The notes beneath the pieces were generated by a model. That model saw nothing but the letters and a program-made list of their open reading frames with translations, was not told where the DNA came from and did not search any database. From contig NW_021833076.1 in the NCBI RefSeq assembly GCF_006345805.1, positions 62,001-126,000 of the forward strand: a stretch of 64,000 nt of DNA, written 5' to 3'. Position 1 is the stretch's first letter, and every line of letters starts with the position of its first letter. The stretch comes from Octopus sinensis. Its lineage: Eukaryota. Positions 1 to 64,000 of this stretch are shown in pieces. A program made the position numbers and the translations under genes.

Positions 1-29
1 TGGCATTTTCAAATGCAGCTTTCAGCAGT

Positions 30-250
30 TTTAGTGCCAATAATTTAGCTTTGTTGGTTCTTTTGCCATCTGACAGCCCAGATAATTAGCCAAATGGCTT
101 AGAGAACCGCAGTTAAAACATTTTTTATGTTTGAGACTTTGCAATCTGTTCCAACATGTACGCCAGAGCAAAATAGACATTTCTCCTGATTTTTTCAGGA
201 ACGTACTATGTGGCCAAACTGTAACACTCAACCTTTAAATTCAAAAAGTC
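30..250 (-). mobile_element. Degenerate non-LTR retrotransposon ORF1 (gag-like CCHC zinc knuckles) remnant
   Basis: Minus-strand fragments in shifting frames, LQFGHIVRS*KNQEKCLFCSGVHVGTDC and KCFNCGSLSHLANYLGC, match the three-knuckle pattern of I/Jockey-type ORF1. Contains stops and a frameshift. Confidence 0.55.
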
Positions 251-281
251 GATTTTTAGCCCCAATCGTACAATCGATTGA

Positions 282-324
282 GCTTCTTCACCATTCGGAC
301 GTCCGCAATGTGGAGGAACTTGCC
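282..324 (+). repeat. 43-bp exact copy of beta-TrCP exonic sequence (other copy 2660-2702)
   Basis: gcttcttcaccattcggacgtccgcaatgtggaggaacttgcc occurs identically at 282-324 and 2660-2702, in the same orientation. Confidence 0.95.
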
Positions 325-564
325 ATTTAAACGGATTTCATATTGCCTTGAAAATCTTTATTGATCCCATTGAGGAATTATTGACTTAGAGCACAGCAGT
401 AGTCATGATCTATTTCAGACAATGTTGACCTGACTAAGTGAACTCGGCTAAGTTGACACAAATCTCCGCATGGAAAGATTAGGTTTGTTTAAATTGTTCT
501 TGGATAATAATTAATTATCAAATAAAATACATAAATCATTAGGAGTTGTGTGGTTGTGTCAAAG

Positions 565-1459
565 ATGGAAGATAAAGGTGAGAATGTGAATTGGATGTAC
601 GACAACAAGATAAATAGAGAAGATTTCCTACTAGGAAAGAGAATTACAAATGAAGATGTAACGAATTTGGGTATCATTCGAGTGTGATCACAAATAGCTG
701 AGGAGAGCAAAAAACACCTCAAAATGAAGGCATACATGGACATGCAGGCCAAAATGCGGGAGGATCCTCTCTACATAGTCCGGTAGTCAGTCCACTCATC
801 ACTCGCAGGAAAAAGGAATTAGAGGCGAGGTTCAAAATCATCAACAATCCCATCAAAATGAAAAGACTGCGCCAACAAGTAGTGCTCCCCCTTCATTGTA
901 GGTCGAAAGAGAGTCCACCACTGACGATATGCTCCTCACCAGGTGGACAGTCCAACTCATCTGCAGGTACTTCAAAGAAATCGTGGGGCAAGAAGGACAG
1001 GAGCAGGGAGGCGAGGAACCCGAAACACCAAAAAAGCGTGAAGGGCACAAGAGGAGTTCACGTCACCACGAGGAAAGGCATTCTCGGTCTAGACGTGACT
1101 ATGCGAGAAGTGGGAGAAGAGGGGACAGCAGAGAAGAGAGGAGTGGGCGAAGAGGAGGCAGTAGAGAAGAGAGGAGAAGAGGGGAGAGTAGAGACGAGAG
1201 GGAGGAGAGGATGGCCAGAAGGAGGGAAGAAATGTCGAGGGATGCTCAGTTGCATGCTCAGCAAAGACTCAGTCGACTGACTGCGTATGAGAATAAAGTG
1301 AAGGAGGAGGAGACGGCGACTAAAAACATGTCTGCTGAGGGAACAGCATCCTCGCTGTACATTGGAGGTCTGGTCAACAAACATTCAGAGGAAACTAATT
1401 TGGAGTCGGAGGTGAGTCGAAGAAGGTACACGAATAAAGGAGTGGACAGAGATGACTGA
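565..1459 (+). CDS. CWC25: Pre-mRNA splicing factor CWC25 (5' end unresolved)
   Basis: Spliced translation gives NWMYDNKINREDFLLGKRI, DMQAKMREDPLYIVR|KKELEARFKIINNPIKMKRL and an RS/RE-rich tail. GT-AG introns of 27, 26 and 23 nt. The N-terminal MGGGDLN..SWHP segment was not found. Confidence 0.85.
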
Positions 1460-1496
1460 CTGTTATAATAAATTGGCATTTCAATTAGTATATATA

Positions 1497-3173
1497 TTAA
1501 TCAAACGGACTGTCGACCGGCTGGCGATACTTTGGATTAAAAAAGTTCCAAATAACAATGGTGTCGTCGTGCGAACACGTCATGATCTGGAATTTGTCGA
1601 ACATTAGTCTGAACACTCGCCCAGTGTGTTCCTGTCGGGTGGCACAACACGACTAACTTGTTTAGTGGCAATGCAGTGCTGACGGCTGTTCCACTCGGAG
1701 GACATGACGGAACGATAGTCCCATATCTTGATCTTACTAGGCAGTAGACAGAGAGTGCCAACGCATCGTAGGAGCCACTGACAATGTAGTCGTCACTGAA
1801 GCGAATGCATCTCACCAAGTCATCATGTCCAGACAACACACGCAGACATATTCCCTCGAAAATGTCCCACAGTCTGATCGTCTTGTCCGAACTCCCACTG
1901 GCCACAATGTTCCCCCGCTGGTGAAGACATGCAATGCCCCGTCTGTGCCCCATCAATGTGTTCCTGACTGTCAACGTCTCCCTCGACCAAACCTGCACGT
2001 GTCTAAACTGGCAAACTATTATAGAACGATCTCCCGAGGCTGTGACTATAAACTCGGAATTAAAATCCACCACGTTGACTGCCGCCTGGTGGGCGACCAG
2101 TTTTTTAACCTCGAGGACAGAGGGACCTTTATGGTTAGCCCACACGATGGCCCTGCCGTCCTGTGAGTGAGTGGAGGCAGTCACCTTGGAACACGTCACG
2201 AGAATGGAATTGTCGTATCGCAAGTACAAGACTGGCTGAGTGTGTCCCGTCAGTTTGTGGAGTTCCTTCCCAGAACGAATATCCCAAATACTACGAATAT
2301 ACACAACACACGACCGAATGGTGCAGTCGGACGACCCACTGATGACGTGCTCCTTGTCGAACTGGAGACACAAAACAGACCCGAAATGGCCAACAAAAGT
2401 GTTTTCGCACACCGAGTCTGCAATATTCCAAATCTAGAGTGAGTGATGGAGTGACCTTCACAGTGTTGTCTCGATGGCCGGACACTATTTTGTGGTCGTC
2501 GTATTGCAGACAGTACACCCCGTTGGTGTTATTGAACTCAATGCGGGAGACAGTGTACCGACAGGCCTTCCACCTCCTGTCGAGTTCCTGTCCACATTAC
2601 CCAATCACCCACGTTTATCTCCCTCTGGATTGCCCCGTACAACACTCGGTAAAAGTCCGGCTTCTTCACCATTCGGACGTCCGCAATGTGGAGGAACTTG
2701 CCCCTGCAATGAATTGGACTGCCAACCATCCCCTCCTCCTCACAATCCCCTCCCACACCGAGTCGATGCCCATTTTGTGCTCGATCACTGTCTTCCAGCT
2801 CAGGTGGATGCGGATTATGGAGAATATGGAAGTGCACGTGGACTCCAAGTTGAGTAGTGAGGCAGGGTCGAGATAATGGAGGATGCCTTTCACGATTTTG
2901 ACATGTCCGGCCTCTACAAATGGACTGGGCAATAGAACGGTGGAGAGACACGATTATGTTACACCCTAATAGAGGCTGCAGAAAAGAGTGCACTTCTGCT
3001 TTCTGGGCCTCGTCGAGTGAGTTTATTATTTCCATGCTCACTCTCACCTTCATTTTAAACCAGGTTGGCAAAACTTTATCGTTATCCTCAAGTTGGCTAA
3101 ATTTGCCCAACACGTCTCTAACTAAATCTGAATATTCTTCATTTTCTTCCAAACTTGAACTCAAATCGTGCAT
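1497..3173 (-). CDS. FBXW11: F-box/WD40 protein, beta-TrCP/Slimb family (BTRC/FBXW11)
   Basis: F-box ([17 protein letters not shown]...[10 protein letters not shown]) followed by WD40 repeats typical of beta-TrCP ([47 protein letters not shown]). About 9 GT-AG introns of 22-27 nt; stop TAA at 1497-1499. Confidence 0.92.
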
Positions 3174-3926
3174 TTATTAAGTTGTAGGTACTCTCAACAA
3201 CAACACACAACTGTACTCAGTTATTAAATAAGGTCATTATTCATTTAAATACATTTTATACTGTTTAAATTTAAAATAATTATAATTTAGGCGTCAGAGA
3301 CATTCTATTCTTAAGAATCCAATAAGTGAGACCAGGTGTCTGCTTTGAATTTCGTTTTCCTGTGGTTGACGTCGAGTCACTTGCGGTGACAGATGTACTA
3401 ATAAATTCGCAGAATGACGAAGTTAGAACTCATATCACATTTAAGTAATTTTCATAAACCATTTTGTCTTAAAATCTTGTTTTATGGCCCGATTTAATGA
3501 TGCTATTTTTAATTGTAGAAACAATCATTCGTTACAGATGTGAAAGGAATATTTCTCTTTGTTGTCTCACAGCATTTACCCCGAGTGCAGGGAAAGGAGA
3601 CCTTGGCTAAGATGTGGGTTCTCGTGTAATATTGAGGTTCTGTTTATTTTCTGTACGGACTTAACCACAAATTGCGGTCATTGCATTAATTCGATGATTT
3701 ATTTTTAAAAACTGTTTCTTTGAAAATTTAATCGAATTTCGAGGTTGCTCAGCAACTCTCTATAACTCGACTGCTAATAATGACAATATCAAATTAAGGA
3801 ATATACAAATATGGATTTTTAATTTATAGAATATAACAAAGGACTTCATTTTTATGACTATTGGGTGGTGTTATTGATTATAAATTGTTTCCCTAAAAGA
3901 GTCAATTAATATCACCAAAATGACTA

Positions 3927-5559
3927 CAGTCCGACCTCTAAATGGGGCACTAAGTGCCTCAAATCAGAGGTTTCCCCAAAAAAGAGGTTTTTCAAAAAGC
4001 TCAATAAATAAAGAAAAAGAACATTATTTTTTAAAATAATCAGTTAATTTTTCTCCATATTTATATTTATTTTTAATTCCTAACGACACTTTCTTTCTGA
4101 ATTCATAAAAATCATGAAGAGAATCTGGAATCAAATCAAAGATGTTTGTCTCTAAGTTTTCCATCAAACTTAAAATTTGTGATATTGATGGTTCGCAGCT
4201 TATATTCTCATAGATATTTGGATCATTATCTTCTATTTCATCAAAACATTTATCAATAACATTATTAAATATTTCTTCAGATGATTCATTTATGCAACTC
4301 GAGTCTGATGGAGATTGTCGAAAAACCTTTTGCCAGCAGTTATAAATAATATCCGCAGATACATTATTCCAAGCATCTGAGATTATTGTTACCACTTGCC
4401 GCAAATTTAATTTGGATAAAGACTATAAACAAATCCTGTTCGTCTTGAAAACATAAAAAATCAATTAGACAATTCAAATAATTATCCTTGAAATTTTTAA
4501 TGATTCCAGCATCCAATGGTTGAAGTATTGGTGTCGTATTTTTTGGTAAAAATAAAAAATCAACGTTGCTAAATGTCGATATTTTGTGGCAAGCAGCGTT
4601 ATCTAATAACATTAAGATTTTTCTTAAATGTCATCCACGCATTTTTGGACGAAGAGTATAAAATTCCATAAATTTTTGGAGAAAATTTTTGAAACATCTA
4701 GGATTTCTATATTTTCCGATTATTAATGGTTCAAATTTTTCTCCAGTGTAACTACAGCATAGATGAAGAGTAATTTTATCTTTACTCCTTTTAAAGCCCC
4801 GTGCCGAATCACCAGTTTTCACGAATGATTTACGTGGGGTAAGTTTGATAAAAAGAGAAGTTTCGTCACAATTAAAAATGTTCTCCTTTCCATATTGTTC
4901 AACTTTGATATTTAATTCTGATAAAAAATTCAAAATTATCGCATGATCAGCAGATGCGGATTCGCCTGACAATGTTCGGAATTTTAATTCATGCCTCTGC
5001 TTGAATTTTTCTAACCATCCATTTGAAGCTTTAAACTTGTTTAAGCCCATTCTCGAAGAAACAGTTAGGGAAATTTTTTTTAAAAGAGTTCCAGAAACTG
5101 GAACATTCTGATCCCTTAGACGCTGAAAAATATCAAGGACTTTTTCATCAAATCCGTTTTTATTTTCACTTAATGATGAGGAAAGAAATCCTTTTTTGAT
5201 AAATGGAAGAATATTCTTTTTTATACGAAAAATAGTTCCCTTGCTAGTATTGTACATTATGGATAATCTCCTCTCAGAATGTTCTTTCTTTAAAAGATGA
5301 TCAGCAATCTTCAACTTGGTTTCATAATTCAAAGGCATTACACAAGAAATTTGAAATGAAACGTGTCTTAAAATATTTATTTTTTTAATTGGTATAATTA
5401 ATTTTATTTAATAAAAAATCAATGCCCCAAATAGAGATGTTAAAATTAATTGATTTTTTATAATTTGGTTAAAAAAATTTATAATGCCCCAAAACAGAGT
5501 TTTCCCCAAAAAAGAGGTGCCCCACCCCTGGAGGTGCGCCCCAATTAGAGGTCGGACTG
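3927..5559 (-). mobile_element. Tigger/pogo DNA transposon, full length, transposase inactivated
   Basis: TIRs cagtccgacctcta / tagaggtcggactg flanked by TA at both ends. Transposase in three frames (5338-4024) with HTH-CENPB (KASNGWLEKFKQRH), FNCDETSLF, LLDNAACH and LQPLDAGII; frameshifts and an internal deletion near 4630. Confidence 0.93.
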
Positions 5560-5868
5560 TATATGGTTATTGCGATCTGCGAATATAGTGTTTATTGAGC
5601 ACATTTGTCGTCCAAGTTCACATTTTCCATGTGACCACATAACCCTCGATCTAATTTTCAAAATTTGAACGACTGGATGACTACCAGAAAGTTTTTTTTA
5701 GTACAGAACTATACGAAACGACAATATTAAAGAATTTAAAAAGTGTTTTAATGTAAAAAACAAAGCACTGTCAAAATCTGATACTAAAAAATGAGAATAA
5801 CTGCAAGCATGCAAATTAAGCAACTTGAAATTCTCATAAATAGAAAGTCTAAAATATTTATTCAAAGT

Positions 5869-7031
5869 TTAGGAAAAGTGGCATTTAGTTATTTTAGCAA
5901 GTACATTTTCGCCGAGAATCGCAGTATTATTAAGAGCGTATACTGCGTGTTCTGCAGAACAAAAATCTCTAAAGGTAACGAAAGCAAATCCTAGATTTCT
6001 CTTTGGAATTTTCACAATCTGGAAATGAAATGGTCGACATTACCTTATACTTAGCAATCGGGCCAAAAAATTGAAAAAGATCAATGAAGGTACTATCGGG
6101 GAACGCCGAATCAACGTTTTTGACGATGAGTGCTGTGCTTTTGTACAGTTCGGTCGTCTTTTCCTCAGGTTTGGATGTCAACAGTCTCGTTACAGTCAAC
6201 CCGGAGTCATTCTCCAGATACCCGTCCATTTTATCAATGGCCTGAAAGTAATGAAGGACACCTCACCTTCTCTGCTAGTGCTCTTGTGTCAAATGAGACT
6301 AATCCATAAACTGACTGGTCTTTTTCAACAACCTGCGAATATTTGTTTTAGACATACCGTGAGAGTTTTGACTGCTCCGAGTTTAGGAAAATGTCTCCAC
6401 AAATTTTTTTCGTTGCATTTCTTGAAGCCTGTCACTTTAAGCTCAACATTTTCATTTTCCGAAAATGGGGAGTAGAAATTGCACAGTCTGCTAATGGATC
6501 TCATAATTTACAGTTTTTTCCCGTCTGTCACAAGCCCGTCGAGAATTTCACAGCATTTAATTGCATCTTCCTCCTCACAAAACTCGGCATAACACATCTG
6601 CTCATTATTCATCAAGGGAAATAGCTGTGGATACAACCACAAAAATGACTTCGAAATCCGTGACTTTTCCTGAGAAATTGAGAATGAACGTCACGTCAAC
6701 CCAACTGTAATCGGAAGGAATTCCCGTGACACAAACATATTTGCTTTTCTCCCTGCTCGCTTTTATCACTCGCAGACGAAATCCTTTGAACAAACAGTAG
6801 TCGAATTGTTCTATTGCCCTGACGGCTGATAGCATGTGATCAACTACTCAAACCTGCTCTGTCTGTCGAATATTCTGCAAAGGCCTGTTTCAATTCGAAA
6901 CCAATGAAATTGTCCACAATTCTGACTGCCATGAATCCCGGAACTGTAGAAAACAGTTTCGACAGATCTCGTTCTTCTGTAGTAGGATGTATTCCAGAAA
7001 TGTAGATTGTGTTGGACTCAACGTTTTCCAT
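5869..7031 (-). CDS. Divergent RNA-binding protein with four RRM-like domains
   Basis: The manual model with six 21-28 nt GT-AG introns is open. RNP-like motifs include TIYISGI, QAFAEY, CYAEF, YGLVSF, LIVKNV and LGFAFVTF; it ends KITKCHFS*. Confidence 0.75.
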
Positions 7032-8783
7032 TTCCTTAATTTGACGCGAATCTTATTTAAAAGACTCCTTTTGCAATTGCGCATATCCATTTTTATATAC
7101 AGCAGACTACTAATTTATATGTGCTTTCGACGTGCCCTACATAATTTAATCATATTGATATTTTTTTAGTGGATTACAGTTCGAACCGTATTAGCTCGAT
7201 AATGTAAATGAAGTTGTTTGATAACTACTCAATAACCAATTTATTCATATTTTTTCTGATAAATCCTTGCAAGATGATCCGCTAAAAACCTTTACTTTAC
7301 TCAAAATTCTTTACTAATGGTCTCACGAGACGCTCGGCCAGCTTCGCGAATAGCAAAGCCATTTCCACGGATCACGGCGATCGACAGACGTTTAAGATTC
7401 AGGATGACTCTCTGGAATCGTGTCTTATTCTTGACATCTGTCGGCCGAGGGAGTGAAGGAAGTGAGTCAATTTATTAAATTAAGGTTAATTGACTGGTTT
7501 TCAGCGGATATCGTTTGCGATATTACCTGGAAATTGTCTGTCCATCCGCTCGGCGACTCATCTAATTTAGTTAAATTTTCTTTTTTTTGTTTCAATGGAA
7601 GAAAAATTTAAGAAAAACCAAATTTCAATTTATCTGAAAAACAAAGAGGCGCGATTCCTGTATTTAAAATATTAACAAGAGAGATCTCTGTATTCCAAAT
7701 GCGTCGTTAAACTGAGAATTAGAAATAAACATGCAATCGAAAAAATTCTTTATGAATGTTAGAACAAAAGTCTACGGAGGACAAAGGCAAAGGTTTGTGA
7801 CGATCGATAAAAGTTTTTTAGAGCGATAGCAGAAAGACGACTAGAGAAGAAAAATAAGATGTGGGATGAAAAGAAAATTCCTTAACACGAAACAGGCGAC
7901 CTACGATTAATTAAAATGCAGTTATCGACTGTTCTGTGAAATTACTCAAAAAGCTAAAAAAAAATCCCGGAACGGCGTTTTTAAACTTGTTGATCCAATC
8001 TTCCAAAAATCAGAAAAAATCAAATTAGGACAAAGGTTTATTTTGGTCCGTTTATATGTTGATTCGAAGCAGGATCAATTTTTTCGCCTGATCCGCACCG
8101 TTGGGAACAGAATTTGGGAAAAATCGACACACGTTGCGTCCAAAACTGACAAAGAACTGAACTGAAAATACCCAATTAAATCTTAATAATTAATTAATTG
8201 AACAAAGCAATTTCCGTTCCTTTCTATCATTTGGACGCTTTTTCACTGGAGCAATATTCCGAGGCATCTTTTTTGTGTTATTCAGGGGGGTTGAGTCGAA
8301 TTTAGTCTGGGTTCTACTATGTGAGAATTCTCGACAATGCTTCGAGCAGTAGGGATTGTGAGTTTCCCTGGGGGAATTAATTTGTCTTGTTTACACAATT
8401 TTTGCTGCTTAAATCGTCAAAGGTGCTCAACAAAATCCCAGAAATTAAAAAAAAAAACCCCACGTACAATTTTCTCGCTGGAGAATTAGGTCACCACAAG
8501 ACAAAAGCCACAAGAATCCCTATTGGATTGGCATGGGATGAGGCGGTAAAAAACTATAACGATCAAATTGTCAATAATATTATTGTTCAAGGGCAAAAAT
8601 GTCAGTTGACTAACAGAGGAATCATATTCCTTACTGACCACGAGAGATTCTGAGCTTAACTTAAATGTTGAAATGAGGAAATTAACGTCGAGAGCAGTAA
8701 GTAGGTTTGAATAGATTTGAATAATCCTTGAAAACAATGCTGGATTAAATAATCAATTTGCGGTATTATAAATTTACTCAGAA

Positions 8784-9936
8784 ATGTCCCAAATATTAAA
8801 CATAGCAACACTGCGGTTACATTCCGTCGTTATAAACAATTCGCAAATTATAAGCCGCAGTGATGTTTATTCTAAGTTCTCAAAACCTCACCGTTCCCTC
8901 CCGATGTGCAGAGTATAAATCGACTGCCCAATAACTTAGACAAAGACTTGATTTCCTCCGCTCACGGTATCAGATCGAAGATCTTTCTTTCCAAGAATAC
9001 CATGGAATAAATTTTAACGCCATTCGCATACTTGACCGGAGACAGGTTCAAACATCATGTCCTCATCCCAAGGTTATAATCAAAATTTCAGAGGAGACAG
9101 CCACCCACACTGACGTGGTCCCTTGTGGTCAAATTTGTAGGAGAATCAGCAAGTCATGCCCATGGAGATTGCCATTCACAAACACTTGGGCACGTGTTCG
9201 GTGAAAACAGAACTCTTGGAGTATCAAAGAAATATTACATTTGCATCCTCAATCACCCCCGACACACCATAGCCCTTAAAACGTTCGAGAAAATGGTCGA
9301 TTCGTTCACGGAGACAGAGGTGTGCTACTTCCAAGTGATGGCTGATGGGAGTGCTGAGTTGTATAAGCATCATCATGCATCTCCACAACGAGGGTCTTCA
9401 CCATAGGGGACTTAGCCTGGAGGACTTTATATTCGACCTCCACACGGCGACCTTCAAAATTATTGACTTGACCAATGTGCGCTTTGCTGCCGACGACGAG
9501 AATAAGTATTACGGTTGGCCATCGTGAGACAGCGGTAGGGGATGTGGCCTATTCTCCCCCCGAGTGGTTGGCAGAAAGTCGGGTTTCCTACGAATCCATG
9601 ATTTCGTGGAGTCTGGGAGTTATGTTTTACCTACAAATAACCAGAAACCATTCCGAGAACATAGTCTCCGATATCCAAACGGGCAATCTAAAGTTGACGG
9701 ACAACGTGAGCGATTTTGCCGCGGCGTACATTCACGACAGTCTCAATCTAAATGACACTGCGCGGATCAGTTTGAAGGATCACTCGACTCATCCCTGGCT
9801 ACTCGATATATTCAACTGCTTTAATCTGGTCTCCCAGGAAGAACAAGACTCCTGCATTCAGTGTGAGGAATCGGAGTGGGGGAGTTGTACATTTTGCAGG
9901 TGTTTGAAGCAACTCACTCGTAACTACTCATTATAA
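8784..9936 (+). CDS. PIM-like protein kinase, catalytically degenerate and frame-disrupted (pseudokinase or pseudogene)
   Basis: MPMEIAIHK, LHNEGLHHRGLSLEDFIFDLHTATFKIIDLT and GDVAYSPPEW...SWSLGVM align with PIM motifs. HRD is HRG and DFG is DLT. Frame breaks near 9225 and 9335-9360; start uncertain. Confidence 0.65.
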
Positions 9937-10010
9937 CTGTTTTGCACGATTCTTGTTATTCTTAATACTGCATTGGAGTGATAAACACAAAACCACCACG
10001 GTTAATGAAA

Positions 10011-12089
10011 TTAAGGAATCAGTCTTTGCAAGCTGACTTGGTCGTTGCTGTCACTCATCGAAATGAATATAGTCACGAGGATACCCCTTCCCCCGCCAAA
10101 TGAAGAGAGGCCACGAAAAGCATGGCGGGCGACAAGTTATCCCTTGTGGACTGTGGCACATTGGCAGCCACTGCGTCGAATATGTCAATCATTCTGACCG
10201 GCTTGGAGTCCAACTCGGAAATAATGGCAGATTTGAGTTTCTCCATATTCACTCGCCGAGAACTTTTGGTAAAGGAAATGTCGAGAAGGGCCACCTACAA
10301 ATAGGGGGAAACATGACTTTATTGGGGTTATCGATGAGATTCAAATAGGGAGAGACACACGTCTGGGCGGGCGAACAGGCAAATCCATTTTCGGTCTCAG
10401 AATTCTACACATGAAAAATATAGCCTACTGGCAAGTCGTTGGCTGTGCCCAAATCAATGTCATGTAGTCACCCGCCTCCTGATTAATAACTGCTTGAACA
10501 CAGGGGTCCTCCCCGACTGTTTCGGCAGACTGAAATAGTAAATGAGGGAGAACAATAAATCTGGTCTGAACAGAGTCGAATTTGAATATATCACGAATGT
10601 TCAGTTTGGGGAGTTTGAGGTAAGTATTGTTGAGGGTCCCAAACTTGTCCTTTCTGAGCATCGAGGAGACGAAGGAGAACGGACTGCCCTCCCTCTTGTG
10701 ACTGCATAATTCCTTCTTTTCAATCACCACCCTCGATGGTCTCCTTTTTCATCTTCCTCTTCTTGGGCTGCCCCGACAAAACTACAGTCGACAAAGATCA
10801 CAACCACACGAGTCACTGGGCACATTCCTGGCACCTGAACGGGGCAGGGAGTGTAATTCGGTCAGCAGACGAGTGTCGAAATACGAATATTCTGATCGCG
10901 CTGAGGAAAACAGACTGTAAATTTTGTCTATCGAAAGGGGATACAAAAGGAGGGGATTGAATGTCTGGTCGGCCACCTCTCCCACGTCGGGGACAATCGT
11001 GGCATCGAGGTCAATGCGGAGAGTGTCGTCGTGGCACATCTCCTCATATTCCTCAGACCTTTGTGAATCCCCGCCCCAATCAGTTCCCTGAATAATTTCC
11101 TTGGATAGTCAACACAGCAATTACCTCAGCCAATCCATCCCCCGCAAATGAAAATCCAAAAAGCGAGGACCCAAAAATATTGCGTCCCTTTTCATTAAAA
11201 GTGAGTTCTCCTATCGAATGCACACACAAAAGGACTGAGGTTGATCGGCAAGTCCTCCATCAGTGGTTCGTCGAGCACTTGGAACACCTGGTCGGAGGGG
11301 TCCAACGAGACAAGCCCCGAGTCGTCGAGAAGGACAGCCTTGTGTATCACGTCGTTCACAGTCTCTGCGTCTGGGTCGAGTGCCATGACTGATTTGAGGA
11401 GCCCACACATCTACAATGAGGACATCAATATTCCTTGTCCCCCGACTCAGCCACACTCTCAGTTATGTTCTTCAAATTCACTTCGATGATTGCCTTCTTC
11501 TTGCACCGCTTTTGTTTGGTTGGCGCTGTTTCCTGCACTTTCTCCACTTGGACGGTCGATTCGTCACTTTCTTGAGGGTCAGGGACCAAGTCAACCATGT
11601 TCTTCAGTCGCCGGCTTTTTGCTGTGAATTCCGGCCCACACTTGGTGTGACTCGGAGTAGACGGCGTCCACTCTCCCCGCGTAGATCTTGACACTGGCAT
11701 CGAGGGCGGAGGTCATCATCTGGTAGTCCGAGTTGCCCTCGATCACGCTGCTGAAGTGGTCGATCAGGTGCAGGCCAAACGCGTTCTTGGATGTTATTTT
11801 CTGAAGTGGCATTGAATGGCTACGTTTTCCACACTCAGACGCACACAATTCCCGTACAGTTCGGCCAATTCCGCGGTGGAGTAGGAAAAGTGTCTAAATT
11901 GGGGGCTCCACTTCACTTTTTGGAGGAATCGACTGATTTTCTATTCTTGGCCATGAACGCCCTTTCTGTCGCTCGCAGACGTTTCTCGTCAGTGTCGTCG
12001 TTGGTCTGCATTGTGGTGGCACAGCTGAAGGAGGTGGTTCCTGCATTGCTCGAATATAAGGAAATGGAAGCTCGCTTGTTGTTTCCCAT
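10011..12089 (-). CDS. NCAPH: Condensin I kleisin CAP-H / Brn1
   Basis: NDDTDEKRL, ENKITSKNAFGLHLIDHF, ALDASVKIYAGRVDAVY, SEYSYFD and C-terminal RVNMEKLK...NLSPAMLFVASLHLA. About 10 micro-introns; the last exon boundary is approximate. Confidence 0.9.
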
Positions 12090-12160
12090 CACAAACACAA
12101 TCAAAGCGCGCAATTTATTTAAATATAATGTTTAGAGGCTGTTAGTAAATTAGGAATGGA

Positions 12161-12861
12161 TTAGCAACAGGAATTAACAGATTTGGATAGTTTGTCCAAT
12201 ACAACCCCAGAAGTGTCGCCGGTGGGGATGCTCGCACTATTCTTGAGGTCACTGCACACCAAGTCAATATTTCCTTCACATTTATGTTCTCCTTAGCAGA
12301 AGACTCAAAGAACCGCACTCCTATCTGTCAGAATGACCACCCAAATGTGCGGCCAACTCCTGTCCGTCCTGTGTGGAGATGACCTTCGTCTCGACCAAGT
12401 CAGATTTGTTGCCCACCAAGACGACTCGGGCGTTGTCCCACGAGTGAGTTTGTATTTGGGATATCCTTCAGTCAATCCCCACCCAAACCAGTCCCGGGCA
12501 GCCTGGAAGGACTCTTCGTTGGTCACGTCATACACCAGAATGAATCCCCTCGGTAGTAGGCCGTCGTGATTGTCCGGTAACGTTCTTGTCCGGCCGTGTC
12601 CTGTCACTCATCACTCCCCTCTACCCAGATTTGCAGTTTTATTCGCTTGTTGTCACGGAAAATGGACTTGACTTTGAAATCAATGCCCACCGTCGACACA
12701 AAGCAAGTACTGAAGGAGTCGTCGGCGTATCGGAAGAGGAGGGAGGTCTTGCCTGTGTTGCTATTCCCCACAATCAGTATTTTGAACATGTTGTCATACG
12801 AGTCCTCCCCTGCCTTGTCCATTCCTGTGTTGTGGGAGTTGATGGTTTTATAGTGGGCCAA
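12161..12861 (-). CDS. RAB3: Rab3-like GTPase; two frameshifting deletions in this sequence
   Basis: [29 protein letters not shown]|[19 protein letters not shown]|[34 protein letters not shown] and terminal NSCC*. Introns of 24, 23 and 20 nt; frame breaks near 12546 and 12266. Confidence 0.85.
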
Positions 12862-13197
12862 TTAATTATAATTGATTTCTCTAATTAGATTTATCTCATT
12901 AATTCACATCATTTGAGATATTCCAGGCAGTCTTGACATTCAGTCGCCCACAGTAGTGTCCCCGCCCAGTGACACACACTCTGGTCACCCGTATTACTGA
13001 CAGTACGACAATCAATCCAATTATAACGACCCTATTCATATGATTGTACAATTCTGTGTCGATATCATTAACACATGCATGCTTATTGATTGTGTGATTT
13101 ATTCAACACCCTCAGCACTCACATTCATATGTTTTGAGAGAGACAGTAAAGAAAGAAATGATTTTGTGCATCATTAGAATAAATAGAACTGACTAAG

Positions 13198-14080
13198 TTA
13201 ATCCCTGAGAGAATATCCCCTCCCCCATCTCGACCAAGAGGGGTAGTGGGGTGCACGTGAGTAATCCCCACCAAACCCACGCACTCTCACAGTGTCTCCG
13301 GCAAACATGCGTGTTCTAAGGGAATAGTGGCATAAGTACATGAAGGATGGAGTGGGGAGGAGTGTGGGTCGGCCGTGGATAGTCGGGTATTGTACGGCCA
13401 TGAAGTGATACAAATGCCCGGCCACAATCCCCACCAAGTCGTAGTAAAACCTGCAACTGAGCCCCCTCGATGTACGATTTATAGAGAATGAAATTGAAGG
13501 CAAGCAGAATCCAGGGAAGGTACACAGCCTTGAAGGTGGTGCCGAACCAGAAGGAGACGACCTGGGCTGAGTTGAACTGACACCAGACATACATCACGGA
13601 CATAACTAGAGGGACGGAGAGGAACTAGACTATTAAATGGGCTATACTGGGAATCCCACGAGGACGGACATGAACTAAAAAATACATCCCCACAGTACTA
13701 ACGAGGATAGCAACGGACAAAACAATGAGCATCCACACGTAGTCCCCCTTCCTGTTCATAAAAGTGCCTTCGATAGGGGAGGAGAGTACCTTCCTCGAGC
13801 ATGCGGGAGTAAGTGTAGAGGAAGTACATGTTCATCAGAAATACAAAGCCGGATTGGGGAGTCAGGTAGAACGTCAACAATGATGTAAGGGGTCGCCATA
13901 TCTAGGAATATATATCACTAATCCTCCCTCTAAATTGTAGACCACTCGAGAGGGGAGGTAGGCGAGGGAGGCATAGCTCAACAACCCGACATTGCCCAGG
14001 AGGGACAGTCCAGCAGTGAGTAATAGCCAGTAACGAGTCACGGAAGGAATAGAATTGAACCAGTCCTGGACATCAGACAT
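13198..14080 (-). CDS. DERL1: Derlin-1 (ERAD)
   Basis: MSDVQDWFNSIPSVTRYW, IWRPLTS, FLMNMYFLYTYSRMLEEG, VSFWFGTTFKAVYLPWILLAFN, GIVAGHLYHF and RWGRGYSLRD*. Six introns of 22-28 nt; the first has an atypical donor. Confidence 0.92.
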
Positions 14081-15157
14081 TAGACAACAAGAATAACACG
14101 TATTACTTTTTAATTACACAGAACAATATGTTATTCACTATTAGATTTATTATTTAATTAATACACTTGACGGTCTCTCTCTCCCTTTTTATATTTCGTC
14201 CTGTTTATCCAAATTGCCAATTTCATGCAGCCATTCTTTACTCTCGACTTATCGATTGTATAAGAAAGAGACACAATTTCATCGAATCGGCCCCAAATAT
14301 CTTATTACAAAGCTCAATTATTTTCCCCCGCCGCTCAACAATTTAATAAAATCTTTCATAATATATGAACTGCAAATACACCTCATACTTGCTGATTTTT
14401 ACAATCTCCACTTTCAAATTTTGAACAGATTTTATCCCCACGTGAGTCAAGAATACGATTCTTCTTTTCATCAAACAAATCTGGTTTGTCATGCTTCTAA
14501 ATTGTGTCCTGATAAATGTATTTTATTTCTAAAGACTCATTTACTGACACAGACTACACTGAATGCGTTTTTATTTTCATTTAAGGCAAAGCTCAAGACA
14601 CAAATGAAACTAAATGCACCAGCTTCATTATATCTCTCACATAATCGTAATGCTGGATTTTTCAACGCCTGATTGCACAGTGATCCACGCTTTGTTTCAT
14701 TCATTAAGGGGCATTCAATTCTGATTATCTCAAACATTTGAAGAAAATTATTTGTATCAAAAATATTCTTCAATATTTGCCAAACATGTATCCTCTGAAA
14801 TTTCTGCCGGAAGAATTGGGAAACTCCTTCTGCAATAACCACTCGGAATCGTAAATCCAAAGAGCGTACTTAACATGGAGACTGATCAGAATCCCCTTAG
14901 CTAAGGACAAGTATGCTTGTTGTTTCCCCAGAACTCCTCGACTAGTTAGGGACAAGGGCTAATATATCTGCGACGTTTCATTATTTTATTACTTCAGTCA
15001 GACTGAACCAATCCAAAGACCTATCTCATCCCATAATAGGTTGCATACACTCTTGCGAACATGGAAGTGTCCCAATTGGCTATAATGAAAAGGAATGATG
15101 AACACTTGCAAGATTAAAAGAAAGATTAAAAGGAACAAGAACCGAAAATTAAGAGTT

Positions 15158-17780
<2,623 letters not shown>

Positions 17781-18613
17781 AATTCGCTATAGTTAGCAAG
17801 AGCGAGCATAAAGTTGACAAACCCAGACATGGTGATACACGTATAATTATTAATTAATTTATTTATTTTATTATGAAATTAATTTAAAATAAATAATATT
17901 AATATAGAGATAATAATCATTTATACTCCCCAAACCTTTTCTATAATTTAAAATAATCAGCGATGATCTGAGATATGTTAATCAATTTATACTCTTCAAA
18001 CTCAACCATTTTCAGTCCCCAAGTGATGAACCTCTTTCATTTTATTACTCAGAATGACTTTGAGTTTGGCAGAATCCATTATCCCGTCATTCCCATTTTC
18101 CCTCAACTTGATGACTTGTCTTGTTTCATTAAAACTGTTTTGGTTGTACTTTGCATGCGTCTTCTATATTACGACTCCATCATTTAGACTCAACGATGCT
18201 GATCTAGACTCTAATCAAAATTTCCGAGGATTACAAGTCAGTATTTTACATTTAATATCAAGAATTTAAAGTAAGTATTAAATAATCTTCTCCTTCCAGT
18301 CGATACATCCTCTATTTGCACAGTGATTCAGGCAGGCAAGTACGCTTCTCTCCTTTCGAGGTGCTGGAAAGCACTGGCGGTGTTGTCGATCTATTAAATC
18401 TCTTTTATTCTTTGTCAGTAGATATGCGAGTTCGGATTCGTAAATTTTATATAAAATTAGCGACACCTCCCAAATTGCCAAAACTGTAAGAATGGAGCAA
18501 AAATGATTCCTGGAATCAAAAATGATTAAAGTATTATTGAAAACGAATATTTGTAATTTCCGTCAAATAAAATGTAAAATAAACATAACCATAACAACAA
18601 AGAAATTGCCGAA

Positions 18614-20191
18614 ATGACTAAAATCAAGAAAGCGTTCAACGTAACTGTTCACAAGTATGAAGATTACGAGAAAACAGACATGGATAGTCCCATAATCAAG
18701 TCACACGTCAACATCAGAGATATGCAAGAAAATAGCAAAGAGACAGAATTCCCAAAAAATGTACTCTGCGTAATTATTCCACAAACAACCAACGAGGAGG
18801 AGAACGGAAATGACTCGCTAATTCAAACAGACAGTATTCCAGAGACGAACTCGCAATGCTTCGCCGAATTACCTCATGTTGACTTGAAACACATCGAGAA
18901 CGACGACACCTCGTTAATAAAATGTGCTCAGAAATGTAAAGCCCAGACTAAAGCAAATAAGCATTCATCTCTGCAAAACGACATTGGCCAACATTTTTCA
19001 ATCTCCGTTCGGGTTTTCCCAATTTTGAATGGAACAGATTCAAATAACATTTTTGATGTTAACTCTGTTTCAAGCAAATTAATATTTCAAAAATACTCCA
19101 GAAATCGCGAATTTCAATTCGACCACGTTTTCTCAGAAAATACAAACAATTGCGAGTTGTACTGCAAAACCATTGCTCAATTTTCCTCCCATTTTGCTAA
19201 AGGAAAATCTGGCGCTTGTTTTACTTTTGGACAGACATGTAGTGGAAAGACACACACGCTTTTTGAGATTGTGGATAGTCCAGGAATTTGCTTTCAGTTC
19301 GTGTCTGATTCATTTTCCTTGGTTGACTCACTTGTCATTTCTTGCTATGAAATTTATTACGAAAAACTGCGCGATTTAATGTCTGAGAACACCAGAAAGT
19401 ATATTTCACAAATGACACGCATTAGTGAGTCCCTGAAAATGTGTTCTACGGATGAAGGGGAATTGAAGATCCTCAACTTGACGCACGCAAAAGTGACCAA
19501 CATTGATGAATTCATTCAGGTTTGTTAACATTTTATTTGTAGTTAATCTCTGGGTGTCTCATTCGACGGGTGGCGGATTCCCACGACGGGTACCATCATT
19601 TGTCGTCGCGGTCGCACTTGGTGGTCAAACTCGAAAACACATCTGCAAAAAGGTAGCATCAAAGTAATATTCAGTGAGTTTTACTTCATCGATTTGGCAG
19701 GCTCGGAAAGAGCTTGTAACAGTGAGACCAACAGTTGGATCTCGTGGAATGAAGCGGCCAGTATAAACACCACTCTTTTGGCTGTATATACTTCATTTGA
19801 TTACAAATAGTTAAAAGAATGTATTCGATGTTATTCAAGGCCACAAAAACATGTGCCTTATCGGAGGAGTAAACTGACAAGACTATTAGACCACATTTTT
19901 AGAAATTTCAAAACATATTCGATATGCACTGTTCGAGCAGATGAGGCCAATGCTGGTCATAGTCTCAATACTTTGCACTATGGGGAACAGTTGAGACATT
20001 TGTCCAACAAAAATATCTCCAAGCGGACAATAAATGAGGCGAATATTGTTGATCAAGTGAGGCCATGGACTAGAAGGGTTGCTATGATTAAGAAAAACAT
20101 CAGCGAAACTCCACCTGGTAGTACTTGTGCATTCAGCAAAGAATATGTACACAAACTTATAAAATCTGCACTTAAAACTGATTTTAAATAA
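18614..20191 (+). CDS. Kinesin motor protein, kinesin-13 (KIF2/KIF24)-like
   Basis: FQFDHVF, ACFTFGQTCSGKTHT, SCYEIYYEKLRDL, SSRSH, FIDLAGSERA, EAASINTTLLA|LKECIRC, HVPYRRSKLT and SLNTLHY. Introns of 22-27 nt. Confidence 0.85.
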
Positions 20192-21329
20192 TTTTGGACT
20201 TAGTGACAGTGATAATTAATGACATCCTAGGACAGTGATTTATTTCTAACGATTTTTAAGAGCAGTTCCTTGGAAAAATACGGCTAACTCTTCAGATGTT
20301 AGGCCTGGAGTCTATTTTTCAAACAACCGAACGGGAAACACCTGTCAATCTAGATAATTGTTCGCGGATCTGGTCTGATAAAAGTCGGTCTTTTCTCACG
20401 CAATGCACCCAATAATGACGTGATTTAATAGAGAGCAGACTGATTTTAATTTGTACAGTAAATTTTCGGCCTGAGGCCTAAAAATAGAAAACGCCCGAAA
20501 TAGCTGTCTTATATATTCATTCGCCCTGCTTTACTGCAACTAGTGACAAATTGAGGACAAATTTGAAAACTCAGGTGACTGGATAATCAGAACGACGTGA
20601 AATCTTAAATGATGTCCCAAACATACAAAAAAACCTGCAACTGTCTTTATTTAATGAACAGGCCGTTCTGCAGGTCACTCTCCAACTTGTTTGGGTTATG
20701 GAATCCTCCGCAAAATTGAGCAGGTAGGCCACGTTTTCTGGAAGAACTGATTTTGGGGAAGGGTGACAGTAGCTGTCAACTCTTGGACAAGGTCGTTGAT
20801 TTGGGGTACAGTCCTGTGCTTGGATAGGCATTTAAAAACTCGGCGAAGTGTTCGCCTGGTTGGCCAAAATTTTCAGCAGTACTTTTGAGCATTTGATACT
20901 ACTAAATATTAGCTTCATCCTTTCGAAAATACATGGTGGAACAGTCCGATATTTGCTATTCTCAATTGTTTGTGGAGATTCGGGGAAAATGTTTTACTTT
21001 TAGTCGATGAAAAGACATTGCACAACCGTTCCTGGACTATTCTTATTTCATTTTTCATTTTCCACAAACGAGTAAGTTTCCTGCAGAAAATGGCGCTGTT
21101 TTAATTTCTCCTATTTGACTGTGTTTTTGCAGATGAGTAACCTTTTTGTTAATAATGCGGGATGTAAATGAAAATTCACTCAAGATAATGCCTGAAGTTG
21201 TCACGTTCTATAATTACTGTTGAATGTGATCAGACTTGAGAATTTTATTTCCAGTGAGAGAAAATCAGATTCGAACGTATCATCTGAGAATTTAATACTT
21301 TTTTGATCAGATTTTAACTCTTATTATCA

Positions 21330-21880
21330 ATCTATCTGAACAACGTTATTTATTATTTATTTATGAACTTTCTCGATGCCATGGATCTGAAAAAGCTTGT
21401 GCAGCACTAAGAGTTATTCGTTTGGACCACTTTCCTCTATTTAACGCACCAATTTTCTTTTAGGCTGCATAGTGCGATGTTTGCATGTGTTTTACGCATT
21501 ATCACACCTTGTTCGTCTCCCAATAGAGATCCAAGTATCCTAACTTTTCTCCAGTGTTCGTCCAGTTTGGACTTTTGTCTGACAAGTTCAGTAAATTCCG
21601 TTTTCTCCACATTTACATCGAGGAACCACTCTTCAAGTTAATTGGGCATCATCTCCAATAGGCTTTCCAGAGGATTCCTGCCGGAAGAAATAAAATCCAC
21701 ATCATCTGCGTATGCCACCACATTGATCTTTCCTTTATGGTTTTAATTCTCTCAATGCAGCTTCCAAATATATGACACAGCATATGAGATAACGGATCCC
21801 CTTGAGGTGTTCTCAATGTTGTTTTAAATTGCTTAGTATACTTGTCTCGTACCCTGACCGATAGATAGATTGTGCCATCA
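21330..21880 (-). mobile_element. Degenerate RTE-like reverse transcriptase remnant
   Basis: Minus-strand fragments TPQGDPLS..IYLEAAL, VVAYADDVDFIS, EWFLDVNVEKTE and WRKVRILGSLLGD, with stops and frameshifts. Confidence 0.6.
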
Positions 21881-21962
21881 AATTATGCAACGAACGAGGT
21901 TAGTTATAAGGAATTCGATGGCTAAGGTAATATGGAGAAAGAAATACTCTAATGACTAGTAG

Positions 21963-22087
21963 AGTCGGTAGTCTATCTTACCAGCTATTAATTTATAAAT
22001 TGGCTGGAAGACACCTCCAAATAGTAATGAACAGAATAGCAACTTATTGTCCAAATAACAACCCTGTAAAACTAAATAAAATGCGTA
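21963..22087 (+). repeat. 125-bp direct repeat, copy 1 (copy 2 at 22937-23061)
   Basis: The two copies differ at about 2 positions, lie 974 bp apart and flank ENSA. Confidence 0.95.
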
Positions 22088-22180
22088 GAGGTATGATGAT
22101 ATACAATTACTAATTTTCTGTGGAGTATCCAAGACAACACTTCTACCCGCAGATAACAAAGTAAACAAAACAAGTTTATA

Positions 22181-22475
22181 TTAATTGACAGGTTTATCTG
22201 AGGAGACATTATTCGGCACGCACATGTCAGAGAATTTACGAGGAATATCCGCAGGAGTGGGGTGTTGAGTCCCTGTCGCATTTTTCAGAGCCAATTCTCG
22301 ATCGATTCCAGGCTCAAGCTGGGATATGGCCATGTTGTAATCTCCGGAGTCAAAATATTTATTCTGCCTCCTAAGTTTTCGTTGGATTATAGCAGCGTGG
22401 TTGATGGAGGAATTATCCACACAAGATATATCTCTTGGCCTATACTAGACAAGTTCCCCACAACCTCAAATCCAT
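22181..22475 (-). CDS. ENSA: Alpha-endosulfine / ARPP19 family PP2A inhibitor
   Basis: Diagnostic QNKYFDSGDYNMA motif and HPTPADIPRK. A 25-nt intron joins ATG 22475 in frame. Confidence 0.9.
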
Positions 22476-22936
22476 TACAAATAATTTAGTAATATTTATT
22501 GAAAGTTAAAACCAATTTAATTAATATTCATTTATTGAAATAATGGTCAAACTCTTCTTTTCCAAGAAACTTGGTTACGATTTTAGCCGATTTGGCATGG
22601 AATACCGAGAGTTAAAAATTAATTGTTAACAAAAATGATGCGATTGAAACACGTTGATAAAAAAATAGTCTTATTAGCACAGTAAGAATTATACTATTCC
22701 GCCCATTCAGAAAACAGGGGAAATTACTATTCAGATGGCCTGTTCATCTGCCTCACTGATACTGAATGAAAAAAGTTGACTTGGATTAATAATTAAAATG
22801 TACATCTCGTCAATCCAGTATTGCCTGTATGTATAAAAAATTGGAAATAAACAAATATCCTTATGAACAGAATGGTATCGATGCGGTGTGCAATGAACAG
22901 CTATATAATAAAAGATAGTCCCAAGACGTGACTAAT

Positions 22937-23061
22937 AGTCGGTAGTCTATCTTACCAGTTATTAATTTATAAATTGGCTGGAAGACACCTCCAAATAGTA
23001 ATGAACAGAATAGCAATTTATTGTCCAAATAACAACCCTGTAAAACTAAATAAAATGCGTA
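22937..23061 (+). repeat. 125-bp direct repeat, copy 2; overlaps the predicted FRY stop and 3' UTR
   Basis: Near-identical to 21963-22087. Confidence 0.95.
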
Positions 23062-26000
23062 TAAAAATTCATCATGACATGATAAAACCAATCCAAGTCC
23101 GTCAGGTCACAGACAACCGCAAGCCGACCTGACGTAAACAAATAGAAATACTCATTCCATCTGTGACCGTAAGCTGTCGGACGAGCAAATATGAGAGAAT
23201 CTCAACAGGATCGTCAGTGCAAAGACCAAATCGCTCGTCATAAGATCTAACTCAAATCCCAAACAATACTTTTTCACAGATTCCAAACAAATAAGGGCCT
23301 CTCCATATTTACCATTAACCAACAGAACTCCAATATTCTGATCAACTGAACATGTGTACTCATCCGTTCCCAAATGAATCAACGCTCGGCAAGTTTTCTG
23401 GAAATTGTCAACCATTTGGGAGACATCTACGAACTAGAAATATAAGGACAGTCCAACTCCTTCGATGACAGAAGACGCAGATTTAGCGAGGTTTTGATAG
23501 CTCTCAATAAGAAGCATCACGCTGTACAACAGACTGAGAAATAACTCGATTGTCAGTTCATTGGAAGAAGACAGGCATGTGAGCACGGACTCGTAGTTTT
23601 CCTTAGATTTGTGCATTTGGATAATTCGAAACTGAAGTGCATTTGGAATGTATTCCTAGCCATTAGCAGAAATATATACTTCCGAGAAATAACAACAAAT
23701 GTACGGCCACCGGAACGTCGACGTATCAAACAAAGTAAGTAGTTGTTCTATTGTATAATTGGAGGGTATACTCAGACTGTCGTTCATAACCACAAACACA
23801 TTCATGGTCGACACTGATGCACTACACTGCATCGACTTGAGGAGACTAGTGAAGTACTCAATCAGCCCGATCAGACTCTTCTACAACCAAATACCAATTC
23901 ACCAACCCTAATCAATCGCCGGTAGAAGAAAAAAACATTATTCGTCCGCAAGTTGGGATCCTCAATGCGGGTAATGGAGGAACGGGGCGAATTGCCTCGA
24001 CTGCCAATTTGCTGAGGAATGTCCTCATCACTGAACTCGTTTATATTCACGTAGGAAATGTCGATTTCATCAGATTGTGAAGACGTCTTTGATTGGCACT
24101 AAAGATGAGGGAACTCTGGCAACATCAGTCTCATCCTCGTTATTCTCGCAGGAATAAAAAATTGTTTGTGCCTGTTCTTCGCTCTCGAATTTATTCTACA
24201 AACTAAAAGACCAGACAAACATCGTCACCGTAGAGAAAACGGAATGCCTTAGAAATGCAATAGTTGGAACTTTCCGAAGTCGAGGACATCATTGTCCCAT
24301 CTGAAAATGACGAAAATCACCAACTCTGCGAAGATATGGGATCTTCCACAAAAATATGTTCAGAGTTGACCGTCGACATTTTTGTGCGCGGAAATCTCGG
24401 AGTCAGCCCCAAGCGAGTCAACAGAGTGAACAAGCTGTAGTAAAAATACTCCTAAACAAGTGAAAAGGAATAAGCACACTGAAGAGTAAATAAAATCTGA
24501 GACCGGATAAGTCACAGAAAGGTTTTTAGACGAGTCAGTCCCCGATAGACTAAACTCGAGAATGCGACCTACAAACAGTGTTGTGTATAATTTACCAGGA
24601 AGAGAACAACCAATCTGTTGATCCAACCCCACAATGCTGAATACTCTCCTATAGGCTCTCCTGTATAGAATGTCGGTGGATTCAATGTCCATTAATTTGT
24701 CTTCGGGGAAATTGGAGGACTTGTCCACTACCAACTTCATCAAATTCATTGCCGTCGCAGAATTGGGAGACTGAATAAACATTGAAAGGGAAACATTTAA
24801 TGCCACGGTGGCAGTCACACACAGCTGTTTCACCGCCACCTCACTATTAAGCACTCCTTCGTCCAATTCGACCAGGGAGATGAGAGTTTGAAGGGCAGAA
24901 AAAGAATACCCACATGTTTCTACAATCTATGGAGACTACACAATCCCACGACTAACACGACAGACGAGCTGAACGCAGTCGGCCGAGGGAATGTGAAAGC
25001 AATCCTTTACATATTTTACGACGCATTGAATCCAAATTTTTGCACTCTTTTCAAATGTACGGGAAGAATATCGGCCCAAAACAGTCACCAAATTGTCACA
25101 TCTCTTCCTCGATTTGACAATCTTCAAATGAGCCAAAAGAACACCTCAATGATTGATGCAGCAGCCGACTGAGCAAATTGGTCAGGATCGTGGTAGTGCG
25201 ACGCCATGTAGGGAATCAAAATTAAGATGACGAGGGCCACCACATCTCTCGATGGCTTATAGAAGAAGACCTCGGAATAAAAAGGAAATAATTCAAAGAT
25301 CAAGCACCAAGCCAATGACTTGTTCTCTTTTTTTGAATAGAGTCCCTGCAAACATCGATACAAGAAAAGAAACATATAGAAAGTGGGGGAGAATGCCTTC
25401 AAAGTCATCAGACTGTAATCCCGCCAATTTATTTCTGAATACGTCCATTTGCAGTTTCCCGAATAGGGTCACGACCAACGAGCACAGTTGTAATCCAAAG
25501 AAATACAAAACATCATTCGACAACATGAACGCCGACCCACATGCGAAAACAGTCGAATATAATTCTTCCGGACACTCCACTTGGTGTTTATAACAATCAA
25601 ATAGTTTCACAGAGGTGACAAACGTGGACATTAACTGTGAAAAGAATTGTCGCTTTTATACTTAATGAATCAAAATAAACCTGAGCATCCTCGATGTTCT
25701 CCAAATCGACTCCCTCGACATAGTAAACCAACCTTTTGACAAATTCCATGCTGACGGGAATTCCCAGCGCCTCATATATCTACAGTGAATAGATTATCAA
25801 CACACCTGCAACGACCGAATGGCAAAGTGGGAATCAGGCGAGGAAAAAACCAAGTCCATACACAAGTGGGCCCATTTGGAATTCAAATCGGGCAAAATAG
25901 TACAGACTTGGAGAATATCGCAAACTAATGAAGACACCAAATCAGTAGAACAGACACTCTCCAAACAATTACACCACGTCCAGCGTGGAGTACTGAAAAT

Positions 26001-29000
26001 GTAAAAATACACGCACTCGGAAAATAGCATTCGCCTCAGTCTGTCCAATATTTTACTTGGTGAGTCACTCTCCGACACGGTAAATTGAGATCCATTGCCA
26101 AAGTGAAATCGAAAATAACTGGGACTCAGATGTGTGACAATTTTATGCAAAATAATCTTGCATTTTGGCAGTATCAAATCACGTGTCGAGTCAAGACCTA
26201 AGAATGAGGGGTCTGAAAATACCAAGAACTGCAACATGAAGAACGAGTGGCGCAATTTAGAGAAACTCGGCGTCTGTCGTGTGCATTATAATTTCCTCTG
26301 ATATAAAGAGAGCAGAAAAACAGCTGAAATTGAGTGAATATAGAAACATGGGAAAATCGCGAAGGGAAATGGATTCCACTGGGAAGTAGTCTTTTAAGTT
26401 CATAAACAAGGACGGGTTCACAGAGAATAGCTCATCTTGATTACCAAAATCGTCTTCAGGAGGCAAACTGGTCGACCCGTCTTTGATATAAAGGGAATCC
26501 TCTTTAAGGAAGGAATAGTATGGAATTGTCAGCGTTCGAGTGAATCTGCAGTTTGTGGGAGTTGGACTAATCAAGTCAAGTTGGACCTTCTGTAAGACGA
26601 CGTGGGCAATGGGGGACTGGACTATCCACCGCATAATACAATTACTCTAAGAGTCCCCAATTGGCACTAACCACCAACATGAATTTATTTGGCATGACCA
26701 TGGCCATCATTTTGAGATATTCATAAATCACTTCAAAGTTGTTGTGTACTGAACTCAGAGTTGACCACAGACAACCAACTTGAACAGCATATGAATCCAT
26801 GAACTTACAACATAGAGTAGCACAATACCTTAACTGTGATGAACATGAGGTTATTAAGAACAAGGTCAGTAATTTGCACACCACGACTGCTCTCGCTAGT
26901 CCGGACCAATTGAATATTTGCGAGCCACGGCTGCAGGACTTGGAAAATTGCCAAAAGCACAGAGTGAGATGCGATCAAGATTTTAGCCGACAAATCTAAA
27001 ACAGGCAAATAATATTTTATAACATAAAAACGAAATCAACCACTGACCTGAAAAAATGTTAATTGAAAGATGATCAAAAATATGCGAAAACTGAGTGGAC
27101 GGGGACTGGAAGTGTACTCCCTCGGAGGGAGCGAGGACATTGAACAAGTAATCAGGAAGATCGAGAGTGGAGAGCATCTTGTTTGATGACATCTCTAACA
27201 GTAATTGATGGGAGAGAGTGACGGCGTCGTGGATAGGAAAACAGGAAACAACCAGTGAAAATACAAATAACTCTATAAATAGAGAACGAGGCAAATGACT
27301 AGGAATATAATGATAAAACCAACCAGGCCAATGCAAAGGGTGCAAAGGATATGTAGTAGCGGGAAAACTCGTGGACTGGGGAACTATAGCAGTGACATAT
27401 GATATAATGAATGTGCTGCGTATCACTTCTCAACAATCCTCCAAACAAATGGGAACACAACATAGCCTACAATGAGGAGACGAAATAACATTATTTTCAG
27501 CGGCTTCGTATAGGCCAAAAAAATATCGACCACAGAACTCTTCTGCGTCGAGGAATGCGCCACAAGAGACCAACCGAATTATGGCGTCATCACACATTTT
27601 GACCAGACCGATGTCGCCACTAGGGATTGGAATCCTCGGTCTAGAACGAATATGGATTATAATCTACGAAATAGATCCAATACTGTTTTCCACGTCACCA
27701 CGTGACTTCCACTCTGAAATGAATTCAAACATGTCGAGTCGGACATTTGGAGGAATTAAGCTAGTTCGAATAGAGTCTATAGGGATTATATCCAGCAATG
27801 GGGACCAGGCAGTTGGTCCACAAAGAGCGAAAAAAAGGCTAGAAACAAAAACTTCTGTTCATACAATCCCGAATTATTCGAGTCGAAACAACAGAAGGCC
27901 GAATGCCAGTTAACCAGGAATTCAACGACAACGGAAATAAAGTCAGTTCTTCCAATGTGAATTCTAAAATATACTCATCTCGGGCAACCTTATTTTCATA
28001 TAACCATTCCGACACAACTGGGTGAGAGTTCGAATCACATTTGAACAAATCAGCATTTTCCGTTTCCTTCGGGAACTCTTCTCAACTTTTTTGTCGACAC
28101 ACTCTCTCATAATGGGGGATAAGTCTGAAATAACGTCGCTGGGGTCATAAATGAGACCAACTAGATGTTGTGCGCTGACAAATGGCCGAGAGACACGATT
28201 GCACATTCTGACATTTCAGGACTCTCCCCTCGAAGTGCTGATATGAATAGTCGCAGCATTTGGAGACAGGACATTGTGCCCATGTTTACACTCGCAGAGC
28301 TTTCGGAGACGTCGGATTTATCCTTTAAGAACCTAGAATTGTAGAATGATGACCACTCGTAAGAGTCGTTCAACAATGTGCAGTAGATCACCGAAAAGCC
28401 CTGCCAAACGGACACGAAGGTACTCCCATACTTCCTTGTGACTAAACTACGGAATAATGACGTCGTTTCTGTCCTTCTAAATACAAATTAGCAAATCACT
28501 TGTAGATGTTGGAAGAATGATTCGAATTGTTGTATAAAGCTACGAGACGCAAATGGATGAGGTGGACTGCAGTTGAAAAGACAGGGGACTCTCTCGACTT
28601 GTGCAGAAGAATCGAGTGGAGGAGTTGAGAATATATCTGAATCCATAGACCGTGACCGTCCGCTATGGACTCGGAATAGTCATGTTTTTTGAACATGGAC
28701 AAATCAGTGAAGAACTGACAAACTCTCCAAACCCAATTCAACTCGCCAGCACAAGGATAAATCTCGGCCACCTGGAAAATCACGGAAATAATTACATTCG
28801 ATACTCCTAAAAACTCGGATAGAAAACCCGGAAGTATATTCACCAACTCTTTGTCGATTGCCGATTTCAGAGACATCTCGGAATGCTTACGGAATAAGGA
28901 GGTGAACTCTTACACAGGTCAACTCATCTGCGACAACCAGCAATTGACAGCCGAGGTGTTTGGACGAAGTCTCAGGGAGAGTTAGAAAAAAAAGAGCGGT

Positions 29001-31260
29001 GCCTTCAATCGAACTAATGAAACAAGTGTCCACTCCTGTGGCCTTTTCGACAAAGAAAATAAGCCTCCTGGCTAATGAATTATACATGTTGTAGTGGAAT
29101 ATGTCGACAGGGACATTGAAAATAATGCTCACAGATTCTACAAATAAGGAACACGAGGATACTCTCAATAACCAGGGGAATTGATTCTGGATAGTTCAAA
29201 ACGATCGCCTGAAGAGACTCGAACGAGGTCCTATTCGATTAGACAGGAAAACTCACGCTTGCACTTCTGGGTCGAAATGGAAGCATAGGTTGGCCAGGAA
29301 ATGAATGTAATCCGGATCAGGACCGAAGAATCGGGGAATTGCGGCAATACACGTCGAGAATAAGTTCATCCTCAATCCTTTCTCGGTCACATTTTCTCCT
29401 TCTTTAAGGGCAGGGTCCACCCGGGAGACGTGGAATGGCTGGCCGACGTGTTGATCAAGTAATTTGAGGATTATGGCGAAGGATCGGGTGATGGATGGAA
29501 GGAAAGGGGACAAGGCGGAGGCACTGTCGTCACTAAGTTTGCGTGTCTTGGTCAGTTTATTGCTCATCACTGCATTCAATCCCTTTGAATTGAAGCACAT
29601 TGTGCCATGATTGGATTGTCCTCCCTCTGCGATAGAGAGGAATGCACATATCCCCACGAGCATTCGCTGCAATGAGAATATGAGTGTACCTCCGGATATA
29701 TATAACGAATATTCCTGTTCACGTGAAGAAGGTCGTAAATGATCTCAGTCACCGCGAATTCAAGTTTGTCCTTAAAATATCACAACACCCAAACTTTGGC
29801 AATAAATTGGATTATTTTTACAAAAATGGCGATCGGACATTCCTTGGGGACAATGTTCTTCCCCCCGCGCGGGAAAATGGCGGAGGTGATAGACAAAAGT
29901 CGAGAACGCGTCGTCACGTTGTTTTCATAGTTAACCCGTGTGGTGTACACCCTAGCATTGAGCACAAGCACGCGACACCATGTCAGTCTATATATGGCCT
30001 CCAGGGCAATCCTCCGCTTCTTCTGGTCCTTGTTTTTCAAATTCGAAAAGCAAATCGACAAAAAGACCGGAAAGTTGGCAAGAAAAAACTCTTTGCAGCT
30101 CACTGATAAAAGGCATGCTGTAAGGGGGAAGAAGGACTTGATTGAACAAACAAAACAACGTTGTTAAAGCAACTTTTTTTGGAGGCCAGATAAAGGCTGG
30201 GCTCGTATAGCAGCGACACGAACTTTTTGATGGCCGGCACGTTGGCACTGTTGTTGATTTTCTAGAAATACTCAAACGGACTGACAGGAGCCATTTGAGA
30301 GAGCAAGTCCACAAACAAGGAAGAAATGGCATGGCGGATATTCCGGTCTTTGACTTTGATGAAATACTCCCCGATTTCGGTCAAAAAGTTAATTCCGTGG
30401 ATGAACTCGTCGAGACATGTCAGCTACACGTGAGAATGACAGTCCCACCTTTATTCTAAAATGTTTGATGGCGTGAAACAGCGAAATCAAATTCTGGGCC
30501 ACCAGAGGAGTCGATTCTGACGATTTCAGCTTGGAAAACTTTTCAGAGAATTTGATTCTGATAGTGTAGAGTCTGGTGTGTGAGAACTATGGGAGAACCG
30601 TGACTCGGAGACGACCCCCACGACCTCTGCAAACATTTCGAGGATGATATTGGCATCCTGAGTATCGAAGGGCATGCATCTGCCATGTTGAGGGGGGACT
30701 GACTCGTCGGAGTACTCAAAATGCCTGAATGCCTCGTCGACAACTTCATCGACAATCCGAGTGCAGCCGGGGTGGAGGGATAGCTTTATTGAGGACAGGA
30801 CGAGTACCTGGGTGAGTACCTCGGTCAGAACAATGCAGTATATATATTTGGTCAAGTGCTGCAGGCGGTTAATAGGGAATGTACGTTGTGCTTTTCCACA
30901 TTCTCGTCGATACTTGATTTAGAATAAATATGCATCACCCTGGCGTGGTCTCGATGATTTCGGCTCGATACCACGACTGCAGAGACTTGAGCACGGAAGG
31001 CAGACAGTTTTTCGACAGGAGGGAAACACTGGACACCAACTTGGACACTCAACTGTTCGCACTTACCTTCATAAAATAGGAGTCTCCGTGAATGTTCATT
31101 GCCTTATTCACTGGGCAGTTCTGCGGGTCACATTTAAGTAGAATACATAGGACGACTTGAGAGCAGTGTATATTTTGAACGAACTCAGGTTTAGTAATTC
31201 GGAAAAAACGTGTCGGACGAGGCTTTCCCCGGGGTTCGTGTTGCTCGTTTTGTTACTCAT
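23046..31260 (-). CDS. FRY: Furry/Tao3 scaffold protein (NDR/Hippo pathway)
   Basis: N-terminal NPGESLVRHVF, CLPSVLKSL, NVPAIKKFV, CFSNLKNKDQKKRRIALEAIYRLTW|VY, IFPRGGKNIVPKECPIAIFVKIIQFIA and NLFSTCIAAIPR; the C-terminus resembles the Fry end. The 5' 2.4 kb was traced through about 14 canonical 23-28 nt introns; the middle was not fully traced. Confidence 0.9.
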
Positions 31261-31362
31261 TTTTACACACCACTATCAATCAAATTATAATCTTCTTTTA
31301 ACTCTAGTACAGTTCTCAGAATAATATATTAATTAATTTGTGATTAAATTGTCAATTGAGGC

Positions 31363-32060
31363 ATGTTCAAGTCATCCAAAAAATGTGGACCACTGATAGC
31401 GCGATCGATATCACAAGACAATAAAATGTACGAAATCCATCACATGAAATATTACCAAGACTTGCTAGAGAAGCACAACCATGCCTCACCAATCAGGAAA
31501 ATCCTTCGACACCCTCTCTACAACACGGACGACAAACCGTTGATTGAACGGATTAACCAATTGGATATTCGTGGAAACGACAATAACCAAGACATGCCGC
31601 AAATATCGACTATTCTCGACTGGACAAGATCAGTGGAGTCGCACATTGCCCTCGAGAGGTGGGCAGCGTCCATCATCTCGAATGGCAGAGTTGATGGAGA
31701 GTGTCGACCCATCGAACGTGCAAGAATATTTAAAAACAATTTTGAAAAATACTTGCAATCGGGGAAAGAGCCCGAGGTAGAGCAGGACTCTGTTCAGGGC
31801 CCTTTATGGAGGAGTTTGAGCTCCATTTTGGGTTCAATTTCGCAAAGTGGTTGTGTTGGCTGTGGAGTATGGCACCCCTTTCTCAACTATAGTGGGAAAG
31901 TGGACTGTCTCATCCAATTGAGGTGGCATGTGTATGAGTATAACTAGCAATCTTCTGTGGTATGTCGCCTGCGTGAAAATAGTATCAAGAAACCAAGAAC
32001 TGTATGACATTCCAGTCAAACTCTCTGCAATCGCTGGAGCTATCAATTTCAGTCAGCAGT
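31363..32060 (+). CDS. Uncharacterised protein, divergent from FRY across a ~100-bp promoter
   Basis: A 194-codon ORF with protein-like composition starts right after an AT-rich gap. Family not recognised; 3' end approximate. Confidence 0.5.
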
Positions 32061-33068
32061 TTCCTTTTCAAGTTGTCAATTTGTTGTATAAAAGTGTTGC
32101 CGACTGATGGTCATTTGTGTTAATGTTTCCGGAGAACCAGCCACACTGCACGTGTTGGAGGACGACCAATGCCGGGCTTACTGGAATAACTACTTGTATC
32201 GTCTGGCTGCATTCAGACTAATGAGTCGGGACATTGTAGTAAACCAATAAAATCTTTGATTAATTTAAACATACGTAGAATAAATTATATGAGGGACAAA
32301 AAGATAGGTCCACTTTTATGGATAAACAGATGGCCTTTCTCACAATGAATCGTGCATATCCTGTCTAAAAGAATTTTAGATCTTTGTGTTTGTGTCGCTG
32401 CGATATAGGATAGTTTAGAAAATGAACATTCAAAATTGATAAATGAATGGTTAGAACTATTTTCTCCGTTATAGGATAGTCTCAACAGTACTAAGAATGC
32501 TCGGGGTGTTGTTAAAGACGCCCCTTCATGCTAAGTCGTGGAATTGACCACGAGGATGAAACAGTCATGACCCGCATAAGTTGAGGAAAACGGCGATAGG
32601 AAAATCCTCGAGAAAGCAGAAGGCAGGTTGTGGATTTCCCGGAAAATCACTTTTCAAGGTAGACAATCTAAATTTTACCATTTGATTTTTGTTAATAAAA
32701 TTAGAGTAACTGCGTGGGAAGGTTTCTTTAATGTCTATAGGGACAGTCCTTAAACCCGTCTGCAATGAATAAGGGAGTGGTCGTGTCCTGCATTAATTGT
32801 GACTATTTTATAAGCATCCTTGAAAGTGCACAAGAATTGACTAGGAGGAGTGTCACTAATATGGTAGAATAGTGTGCTGTGGATTTTGACGATTTTGTGT
32901 GGGTAGAGTTGAAATGACAGAATATCGACAACGTTAAGCAGGAAGGAAATATTTATAGCAAAAATATTACGTTTTTCGGAAAGGTCAGTTGTGTGACAAT
33001 TCACTTTTCTAGTTTAATTTGTGTTTAAATTTGTGTAAATATATTATATTTGCATATTTGTGACGTGG

Positions 33069-34538
33069 ATGGTTATTTCGAATGGCTATGTTCTGCTGTT
33101 CTCTCTATTGCTGACTGGAATGGATGTCTTGTATAGTTTCCACATAAATCGAGAATACTACCCCTCCATTAATTATTTATTCACGTCCAAGCTCTCCCTC
33201 ATGGTGCTCATTAGAGGAACTAAAATTGCAGATTATGGGATTTCAAGGTCTTGTAATTCTGTACGAGATTGGGCAGCTGACTGTGAGGTTATTAGTGGGG
33301 AGACTGCTTAGCGCGGAGATAGAAGTATTGGTAGATGTGATAGTTCAGACTATCAAGGATAAGTTCTTTGTTTTCTGCATGGAGGTGGGACTGATGGTCT
33401 CCTTCTCCTCCATCCACCAGACTGAGAAGAACTACTCCATTTATGTCTTCCTGCTGGTCACCATCCTCCAATGCTTCCATTGGATCCTCGCCATCAAAAT
33501 TGACTCGGTTGACTGTCGGGAGTGTTTGTAGATGCACCGAATGGCCAGAATATCCCCCTTATTCATGTTCCGCACTCTACTTTTAATTCTCATTCTTCTC
33601 TTCTGTGACTTGGCGAGTGTCATTCGGAGGGGACAGTTCTCGATATACTCCATCCTCTCCTTCGAGGTGGCCCTCATGACCATCGACCTCTTCAACTCGT
33701 CCTTTCGATTCTTCCTCTACTTGTACGACCACTTCAATGGGGACTCGGACTCCTCGGGGTGTCTCCTCTACGCGGACTGCTTCTTTGGTATCCTTCCACA
33801 TTTACTCAGTCTCCCTCAAATTCATATGCAATTTGTTGTACTGCATCGGACTCGTCTATTCCTCCTTCCTCCCTCTCCACTTGCTCAGGAGGACGTACAT
33901 ATTCTTCCAGTACTCGTCGTGCTAACTGGCAGCACGGCCTCTGTTCATTGGACCAACATCGTCAACTCCCGACATGTCATGGCCGTCCTGCAGCAGCCGT
34001 ATTGGCAGTTGATTATTCCAGACAATTCGATGCCCTCCAAAGTGACTTGGAGAGGGACGACATGTGCATCATTTGCAGGGAGCCCATGGTCCCCCTCGAA
34101 GCCAGGAAAATAATGTGTGGCCACGTTTTCCACATGCACTGTCTTCAACGGTGGCTCCAACAACAGCAGACATGTCCAATGTGTAGGGCGGACATCAAAA
34201 TCCCCACTCCTCCAAGTCCTGTCCTCACTGATTTGGCCGGCCTTCACCCTTTTAGCGTGGGTCAGATGCCCCTCATCCCCGAAATGTTGAATGGACTGAG
34301 TGATGCCGAATTGTCAATGATCGAGTCCATGGAGAGGAGTGCTATTCTCCACCGAATTGAGTGTCTGAGGGATATCAACAATCTGCTCAATGCCGCCGCT
34401 CTTCGCATGAACCAATACAATCTGTTGTTTCCCCCTTTAATGTGCAGAGTCGTGAATGCCCCCCCAGACCAGACGGGCGGATTGACACAGGAAGAGATCC
34501 GGCAGAGGAGAGTTGATGCCATCAGACGGGGACTATAA
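33069..34538 (+). CDS. SYVN1: ERAD E3 ligase HRD1/synoviolin
   Basis: Multi-TM N-terminus (YYPSINYL, LQCFHWI, SFEVALM, FLPLHLLRRTY) and RING-H2 CIICREPM...CGHVFHMHCLQRWLQQQQTCPMCR. Six introns of 22-28 nt. Confidence 0.92.
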
Positions 34539-34659
34539 CACTTTTAAATATATAAACATATTCGGAATATATAACACTCTTGTTCTATAGGGTCTTAATA
34601 ATTTATTTTCATTTGTGTAAAATTTAATCGGGTTGTGGTGGAATCGTGTTGTGTAATGG

Positions 34660-35270
34660 GAAACGAGAATTGGTTCGAACACAATGTATTTACTTATATC
34701 TACCAAAGTATCAATCACTCAATGATGTCGGCCAACTCGAAAGGGGGCTTGATGACTTGAAATCAACTTTGATGAAAATCCTATACGAAAACATGCAGAA
34801 TCAGAAAATTTCATCCCAATTGTTGAGTCAGGTAAACAAGGAAAGGAATATTTCAGCAACAACGACATGTAAAAAATATATACGAGGCAAATAATCGAAT
34901 CAGGCCAGTTGCTATGCGGAATCTCTCCTCGTTGCTCCCTGAGTTCGCCGACAACCTGCGAAGCTTTCAATCTGAGTTTGGAGAAAAATTGAATTTAGAA
35001 TTTCTGAAAGTGAGAATGAGGGGTGTACGACCTCCAACACATCTGTCAGTGTGGATGATAATTTGTAGTGCAAAACCAGTCTAGACAACAGATACGAGGA
35101 TGTCTGGTCCTCTAATATTCCTGGTATGGCGGAGGCCTAACCACGCAGAAACATCTTCCGCCACATCGATGAGCAGTTTCTACAATCAGTCGGATCAGTT
35201 CAGCACGTCACGCAAGGATACACTCAGGAATCTCCCTCCTGGTCGACCGCCTCGTCCTAACATTGATTAA
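34660..35270 (+). CDS. Probable small intron-containing coiled-coil gene, unidentified
   Basis: Coding-like segments (YQSLNDVGQLERGLDDLKSTLMKIL; LPEFADNLRSFQSEF) separated by GT...AG micro-intron-like stretches. Confidence 0.35.
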
Positions 35271-35736
35271 TGGCCTCACTTTTCACACTAATAATTACGT
35301 CTACTCAATATGTGCTAGGGAACGTGTGTTCTATCGTGGCCTCTCTTCCAACCTGATCGGAATTTGTTAATTTATCCTTCATTATCGGACAGATCAAGTT
35401 CTATAAAATTTCAATCTTTAAATATTTGTTTTCAAATAGAATATTGAATAAAAAGCAACATGTTGGATGTGTTGACACATGATTGTGTCAATCTTTATTT
35501 TGAAATGAAAAACGAGGTTTTACAAAGTAATCTATAATTCCAAGGGAAAAATATTCATCTACTTTCAATCGATTTTGTTAATATTTATTTTGCTAATGTG
35601 CCTTTCTGCTCGTTCTTCGTGCTGTTCGAGTATACGAGTATTGGCATAATTATTAGGCCATGTCAATCATTTGAACTTTGCAATTTTCGATTTCCTTTGG
35701 TTTGCTTATTAATTATAGAACAGTGTCTGCGTCAAC

Positions 35737-36384
35737 ATGGTCACCACCCTCTTTGTCAACAAAAAACCGAATAGATATTATAATCTGGGGTAATTTCACC
35801 TAAACATTCAGATGTGACCATTTTGATGTGCTTGCAGTTTTCGTGTCGGGGAATGTTTGCATTTTCGGCACATTTCTGGTATTGAAGAATATGTAAGCAA
35901 AGAGTAGTGTTATTCGTAGAGGAGAATACTCTTGTCAGATACAGGACAATCGAATGATGTGTTTCCAGACTATCTCCTACTTGTTACATGTATGTTTGGT
36001 GAAATATGTGCCGGGCGGGGCGTTAAACCAGGCGAATTCGAGTGTAGAACTGAATATAATCCAATCGCACATTTCAGTGCTCAGGTCTCTCTACTCCCCG
36101 ACATAATTAGAACCACCAATCCAATATTTCTAATGCGCACATTATCTCTGGGATTTACTTTATGTTCGTACATTTCGCAGTCTGCCCATGCGGACGTGAT
36201 AACAGCACTCATTCTCTCATTCCTCACGTTTGCCACGATAGGCCCATTTGTCATCCATTCGGGGAGAATATTGGCACACGTATGGATGTCTGCCTATTAT
36301 GTAGGTTATACCTCCAGAATGCAAAGAACGAGTCGAGAATCTGACCAAAGAGTGCTCTACCCTCGACGGTGTTTTGGAAATTAG
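35737..36384 (+). CDS. Possible membrane protein, unidentified
   Basis: Hydrophobic ORF 35932-36384 with several TM-like segments; no family recognised. Confidence 0.3.
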
Positions 36385-37070
36385 GAATGAATATTTCTGG
36401 AATACATCATTTAGACAATCTGTACCTCTGTGGGTGGCTACATCCTAGGCTGCCTCTTGTCATGTCAGAATAAAAAATAATGCCGATAGTCAGGTCGTAA
36501 TGGCCAGTCTCGCTTCGAGATTTAGTCAGTTGTTTGAGAATACTACTATCCAAACATTTGTGGGTGATTACTGTGTGGAGAATACTGTCCACCACGGATG
36601 TCACTGCAGTCATTAATAATTGTGTTTATTTTTTAATTAAACACGTCTTTTGCAACGCTACAATTATATAGCACCTTGATGTTGTTTTATAAAGGGGAAT
36701 GGACGCGTGTCAGGACGTGGATAGTTTCCAGAAATACAATTCAAAATAGAAAAACTACGATTTTAAAGAAAAGTTGGGAAATTAAAGGTCTGTACAATAA
36801 ACTAAATTAATATACAGTTAGATTAGATAAGAAAAAATAAAGAATCTGAGTAAGGTTAGGATTAGGGTTGGGACTAGAATTAGAGTAGAATTAAAATGGC
36901 GATTAAGAGTAGGGAAGAGCATGTTTTACTTAGATAAAGACTAATTATTTATCAATTGAACTAATTAATGCGTCCTCTTACTCCATTCTCCTCCTCTTTG
37001 AGCCAATCTCTTCGATGGGCACACTCATCCATCTCACAGGGTTGGCCTCTTCTGTGGTCGTTCTCAAGTT

Positions 37071-38100
37071 CTACTCAATGACCTCACTTGGCAGAGCCTC
37101 TTCCGTTGTTCCATTTGTAAAACGAGTCGTTTGGCATTCTTCTGGCGGGATCATTCCAAATTTGTGTTCTACACGCATACTCTCCAATGTTTTTCTGATA
37201 ACCACCGACTGAATGTAAGCTCGTGTAAGTTCTTCCAAACCAATAGTATCGCAGTGATGTTTATAGTATTTACTCACAACACCATCCCACGTTAGTACCA
37301 ATGGTACTATGGTTACCTTGGCTTTGTGGATTAATCCCAGTTCACTGGCAAGCAGGTCGTACTTGTGGAGCTTTTCCACTTCGACTTGCTTCAATTTTTT
37401 TTGAGAGGTGATTCCAATCTCTATAAGCGTGATTGTGTTCCTCATTTTGTCAAGTACAAAGATATCCGGCTTGTTATTCTCAACCTTCGTATCCGTATTA
37501 ATTGTCGTGTCAACACGAATCTCCACAGAGTTATTCGCAACCACTGATTGAACAGAGTGGGTTTTCAATTTCTTAGATTTCTTGATTCCATACTCCCTGC
37601 ATAGATGTAGATGTACACATTTCACTACTTCGTTGTGTCGTCGTAAGTAGTCACTATTCAGCATTCGACCACACCTCGTTGCTAAGTGGTCAACAGTCTT
37701 TTTGGAAGAGTTACAGTGACTGCAAATTGCCCCAACATTGTCGAAAAATAGATTACGGTCCTGTATAAAGCACAGCAAAGCCTCAGATCTTGGTGAATTA
37801 TTTCCATGTGATAACCAATGAGAGGATTCTGCAACATTGACATTGGAATCAAACAATCAAAGAGAATTGCATGTAATGTTTTTTTTCATTATTTGCTCAA
37901 TTAAGCTGTTCTTCTGCAATTCTCTCAGCATGTTCAAATCAAGGCTTCCAATATCTTGGATGTTGTATTTGCGCTTGAGGTATTCAGCAATTGTGGCCAA
38001 ATGTGTTCTCTTTGAATTGATGACCATTTACGCATCAAAACAGGAAATGCCTGTTGCGTTTATTTGCCAAGATATTGCCAACGTGTTCTTTTTCCTCAAG
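37071..38100 (-). mobile_element. 5'-truncated RLE-type (R4/Dong-like) non-LTR retrotransposon: zinc knuckle plus restriction-like endonuclease
   Basis: CSHC..TVDHLATRC, YLRRHNEVV, NKPDIFVLD..TLIEIG..EKLHKY (PD-(D/E)xK) and VLTWDGVV. An upstream frame continues to about 38100; no RT core remains. Confidence 0.85.
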
Positions 38101-38145
38101 TTAATAATAAAAATTGGGATTAAATCAAAAGGGGTGGTTTTAGAC

Positions 38146-38840
38146 CAGCGGTTCTCAAATGCGGCCCCCGGGGCCGCATGTGGCCCCCAGGATTTTTTTT
38201 GCGGCCCCTCTAGAGTAACTAACTTTTTAAATTTTTTAATAATGTTAAAATTTAATTATTTATTCTTAAGGTTAAACATATCCATAATTGGTGATTTAAT
38301 TAATCAATTTGAAGCACGTTTTGGGGTACATTTATATAAATTTAATTTTTAAAATTTTAAAGAATTCTTTCCTTTAATGAAAATATTTGCAACTCCATTC
38401 AGCGTGGAAGTTAGAAATGCGCCTGCAAAGTTTCAACTAGAACTCATTAATTTACAACATGATATAGAACTGGCGGCATTGTTCAAAAATGCGTCCATTA
38501 TTAATTTTTACGAATCAAACAATTCTACGTCAGCTTTTACGAACTTCTTCGACTTTACTTATTCTGGATTTCAAAAACTTAATAAACAAATAATATTTTC
38601 TTTTTAGTTACAACGCCTTTTGTAGATTTTTTAGCTTTTATTTCTTTATAAAGGAAATGGAAACTAAAAAAAAAAAAGAGTCCAAAAACTCATTACGCAT
38701 CAGCAGTGGTTGCATTTCGGATTGCAAGCAAGTTACCGGCTTGGAAAATATAAAATTATATAAAATATTTTTTGTGCGGCCCGCGAAGCTAATCTTAATT
38801 ATCGATTTGGCCCTTGAGCTAAAAAGGTTGAGAACCCCTG
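38146..38840 (+). mobile_element. Non-autonomous hAT (Charlie group) deletion derivative
   Basis: TIRs cagcggttctcaa / ttgagaacccctg; perfect 8-bp TSD ttttagac (38138-38145, 38841-38848); subterminal gcggccc motifs; internal transposase relic FATPFSVEVRNAPAKFQLELINLQHD. Confidence 0.92.
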
Positions 38841-38999
38841 TTTTAGACTATAACTAGACAATGCAGTTATTTTGAACTGCCGGCGCATAAGATGGCCTGG
38901 CAGTTCCCTCGGACGATCGCCAACGAGAAAGATGACGAGTCTCTTTGGAAAAGATGACGAGTCTCGTTGGGAATGTGCCATCAAAGTCTAAGCCCCGTT

Positions 39000-41900
39000 T
39001 CGTATAACGATGATATTACTAGAATAGCACGCCATTAAGCAACACTGAACACGCTCAACTTGAACACAAAGCATCTTGGCAAATCAGAGGAACTTAATGA
39101 ATATTGGGATAACTCTCTCAATGCGACGGGGACTTTACCCGAGATAGTTTAAGCAATGAGCTTAGCAGTAACCTCGTATCAACACTTTGATAATAAAAAT
39201 CATTTTAGTGATTTTCTGGATTCTCAAATTCCTGTAAAATCATTCAAAATCTGGCTGTCCACTATTCTTCATTTATGTAGCAAACATTCAAAGCATACTA
39301 TTTATCCAATGATGAAGATCATATTGAAGATCATAAAATTTGTGCTTCAGACTATCAGTGTCATTTCTCGTGTCAAAAACGAGTATTGTATTTTTATATT
39401 CAATTGGAGATCGAGGTTTAAATTTGAGCTTTTGGTTGAAACCTGTTTTGATTTATTTTTAATTTAAATTACGGCAAGTGAAATATCTGAAAATGACATT
39501 CAAAAAACGCGCCCTGAGGCTTTTATAGAACTTTTGAACCAACAGGGTTGTGGAGATTGTCTCTTCAGTTGTGCAGTCAACGTTTTGTGTCGACGTGCAA
39601 CTCTTTCTACTATAATTACTAGAAAACTCTTTGAATGGTGTTTCCAGCACGAAAATGGTTTTACTAACTACGATTTTTGACAAATGTTTTTATTGACAGA
39701 TTTCGGGTGTTTACCAATCATTGTTGAAAATTATTTCCAATCTTGACCATTTGGTTGAGGCTCACATTTATTTCATCTCGAATGTGCTGGAATTGTGCGA
39801 TGACGTCAGTTTTTTACTAATGAGGTTATTCTACATCTGTCAAAAAATAAACCATTGGTCGTTCTCAGGGTTATTATTAGTGAAGTATTTTTAAATAAAT
39901 GTATTTTTGTACCTAATAGGGTTAGTTTTGGTATATGACACTAACTACCTCATATTTATATGAACCGCTCTCACTTGGCTATGTGTGGCATCTAGCAGGC
40001 GAAGCCTCTCGATTAATGTTGAAAAAATGTATTCTATTTTTTTCCAAGATGATTTGCTTCTTCTCTGGACATCACTAAAACACTAAGATTGCAGGGTTTA
40101 GCTGTTTTGTCATATTTATGTGTATTTCCCTGTCTTTTCCGTACTCTGTGAACATTTTGTGTGTAGTGAATACTCCATTCATGCCATGCAATTTATCCAA
40201 CAGTATCTGTCACGAATATTTTGTATTGACAATAATGGCTCCTTAATTCAAGTCGTGCATACATTCGACAAAGTATATTACATGCTCAAGTTGCTACTTA
40301 ATTTGGAACAAATTCTGTTTATTTTCAGCAGCAGCACGATTATATGGTTAGTTTGTCTTTGAGTGTGACTGCAGGACTTTATCACAAAATTCTCGAATTC
40401 TCCATTCACTAACCTGGCTCTCCCGACTCCATACTGGCGACGAGCTTTAATTCTTGAAATTATAAGAACAATAATTCTACGGATCGACAGGCTCGATTTC
40501 TATCCTATTCCTTAGGAGTGTATGACAACATTGTTTCGCTTGTTGGGTGACCAATACCCGAATAACAGACACAATGTTCTTCGAATACTAAAGGCGTTCT
40601 CTTTAAAACAAGTATTGTCATTTGGACTTTGAAGGAAATCTCTGATGTGACTGAGATGATGAAGTTTTTTATCTAATCAAACAATTAAGTATCAATGTGC
40701 TCTCTTCTCAACTTGATATTTTGTCTCTTGATTTTGAGGGGAAGTGCATCGAACACCGCTGTATTCATCACTCATTTTGATGGCCGACATCTTTGCCAAA
40801 ATTTGGTCAACTTTGGTGAAATATAAATTCCTGCAATGAGAAGACAAAGGTTAAGTTAATAAGAACTATTCTCACTCTGTTCCACAGTCAGGAGAATAGC
40901 ACTACCCTACGTAATGGCCTTCAAGGAAAACCAATTTGGTATAGTAAATGTTTAATCGGCAGAGTCCGCTGCTATTTCTTCATCATGGAGGTTTATCAAA
41001 GAATTAGTCAGAATATACTCTCAAATATTCAAGAGTGGTGTTTTTTCCAAGTTAGACTCATAGCATGCATAGTTTAATTCATCTGAATGTAGATACGAAA
41101 TATTCTTTGCCTTTATCTGTACGAAATGATTAAATGTCCTTACCGTGGCCTTTTCGAATTTACATCAACCCAATTTTACTGGATTTGTGTTTGCCTGTGG
41201 AAGATGCACTTTGACAATAGAAATCAGGGACAATTTATTCCTTGTGACACAATGTCGTGGCTTCCAAATCTTGTTCGACTGTTTAAAGCTGATGAAGAAC
41301 CGTAGATGCTTCCAATTGTCAGAAACTGTGGTTGAATCTGCTTCGTCGTTAATTCTTATAGAATGTGATTTTGGCGAAGATAGAAGAAGTTAAACATCGA
41401 AAAATTAGGTCTTCAGAGTGTATTTCTTTATTTGTTTCTATTTTGGAAGACTATTTCCTTTGCCATGAGAATGTGCAATTAAATGTAAATTGTGATTTTT
41501 ATCGAAATTTAGTCTGTTTTGTGCATTTTGGAAACATAATCTGATTTGGTGTCCGATCGGGGAATGGGAGAGTTAATTGAAATACATTTGGAAACACGTT
41601 GCTGCATTTCTTTTGAAGGACTGTGTAGTTCTTGATGGACGGTGTCGTTGACTATTTATTTGTATAGATTCGGAATTTGTCGTCACTTTTGTTTGGATCA
41701 GTTTTTTTTCGTTTGCTTGGTAATAAACGGGTGAATGAAAATATCGTTTTTTACGTTTATATCTCGTTTTCATGTCTTAGGATTACTCATTCCGTGTTTT
41801 TCGAACTTTATTGCATGTTTACGGATTTTGTCATTTCCAAAATCGAAGATCTGTCAACACGTTTTGACGATTTCAATCGAAATTCGTGTTTGTTTGCCAT

Positions 41901-42790
41901 GATTTTGTTATTGAGTCATCTCGAACCTTCTTCTGAACAGCCAGCAGACAGTGTTTCATCAAGAATAAATCATTTGTCACTTCTCGCTCAAAAGTTGTTC
42001 TTGCTGATGTTTTTTAGATTGTCTTTTTGTCCTGTGTACCGAATACAAATATTTGCCGCCGAATTATGTGTAAATGTGCTCAATGAACAAAATATAATTG
42101 CCAATTTGACCTCTCTTCTAACTCAGTTGTTGTTGCTCATGGAAAGCTGCTACAAGTATGAAGCTGATGTGTGTATTATTTAGTTACTACTTTTATTAAA
42201 AAAATAAAGACTGAAAATTAGCGACGAGTCTGTTTTTGAAATGAATAATATTTGTAAACTTGTTGAGTATAAACTAAAGGAAACGTTGTTCCTGATTTGT
42301 TAAGCCATAGATTGTCTACTTCTGGGGAAAATATGTTCCGTTGGACTTGATTTCCGCGAGTGTTATTAATTCGATCCTTTTGTAATTGACTTTTTTGTTG
42401 ATTCTATTCGCAACATTGATAAAGAAGTCATCAGTCACTTTCACAGGACTGTGTATTTATCTTTAACTTTGCGACGGACTATTAAGCTTGTCGTTAAATG
42501 CACTTTATTCGGAGTCTCTGTTGTCTTTGCTATGAAAGTGATGTCATTCTGTAAACTCGAACACATCGTTTTATTTCTCAATTACTCTTCTGTTAACTTG
42601 CCAAGCATAGTCTGCTTCCTAATATACGAAAATACAAAACAAGAAAAATTCGTGGATCACATCAATCATCAGCTTGTCAGTAATTTTAGTGTAGTTTTCT
42701 GATTTAAGGCAATGCTTGATTTGAGTGCGGTTGGGCATAAACTTTCGGATCTTTCTGTGGATTTTATTCACGGGGTTTGTTGTGTTTTAT
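39000..42790 (+). CDS. Large multi-exon ARM/HEAT-like protein, tentatively MON2-like
   Basis: Coding-like Leu-rich fragments between micro-intron-like breaks; PYWRRALILEIIRTI (about 40430-40475) resembles a MON2 motif. Not fully reconstructed; boundaries approximate. Confidence 0.35.
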
Positions 42791-43112
42791 TTTCTAGACT
42801 CTTAATTCGGTGGTCTTTATTTTGAAAAGCGCACCAAGGTTTGTTGTACGTAATGGAGTTTAATGACAGCCTGCGCGTCGCTCTTATAACACTTCTGCTT
42901 TTCTTGTTTCCTCGTCTTCTTGAGAATGATGTTCGATTTTAAATTGATAATTAAACTAGGAAATTCCATTTGACCTGAATGTGTTTTTGAGGACATATCT
43001 TTAGCAATGATCAAACGGGAATTCTACAAAACAAGGAAACCATCAGTGAAGCCGTTTATAAATAAAAGTAGAAATTAGGGTTTCTTAAAAACATAGAATA
43101 GTGTTTAGCTTC

Positions 43113-43322
43113 CGAGGACGGTAGGAGGCTGACAAATGGGAACTGGGCACATAAGATATTCCTTACCTCTCTTTAGATCCGGAAGGCTGTATTGAAGATT
43201 TGGAGACTAATGCTGATTGGCTCAGACAGTTCCTTCTTTCCTTCTTCTTTATTCGATTAGTTAGCTGTGACTGTTTGTGCTGGGTTTGCTATGCAAGCTT
43301 GGGGGGTTAATAAAAATAAAAA
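43113..43322 (+). mobile_element. 5'-truncated SINE copy (same family as 56553-57008)
   Basis: Aligns along its length with about 56790-57008 (ggctgacaaatgggaactgg...gattagttag.tgtgactgtttgtgctggg...gcaagcttggggg, then an A/T tail). Confidence 0.8.
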
Positions 43323-43402
43323 GCAGATTTGTGAGGCAATGGACTGTAGTTTAGGTATTTGCTGGAATTGGCACATAAATATATTTTTCAACAACAATTA
43401 TG

Positions 43403-44389
43403 TCAATAATCGCCAATACGGAGAGCCTCAGTCCTCATCCATTCAGTTTCAATAATCTGGTCGATTGTAGGGCGCATGAGTGGGTCGAATGATAGCATTT
43501 GGAGGACTGTGTCAATGCAACATTTTCCGTATATATCCTCAGTTTTAGGAGGAAACTCGTAGTTCATGAGCTTCATTTGTTTTATAATATTGTCCATTGC
43601 ACTGACAGTTCCTACGGTTCCCACTGTAACAGCCATTTTTCCGCTGATCATAAAATAAAGAACAACACCGAGACTGAATATATCCGCACACTTTGGGTCA
43701 TATTTATTTGCTGCGTTCATGATCTCTGGAGCACAGTACCCAGGGGTCCCACACACTGTACTACGCAGATGTTCGTCAGGGTCAGGACAATTCTCAGTCT
43801 TGCAGGAAAATCCAAAGTCTGTCAGTTTAATGCAGTTCTCACAAATAAGAATATTTTCCAACTTAATGTCTCGGTGGACAATATTATTTGTGTGCAAGTA
43901 CTGGACAGTCCGAGCGAGCTGTGAGTTACAACGTCTCCCAAAACTTGATAGAAGTAGCGACTAGTTTGGGAAACGGAAAATCGCTGTCGTTTGCTGAAAT
44001 AGTTATGCAAATCTCCCCCTTTGGCCAATTCCATAAAAATATACACTTTGTCATCCAAGTCAACAATATCTTTTATCTACAAGTTATTAAGACGTCGAAC
44101 ACATTTCAACGTCATATCAAACCTCGACTATTCCGGGATGAGAAACCGACTTGAGAATTTCTAGTTCGTTGGAAATATAGTTGTTTATTTTGGACCCACT
44201 CATTGCCGTTTTGTCGTACACTTTACATGCATATTTTTCCTGGTTCTGCACTAACTCCGCCATCCGTACGATTCCCGTCGACCCTTTCGCGAGAAACCAG
44301 CACAATTTCCAACCACGCTCCATTAGTTTACCGTCGTCTTGGCCGTTCAATATTATCAAGTTCGGCCTCTTATGACGAGTAGTCATCAA
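43403..44389 (-). CDS. CAMK-group Ser/Thr kinase, TSSK-like
   Basis: LAKGSTG, YACK, NELEIL, VYIFMELAKGGDL, HRDIKLEN, TDFGF, CGTPGYCAPE and DIFSLGVVLY. Introns of 46 and 26 nt. Confidence 0.85.
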
Positions 44390-44929
44390 ATAGTAATACT
44401 TGGAATGTCTCCGTTTTGGTTTTTGGTTTTTTACGACTTGATCGCTTTTTGAACAGACGCAAAAAAAACTTGCCCAAAATAGTCATTTTAACAGTCAATG
44501 TATTCTAATGAATAAAAATATTGACAAAATGCACAGGAAGCCCACTTTGTCCGCGTATCACTGATATATACTTCGTCCATGACGCATTGTGGTCGCGAAT
44601 ATGCGTCACATTATCAAACTGAAATACTCGGAAATTACTCAAAAATTAGGTCTGTGGTCTCAAATTTTTATTGATTTTCAAAATAGGCAGGATAATTCAA
44701 TGTGCCTGACTACCCTTGATTTTGTCTAACATTTAATGCAGTCACGTTGAATATTGTCCTCAAGACTACTTTAAAGAATCAGTCTTTTAGAAGTCATCCT
44801 GTCACCAGGAGGAACTGGACTGTGTCTTTTCTGAGGAATTCAGAGCACAGATGGAATGCATGTGATGTGCAGTCAGTCCAAAAATGAAAAAAGCTAATAA
44901 ATTATTTATTCAAAAGTATCCAAAAATAA

Positions 44930-45681
44930 TTACTTTTTTGCACAAACAACAGTAATAACAATAATTATAACTGCGATGATGACTAATACGATGACGATTC
45001 TCAAATTCATTTGGATGCATTTGCTTCTATGTCTCTCTTTCCTTTCCATCACTGCACCAAGATCCTTGAACGATTGAGCCTGTCATAAGTAGCAATTAAT
45101 ACCTTTTCTGTCAGATTCTGACAACGTTCGTCTAAGGAGTTCAGGTTTTCTCCCCGCTCGGAGAGTTTTTTTACCGAATCGAGGAGGACTTGTTGTACTT
45201 GCTGTACTTCTGACTTGATTTGGACAGTTTTGCAGGTCTGTGACTGAATTGTTGTCTCTTCACTCTGAAAGTTGACAAAAATCTCATAATACAATCAGTT
45301 GGCTGATGTAAGCTTCCAACTCTGATTCGACATTGGCTTCTTTGATTGTGAGGAGTAGTTCATAATATGTATGAGTCTGCGGTGAGTAAATATATTTTTA
45401 TTGCATTTTTTAGGATTCTGAATATACCTTCCTGTGGTGATTCGCTTTTAGCCTGACAGAATAAGCGCAGTTCAGATTTATTGTACACAGCGAAAATTTT
45501 CCTACCAAATTGAAGTTAGCGTTAAAATAAACTCTTTTGATTTGTAAATGGAACGAGCGTTGTTTTTGTCAACTTTGGTTAGAACTGTTAATATAGACTC
45601 GTCATCCACCAAATTCGATTTAAACTGGAACTTGTATATTATGGACTCATTTTGAGCTATGGCAATACACGCAATGTCCAT
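44930..45681 (-). CDS. Longin-type R-SNARE, VAMP7-like
   Basis: Synaptobrevin motif IKSEVQQVQQVLLDSVKKLSERGENLNSLDERCQNL, a C-terminal TM (IVIVLVIIAVIIIVITVV) and a longin-sized N-terminal extension. Confidence 0.78.
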
Positions 45682-45818
45682 TATTTGTTAGATATTGGAA
45701 TTCGCTAATTTTTATTTAAACGTATTTCGCTTATCCTCTACCGCAACCACATTTTTAAATGAATTTCCTCTAATAATAAAACATTAATATTCGATACTTT
45801 TCGTTCATGTAGCCTTAA

Positions 45819-45892
45819 GATCGTCATGTGGTTCACCTTCTCGTGGAGACGATTGGATGCTGATTTCACATCAGCAAACACAAACAGAACCA
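45819..45892 (+). ncRNA. Candidate HDV-like self-cleaving ribozyme at the LINE 5' end
   Basis: P1 gatcgtc/gacgatt with G-U at the first pair, L3 ttctcgt, GG after P1', P4 tgctgat/atcagca, P2 tggttc/gaacca. P3 has one mismatch and J4/2 is long. Confidence 0.55.
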
Positions 45893-45963
45893 ATTTTTCC
45901 CCCTTGCCAACCAACCTGTCAACGGTTGGTTGGTTAGTAGTGGCTACGGGACGAGCGCCAAGC

Positions 45964-46023
45964 TTACGTTCCCTGACTCTATTGTTGATTCGGTGTGGAG
46001 ATGTGGAACAAAACCCTGGACCT
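45964..46023 (+). other. 2A (StopGo) ribosome-skipping peptide LTLLLIRCGDVEQNPG|P
   Basis: Exact D(V/I)ExNPGP consensus (45997-46023) with a hydrophobic upstream helix, directly before the APE domain. Confidence 0.9.
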
Positions 46024-49000
46024 GAGCCTATTAGAACACTAACCATCCTTCAATTGAACATCAACGGGATTTCCAAGAAATGCAATGACCTACGCTACTT
46101 TCTACACACGAACTCTATTGATATAGCTCTTATTCAAGAGACCAAACTTACTCCAAAATCCCAAACCCCCCGTTTTAAGGGTTATTCCACCATTCGTCGT
46201 GACCGCCAGTCTGGAAAGCCTGGCGGTGGTGTCTCATCTCTCATTCACGAGGCCATTCCCTTTGCAGACTCAACTGCCAACATTGAATCTCTCTTAACTA
46301 ATGATCGATTTACCGAAATTTCATCTATTCAAATTAACATTAACAAGATATGTTACTCTGTTGTTAACACATATATCCCCCCGATTTCGTCATGTGCTCC
46401 CAATTATACACCGAACTTACTGCCTCTTTTTTCAATTGAAAACTGTATTCTATGTGGCGACTTCAACGCCCACCATCCTCTCTGGTTATCCACAAACAAA
46501 ACTGACAAACGTGGCCAGCAAATCACAACGGATGCGGAAGAATTGATCACTCTAAACAACCCTCTTCTACACACCCGCTGTGCAATGCGACCTGGAGATT
46601 CAAACACTTCTCCTGACATTACCTTATGTTCCCCAAACATCGCCCTCGACGCCAAATGGACAGTTCTGTACGACCTACCAACGGACCACAATCCTATTCT
46701 AATCAAATAAATAAACATCACCCTGTAAAGAAGAGAATTACGAAGACCTACATTAACTACAAACGTGGGAAATGGGACTCGTTCAGGAGTGAAACTGAAC
46801 GTATATTCAGTATTTTTTCTTGCTCCTCCATTCAATCATTTGACACTGCCGTTGCTTTCTTTACTAGTACACTTCTTTCTGCGGACAAAAAATTTATCCC
46901 CGCGGCTTCATCCGAAATCACGGCCTCCATTTCCCCCCACCTATCATTGAACTATTCAAAAAACGAAGGAGGATCAAATCGACGACTTCTATCAATGGAA
47001 ATGGAGAATCTCTAGCAGAAATCAACAAACAAATTGACGAATTAATCAAGAAACATAAAACTGACGAATGGAATGATTTTATCACTTCAATAACCCCAAA
47101 TACTGGATCCCGTGCTTTCTGGAGAACCCTCAAGAAAATTCACACGAGGCAAACATGTCCCCTCTCACATGCCACCGGTACCTCGACCAAAAAATCTGTC
47201 CTATCTTTCCAGGATCAAGCCAACATCTTAATTCGCCATTATGCAAAAATCAGTCACCTTCCTACCCCAAAGGATCTCCGTTTCGTAAGAAAATCACATT
47301 ATAAGTCAAATGACAATTCTACTGACTATATTAACATCCCAGAATCATTTACCAGGCAACTTGTTGTTAACTCGCGGAATTCTAACGCCAGAGGTCCTGA
47401 TGGCCTTGCCATCCACACCTAAAAAATCTGGGTCCTAATGGCTTTCTGGCTCTGACCAATTTAATCGAATACTCGATCAACCATGGTCTGGTTCCTATGC
47501 TTTGGAAGAAATCTACCATCATCCCTATCCCAAAGCCAAATCGTGATACTGACCCTCCTCTTTTCGACCTATCTCTTTGATCTCAGTGGTTTCAAAAATA
47601 ACAGAGCGAGTTGTATTGAGCATCATAAAACCTTTCCTCCCATTTGCTGAATCTCAACATGGCTTTCGTTCTTTGCATTCCACTTCCACCCATCTTTCAA
47701 AACTGACACAATTCATTGCGGATGGGTTTAACAATCATAAGCCACCTCAAAGAACAATTATTGCATCCATCGACATTGAAAAGGCATTTGACAGAACGTC
47801 AAGACACGTTCTGTGTAGGAAAATAACCGATACGGAATTCCCCCACCAAATAAAGTCATGGCTACTCTCTTTTCTCTCTGGGCGTCTTGGTCGCACCACA
47901 ATCATGTCTTCTTACTCACGCTACAAATACTTGCCTAACGGAGTTCCCCAAGGCTCGGTCCTTTCACCTGCCTTATTTAACTTACATCTGTCAAATATCC
48001 CGACGAACAATAATACTCTACTTCTCTCCTACGCTGATGACTTAATTTTTGCCTCCCGCCACCAAAACATAATCACCGCTTCTGGATTTCTGCAGGAACA
48101 CATGAACACTCTTTCGTCCTGGCTGAAATGCAATCTTCTTCAACCTTCTCCTTCCAAATCATCTGTTACGCTATTCACAACTGACCGCCGTCAGTTCAAC
48201 TTAGAGCCTAAACTATTCCTAGACAACACTCCACTCCCAGTTGAAAAATCCCCCAAAATCTTGGGTCTGATATTTGATTGCTGTTTGTCCTTCTCGAAAC
48301 ATGTTTCATATATCTGTGGAAAATCCCAGAAAAAACTCAATGTGCTCCGAGCTATTGCGGGGACTTCATTTGGGCAGGATAAGGAAAGTCTAACAACTGT
48401 ATACAAGCAGTTTATTAGAACAACTATGAACTACGCCATCCCTGCTTGGGGTTCCTGCTTATCTAATACAAACCTTGAAAAACTTCAGAGAACTCAAAAC
48501 TCAGCATTACGAATTATTACCGGCTGTCTAAAAACGACACCTACCGACCACCTACATTGGGAATCGAAAATCCTTCCAATCAGTGACCATTTTGAAATGC
48601 TCGGGCTGCAATTTCTTGACAAATGCCGAACCCTAAATCACCCTGGCTACTTCCTCTGGCACTCCACTAACAACAGGAGAATAGTTCCGACCCTCGCGGA
48701 CAAAGTCCGCAAGCTTATACGATCCCCTCCGGACATTAACCAGAAGGGGATTCACGACCTGGTGGCTACGAGGACAATCAGATGTCTTGGAATAAACAAG
48801 CTTCTGGGACGCCTTCCGCCGCCAATTAATAAGATCGAATCCTCCCTCTCAAGAGAAGCCCGAGTGAACTTGGCTCGTCTCCGCTGTGGCCACCATACTG
48901 GCCTACACGATTATCGCATAAAAATCGGTCTTGGTGAAATAACCCCTTCCTATTCCCTCAACGACCTTTTCTCCTGTCCAGGCCCGCCTTCTACTTCCTC

Positions 49001-49721
49001 GGAACACCGGATCACGATCGGGGATCTTTGGGAGCGTCCGACATTGGCCCTAACGTTCTTGTTAGCCACCGGCTTCCTTCAATTGAAGGGGCCGGGGGTA
49101 AATAAATAAATAAATGTAGCCTTAAATTCAAAGCGCGATTTTGTCAGCATTTGTCATTGCTGAGGAATGCAGGATTGTGAGATGATTGATTTGAATTAAC
49201 TTTGTTTTAAAACAAGACAAAACCATCGATTATTAGCCAATCAGTTAACAGGTTCCAATTAAATCAGTCCGTAGAAAGCTGAGAATAAGGCCTATAAATA
49301 AGACCGTGGTTGCTTAAATTACAAATACATTAAATCCGGATCTGAAAATAAAAGTGAAATTTAGGATTGACAAGTCACTTAAACAAAACATAATATTTTA
49401 GTGAAATTGGTTAATTACGAGTTTACGTAAAACTGTAGTTATCGTAAAAGTAGTAGTTCCCGGGAGGGTCCTCTACTTTGATTGCGTTTTGGCTGTTTGA
49501 CCAATCGCTTTTTCCATTCTGTTTTAAAAGCGGGATTTTTTCTTGCTTGATTAGACTCAGCAAATTGTCAATGCTCCGGGAAAGACCTTTAATAGGACAC
49601 TGACAAAATTAGTGAGAGATCTGCACCGTAATTCTGGGATCTGCTTCTTCTTTTACAGATTTGTTAATTCTGGTCTTTCGAATCCCCTGCTTCTTTTTCT
49701 TCTTTGGTTGTGTAGTGGAAC

Positions 49722-52164
49722 CTAAACGTCAGTGCTTGGGTCACTTGGAAGTTGCCGACATTCTTCTGCGTGAGTCACCCAGCCTTGTTTTTTGCAACGG
49801 GTGCTACAAAAATATACTTCTCTGCACCGGTTGCACGGAAAAAGCGGAACCAACATTCGCCCACACTCGTAGCAAACGTTACTCGGAAATCTACATTTTA
49901 GCATTCAAAGCCACTTTTTTGGAGTTGTTTCGTTAGTCTGTGTAAATGTCAAAGTCTGGTTAGTTCGTCCCGGACAACCGAGCACCTTCATCACCATGTC
50001 TCCATGCTTAGCCAAAGTCGGAATATAAATGCATCTCGCCTTGCTATTCCGGACTAGTTTGATTGGTGTCCTCAAAATACCAATTTCTCCGCCCTCAACT
50101 TCTTGGTCAAATCTCAAAGCTTCCACTTCTCTGATCTTCTTGCGTATCTGTGTGGCAAGGAAAGACACGAGTTCATTAAATTCGGACACTTTTGCTTTGT
50201 CTTCTGTACTGAGCGTGTAGAAGGGGACACTGAAAAGTCTTTTTGACTAGACAGTGATACATAAAACTACGTTCTCATAGTAGTTGTACACGTGATCCAA
50301 ACAGGTTCCTAGCGATTTCTTGTTTTCTACAGCGACCTGTGCCAAAATGTCCATTTCCGAGTTCAGACACTTTTTGACCTAAAGATCAAAATGAGAAATG
50401 CAACAAATGATATTTTCTCGTGTATGGGAATCTTGTTACTCGTCAAGAGGACACAGAGAGAGTTGGATCGAGGGAGACCCAAGTCGAGGGTGATCGAAGC
50501 CCCGTTTTCCATCAACAAGTCTGCAGTCTCGGGGTTGTTCTGAGACAATGCTAAAGAAAGGGCGGAGTTGCCGCTCCAAATGGCGTTCACTTCAGCCCCA
50601 TATTTTATTAGGAGAGCAATGTTTTTGTGTCTAAGCTGGGACAATGCAGGTGTTTTGGGAACCTCAGCATTTACATTCGTGCTGCAAGCTATATGTAGAG
50701 GAGTCATTCCTGCCGTCGGAATGATAGAATATATGTAGAGGGAGTTCATAATCTGAATACACAAAGCAGTCACTACCGATTCTTCGAGGAGTCCACTCTC
50801 GGATACCCTGGCGTTGACATCTGCTCCAGCATTGAGAAGATCCTCTGTGATCTCGGTCCCCTGTTCGACATGCATTGCGACAGCCAAATGAATGAGATTG
50901 CAGGATAACTGAATGCTCAAAGTGGCAGTACTTTGTTCTTCATGTTTGGATCGGCATTTCTGAGTAACAAAATTCTGACCATCTCTGAGTCCCCACACAG
51001 GACTGCCTCGTACAAAGGAAAGGTTCGAGCAGATCCCTGATTTGGATTAGCCCCGTAGTCCAACAAGATCTCGATAATTTCACGTTGAAGGGCGTTTAGT
51101 TGCAGGGAATGAGACGTATTGAACGCAGATAAAAGTTCATTTGTGCTGGGAAACAGTCTATGCTGAAGAGGCGATTCTCTGTAGTAATTCTGGAAACTGA
51201 GCAACAAAGCCGATCTGTCGTCGTCTGACAGGCGCCCCACGTCCGCCCGAAATTTGAGGAGGCGACTGACGATTTGTTTATTGCAGAGAACTGCTGCATA
51301 CATCAATGCTGTCCTTCCTTGCTTGTCGCACACGTCTAAACAGATTTGTTCATTCAGCAAAGCCGAGTTGACATTCCGAATGTTATTTTCGGCACAATCC
51401 ATAATAAATTGTTTCGATAATTTCTCCAACCTTCCTTCCTTCAAAAACAACTTCCGGTCCCCTCCAATTTCTCTTATTCGGTAGTTTCCATAGTTAGCGT
51501 CACGGATATGACTAATAAATGAGTTCCATGAGAAATACCGAAGAACGTGACTCTGCATATTCTGAAATATGGGGGAATTGTTCTCCAGTGTTACAAATTC
51601 CTTACTCAGTGAGTCCGTGTCATCAATAGAGTACTGAGATTGGAAATAGTCAGACTCGAATTCCTTAATATTGAGTGCAATGTTGGCTCGGGTTAGACAA
51701 TTCTTGTAAACAGAGGAAGGGACTCCCTCTTGTCCAGCATCACTCAGTCGGGGCTTGTGGTTTTGCTTTACCAGGCACTGAACCGTGTTAGAGATTTTGT
51801 GTGATTTGTCATATTCTAATAAATCGACTCGCAAGGGAATAGTCCCATATAATTTCATCAATTTTCCGCCAAAAAACAGACCAACATCCTGAGTGTCGTC
51901 CTCATAACTGACGACTCCAGGACCGAAGGGAAATCCACGGAGAAACATTCCCTTTCAATATGATTTGAAGGATATACAGCATAAGATGAACCATCGACAT
52001 ATTTGCAGTATCCAAACCCCTCCTTTTCGTTAAAATAAAACGTTCCTTCGTAACAGTCCCCATTTTCACACGTCTCCACTCCGCGGCCGTGTTTCTTACC
52101 ACAAAATAAGCGGACAGTACTCTAACATGTAATCAAACTTTCTTACCTTTTGATTTTCGATCAT
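49722..52164 (-). CDS. ANKMY1: Ankyrin repeat and MYND domain protein 1
   Basis: MORN repeats (GKKHGRGVETCENGDCYEG, GPGVVSYEDDTQDVGLF), ankyrin repeats (DKQGRTALMYAA, GMTPLHIAC) and a C-terminal MYND finger (CYECGR...CNRC...FCSTRCK..W..H...C). About 9 canonical 23-27 nt introns. Confidence 0.88.
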
Positions 52165-52500
52165 TACTGTTCACTTGTGTTGGTTGCCATGATACAATTT
52201 TCGATTTTTAAGTCAGCAGATACGACTAGCCATTCATTATTTGAAAATTTGTACTTTATATGGCAATCCTTAAAGTGCACGGATGACGCAAAATAAGAAT
52301 TTTTGGCAAATGTCTATTTAACTAAAGAATGGTTAATTTTTAAGCTTATAAGGGGATTGGGGATATAAGGTCATTTTCTGTCGTTATTTTTTTATATTTT
52401 TGTTATAAGATATACGAGATATATGACATTTAGTTATATAATAATTAAATATGTGAATTATTTTTATTAAAAAAATAATAAAATTTAGATACAAAATCTT

Positions 52501-54270
52501 ATGGTGCGTAGTATCTATATTTCTTTATTATTTAAATCCTTAATAATATCTCATTATTTTTAGACCAGCACAATATATTACAGATTAAAGACAGCCTCAA
52601 ATTACGAAACTGTCCAATTTGAGGGTGATAGAATCTCCTTACTTGGTCTAAAAAGCATTCTTTCAAAAAGGAACAACCTCCTCCTAAAATCAGGACTTTT
52701 TGACTTGGTAGCACAAGACGAGAGAACATTAACCAGTAAACATAACTACAAGACTGTTAGAATATGAATGTGACAGTGACCTTATATCCTCCGACTCCCG
52801 TCTCTCCATTTCCCGGATACCGTCAACACGGAAGTTGCCGACCCTTTCGAGTGACCCTCCGAGAGTATCCGTGGTTTGTATTCTGAATGAATGTGTAGAC
52901 AGCCGAGAATGTCCACAAGCCACCCATAGAGCCAGTAAAGTCGAATTTGGTGGAGAATGTGAATAAAATATATTTAAATAACCAGCCACAGGCATTTCTG
53001 GACGAATGTGAGAAGATCAAGGCTCTGACGGAAGACCCCAAGTACGTGAATATGCACGGGAAACCTCTCCCGACTGGGAAACTGCCTCCGAACTACATTT
53101 GTCACAGATGTGGGGAACCAGGCCATTGGATACAGAATTGTCCGAGTATAAAAATAGTATTAGTTTGGCTAACGGAAGGGCCCTGATGGACGTCCTCTCC
53201 GGTCAGAGAATCAATTACAGCCAGTAAAGCGCAGTTTTGGAATTCCCAACTCGTTTCTTCGGCCTGTGAATGACCCCAATCAGCCGGGGGCAGTCCTGAC
53301 GAGAGATGGACAATATGCAGTTCCCCTTATCGACGCGTACTTGGTGGTGTGTCATGTGCAGTGAGGCATATTCACGTGGAAAAAGGGAGAGACCCCCCTT
53401 TGTGGAGAACGAGTGCAAAGTGGAGACCAAAAAGGAACATATTCCGCCAGAGTTGTTATGTCCATTGTGTTCTAAGCTTATTGACGACGCGGTCGTGCTG
53501 CCATGCTGTCACGAACCAGTGTGTGATAAATGTGCTTGTTTGTTTGATAAGGATTAGGCATCACAGAGGCACTTCTTAGTACTGATGACCATCGTTGTCC
53601 TCTTTGTAGTCAGATGGACGTGTCACCCTGTCAATTACTCGCCAATTTGTTTCTTAGAAAGAAGGTGGATGAGTACAGAAGTATGTCTGTCACTAAACGT
53701 TATCTTGATTCGATATCGTCTAATTTGCCTGTTGATGTGTAATGTATGTGTATGAAGGGTAGAGACAGACCTCGGTCATCTCCTGTCGGCAAAGATAATG
53801 AAAGGGGCAGGGGAGTCACTAAAGAGGCCGTGGACAGTTTTATACGGCAGGATCCCTTGATGTCTCTCCCAGCAATGGCTAGTATGATGTACTACCATAG
53901 AATGATGATGCCGTACTTTCCTCCTTTTGGAATGCCTATTAGTATGGCCGTGTGTCAAATGTGTAGGTAACAAGCCTCGTCAGTTGACCAAGGAAGAGTT
54001 TTATGCACTTAAGGAGTCATATCGACAACAAAACTCGAGTCCCAGTTCCACTTATTCGAAGAAAAAGAGATCGCCCAGACGACATGAGTCGAGGTTGGTG
54101 GGACATGGCATTGTAGGAGGCGTGATAAAAGTAGAAACCAGTTGGATGATGTACGCAAGTCGGACTACAAGTCGCCCAATTCGGTCTCCACTAATGATTC
54201 TCGGGCGAGGAAGAGTAGACATCATTCTCGGTCACATCGTAGAAGAAGTCGACGTTCTGTTTCTGATTAA
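52501..54270 (+). CDS. RBBP6: RBBP6/Mpe1 (DWNN, zinc knuckle, RING, RS tail)
   Basis: DWNN (TIYYRLKTASNYETVQFEGDRISL), PPNYICHRCGEPGHWIQNCP, RSFGIPNSFL, IPPELLCPLC..DAVVLPCC and an RS-rich end. The first coding exon is ATG only, followed by a 60-nt intron. Confidence 0.92.
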
Positions 54271-54479
54271 TAAATACAATTTTGTTTTTATTTCTTAATT
54301 GAATAGTTTTATTTAATCAATTTTACCTATAAGGATTGTGCAAATGGTACATGTAGAATTTTAAAATTGATTGGTCCATGGCGAAACCAGCGGTCTGGGC
54401 TCCGGCTGCAGGAGAGGGGGTGAAAGCCTTTCACGTCCACCGTACCTCCGCATCGACAGGATCTTTAGGGGAGCGAAGA

Positions 54480-55390
54480 CCGATCCCTCAGAACCTCACG
54501 GGAAGTTTTGCTTGCGACCAACCGATTTCCTATCTGCAGCCTCTTACTCGCCCCTCTGTGTCTTGCACGCTCAACTCATCAGAAGATGAAATCAAGTTCT
54601 CAATTCGAGCTTTTGGTAAATGCAGCTGCGGGGGACTTGATGGCCTCCACCTGGGCCACATCAACGACCTCACTTCTCCCTTAACTGGCGAGGCAGGCAA
54701 CTCTCTGATATCCGCTATAGCCGCTCTAGCCGGTAAGATACTGAACTGGGATATCCCTTACTATGCGAGGAACATGCTTTTCTCAGCACATCTACTTGCA
54801 TTCCGGAAGAAGGATGGCGGAATCTATCCCATAGCAGTTGGAAATTACTCCCGCCGCCACGTATGTCCCCGCCTAAGTTTCGAATTTGCTCCTATCAACT
54901 CGGGGTGGGAGTCGCCAACGGTTGCGAGGCCGCGGTTCACGCAGTCAGAAGTCTTTTCCTTTTTAACAGCACACTCAAGTCCTCCTACGCAGCTGTGAAA
55001 CTCGATCTTCGCAACGAATTCAACAGTGTGAAGAGAGACTATATCCTCGAGGCTTGCCTCAAAAGGGCTCCGGAAATCGCCCATTTGGTTTTCCTATCCT
55101 ACGGCGAAGAGAGCACGTTCATCTTTGGTAATGAAATAGTCCACTCCCAGACAGGAGTTCAGCAGTGAGACCCGCTCGGGCCCCTCCTCTTTGCACTTGC
55201 AATGTGCACTCTGTTGAATCTTCGTTCAATCTATGGTACTTGGATCCTCGGTTTGTGGATCTATCGATGATATATCCAGCAACCTCTTACACCTAATTTC
55301 TGCCCACGAACACCTTAGGCTTAAAGTAAATAAAGAAAAATGTGAGCTCATAAATGTCAACTACCCGCTGGCAAATTTTTCGACTCAAAA
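54480..55390 (+). mobile_element. Degenerate CRE-clade non-LTR retrotransposon RT fragment
   Basis: GGLDGLHLGHINDL, FRKKDGGIYPIAVG, QLGVGVANGCEAAVHA, KLDLRNEFNS and GVQQ*DPLGPLLFALA; frameshifts and a stop. Confidence 0.85.
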
Positions 55391-55519
55391 AAGTCAAATG
55401 GTACATTTTTGTATAAAATATTGTTTTTATTTCTTAATTGACTTATCTAATTTAATCAATTTTTATTTGGTTGAAAGCATTCAACACGTCGTTTAATGCT
55501 ATCGAAGTTGCTAATATAG

Positions 55520-55650
55520 TTTGTGGGTCATGTTTTCGCTGTCATAATTTTGGTTACATTGCATCTTTCTGCAAGGAGTCTCTGCGCTTTTTCCTATGTG
55601 GGGCATGCATAAATCAGATAATTGTCCTTCCGTGTGTCAATTGTCAATTG
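55520..55650 (+). mobile_element. LINE ORF1 zinc-knuckle relic
   Basis: CFRCHNFGYIASFCK...CVNC pattern. Confidence 0.45.
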
Positions 55651-55715
55651 TGTCAATTTTTTCTGTTTTTTGAGCCATTTCGAAGTTTATCTTCTGTAAC
55701 CATTTATCGAAAATA

Positions 55716-56481
55716 TCAATCGTCATCCAAGCATTTTTTGATGCAGTGTACAAAACCTAAAAATAATCTAATACAACATACTCCATAATCTTCAGTTTTT
55801 ATATTTTTTAAGCATCTTGGAGATTTGAATTTCCCGATAACAAGGGGCTTTAATTTCTCACCCCCAAGGCTGCAGCATAAAAGAACCGAAACTCGTTCTT
55901 TACTTTTTGTTTTACCGAAACAGTTATCATTCGAAGACACAAATGATTTACATGAATTCTTTTTGACAAAAAGGGATGTTTCGTCACAGTTGAAAATATC
56001 TTTTTTCTCGAATTTATCAAATAAATTGTCGTACTCATTAAAAAAATCTTCGATCTTATCTTTGTCGCACAAGTTCTTTTCTCCGGAAATTACTTTAAAC
56101 AGTCATTCGTGACGTTTTTTAAAACGATCCAACCATCCATTCGATGCTTTAAAATTATCGAAGTTAAGGTTCGATGCAATTTTTTGCAACAGTTTTCAGG
56201 AGAAATCCTGAAACTGAAATCCCATCTTCTCTCAAATTTTTAAAAACTTCAAAGACTAATCGATCAATTCGAATAGAAAGATCTGATTCAAAGTTCTTAA
56301 ACGAGTGTTCATCAGAGCACGTTTCTGCTTTTGAAAATCCTTTTCCAATTTCTTTTTTAATTCTTGAGACAGTTCCTTTCCCAATATTATATAATCGACA
56401 AATTTTTCTTTCAGAAATATCTCCTTTCATTAATGATTCGGAAATCGTTTGCTTCAAGTTCTGACTAAGCTTCGCTGGCAT
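55716..56481 (-). mobile_element. Tigger/pogo transposase fragment, related to 3927-5559
   Basis: HTH (ISERKICRLYNIGKGTVSRIK), KASNGWLDRF, FNCDETSLF and KERVSVLLCCSLGGEKLKPLVIGK. Truncated; TIRs not found. Confidence 0.85.
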
Positions 56482-56552
56482 GCTTAAAAATATTTAAAAA
56501 TTAATAAAATAAAGAATAAAAATGAAATAATAAATTTTAATATTATCGATTA

Positions 56553-57008
56553 GCCCCAGTAGCTGAAGACTATGGATGTTGGAATTCAAACGTCGTGGGT
56601 TCGAATCCGATAGAACCAAGTTTTCAGCCGGGGTCAAATCTTGTCAACGTTCCCCACCCGTGAGGCGATGAGTCCATCTGGCACGACACAGATGTCGAAA
56701 GGGGGACCTCCTACCTTCCCCTGATCACATTACCGATGAAGAATCTCCATTATGCAAAAACCCGTCCGGATTCAAATGAAGTGCGGTGAGCTACGGTAAG
56801 AGGCTGACAAATGGGAACTGGACATACCAGAAATTCCCCACCTCTCTTTGGAGACGGATGGCTGTAATGAAGATTTGGAGGCTAATGTTGATCGGCACAA
56901 GCAATCCCTTCGTTCCTTGCTCCTTCATTTGATTAGTTAGTTGTGACTGTTTGTGCTGGGCTTGCCATGTTGTGCAAGCTTGGGGGTTATAAATAATAAT
57001 AATAAATA
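56553..57008 (+). mobile_element. tRNA-derived SINE, full length (about 455 bp)
   Basis: tRNA-like head with degenerate A box (tagctgaag) and B box ggttcgaatcc (56598-56608), a structured body, a 3' part shared with 43113-43322 and a (TAA)n tail. Confidence 0.8.
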
Positions 57009-57479
57009 CAGTGTTTGCAATGCAAACAAAAGCAGCTGAAGATGAAGGCTAACTACTTTAATTGAATAGCCAAAATTGACGCTAAAATTATAATTTGACA
57101 AATTCTGATGACGTAAAGCATCCCAGTGGATATCAACACATTGTTAATAATATCACTCAATTTAATAAGTGCCACATTTCAACAAAGATTTGAGATGTTA
57201 AAATGATTTTTGGTATAAAAAGAAACCCACTTTCAGAACTGTCGAATAAACATGTTTAGTAACTAATGACTTGGAGATCTCAACTCCCAGTTTGGATGCC
57301 TTATCCACTGTCGTAGGCGGCCTTGATCTCTGAAAGTTAAGTTTCCAAAACTTGCAAAGTAACACTGGAAGTTTTGTAACCATTTGCAACAGCATGGCTA
57401 TGTGAATCTGGATTTTCATCTTTACTATATATAAAAAAGAAACTCTCTTGGTTTTGAAAAGAATTGCATTGGCTAGAAT

Positions 57480-58330
57480 TTGATCTTACTCAAGATGTAC
57501 TTCACCAGAATTATTCATGAGAGAATGCAGGGGAAAGTACCACATGTGTACAAGCATCCATTGTTTTTATTGGTCAATAAAATACGCTTCCTGAAGGGAG
57601 CATGGTGTGGTTGTCCTTGATGTGCTCAGTGCAACTGGGGAGGCCATGAGGGAGTTGTTGATGGAGCCTGGAGTGTAGAAAAAGGAGGACCTGCCTCCCG
57701 GACTGTAACACCGTGGATGTTGCCTACTCTCTCACTGCCGGCCGAGTCAACGAAGGACAGCTGAGTGAGTGAATAAGGAAACATACTACATTGAATATTG
57801 CATAACTGGGAGAGGACGTGGGATTGAGGGCAGTCAAGCACACTCGCTGTTGTTTGTTGCCTGCCAGTGGAGAGGACTGAGAGAATGGAGACGTACTGCC
57901 TCAATTTCTCAAAAGTATAATTGGGCAGTAAAGAAAGGTGAATCCGAGTGGGAAAGTGGTGAAGGTGGGGATACTGGATAGGAAAAGTAAGTGAGAAGTA
58001 GAAAATATACTTCATCGACACGGGCGGGGGGAGCGCGGACGTCCTTCGCGAAAGTAAGGAGTGTGGTAAATGGCAGGGAATGGGGGAGTAGCGGCTGATT
58101 CCGAAGAGGACCCTGACGATATTCGAGATATGGACTGGGAATGTGGAATTATGGGAAAATGCGACTGTGGAGGTTGTGGGAGTGAGTGACTGGCAGTCTG
58201 ACCAAGAATTACCTGCAATTGGGGAACAGGAAGGTAAACAAGGCCTTGTAGGCAAACATGGGCAAAGTAGGCCTGTTTGGTCACTCCGAGAGTAACTTTC
58301 TGACTGTCTACAAAACGTGTGTACAGCCAA
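57480..58330 (-). pseudogene. Degenerate kinesin motor fragment, kinesin-6 (KIF23/KIF20)-like
   Basis: QSHVLS, QLSFVDSAGSERV...VREAG|SINNSLMA and an LPFR-like motif. No P-loop found, DLAGSE is DSAGSE, and there are single-base deletions in C runs. Confidence 0.55.
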
Positions 58331-58417
58331 ATTAATATAAATATCTATTTTATTTAATTAAAACAAATTAATATAAATCAATATTTGAATTAATCGTTCT
58401 TGTTCGTCATTGTGAAA

Positions 58418-59367
58418 ATGCGAATAATAAACAGCAGACAATGCCACGCACCGCAGTGTAAATTCCAAAGCAGACCCAATTCAAATTACTGCGGAGTTGC
58501 CTGTGGAATAGCACTGGCTCACAAGTAAAAGTAAATATAATACTAAGGCGCCTAAAAGATGCTTTCAAGGACAACGAATCATTAAGAACAGAGACTACCT
58601 ATGCTGCAGAGTCACACGACCTCACAATTATTGCCCAAATAAAGAAGGATATCGCCAAAGTTCAGCTCTCCCTTCTCGAGACTGAATCCAGACGGAAGGA
58701 CCTGCTGGAACTAATCGAAAGAGGAAAGAAAATCCCAATAGAAGACACATATCAGGTTGCCTAACCCAGTCCCACGTACAGGAGGAGAATGAGAGTGACA
58801 GACACGTCATGAATTGTTTTATATGTGGAAGTGAAGTATTGACGAGTGCATATTCCCGTCATGTCGATAAATGTTTCAGAAAAGTAAGCAAATTGAATGA
58901 ATTCAGTGCGAATCCAAGACTTTCTGTTCATCTCACTTTCGTTCACGAATGGAGAGTGTGTTGTGTGATAAATACAGTGCTTCCTCCAAGTCGTACTGCA
59001 AGCGACTCAAACTGCTCTGTCCAGTCCATTCCAAGCCATTTCCTGTTGTGGGGATAATTAATGTTTAGAGGAGGGCGGAGGAGGTTTGTGGCTTCCCTGA
59101 TGAGGGGAGTATGGCGTGTGGAGTGAGTAGGGATGTGTACTCGTTTTGTGCCACATCTGCCAAGAAATGTGGCCTTCATGCTGACTGGGATCGGCTGGCT
59201 TTGGGGAGGATAGATTTGGAGAAAGTGCGGCTGGTATTTTAGTTTTGTCAGGTTAGAATATCGCCAAGGAGGAGTTGTTTGAGAGGGAGAGGAGGCACAG
59301 GATGGAGATTGCATCCAGGGGGGGTATTCCGGCCATTTTCCTTAATCTGACTCAAAAACTGAATTAA
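58418..59367 (+). CDS. CXXC1: CFP1/Spp1 (COMPASS subunit), C-terminal region only
   Basis: QCHAPQC...SNYCGVACGIALA, CFICG...RHVDKC, LCDKYSASSKSYCKRLKLLCPVHSK, EVCGFP, LHADWDRL..GRIDLEKVR and EELFERE match the CFP1 C-terminal half. Five canonical 23-26 nt introns; open frame. Confidence 0.88.
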
Positions 59368-59885
59368 TGAATTGGGACTGTCCTGGGTGACCATGTTAAA
59401 ATATTTATTATTTTTTTCGAATTCGAAATAAATTAGAAATTATAATAATTATGGATTTTTGAAAATGTTTTTTTTTCTTCTTATCTCTGATAATAAATTT
59501 GTCTTTTAGCTGATTTTCGAGGACGTAAATTCTTATTCTGGAGGTTAATAATTCGATTTCTAACTCGTTTAGAATATCTGTTGATTTGTATTCTTTGCCC
59601 AATCTTGTGTTTCTGATTTGTAGGGTTTGTGACATGAATGAACCGAACTTCAATTTGAATTTTGTGACCCAATTTGATTTATTTAAAAATTATTTAATTT
59701 ACTTAAATCAAGTAAAAAATAATCAGAGTTTTTAAAAGTGTTAAAAAAACAAAATTCTTTAAACTTACTAAATTAGCTGAGTATTGAAATGAGTAAAAAA
59801 TGATGTTTTATAATAAATTTTTAATAGTAAATTCAGTTTCATATAAAGAAGAATTAAAAATGTTAAAACCAAGTGAAATAGAGTA

Positions 59886-61205
59886 ATGCTCAGCCAAGTT
59901 GAACAAACTTTCTTCTCTAAAAACTCTGAAGGATGGACAACATTTTACAAAGTATAGTCCAGTTGACCACCTCAGAGACAAATATGCGAGTTTTCCTGCA
60001 ATCACTACGAAGAATGCTCTCATGCCCAACACTTTATTAAAAACCGGAAGAGAAACCGTTATTCGGACATTCTGCCTTGTTGTGTGCCATTTCACATTAT
60101 AGCTGCCAAGAACAGAGTCATTTTGAAGAATGTTTCAGAAGACTACATCAACGCCAATTATATAGTTATTGGACAAGTCAGTCGCAAATATATTCTCACT
60201 CAGGTTTGGTTTCAGTATTAGTTAGGCCCCTCTTGATTACACTGCCGGACATTTCTGGCTGATGGCACTCCAGAACAAGTCAGAGACCATCGTTATGCTT
60301 ACCAAATCAAATGTGTCTTTATAAATATAATTTATAGACAGAGCGCTACTTTCCAACCAGCACAGATATAGGGATGGTTTTCCCCACTGAGGATATATCC
60401 GTACAGTTGGTTGATGTACAAGCCTACCCCGCCTTTGTGTGGAGAAACATGCGAGTGGAACATAAGGTTGGGTTAATTGTATTTTTGAAGGAACAAGTCC
60501 TGTTTGTGAGGCACTACCAATTCGACTGCTGGCCTGATTTCGGAATTCCTGACGATTTAACTGATTTTATGCAGTTTCTGGCCTTTCTTCGGTCGAGGAA
60601 GGATCTTGAAAGTTCTAAAATGCCTATAATACACTGCAATGCTGGGGTCGGGAGATCAGGATGCTTTGTTCTGATAGACTCGACCATTTTGGAGGTAAAG
60701 AGTGGTCCGTATGTCTGATTGAGTTGTATTATCAAAATGAGAGTTCGATGCAAGTCGACGTTGAGCAGAATCTTATTAATCTGAGAAGACAGCAATTTCA
60801 CCTCGTCAAGTCCCCGTCTCAACTTGCTTTTTGTTACCAGGTCGTCTTGGTCACGGGAAAACTCATTTTGGAAGGTCACGATTGGATTTTCAACGTTTTT
60901 GTTAATATTGACTGTAGTACCTGGGAGACGGTCTCCAGTCTTGTTCTGTTTCGGAAAGACGTCGAAACAAATCTGATGATGAGTGGGACGAGGAAGAGTC
61001 CTCGGATGATGAAGGAGTTATTTACACGTTCTTTTATTTTAAATATCTTAGAATTGATGAACAAGATTTTAGTATAGCTGATTTATCTGCTGAGTGTTCA
61101 GAGGGGTCTTATCCTCGTTGGGGCATTTATTTAAATTGGTACACTCTGGCTGGGATGTCGTTGATGTTAGCCATTTGTGTGTCTTTATATTATAAGATTT
61201 TTTGA
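59886..61205 (+). CDS. PTPN1: Non-receptor tyrosine phosphatase, PTP1B/TC-PTP type
   Basis: GWTTFYK, KNRKRNRYSDILP, DYINAN, YILTQ|APL, WPDFG, HCNAGVGRSG and a hydrophobic C-terminal anchor. PTPN1 versus PTPN2 is not resolvable here. Confidence 0.88.
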
Positions 61206-61270
61206 TGTAATATAAAAAATTAATTGTCCTTTCCATGTGTTAAAAAGAGCTCCTAGAAATAAGTGGCCTA

Positions 61271-63187
61271 CAGTAAAGCCTCTGGTGCTCGCCACCTCTG
61301 TTACTCGCCACCTCTATTGCTCGCCACATATTTTTCAAAAAATTAAAAATTTCTAGTAAATTTTGATAAATATTCTATTGCTCGCCATTTTCTAAATCTC
61401 GCAATTAATTTTTTAAAATATTTTTTTGGTTAAACTATTTTTTATAAAATATTTCATCCACGCTAAATTCAATATGCGTAAGTGCGCAAGATTGTCTTTT
61501 AATGAAAAATGTCGCATTATTGCGTACATGGAGGAGAACAAAAGTCTCACGATGGACCCTTATAGCTTACATTTTTTCTTCTGTTTTGAAGAACAAAATA
61601 TCTCGAAGGGCTGTGAACGATTTAAGACTTGGAAAAGAGAAAATAATGTCTACTGATCCTATTTTCTCCAATAAGAAGAGATTATCTAATCTAACTTATT
61701 CTGTTATTGACACCGAACTATTAACTTGGATGGAATATATTGAGCTTAGAGGGGGGTTTCTGGACGATAATTCAATTTTGTTGAAAGAAAAGAACATTGC
61801 TAATATTTATGGAATTAAAGAGTTTAAAGCCAGCAATGGATGGCTAAGCAAGTTCAAGATACGGAACAACTTAAAATTGAGGACTTTACATGGAGAATCA
61901 GGATCTACTGCAGTTGATCAGAAACAAGAAATTGATGCATTTACTTCTTTGATCTCTGCAAAGATTCGACAATATAATGCTGAAAACATTTATAACGCTG
62001 ATGAAACTGGGATTTTTTACAAATCTATCCCTTCAAAAAGTGTTTGTCAGAAGGTCCCATATGGACATAAAATCCTTAAAGAATGGTTTAATTTTTATTT
62101 ATTTTTTTAGATTTTCTTTGTTGCTATGCTCAAATATGACTGGGACAGACAAAAAATTCTACTTATGATTGGAAAGTTCCAGAAACCTCGCTGGTTTAAA
62201 AATTTTAAAGTCGAAAATTTTGTCGATTACTGTCATTCACCAAAAGCATGGATGACAAGTAAAATTTTTAAGGAATGGCTTTTAACATGGGATAGGCATC
62301 TAAAGAAACGAACAAATTCTTTTAGTTGTAGATCGATGCCCATCCCATAAACTTTACGCTGATTTACAGTCAATTGAAGTTCTTTACCTACCTTCGAAGA
62401 CTACAACAATTCTACAACCAATGGATCAAGGAATCATTAGATCCTTCAAAGGACATTTTAATAAACTTAAATTTGAGTTAATGTTAGAAAAAATTGAAAA
62501 TGGAAAAAATCCACTGGAAGCACATAAAAAATTAACATTAAAAGACGGTCTTCTTTTTACATATTTTGTCTGGAAAAAAGTAACGACCAAAACAATTACA
62601 AATTGTTTCGAACATTCAAAATGGATCGAATGTGAAAATCAACTCGAAAGACCAACTGTTGAAATTGATAATTATGATCAAATGGTAAATATCTTGAAAA
62701 TATTGGACCGTCTGGATAAAGATGTTTTTATTAATCATGAATTTACCGAAATAGATGAAATTGAAGATTACCTTAATATTGCTGGAGATTCTTTTTCACA
62801 AAAATATGACGATGAAGATACTCATAATGACGAATCTCATGTGAATTCAGAAGAGGCTTTGAAAATGTTGAAAAGAATAAAGTCATTCTTTTATCAAAAT
62901 GAAAATTTTGATATAAATTCGTTGGAACTAATCGACACCGTTATTAGAAATATGGCTGAATTAAAAAAAACTATTAAATATTTTTTTAGTTAATTTTTTC
63001 CTTTTAATTTCTTTCAATTCTCTTTGTTTCTTCGCTCAAATATGACTTGAAAGGCTCACTTATGATCGGAAAGTATCGAACACGGAGATGTTTTCAAAAT
63101 TTCAATGTCAACAAATTTATTGATTATTTATATTGCTCGCCATTTTTTCTTCGGTCCCGAAAATGGCGAGCAATAGAGGCTTTACTG
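61271..63187 (+). mobile_element. Tigger/pogo DNA transposon, full length, inactivated, with a 25-nt intron
   Basis: TIRs cagtaaagcctct / agaggctttactg flanked by TA; subterminal ctcgcca repeats. Transposase has KASNGWLSKFKIR, YNADETG, KAWMTS, VDRCPSH and LQPMDQGII; frameshifts. Confidence 0.93.
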
Positions 63188-64000
63188 TACCTTTATTTTG
63201 TGCATCAATTTATCTACGAATAAAACGCCTCATCTTTATCTTATTTTTTCCATGTGAACAGAAACCTCTCTGACGACTAATCTACGGAGACAATTAAAAG
63301 AAAACACCAAAATACCGTAGATAATATGGTCCAGGATGTGCTTGGAGCACATGAAATGGTCACTGGTGACTTCTTAGTTCATCTTCTATCGTTCCAGGGC
63401 TTAATTGACAAAGTTAACAGTGAAGACCGGAAACAATGGGCTTGTGATGTCGTCAGTTTAAAAGGATACCCAGGGGTGGATGGCCACTAATTACCCAGTC
63501 CTTCAATAAGAAGTTTGGGACATCGAAATCGGTAGCCAACCTCAAGGCCTTGCTTTCAACTAGAAATGCTGGAAACCCAGTATGTGGCCTGCTACCTGAA
63601 CAGGCTGAAATCTCCATTTTTGGAAAATGTTTTGAAGAATTTTGTTCACAAATTGGGCGAATACGTACAACCGAAAGGAAGCTCCGTTTCCCAACAAGGA
63701 AAATTCCAAGAGAACTGTTGAAAAAGTGATGAAACCACTACTATATACGATAAAGAGAAAAGGAGAAGGCTCAGGACGCTTAAAAATCGTTTTTGCTTCA
63801 AAGTTCCTTAAAAAACGTATATAAAAGTTGGAAATCAAAAACTGCGTTTTTTTACCCTAGAAGAAAGTGAACTAAAGTTAAAAATTATTGAGGTATTCAT
63901 TTTAAAACAATTGAAGATCGAGCATATGAATACTCATTTTGGTAGAGACAGAAATATATTCGGTAACAAGGGAAGAAATTTGTAGTGTGATAGAAAAATG

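Follow-up and report, generated by a model that had tools for sequence, protein, structure and literature searches.

Micro-introns reportedly occur in the dicyemid Dicyema japonicum (Ogino 2010, Gene 449:70), and introns of 20-34 nt are found in the ciliate Paramecium. In D. japonicum and the myxobolids, micro-introns are accompanied by reduced splice motifs; the myxobolid introns have a median of 22-27 nt, with a reduced donor motif and with A residues ahead of the AG, and myxozoans have kept a conventional U2 snRNA and U2AF (Hadjez 2026, PMC13644364). Lu 2019 (PMC6736024), on D. japonicum, Zverkov 2019 (PMC6543705), on Dicyema sp., and the comparative study of Hadjez 2026 describe dicyemid introns with a median of about 24-27 nt, two thirds of them below 30 nt, in conserved genes that are intron-dense and in a LINE-rich genome. 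In these accounts, the 5' and 3' motifs extend scarcely beyond GT and AG, there is no polypyrimidine tract, and weakly conserved A residues lie at a distance from the AG that rises with intron size. Gilson 2006 put forward a 'molecular caliper' model for introns of 18-21 nt in the nucleomorph of Bigelowiella natans; as summarised in PMC6009652, their size range is very narrow and the GT-to-AG spacing was proposed as the recognised feature, while the introns are AU-rich, with invariant termini and without a discernible branch A. In Stentor, introns of 15-16 nt are spliced by a conventional spliceosome, with the branch A near-fixed at position 10 or 11 from the donor (PMC9505925).

The introns in the window (the 64-kb stretch of DNA analysed here) belong to a type that has been described before in parasites, namely dicyemids and myxozoans. 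The resemblance to the dicyemids covers every feature listed above, except that a 'GTa' donor is reported there, whereas no preference for A at +3 is seen in the window, and that their genome-wide GC content is 36.7%, against 41% in the window. The myxobolid introns are alike in size, donor motif and A residues, but Henneguya salminicola has only 29% GC, and myxozoans carry relatively few transposable elements, in contrast to the several LINE and pogo elements of the window (PMC13644364). Compared with the nucleomorph introns, as the same summary presents them, the window introns share the narrow size range but have a positioned A and a 3' context, a modest composition contrast and un-purged exonic decoys. 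Stentor resembles the window in the near-fixed distance of the branch A from the donor, and steric arguments apply to Stentor as they do here; in addition, its branching factor Cwc25 has an altered N-terminus, and the N-terminal domain is missing from the CWC25-domain gene of the window. Intron size, however, is essentially invariant in Stentor, as opposed to 20-28 nt plus rare longer introns in the window (PMC9505925). Stentor and Paramecium also differ in not being animals and in having AT-rich introns. The AG exclusion, first-AG rule, un-depleted decoys and GC and GG donors described below are absent from the main text of Hadjez 2026 and from the intron passages of Lu 2019 and Zverkov 2019.

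Short introns in the genes of the window

Judged from homology and reading frames, the genes of the window are confirmed to be interrupted by genuine, extremely short introns of about 20-28 nt (Table 1). The genes for VCP/p97, beta-TrCP, Rab3 and Derlin-1 were aligned at the DNA level with six VCP homologues, human beta-TrCP1 (from a PDB alignment), Rab3C and Derlin-1, allowing arbitrary intron ends, with and without a small tie-break bonus for GT/AG. These protein-to-DNA alignments anchored 26 gaps, which range in size from 20 to 28 nt (median 24.5, SD 1.9): one each of 20 and 21 nt, three each of 22 and 23, five of 24, six of 25, five of 26, and one each of 27 and 28, with none of the 26 below 20 nt. 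Once they are removed, colinearity with the four proteins is regained and each coding sequence can be read through in one frame only. Of the 26 gaps, 24 are bounded by GT..AG and none by TA..TA.

A self-trained gene finder, with a starting length prior that was flat from 12 to 150 nt, settled on about 100 GT..AG introns of 20-29 nt. The control pairs GA..TG, TC..CA and TG..GA gave 5-14 introns in the same pipeline, against 100 for GT..AG, which indicates that the signal is specific for GT..AG. Around 75 gene-finder introns come from the Furry-like, CAP-H, HRD1-like, ankyrin, RBBP6-like and other genes; this set is partly self-trained, and some 10-15% of its boundaries are wrong. At many Furry junctions, nonetheless, the predicted size agrees with the alignment to Furry homologues. 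The anchored gaps and the flat-prior gene finder thus bear out the 20-28 nt size proposed in an earlier note on this DNA, and the introns quoted there were found in the VCP, Rab3, Derlin and Furry genes, gtagaggggagtgatgagtgacag being the Rab3-like intron at 12601..12624 and gtgagtttggtgagtgactgagtag the VCP intron at 17095..17119. The spliced product of the CWC25-domain gene matches Pfam PF12542, and no snRNA gene is present within the 64-kb window.

Table 1. Micro-introns and intron-bearing genes of the window. Slashes in peptides mark the junction; skipped AGs are given with the position, counted from the donor, at which they end.
Gene	Positions	Strand	Size (nt)	Ends	Support or remark	Internal AGs skipped
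CWC25-domain	671..697	+	27	GT..TAG	needed for open frame	
CWC25-domain	783..808	+	26	GT..CAG		
CWC25-domain	879..901	+	23	GT..TAG		
CWC25-domain	943..966	+	24	GT..CAG		
F-box/WD40 (beta-TrCP-like)	2914..2938	-	25	GT..TAG	spliced alignment to beta-TrCP1	CAG (14)
beta-TrCP-like	2704..2726	-	23	GT..CAG	beta-TrCP1 alignment	
beta-TrCP-like	2588..2612	-	25	GT..CAG	beta-TrCP1 alignment; 68% purine	
beta-TrCP-like	2434..2455	-	22	GT..TAG	beta-TrCP1 alignment	
beta-TrCP-like	2291..2314	-	24	GT..TAG	in frame, stop-free; 8-aa insertion vs PDB 6ttu_T	
beta-TrCP-like	2161..2184	-	24	GT..CAG	in frame, stop-free; beta-TrCP1 alignment	
beta-TrCP-like	1993..2016	-	24	GT..CAG	in frame, stop-free; beta-TrCP1 alignment	CAG (9), TAG (14)
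beta-TrCP-like	1737..1762	-	26	GT..TAG	26-nt gap; GT..AG solution gives YDA/KIK vs human YDGKIK	
beta-TrCP-like	1632..1657	-	26	GT..CAG	beta-TrCP1 alignment	
CAP-H	10073-12089				source of gene-finder introns	
Rab3-like	12601..12624	-	24	GT..CAG	restores QIW/DTAGQ vs Rab3C; 79% purine	
Rab3-like	12466..12488	-	23	GT..AAG	Rab3C alignment; G-rich	
Rab3-like	12321..12340	-	20	GT..TAG	direct reading of sequence	
Derlin-1-like	13902..13927	-	26	GG..TAG	human Derlin-1 alignment; GG donor	
Derlin-1-like	13768..13789	-	22	GT..AAG (...tatcgaag)	Derlin-1 alignment	
Derlin-1-like	13675..13702	-	28	GT..TAG	exon lengths = human Derlin-1 exactly, 35/35 residues	
Derlin-1-like	13625..13647	-	23	GT..TAG	Derlin-1 alignment	TAG (6), TAG (18)
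Derlin-1-like	13451..13475	-	25	GT..CAG	Derlin-1 alignment	GAG (10), CAG (19)
VCP/p97	17625..17650	-	26	GT..TAG	identical gap, 6/6 homologues	
VCP/p97	17418..17442	-	25	GT..TAG	exact in 5/6 homologues; contains CTAAT	TAG (8)
VCP/p97	17313..17336	-	24	GT..CAG	6/6 homologues	
VCP/p97	17095..17119	-	25	GT..TAG	see text	
VCP/p97	16290..16315	-	26	GT..TAG	26-nt gap, 6/6 homologues; GT..AG placement 2 nt off aligner's chosen tie	CAG (5), CAG (15)
VCP/p97	16141..16165	-	25	GT..AAG (...gagttgaag)	exact ELVQ/YPVE junction, 6/6 homologues	GAG (19)
VCP/p97	15901..15927	-	27	GC..TAG	6/6 homologues; GC donor	
VCP/p97	15792..15812	-	21	GT..TAG	21-nt gap, 6/6 homologues	
VCP/p97	15552..15573	-	22	GT..CAG	GT..AG solution, costs 1 aa; gap 19 nt in unconstrained alignment	
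Furry-like	23152..31260	-			gene finder, about 40 predicted micro-introns	
Furry-like	30784..30807	-	24	GT..AAG (...aataaag)	in frame; 24-nt gap, 5 homologues, 2 exact	
Furry-like	29952..29978	-	27	GT..TAG	in frame; 27-nt gap, 5/5 Furry homologues	
HRD1-like	33069-34538				source of gene-finder introns	
Ankyrin	49933-51948				source of gene-finder introns	
RBBP6-like	52764-54300				source of gene-finder introns	
Tyrosine phosphatase	60204..60225	+	22	GT..TAG	restores ILTQ/APL vs PTPRS	CAG (11), TAG (17)

Other solutions were rejected at certain junctions. For the VCP intron at 17095..17119, where the unconstrained alignment leaves a gap of 22 nt, the 25-nt intron is the sole frame-open GT..AG solution, and a GAG acceptor ending at 22 would leave an in-frame TAG. 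At 15901..15927, perfect FDKA/RQA colinearity is reached only with the 27-nt gap, even with GT/AG rewarded (6/6 homologues); an 18-nt GT..AG intron at 15901-15918 is less good, inserting 3 aa. In the Rab3-like intron at 12321..12340, splicing to the CAG that ends at 16 would bring in a stop codon. The loop of the Derlin-1-like protein from TM1 to WR has the length of human Derlin-1 only with the 26-nt gap at 13902..13927, and this is lost with a GT donor, for which the intron would measure either 44 nt, at the cost of 6 aa, or 17 nt, with 3 extra aa. The Rab3-like gene also needs two 1-nt frame corrections, so that either errors or decay exist in the window.

Sequence features of the introns

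Counting from the donor, all 26 anchored introns have an A at one of positions 16-19 (about 3e-6 expected from base composition), most often at position 17 (13/26) or 18 (9/26). The peak lies at 17, 17, 18 and 18 for introns of 23 to 26 nt, and at 17, 17, 16, 18 and 19 for those of 23, 24, 25, 26 and 28 nt predicted without a splice-site matrix. Its context is a weak, yUnAy-like T-Y-A-Y-T-T, in which the A is preceded by Y in 69% (-1) and followed by Y in 75% (+1) and by T at +2 in 59%, and CATT, CTCA and TCAT are enriched around it (z 4-7). The branch-like motif is nevertheless weak, as an unguided Gibbs search returned 3.75 bits, against 3.2 for shuffles, at broad positions. Placement of the A holds 0.29 bits when anchored at the 5' end and 0.26 at the 3' end, two measures whose separation is blurred by the narrow size range.

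With regard to the donor, almost no information is present beyond GT: the +3 base is A in 7, C in 4, G in 6 and T in 9 of the anchored introns, with a weak preference for purine at +4 and for G at +5. Non-GT donors, GC and GG, give the best fit to homology at two of the 26 junctions, both of normal size; this is above the ordinary U2-type share and fits the view of the earlier note that spacing can offset a poor donor. At the 3' end, the polypyrimidine tract said to be missing from many introns is indeed reduced, with a longest pyrimidine run of 3 nt at the median and at least 60% purine in 6/26 introns, but a T bias at -7 to -5 persists, together with G at -4 in about 40%. The -3 base is T in 14, C in 9, A in 3 and G in none, so that no GAG acceptor occurs among the 26. 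AAG endings, described as common, are genuine but form a minority (3/26 anchored, 11/77 from the gene finder and 18/84 from the finder without a splice-site matrix, or 12-21%). The pattern from -7 to -3 recurs in introns predicted without matrix training. Of the relaxation supposed for both splice sites, the donor's is thus upheld, whereas acceptor recognition is not simply relaxed, as the order Y > A >> G is kept at -3.

Nearer AGs are passed over, as had been noticed, in 18 of the 26 anchored introns, and among those ignored are good YAGs that end 13-19 nt from the donor. AGs occur at chance frequency in the first 19 nt (66 observed, 67 expected) and are depleted past position 20 (6 against 16.8, P 0.003), and the rule of taking the first non-GAG AG at least 20 nt from the donor fits all 26. 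In three of the introns, Rab3 12321-12340, Derlin 13625-13647 and Derlin 13451-13475, the distance between the YAGs passed over and the best yUnAy-like A is 0-3 nt.

Recognition by length or by sequence

On the evidence of sequence, we consider it quite probable that these are ordinary, compressed U2-type spliceosomal introns, near the smallest tolerated size and subject to minimum-distance constraints, and not introns defined by their length. The earlier note had favoured a ruler-like definition by length rather than sequence, and distance from the donor does matter, given that no anchored intron is below 20 nt, that AGs before that point are ignored and that later ones are depleted. A pure caliper, excising anything between G(T) and AG some 20-28 nt apart whatever lies inside, would also accommodate the very narrow size range, the degenerate donor, the GC and GG donors of normal-size introns, the skipped YAGs and an A peak that follows distance from the donor, but it appears unlikely. 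Exonic GT-N20-28-AG pairs outnumber the introns about 4.5-fold (115 pairs in 3,968 nt of exon; about 26 introns) and are not depleted relative to synonymous shuffles (115 against 109), which would be ruinous under a caliper, so that spacing plus GT/AG cannot define the introns. When a matrix derived from other introns is used for scoring, the anchored introns can be told apart from exonic GT-N-AG decoys with an AUC of 0.91, and still 0.90 without a length term. The invariable A at 16-19, the position-specific T, G and Y preferences, the avoidance of GAG and a composition without strong AT richness (42-47% GC in introns, 52% in exons) likewise speak against pure measurement. At a threshold that retains 21 of the 24 scored anchored GT introns, 38 exonic decoys score equally well, which means that some information is still unaccounted for.

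It is highly improbable that the segments are instead cut from DNA, like the internal eliminated sequences of ciliates, or reflect a germline-only version of the genome. Their short size would be compatible with this, and unusual circular DNA contigs are reported for dicyemids in PMC6543705, with no direct support in the window; however, the ends are GT..AG in nearly every case, the TA..TA that bounds eliminated sequences in ciliates never occurs, a branch-like A and an acceptor context are present, and published transcripts show such introns spliced in Dicyema and myxozoans. An origin in assembly indels, decayed pseudogenes or forced open reading frames is just as hard to credit. The frame corrections in the Rab3-like gene would be in keeping with it, but the gaps measure 20-28 nt and not 1-2 nt, recur at some 30 sites in genes that are essential and highly conserved, and have specific termini and internal features that the control dinucleotide pairs fail to reproduce. 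Furthermore, three in-frame insertions are visible only by homology and were therefore not made by frame-forcing.

In sequence, the introns consist of a near-bare GT donor, a branch-point-like A 16-19 nt in, a T-rich polypyrimidine remnant of 3-4 nt and an AG; under the compressed U2-type reading, the spliceosome would assemble across them by intron definition. A minimum of about 16 nt would have to separate the branch site from the donor, and the acceptor would be the first usable AG at least some 5-6 nt past the branch A, which places it about 20 nt or more into the intron. Nearer AGs would be skipped because an AG that precedes or overlaps the branch site would never reach the second-step active site. 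The narrow range of 20-28 nt could then result from the two minimum distances, long-term shrinkage and the purging of later AGs, without a spliceosome that measures length in place of reading sequence. Distance probably also helps the choice among the many candidate A residues, since the A peak stays 17-18 nt from the donor as intron size varies.

Introns of 20–28 nt placed by homology

A protein-to-DNA aligner that allows introns to end on any bases and favours no length above 12 nt was used to place the introns by homology. Six VCP homologues gave nine gaps of 19–27 nt, found at the same sites in five or six of the six, human beta-TrCP1 (its sequence taken from a PDB alignment) gave nine gaps of 22–27 nt, and the Rab3C and Derlin-1 alignments added eight. 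GT..AG bounds are possible for 24 of these 26 gaps within the alignment slack of at most one residue; the donors comprise 24 GT, one GC and one GG, and the acceptor is AG in all 26. Once the introns are removed, a single frame stays open in every coding sequence, which is then colinear with its orthologues. The lengths in this anchored set range from 20 to 28 nt, with a median of 24.5 and an SD of 1.85.

An unsupervised gene finder, started with a flat 12–150 nt length prior and without a splice-site matrix, showed an initial excess at 22–29 nt and converged on about 100 introns of that size, while the control pairs GA..TG, TC..CA and TG..GA yielded 5–14 introns in the same pipeline. The micro-introns are real and far above chance: the short introns read from the sequence in the earlier note are borne out by homology gaps of 20–28 nt and by the failure of the control pairs, and every example intron quoted there was recovered. 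The flat-prior finder alone produces a peak at 22–26 nt together with many spurious long or antisense 'introns'. Since the trained finder fuses adjacent genes and overlooks the THADA-like and kinesin genes as well as in-frame introns, its introns (median 25 nt) are kept as a second-tier set only. The count of GT..AG pairs joining two long open frames was uninformative, as the overlapping-frame background is too high. Homologues of Furry share approximately 32% identity and give noisy junctions, and only gaps agreed by several of them were used; the tyrosine phosphatase alignment settled one junction only. The phosphatase junction after ...KSGPY (60700–60760, +) has three options, namely a 29-nt GT..GAG intron (60713–60741), a 50-nt GT..AAG intron (60705–60754) and a non-canonical 41-nt gap.

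Three introns of the beta-TrCP-like gene (2291–2314, 2161–2184 and 1993–2016, −) are 24 nt long, in frame and stop-free, and each is visible solely as 8 residues that the human protein lacks. Two Furry introns (30784–30807 and 29952–29978, −) are likewise in frame and stop-free, and lengths divisible by three are not avoided (7 of the 26 anchored introns). In-frame, stop-free introns of 24 and 27 nt escape open-reading-frame logic and would be annotated as insertions of 8–9 residues.

Other classes of interruption were also considered. U12-type introns were rejected, since ATATCC-type donors and TCCTTAAC-type branch sites are both absent; DNA-level eliminated sequences of the ciliate type, which have TA..TA boundaries, were rejected because the ends are GT..AG, and frameshift artefacts were rejected on gap size and specificity.

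Internal organisation and choice of the acceptor

The donor has a G at −1 in about half of the introns, followed by GT, a weak purine at +4 and a weak G at +5, with no preference at +3 (A7 C4 G6 T9 in the anchored set). The interior is T-enriched and C-poor, with a GC content of 42–47% against 52% in the flanking exons, and single introns vary from 79% purine to 68% pyrimidine. Metazoan introns carry a polypyrimidine tract that separates the branch point from the AG. The tract expected of U2-type introns is reduced here to a 3-nt T-rich patch at −7 to −5; at least 60% purine is found in 6 of the 26 anchored introns, and the longest pyrimidine run has a median of 3 nt. The earlier note was right in seeing no consistent tract.

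Counted from the 3' end, A is enriched at −10 to −7 (45% at −8 against a background of about 20%) and depleted at −6 to −4, T is enriched at −7 to −5, reaching 60%, and G occupies −4 in about 40%. The base at −3 is T or C in 82–88%, A in 12–14% and G in 0–4%. This pattern survives in a finder run without any splice-site matrix, where AAG accounts for 18 of 84 acceptors; GAG was called four times, with two or more of these calls known to be wrong. Counted from the donor, the A peak lies at position 17 in introns of 23 or 24 nt and at position 18 in those of 25 or 26 nt. An A is present at positions 16–19 in all 26 anchored introns, for which base composition predicts a probability of 0.61^26, or about 3e-6. 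As length increases from 23 to 26–28 nt, the A peak moves from 6 nt to 8–9 nt away from the 3' end, over a range of lengths too narrow to separate donor-anchored from acceptor-anchored placement of the A cleanly. Around this A there is a T-Y-A-Y-T-T tendency, with CATT, CTCA and TCAT as the most over-represented words, and the context of the putative branch site is a weak form of the yUnAy consensus. An unguided Gibbs search returned no more than a weak motif, GT[C/G]A[T]TT, whose positions were broad.

The skipping of nearer AGs reported in the earlier note was confirmed, as 18 of the 26 anchored introns contain internal AGs, and in 8 a good YAG ends 13–19 nt from the donor. Compared with shuffled interiors, AGs ending before position 20 occur at chance (66 against 67 expected), whereas those between position 20 and the acceptor are depleted (6 against 16.8 expected, P 0.003); with GAG left out, the latter figures are 4 and 12.9 (P 0.002). 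A rule that takes as acceptor the first AG, other than GAG, lying 20 nt or more from the donor holds for all 26 anchored introns (24 if GAG is counted) and for 66 of 71 gene-finder introns. Three anchored introns, one in Rab3 (12321–12340) and two in Derlin (13625–13647 and 13451–13475), carry a YAG 4–6 nt upstream of the real acceptor, and in these the skipped YAG overlaps the best yUnAy-like A or lies at most 3 nt from it. A search for the acceptor that starts at the branch site, with AGs too near to that site unable to reach the active site, would be expected to behave in this way.

Distance, sequence cues and candidate non-GT donors

Whether length alone could define these introns was tested on the exons of the three best-anchored genes. 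In 3,968 nt they hold 115 GT-N20-28-AG pairs, compared with about 26 introns, and synonymous-codon shuffles of the same exons contain 109 ± 9. In 16 kb of coding sequence there are 438 such pairs against 422 ± 18 in shuffles, and thus no sign of selection against exonic pairs was seen relative to synonymous-codon shuffles in up to 16 kb. It is argued here that spacing together with GT and AG cannot suffice to define the introns. A donor and acceptor context matrix, trained on the gene-finder introns only, was tested on anchored introns versus decoys, that is, exonic GT..AG pairs spaced 18–31 nt. It separates the two with an AUC of 0.91, or 0.90 without a length term. At the threshold passed by 21 of the 24 scored anchored GT introns, 38 decoys pass as well, and this incomplete separation implies that some information is left unaccounted for. 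The proposal that length rather than sequence defines the introns therefore stands in one part only: distance matters as a threshold, with AGs depleted from position 20, but sequence cues remain, as seen in the separation achieved without a length term and in the unpurged decoys.

The 'molecular caliper', a length-measuring spliceosome, was proposed for the 18–21 nt introns of the Bigelowiella nucleomorph, according to the summary in PMC6009652. A pure caliper would go with no internal signal and with a strong AU bias as the sole further cue; the introns of the window show a positioned A, a 3' context, a modest GC contrast and unpurged decoys. Taken together, the positioned A, the ordered acceptor preference, the AG threshold and the unpurged exons are argued to favour a compressed conventional mechanism over a pure ruler. 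Judged from these sequence patterns, the introns are best explained as putative conventional introns of the U2 type, shortened until two minimum spacings are reached: roughly 16 nt between the donor and the putative branch A, and roughly 5–6 nt between that A and the AG. Distance would act as a threshold and would not replace sequence, and it probably aids the choice of the branch A.

Two anchored junctions are hard to reconcile with a GT donor. In VCP (15901–15927, −), a 27-nt GC..TAG gap is demanded by six of six homologues to keep the invariant FDKARQAAP intact, the GT alternative being an 18-nt intron with a three-residue insertion. In Derlin (13902–13927, −), only a 26-nt gap with a GG start preserves the length of the pre-WR loop of human Derlin-1, the GT alternatives being 44 or 17 nt. 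Both introns show the usual A at 17–19, the T-rich patch and a TAG acceptor, and both junctions are best explained as candidate non-GT donors at normal length; sequence error may lie behind the apparent GC and GG. When GC, GG and GA donors were allowed ab initio, a single candidate was added, a GA donor in CAP-H (11411–11433), where the coding model is weak. The non-GT donors are the most interesting residue of the finding and, along with the CWC25-domain gene devoid of its N-terminal domain, are leads worth following. A more far-reaching joint reading, considered unlikely, would make the first half of the intron a true spacer, with the branch A picked mainly for lying 17–18 nt from the 5' end. 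The second base of the donor would be dispensable, GC and even GG being used given the right spacing and 3' context, and the branching machinery would be co-adapted to a 17-nt lariat loop, for example through a CWC25 homologue without the N-terminal domain that normally reaches the active site. If true, this spacer reading would mean that a metazoan has a variant form of U2-type splicing defined partly by distance.

Introns this short challenge the textbook minimum spacings between 5' splice site, branch point and 3' splice site. Both the micro-intron phenomenon and the length-measuring hypothesis are already published, and the window is another instance, with nothing categorically new. That introns are extremely shortened in Dicyema has been known since 2010 (Ogino et al., as cited in PMC6543705), and two genome-wide studies confirm it, with a median intron of 27 bp (PMC6543705) and a mean of 38 bp (PMC6736024). 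A 2026 comparative study puts the medians at 22–27 bp in myxobolids and describes introns of similar shortness in D. japonicum; it also finds splice motifs cut to 'GTa' and 'AG', polypyrimidine tracts absent or very short, weakly conserved A residues that lie farther from the AG in longer introns, and U2 and U2AF conserved in myxozoans (PMC13644364). The window resembles these animals in its medians (24.5 nt anchored and 25 nt from the gene finder, against about 22–27 nt, most introns being below 30 nt) and in an A that lies farther from the AG in longer introns. As in their logos, the donor is reduced to GT, but without an A bias at +3, and at the acceptor the −3 preference and a G at −4 persist. 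The introns of Stentor, of 15–16 nt, have their branch A at a fixed position, and there are alterations in the branching factors Cwc25 and Isy1 (PMC9505925). Further studies on the recognition of such introns have been called for (Hadjez 2026, PMC13644364). To this the window contributes a small, clean, homology-anchored set. Its introns retain a branch-like A at a preferred position and an order of preference at the acceptor; up to about 20 nt they tolerate AGs, which are avoided farther on, and the exons are unpurged of correctly spaced GT..AG pairs.

Gene content of the window

The window is eukaryotic DNA of about 41% GC, rich in recognisably metazoan genes, which were identified with a purpose-written gene finder and Pfam and PDB searches.

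Genes and mobile elements of the window, with position, strand and basis of assignment
Feature	Position (nt)	Strand	Basis
CWC25-domain splicing factor	565–1459	+	Pfam PF12542, E 8.8e-11
Beta-TrCP-like F-box/WD40 protein	1540–3053	−	PDB alignment
Rab3-like gene	12161–12822	−	High similarity to Rab3C
Condensin CAP-H-like gene			
Derlin-1-like gene			
VCP/p97 gene			
Furry-like gene			
HRD1-like gene			
Kinase gene			
Ankyrin protein gene			
RBBP6-like gene			
Tyrosine phosphatase gene		+	Homologue alignment
Divergent kinesin motor gene and Trm732/THADA-like TPR gene	18578–20188 and 41668–42180	+ and +	
Mobile element	4027–5407	−	
Mobile element	61417–62990	+	
Mobile element	45763–49109	+	
Mobile element	54357–56460	+	
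Mobile element (a guess)	36978–37856	−	

The kinesin and Trm732/THADA-like genes, both modelled poorly by the gene finder, were left out of the intron analysis. PDB searches gave no match for the kinesin-like and kinase genes at the thresholds set, nor for the CWC25-domain protein, and an Rfam scan found no snRNA genes in the window. The mobile elements include two pogo/Tc5-like transposase genes (HTH_Tnp_Tc5 and DDE_1), the others being LINE-type reverse-transcriptase reading frames without introns; the frame at 36978–37856 has no match in Pfam, and it is only a guess that it is another such element. The top VCP match has 70% identity, and no near-identical protein is recorded. Gene content, LINE load and intron sizes are compatible with a dicyemid origin, and a myxobolid one is also possible.

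The NWMY motif stands at the very start of the CWC25-domain gene, and the 564 nt upstream do not encode a Cir_N-type N-terminal domain. In other eukaryotes, the CWC25 N-terminus enters the active site at the branching step, and in Stentor, with its tiny introns, this N-terminus is reportedly altered. The Rab3-like gene requires two single-base frame corrections, near 12546–12549 and 12270–12277; one falls within GGGG, at a point where YYRGAMGF also lacks its conserved 'AM', and the other at ATATTGAC. Its three introns are of normal appearance despite these corrections, and either the gene is a decaying pseudogene or the assembly contains homopolymer indels. A perfect 43-nt repeat occurs in the same orientation at 282–324 and 2660–2702, the latter copy being antisense to the beta-TrCP-like gene, inside one of its exons. 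Furthermore, two dispersed repeat pairs are present, at 21953–22087 and 22929–23061 (135 nt, 96% identity) and at 43118–43320 and 56793–57006 (214 nt, 81% identity).

What the first reader, a model, noticed from the sequence alone, without database searches (positions are those of the whole stretch)
11411..11433. Candidate GA-AG micro-intron in condensin NCAPH
Seen: AAG|gaatattgatgtcctcattgtag|ATG (23 nt, minus strand). Unspliced, the frame hits TGA. Splicing from the GA donor gives NLKNITESVAESGDK-MCGLLKSVMALD, matching in length the remembered human [28 protein letters not shown]. The in-frame GT alternative I found is 44 nt and deletes 7 residues. GA donors are very rare (known from dinoflagellates and a few invertebrates). 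Caveat: loss of one T from GTAATATT by assembly error gives the same text.
Basis: partly seen in the sequence, partly recalled or inferred. Interest (0 to 1): 0.7.

Follow-up and report, generated by a model that had tools for sequence, protein, structure and literature searches.

The report
Non-canonical GA-AG micro-intron in condensin gene
A 23-base intron in the condensin NCAPH gene of a tiny-intron animal genome starts with GA instead of GT, and neighbouring genes appear to hold three more such odd introns, so this genome probably tolerates non-GT splice donors that standard gene finders miss.

Summary
The text is there. On the minus strand, 11433..11411 reads GAATATTGATGTCCTCATTGTAG between AAG and ATG. 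Removing it rejoins two reading frames of a condensin kleisin (NCAPH/Cnd2) gene.

47 curated GT-AG introns in the window have a median length of 25 nt, which fits a dicyemid-like animal with ultra-short introns.

The only plausible canonical alternative is a 44-nt GT-AG intron. Homology favours the GA model only weakly, by about 2 bits.

Context is the stronger argument:
- The donor reads AG|GAA. That is the flank reported as near-obligate for GA/GG donors in Eurytemora and Oikopleura.
- Derlin appears to need a 26-nt GG-AG intron (AG|GGA), favoured by 7 to 14 bits over GT alternatives.
- VCP appears to need a 27-nt GC-AG intron, favoured by 6 to 7 bits.
- Furry has a junction with no GT-AG solution under 82 nt, but it has a 22-nt AG|GAA...AG intron.

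Three or four errors falling exactly at intron position +2 are not credible as assembly error.

No transcript or read data for this organism could be reached, so actual splicing remains inferred.

Verdict: a real GA-AG micro-intron is most likely (about 0.7). It is a new instance of a known non-canonical class, in an unexpected setting.

The parts
11411..11433 (-). Candidate 23-nt GA-AG micro-intron (the finding): caAG|GAATATTGATGTCCTCATTGTAG|atg
   Evidence: Removal joins frame 1 to frame 0 of NCAPH. The Cnd2 profile then aligns through the junction in one stretch.
11453..11454 (-). GT of the rival 44-nt GT-AG intron (11454..11411), context gagt|GTGGCT
   Evidence: It is the only plausible canonical solution. 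It removes VAESGDK. The profile alignment breaks at residue 160.
10076..12011 (-). NCAPH/Cnd2 (condensin kleisin) coding region, ATG at 12011..12009, about 560 aa
   Evidence: Pfam PF05786, 104 bits. Own HMM, 197 bits. N- and C-terminal matches to yeast Brn1 structures.
11434..11570 (-). NCAPH exon upstream of the finding (…ESDESTVQVEK…IIEVNLKNITESVAESGDK)
   Evidence: BLASTP to a mollusc condensin subunit 2 runs up to NLKNI.
11228..11410 (-). NCAPH exon downstream of the finding (MCGLLKSVMALDPDAETV…INLSPF; may extend to 11216)
   Evidence: The HMM aligns it without gaps to DPLFkktsa.aFDeGGakgLLLnnL under the GA model.
11894..11916 (-). NCAPH intron 1, GT-AG, 23 nt
11801..11823 (-). NCAPH intron 2, GT-AG, 23 nt
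11571..11595 (-). NCAPH intron 3, GT-AG, 25 nt
   Evidence: keeps the conserved VWAGI
11188..11227 (-). NCAPH next junction, unresolved: 40-nt GT-AG (11227..11188) or 28-nt GA-AG (11215..11188, context ttc|GAT, lacks the AG..A flank)
11100..11124 (-). NCAPH intron, GT-AG, 25 nt
10295..10317 (-). NCAPH last confirmed intron, GT-AG, 23 nt (NPNK|VALLDISF)
26274..26295 (-). Comparator: 22-nt GA-AG intron in the Furry gene, agAG|GAAATT…GACAG
   Evidence: It joins ORFs of 129 and 162 codons. There is no GT-AG solution of 80 nt or less.
13902..13927 (-). Comparator: 26-nt GG-AG intron in Derlin, agAG|GGAGGA…CCTAG
   Evidence: DER1 profile: 195.6 bits, against 188.3 (17-nt GT) and 181.6 (41-nt GT).
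15901..15927 (-). Comparator: 27-nt GC-AG intron in VCP/p97, taAG|GCTGCA…AGTAG
   Evidence: It keeps the invariant FDKAR. It scores 6-7 bits better than the GT alternatives.

Best explanation
The 23 nt at 11433..11411 (minus strand) are a real U2-type spliceosomal micro-intron of the condensin kleisin gene NCAPH, and its 5' splice site is GA instead of GT. The host is an animal genome in which nearly all introns are 20-32 nt, which points to a dicyemid-like organism. In this genome the only strongly conserved donor feature is the first G. A minority of donors appear to tolerate A, G or C at position +2 when the exon ends in AG and, for GA and GG donors, position +3 is A. That flank keeps enough pairing with U1, U5 and U6. 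What the sequence shows: the text, the frame logic, the gene identity, the intron length distribution, the flank, and parallel cases in three neighbouring genes. What is inferred: that the spliceosome actually cuts at this GA, and how it recognises the site.
For: (1) Removing the 23 nt restores the frame between two parts of one Cnd2 gene. With the GA model, Pfam Cnd2 aligns residues 2-298 in one stretch at 104.4 bits. With the 44-nt GT model the alignment stops at residue 160, at 102.6 bits. My own profile of 105 homologues gives 197.5 against 195.3 bits, and aligns NLKNITESVAESGDKMCGLLKSVMA without gaps to nlenlnvkkfdlefevDPLFkktsa.
(2) At 23 nt the length is modal. Of 47 curated GT-AG introns, 45 are 20-32 nt, the median is 25, and only two are longer, at 46 and 51 nt.
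(3) The flank is AG|GAA. Robertson 2017 (PMC5714493) reports exon-end AG as obligate and +3 A as almost universal for GA/GG donors in Eurytemora. Frey and Pucker 2020 (PMC7072748) report the same flank in Oikopleura. Only 3 of 47 GT introns here carry AG..A, and the background rate for G[AG] sites is 2.4%.
(4) Parallel cases of normal length exist nearby. Derlin has AG|GGA, 26 nt, scoring +7.3 and +14 bits over the GT alternatives. VCP has AG|GC, 27 nt, scoring +6.3 and +7.5 bits and keeping the invariant FDKAR. Furry has AG|GAA, 22 nt, where no GT-AG solution of 80 nt or less exists.
(5) In an ab initio test, allowing AG|G[ACG] donors added 2 introns inside real genes. 23 control contexts added 4 in total.
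Against: No transcript, cDNA-derived protein or raw read of this organism was reachable. The protein databases hold nothing closer than 42% identity for NCAPH and 72% for VCP. Homology across this junction is weak: among 904 enumerated junctions, scores span only 187-201.6 bits, and the GA model ranks 48th. A canonical 44-nt GT-AG intron sharing the same acceptor exists, and introns of 46 and 51 nt do occur in the window. The Furry case was found by filtering on the AG|GRA flank, so it is not independent evidence for that flank. The assembly shows signs of small indels elsewhere: a Rab3 frameshift in a GGGG run and two off-by-one junctions. The organism itself is inferred, not identified.
Confidence: 0.7

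Rival explanations
1. The intron actually removed is the canonical 44-nt GT-AG intron (11454..11411). The 21 nt coding VAESGDK are intronic, and the AG|GAA inside it is coincidence. Both 5' sites might also be used as alternatives.
For: It is the only plausible canonical solution. Introns of 46 and 51 nt exist in the window. Its loss against the family profiles is small: 1.8 bits in Pfam and 2.2 bits in my own HMM.
Against: Only 2 of 47 curated introns exceed 32 nt. The profile alignment breaks at the junction. The spacing between NLKNI and the DPLF-like motif is constant at 28 residues in human and mollusc proteins; it is 27 under GA23 and 20 under GT44. The extra 21 nt are 62% G+C, against a mean of 44% for intron interiors. 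The AG|GAA flank sits at exactly the one in-frame position that gives a 23-nt intron, which has a chance of roughly 2%. Three neighbouring genes show the same pattern, and there the homology is decisive.
Confidence: 0.15
2. The organism has GT at the donor. GA in the window is an assembly or consensus error (loss of T from GTAATATT, or T read as A), or a rare allele.
For: The text is one base change or one deleted base away from a consensus AG|GTA donor. Elsewhere the assembly shows a 1-nt frame problem in a GGGG run of Rab3 and two junctions that are off by one. Heterozygosity of 1.24% is reported for Dicyema japonicum (PMC6736024), if that is the source.
Against: The base in question is not in a homopolymer. 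Errors would have to hit position +2 of three or four introns (NCAPH, Derlin, Furry, VCP), while only 3 of 47 GT introns have the AG|GTA context from which such errors could arise. VCP, about 2.2 kb of coding sequence, shows no frameshift.
Confidence: 0.08
3. Nothing is spliced here. Either the gene is broken (a pseudogene) or it is split into two cistrons, with the first ORF ending at TGA 11427..11425 and the second starting at ATG 11410.
For: An ATG follows the segment directly. The adjacent Rab3 gene does carry a frameshift.
Against: Condensin kleisin is an essential single-chain ring component (established knowledge). All other exons are open across about 560 codons, with conserved N- and C-terminal domains. 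The segment has the length and the TGTAG end of a normal intron in this genome.
Confidence: 0.04

Closest known systems
GA/GG 5' donor introns of the copepod Eurytemora affinis (Robertson 2017, PMC5714493) and GA-AG introns of Oikopleura dioica (Frey and Pucker 2020, PMC7072748)
   Same: The intron starts with G followed by A or G and ends with AG. The preceding exon ends in AG and intron position +3 is A. Several such introns occur per genome, alongside GT and GC donors. Gene models break when software allows only GT or GC donors.
   Different: Here the introns are 22-26 nt, in a genome whose median intron is 25 nt. The host is probably a spiralian parasite, not an arthropod or tunicate. The frequency is estimated from one 64-kb window only, at about 3 GA/GG in about 50 introns. 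No RNA evidence exists.
Ultra-short spliceosomal introns of dicyemids and myxobolid myxozoans (PMC6736024, PMC6543705, PMC13644364)
   Same: Intron length is 20-30 nt, and the 5' signal is reduced to little more than the first bases. The window's 47 curated GT introns show the same features.
   Different: Those descriptions rest on annotated GT-AG introns. None of the papers searched mentions GA or GG donors.
GA donor of human FGFR1-3 (Brackenridge et al. 2003, as summarised in PMC7072748)
   Same: A GA 5' splice site used by the major spliceosome.
   Different: The FGFR site is reported to depend on a canonical GT six bases upstream. The six bases upstream here are GACAAG and contain no GT.
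GC-AG introns (the common minor class of U2-type introns)
   Same: A non-GT donor with G at +1, handled by the major spliceosome. One probable case sits in VCP in this window.
   Different: The finding has A, not C, at +2. That is far rarer in most genomes: 0.006% of human introns according to PMC5714493.

Membership tests
GA-AG (AG|GAA type) U2-type non-canonical introns | Intron begins GA and ends AG | tested here: met
   The equivalent slid borders GG..TA and AG..GT lack an AG acceptor.
GA-AG (AG|GAA type) U2-type non-canonical introns | Preceding exon ends in AG (obligate in Eurytemora, PMC5714493) | tested here: met
   The donor reads caAG|GA. Only 11 of 47 GT introns in the window have this.
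GA-AG (AG|GAA type) U2-type non-canonical introns | A at intron position +3 | tested here: met
   GAA. 11 of 47 GT introns have it, and 3 of 47 have both features.
GA-AG (AG|GAA type) U2-type non-canonical introns | Removal restores the reading frame and homology | tested here: met
   The frame is restored. Homology support is weak, about 2 bits.
GA-AG (AG|GAA type) U2-type non-canonical introns | Spliced at these borders in RNA | not testable with these tools
   No reads or transcripts of the organism were available. The databases hold no protein of it.
GA-AG (AG|GAA type) U2-type non-canonical introns | Recurs in other genes of the same genome | tested here: met
   Furry 26295..26274, AG|GAA. 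Derlin 13927..13902, AG|GGA. All inferred from sequence and homology only.
Ultra-short (20-30 nt) animal introns, dicyemid/myxobolid type | Length within the genome's narrow intron length mode | tested here: met
   23 nt against a median of 25; 45 of 47 curated introns are 20-32 nt.
Ultra-short (20-30 nt) animal introns, dicyemid/myxobolid type | Host genome is a dicyemid or myxobolid | tested here: inconclusive
   It is an animal gene set with micro-introns. The best NCAPH hit is a mollusc, and flatworms are prominent among VCP hits. No marker or identical database sequence was found.
U12-type (minor spliceosome) introns | Donor /[AG]TATCCTT and a TCCTTAAC-like branch site | tested here: not met
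   The donor is GAATATTG and the 23 nt contain no TCCTTAAC.
FGFR-type GA donor | Canonical GT six bases upstream of the GA | tested here: not met
   The upstream hexamer is GACAAG.

The most novel reading that the evidence does not exclude
The lineage that owns this window, most likely a dicyemid, has relaxed 5' splice-site recognition to 'G only'. Several percent of its 22-27-nt introns would then use AG|GA, AG|GG or AG|GC donors. That would be a further animal lineage with common GA/GG donors, after copepods and appendicularians, and the first with ultra-short introns. Published GT/GC-only annotations of such genomes would then systematically break or truncate genes such as NCAPH, Furry and Derlin.
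Probability: 0.45. Interest if true: 0.7.

Novelty: new member of a known kind. Interest (0 to 1): 0.55.

Why it matters
GA and GG donors are vanishingly rare in most animals, at about 0.006% and 0.014% of human introns (PMC5714493). Percent-level use is documented only in a copepod and in appendicularians.

Finding them in 22-26-nt introns would show that a spliceosome working at the lower length limit can also do without the +2 U. It would tie that tolerance to the same exon-end AG and +3 A compensation seen elsewhere, which argues for convergent evolution under a common mechanistic constraint.

In practice, gene sets and intron statistics for ultra-short-intron genomes, built with GT/GC-only predictors and aligners, would be biased. 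Essential genes such as the condensin kleisin would appear broken or missing.

Tried and rejected
- **Ab initio gene finding.** My own Viterbi with codon log-odds, run with free or G[ACG] donors, was not discriminating. Spurious antisense 'genes' accept any donor dinucleotide, and several real junctions were mispredicted. I used it only to list candidates. A narrower test, AG|G[ACG] against 23 control contexts, gave a modest enrichment.
- **Single-sequence BLASTP** to the only database homologue stops at NLKNI, just before the junction. It therefore cannot decide between the models.
- **Enumerating all 904 in-frame junctions** against the NCAPH profile gave a score range too narrow to fix the borders.
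- **Searching for this organism's own proteins or transcripts** found nothing with NCAPH, VCP or the middle region of Furry. A spliced model could not be handed to the representative search.
- **Two-intron canonical solutions with a micro-exon** for the finding need exons of only 2-4 nt. Rejected.
- **A GA-AG reading of the next NCAPH junction** (11215..11188) lacks the AG..A flank. Left unresolved rather than counted.
- **A 17-nt 'intron' in Rab3** proposed by the homology-only aligner would delete the conserved switch II segment. Rejected in favour of a frameshift.
- **U12-type and FGFR-type mechanisms** were rejected on sequence.
- **Rfam and tRNA scans** of the window found nothing.

Full report
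**Observation.** On the minus strand the window reads ...GAGTCGGGGGACAAG GAATATTGATGTCCTCATTGTAG ATGTGTGGGCTC..., with the 23-nt middle part at 11433..11411. Upstream, the open frame encodes ...KKAIIEVNLKNITESVAESGDK and, if read on, hits TGA after two more codons. Downstream, a different frame opens right after the TAG and encodes MCGLLKSVMALDPDAETV.... Removing the 23 nt joins the two frames. The borders can slide by one or two bases and give the same mRNA, but only GA...AG keeps an AG acceptor.

**What the gene and the genome are.**
- The spliced product matches Pfam Cnd2 (PF05786, 104 bits).
- It also matches a profile I built from 105 condensin kleisin homologues (197 bits).
- Its N- and C-terminal ends match yeast Brn1 structures.
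- The same gene has plain GT-AG introns of 23, 23, 25, 25, 25, 29 and 23 nt.
- Across the window I curated 47 GT-AG introns. The median is 25 nt, 45 lie between 20 and 32 nt, and the two longest are 46 and 51 nt.

Neighbouring genes are Rab3-like, Derlin, VCP/p97, Furry (MOR2-PAG1_N and _C), an HRD1-like RING protein, kinases and transposon ORFs. An animal with introns this short is, by current literature, a dicyemid or a myxobolid myxozoan (PMC6736024, PMC6543705, PMC13644364). The best NCAPH hit is a mollusc, and flatworms are prominent among the VCP hits. Both lean towards a dicyemid. I could not prove this, because the protein databases hold nothing from the organism itself.

**Alternatives at this junction.** I enumerated every solution with one or two GT-AG introns of 15-70 nt. 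Only the 44-nt intron 11454..11411 is plausible. It deletes VAESGDK. The other solutions are a 68-nt intron that removes the conserved motif, and two solutions with 2-4-nt micro-exons.

Homology decides only weakly between the two models:
- Pfam Cnd2 gives 104.4 bits in one stretch (residues 2-298) for the GA model. For the GT model it gives 102.6 bits, with the stretch ending at residue 160.
- My own profile gives 197.5 against 195.3 bits. It aligns the GA model without gaps through the DPLF-like motif.
- Among 904 enumerated in-frame junctions, scores span only 187-201.6 bits. The GA model ranks 48th and the GT model 272nd.
- BLASTP to the single close homologue stops just before the junction.

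On homology alone, the odds for the GA model are about 4-5 to 1.

**Evidence from the surroundings.** I wrote a protein-to-genome aligner that ignores splice dinucleotides.

- **VCP.** Eight of nine introns resolve to GT-AG of 22-26 nt. The ninth gives the invariant IFDK|ARQASPC only as a 27-nt GC-AG intron (15927..15901). The GT options are 18 nt with a 3-residue insertion, or 27 nt with loss of the invariant Arg. The GC model scores 106.3 bits against 102.1 and 100.7 in Pfam AAA. In a VCP-specific profile it scores 202.7 against 196.4 and 195.2 bits.
- **Derlin.** The gapless join YNLE|IWRP needs a 26-nt GG-AG intron (13927..13902). Pfam DER1 gives 195.6 bits for it, 188.3 for a 17-nt GT intron and 181.6 for a 41-nt GT intron.
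- **Furry.** I scanned for ORF-bridging introns with the flank AG|G[AG]A. This pointed to 26295..26274 (22 nt, agAG|GAAATT...GACAG). It joins ORFs of 129 and 162 codons that lie between the Furry N- and C-terminal Pfam domains. No solution with one or two GT-AG introns of up to 80 nt exists there. The shortest single GT-AG solution is 82 nt. The other junctions of that stretch mostly have ordinary 20-30-nt GT-AG solutions.

**The flank.** Robertson (PMC5714493) found that GA and GG donors in Eurytemora have AG as obligate last exon bases and almost always A at +3. Frey and Pucker (PMC7072748) describe the same flank for Eurytemora and Oikopleura.

- The finding reads caAG|GAAtat.
- Derlin reads agAG|GGAgga.
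- Furry reads agAG|GAAatt.
- The VCP GC donor also follows AG.

Among the 47 GT introns, only 11 follow AG, 11 have +3 A, and 3 have both. For arbitrary G[AG] sites on this strand the rate is 2.4%. The Furry case was selected on this flank and so does not count as independent evidence for it. The NCAPH and Derlin cases were found without it. Their joint chance is about 0.4% at the GT-intron rate, and lower at the background rate. An ab initio control gave the same direction. Allowing AG|G[ACG] donors added two introns inside real genes, while 23 control contexts added four in total.

**Assembly error.** It would now require errors at position +2 of three or four separate introns, none of them in a homopolymer. 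Only 3 of 47 GT introns have the AG|GTA context from which such errors could start.

The assembly is not spotless:
- Rab3 has a frame break in a GGGG run inside the conserved YYRG/GFILVYD segment.
- Two junctions are off by one base relative to an otherwise perfect GT-AG intron: NCAPH 10428..10405, and Furry 27864..27839 next to a T7 run.

These look like homopolymer indels or real lesions, which is a different error type. I rate error or a rare allele at under 0.1.

**Mechanism.** What is shown is a 23-nt segment with G at +1, an AG acceptor, modal length, the AG..A flank, and frame restoration. What is inferred is that the major spliceosome removes it. Recognition would lean on the exon-end AG and the +1 G and +3 A, through U1 pairing and U5/U6 contacts. 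This compensates for the lost +2 U, in a genome whose donor logo is already reduced to about 'GTa' (PMC13644364). For other lineages, a U1 variant or altered snRNA modification has been proposed (PMC7072748, PMC13326754). I could not test this here; the window holds no snRNA gene.

**Comparison and novelty.**
- In kind, this is a GA-AG intron of the AG|GAA type known from Eurytemora and Oikopleura.
- It is not U12-type. It is also not the FGFR type, because no GT lies six bases upstream.
- What is new is the setting: a 23-nt intron in an ultra-short-intron animal. There are signs that GA/GG/GC donors make up several percent of introns, about 4 in about 51 in this window.
- None of the papers I could search reports this for dicyemids or myxozoans.

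I file it as a new member of a known kind. The wider, lineage-level reading is the most novel case not excluded.

**Verdict.**
- GA-AG micro-intron: about 0.7.
- 44-nt GT-AG intron, alone or as an alternative site: about 0.15.
- Error or rare allele: about 0.08.
- Broken or split gene: about 0.04.

RNA-seq junction counts and raw reads would settle it.

Noticed in passing
window 13902-13927 (minus): Derlin: the gapless join YNLE|IWRP needs a 26-nt GG-AG intron (agAG|GGAGGA...CCTAG). The GT alternatives are 17 nt (+3 aa) or 41 nt (-5 aa), and they score 7 and 14 bits lower in Pfam DER1.
   Followed up: yes
window 15901-15927 (minus): VCP/p97: the invariant FDKAR is kept only by a 27-nt GC-AG intron (taAG|GCTGCA...). 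The GT alternatives (18 or 27 nt) score 6-7 bits lower.
   Followed up: yes
window 26274-26295 (minus): Furry gene: a 22-nt AG|GAA...AG segment joins ORFs of 129 and 162 codons. No GT-AG solution of 80 nt or less exists. No homologue was detectable for this middle region.
   Followed up: partly
window about 12545-12555 (minus): Rab3-like gene: the frame breaks inside the conserved switch II segment, between YYRG and GFILVYD, at a GGGG run. Only 2 nt lie where 9 are expected. This is either an assembly indel or a recently inactivated gene, in an animal that may lack neurons.
   Followed up: partly
window 10405-10471 (minus): NCAPH: the junction before NSETENGF fits a 23-nt TA-AG segment (ccaG|TAGG...). 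That is one base off a perfect 24-nt GT-AG intron. A fully canonical reading needs a 29-nt intron, a 14-nt micro-exon and a 24-nt intron. Unresolved.
   Followed up: partly
window 11188-11227 (minus): NCAPH: the next junction after the finding has either a 40-nt GT-AG or a 28-nt GA-AG solution. The GA option (ttc|GAT) lacks the AG..A flank.
   Followed up: partly
window 27839-27864 (minus): Furry: a good 26-nt GT-AG intron (GTATGAAC...TTTCTAG) is one base out of frame with the flanking long ORFs. A T7 run follows the acceptor, which suggests a homopolymer length error.
   Followed up: partly
window 10530-10553 (minus): NCAPH: an in-frame, stop-free 24-nt GT...TTTCAG segment (GTTCTCCCTCATTTACTATTTCAG) could be a hidden intron inside what I counted as an exon.
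   Followed up: no
window 13198-17650 and 33235-34538: Three ER-associated degradation genes lie within about 21 kb: Derlin, VCP/p97 and an HRD1-like RING ligase. This may be coincidence.
   Followed up: no
window 4027-5407, 55719-56493, 61448-62990; 45826-49109: Several pogo/Tigger-like DDE transposase ORFs, and a LINE-like endonuclease plus reverse-transcriptase pair. This fits a repeat-rich genome.
   Followed up: no
window 44077-44122 and 13625-13675 (minus): These are the only clearly long introns among the curated set: 46 nt in a CAMK-like kinase and 51 nt in Derlin. They show that 40-50-nt introns exist but are rare here.
   Followed up: yes
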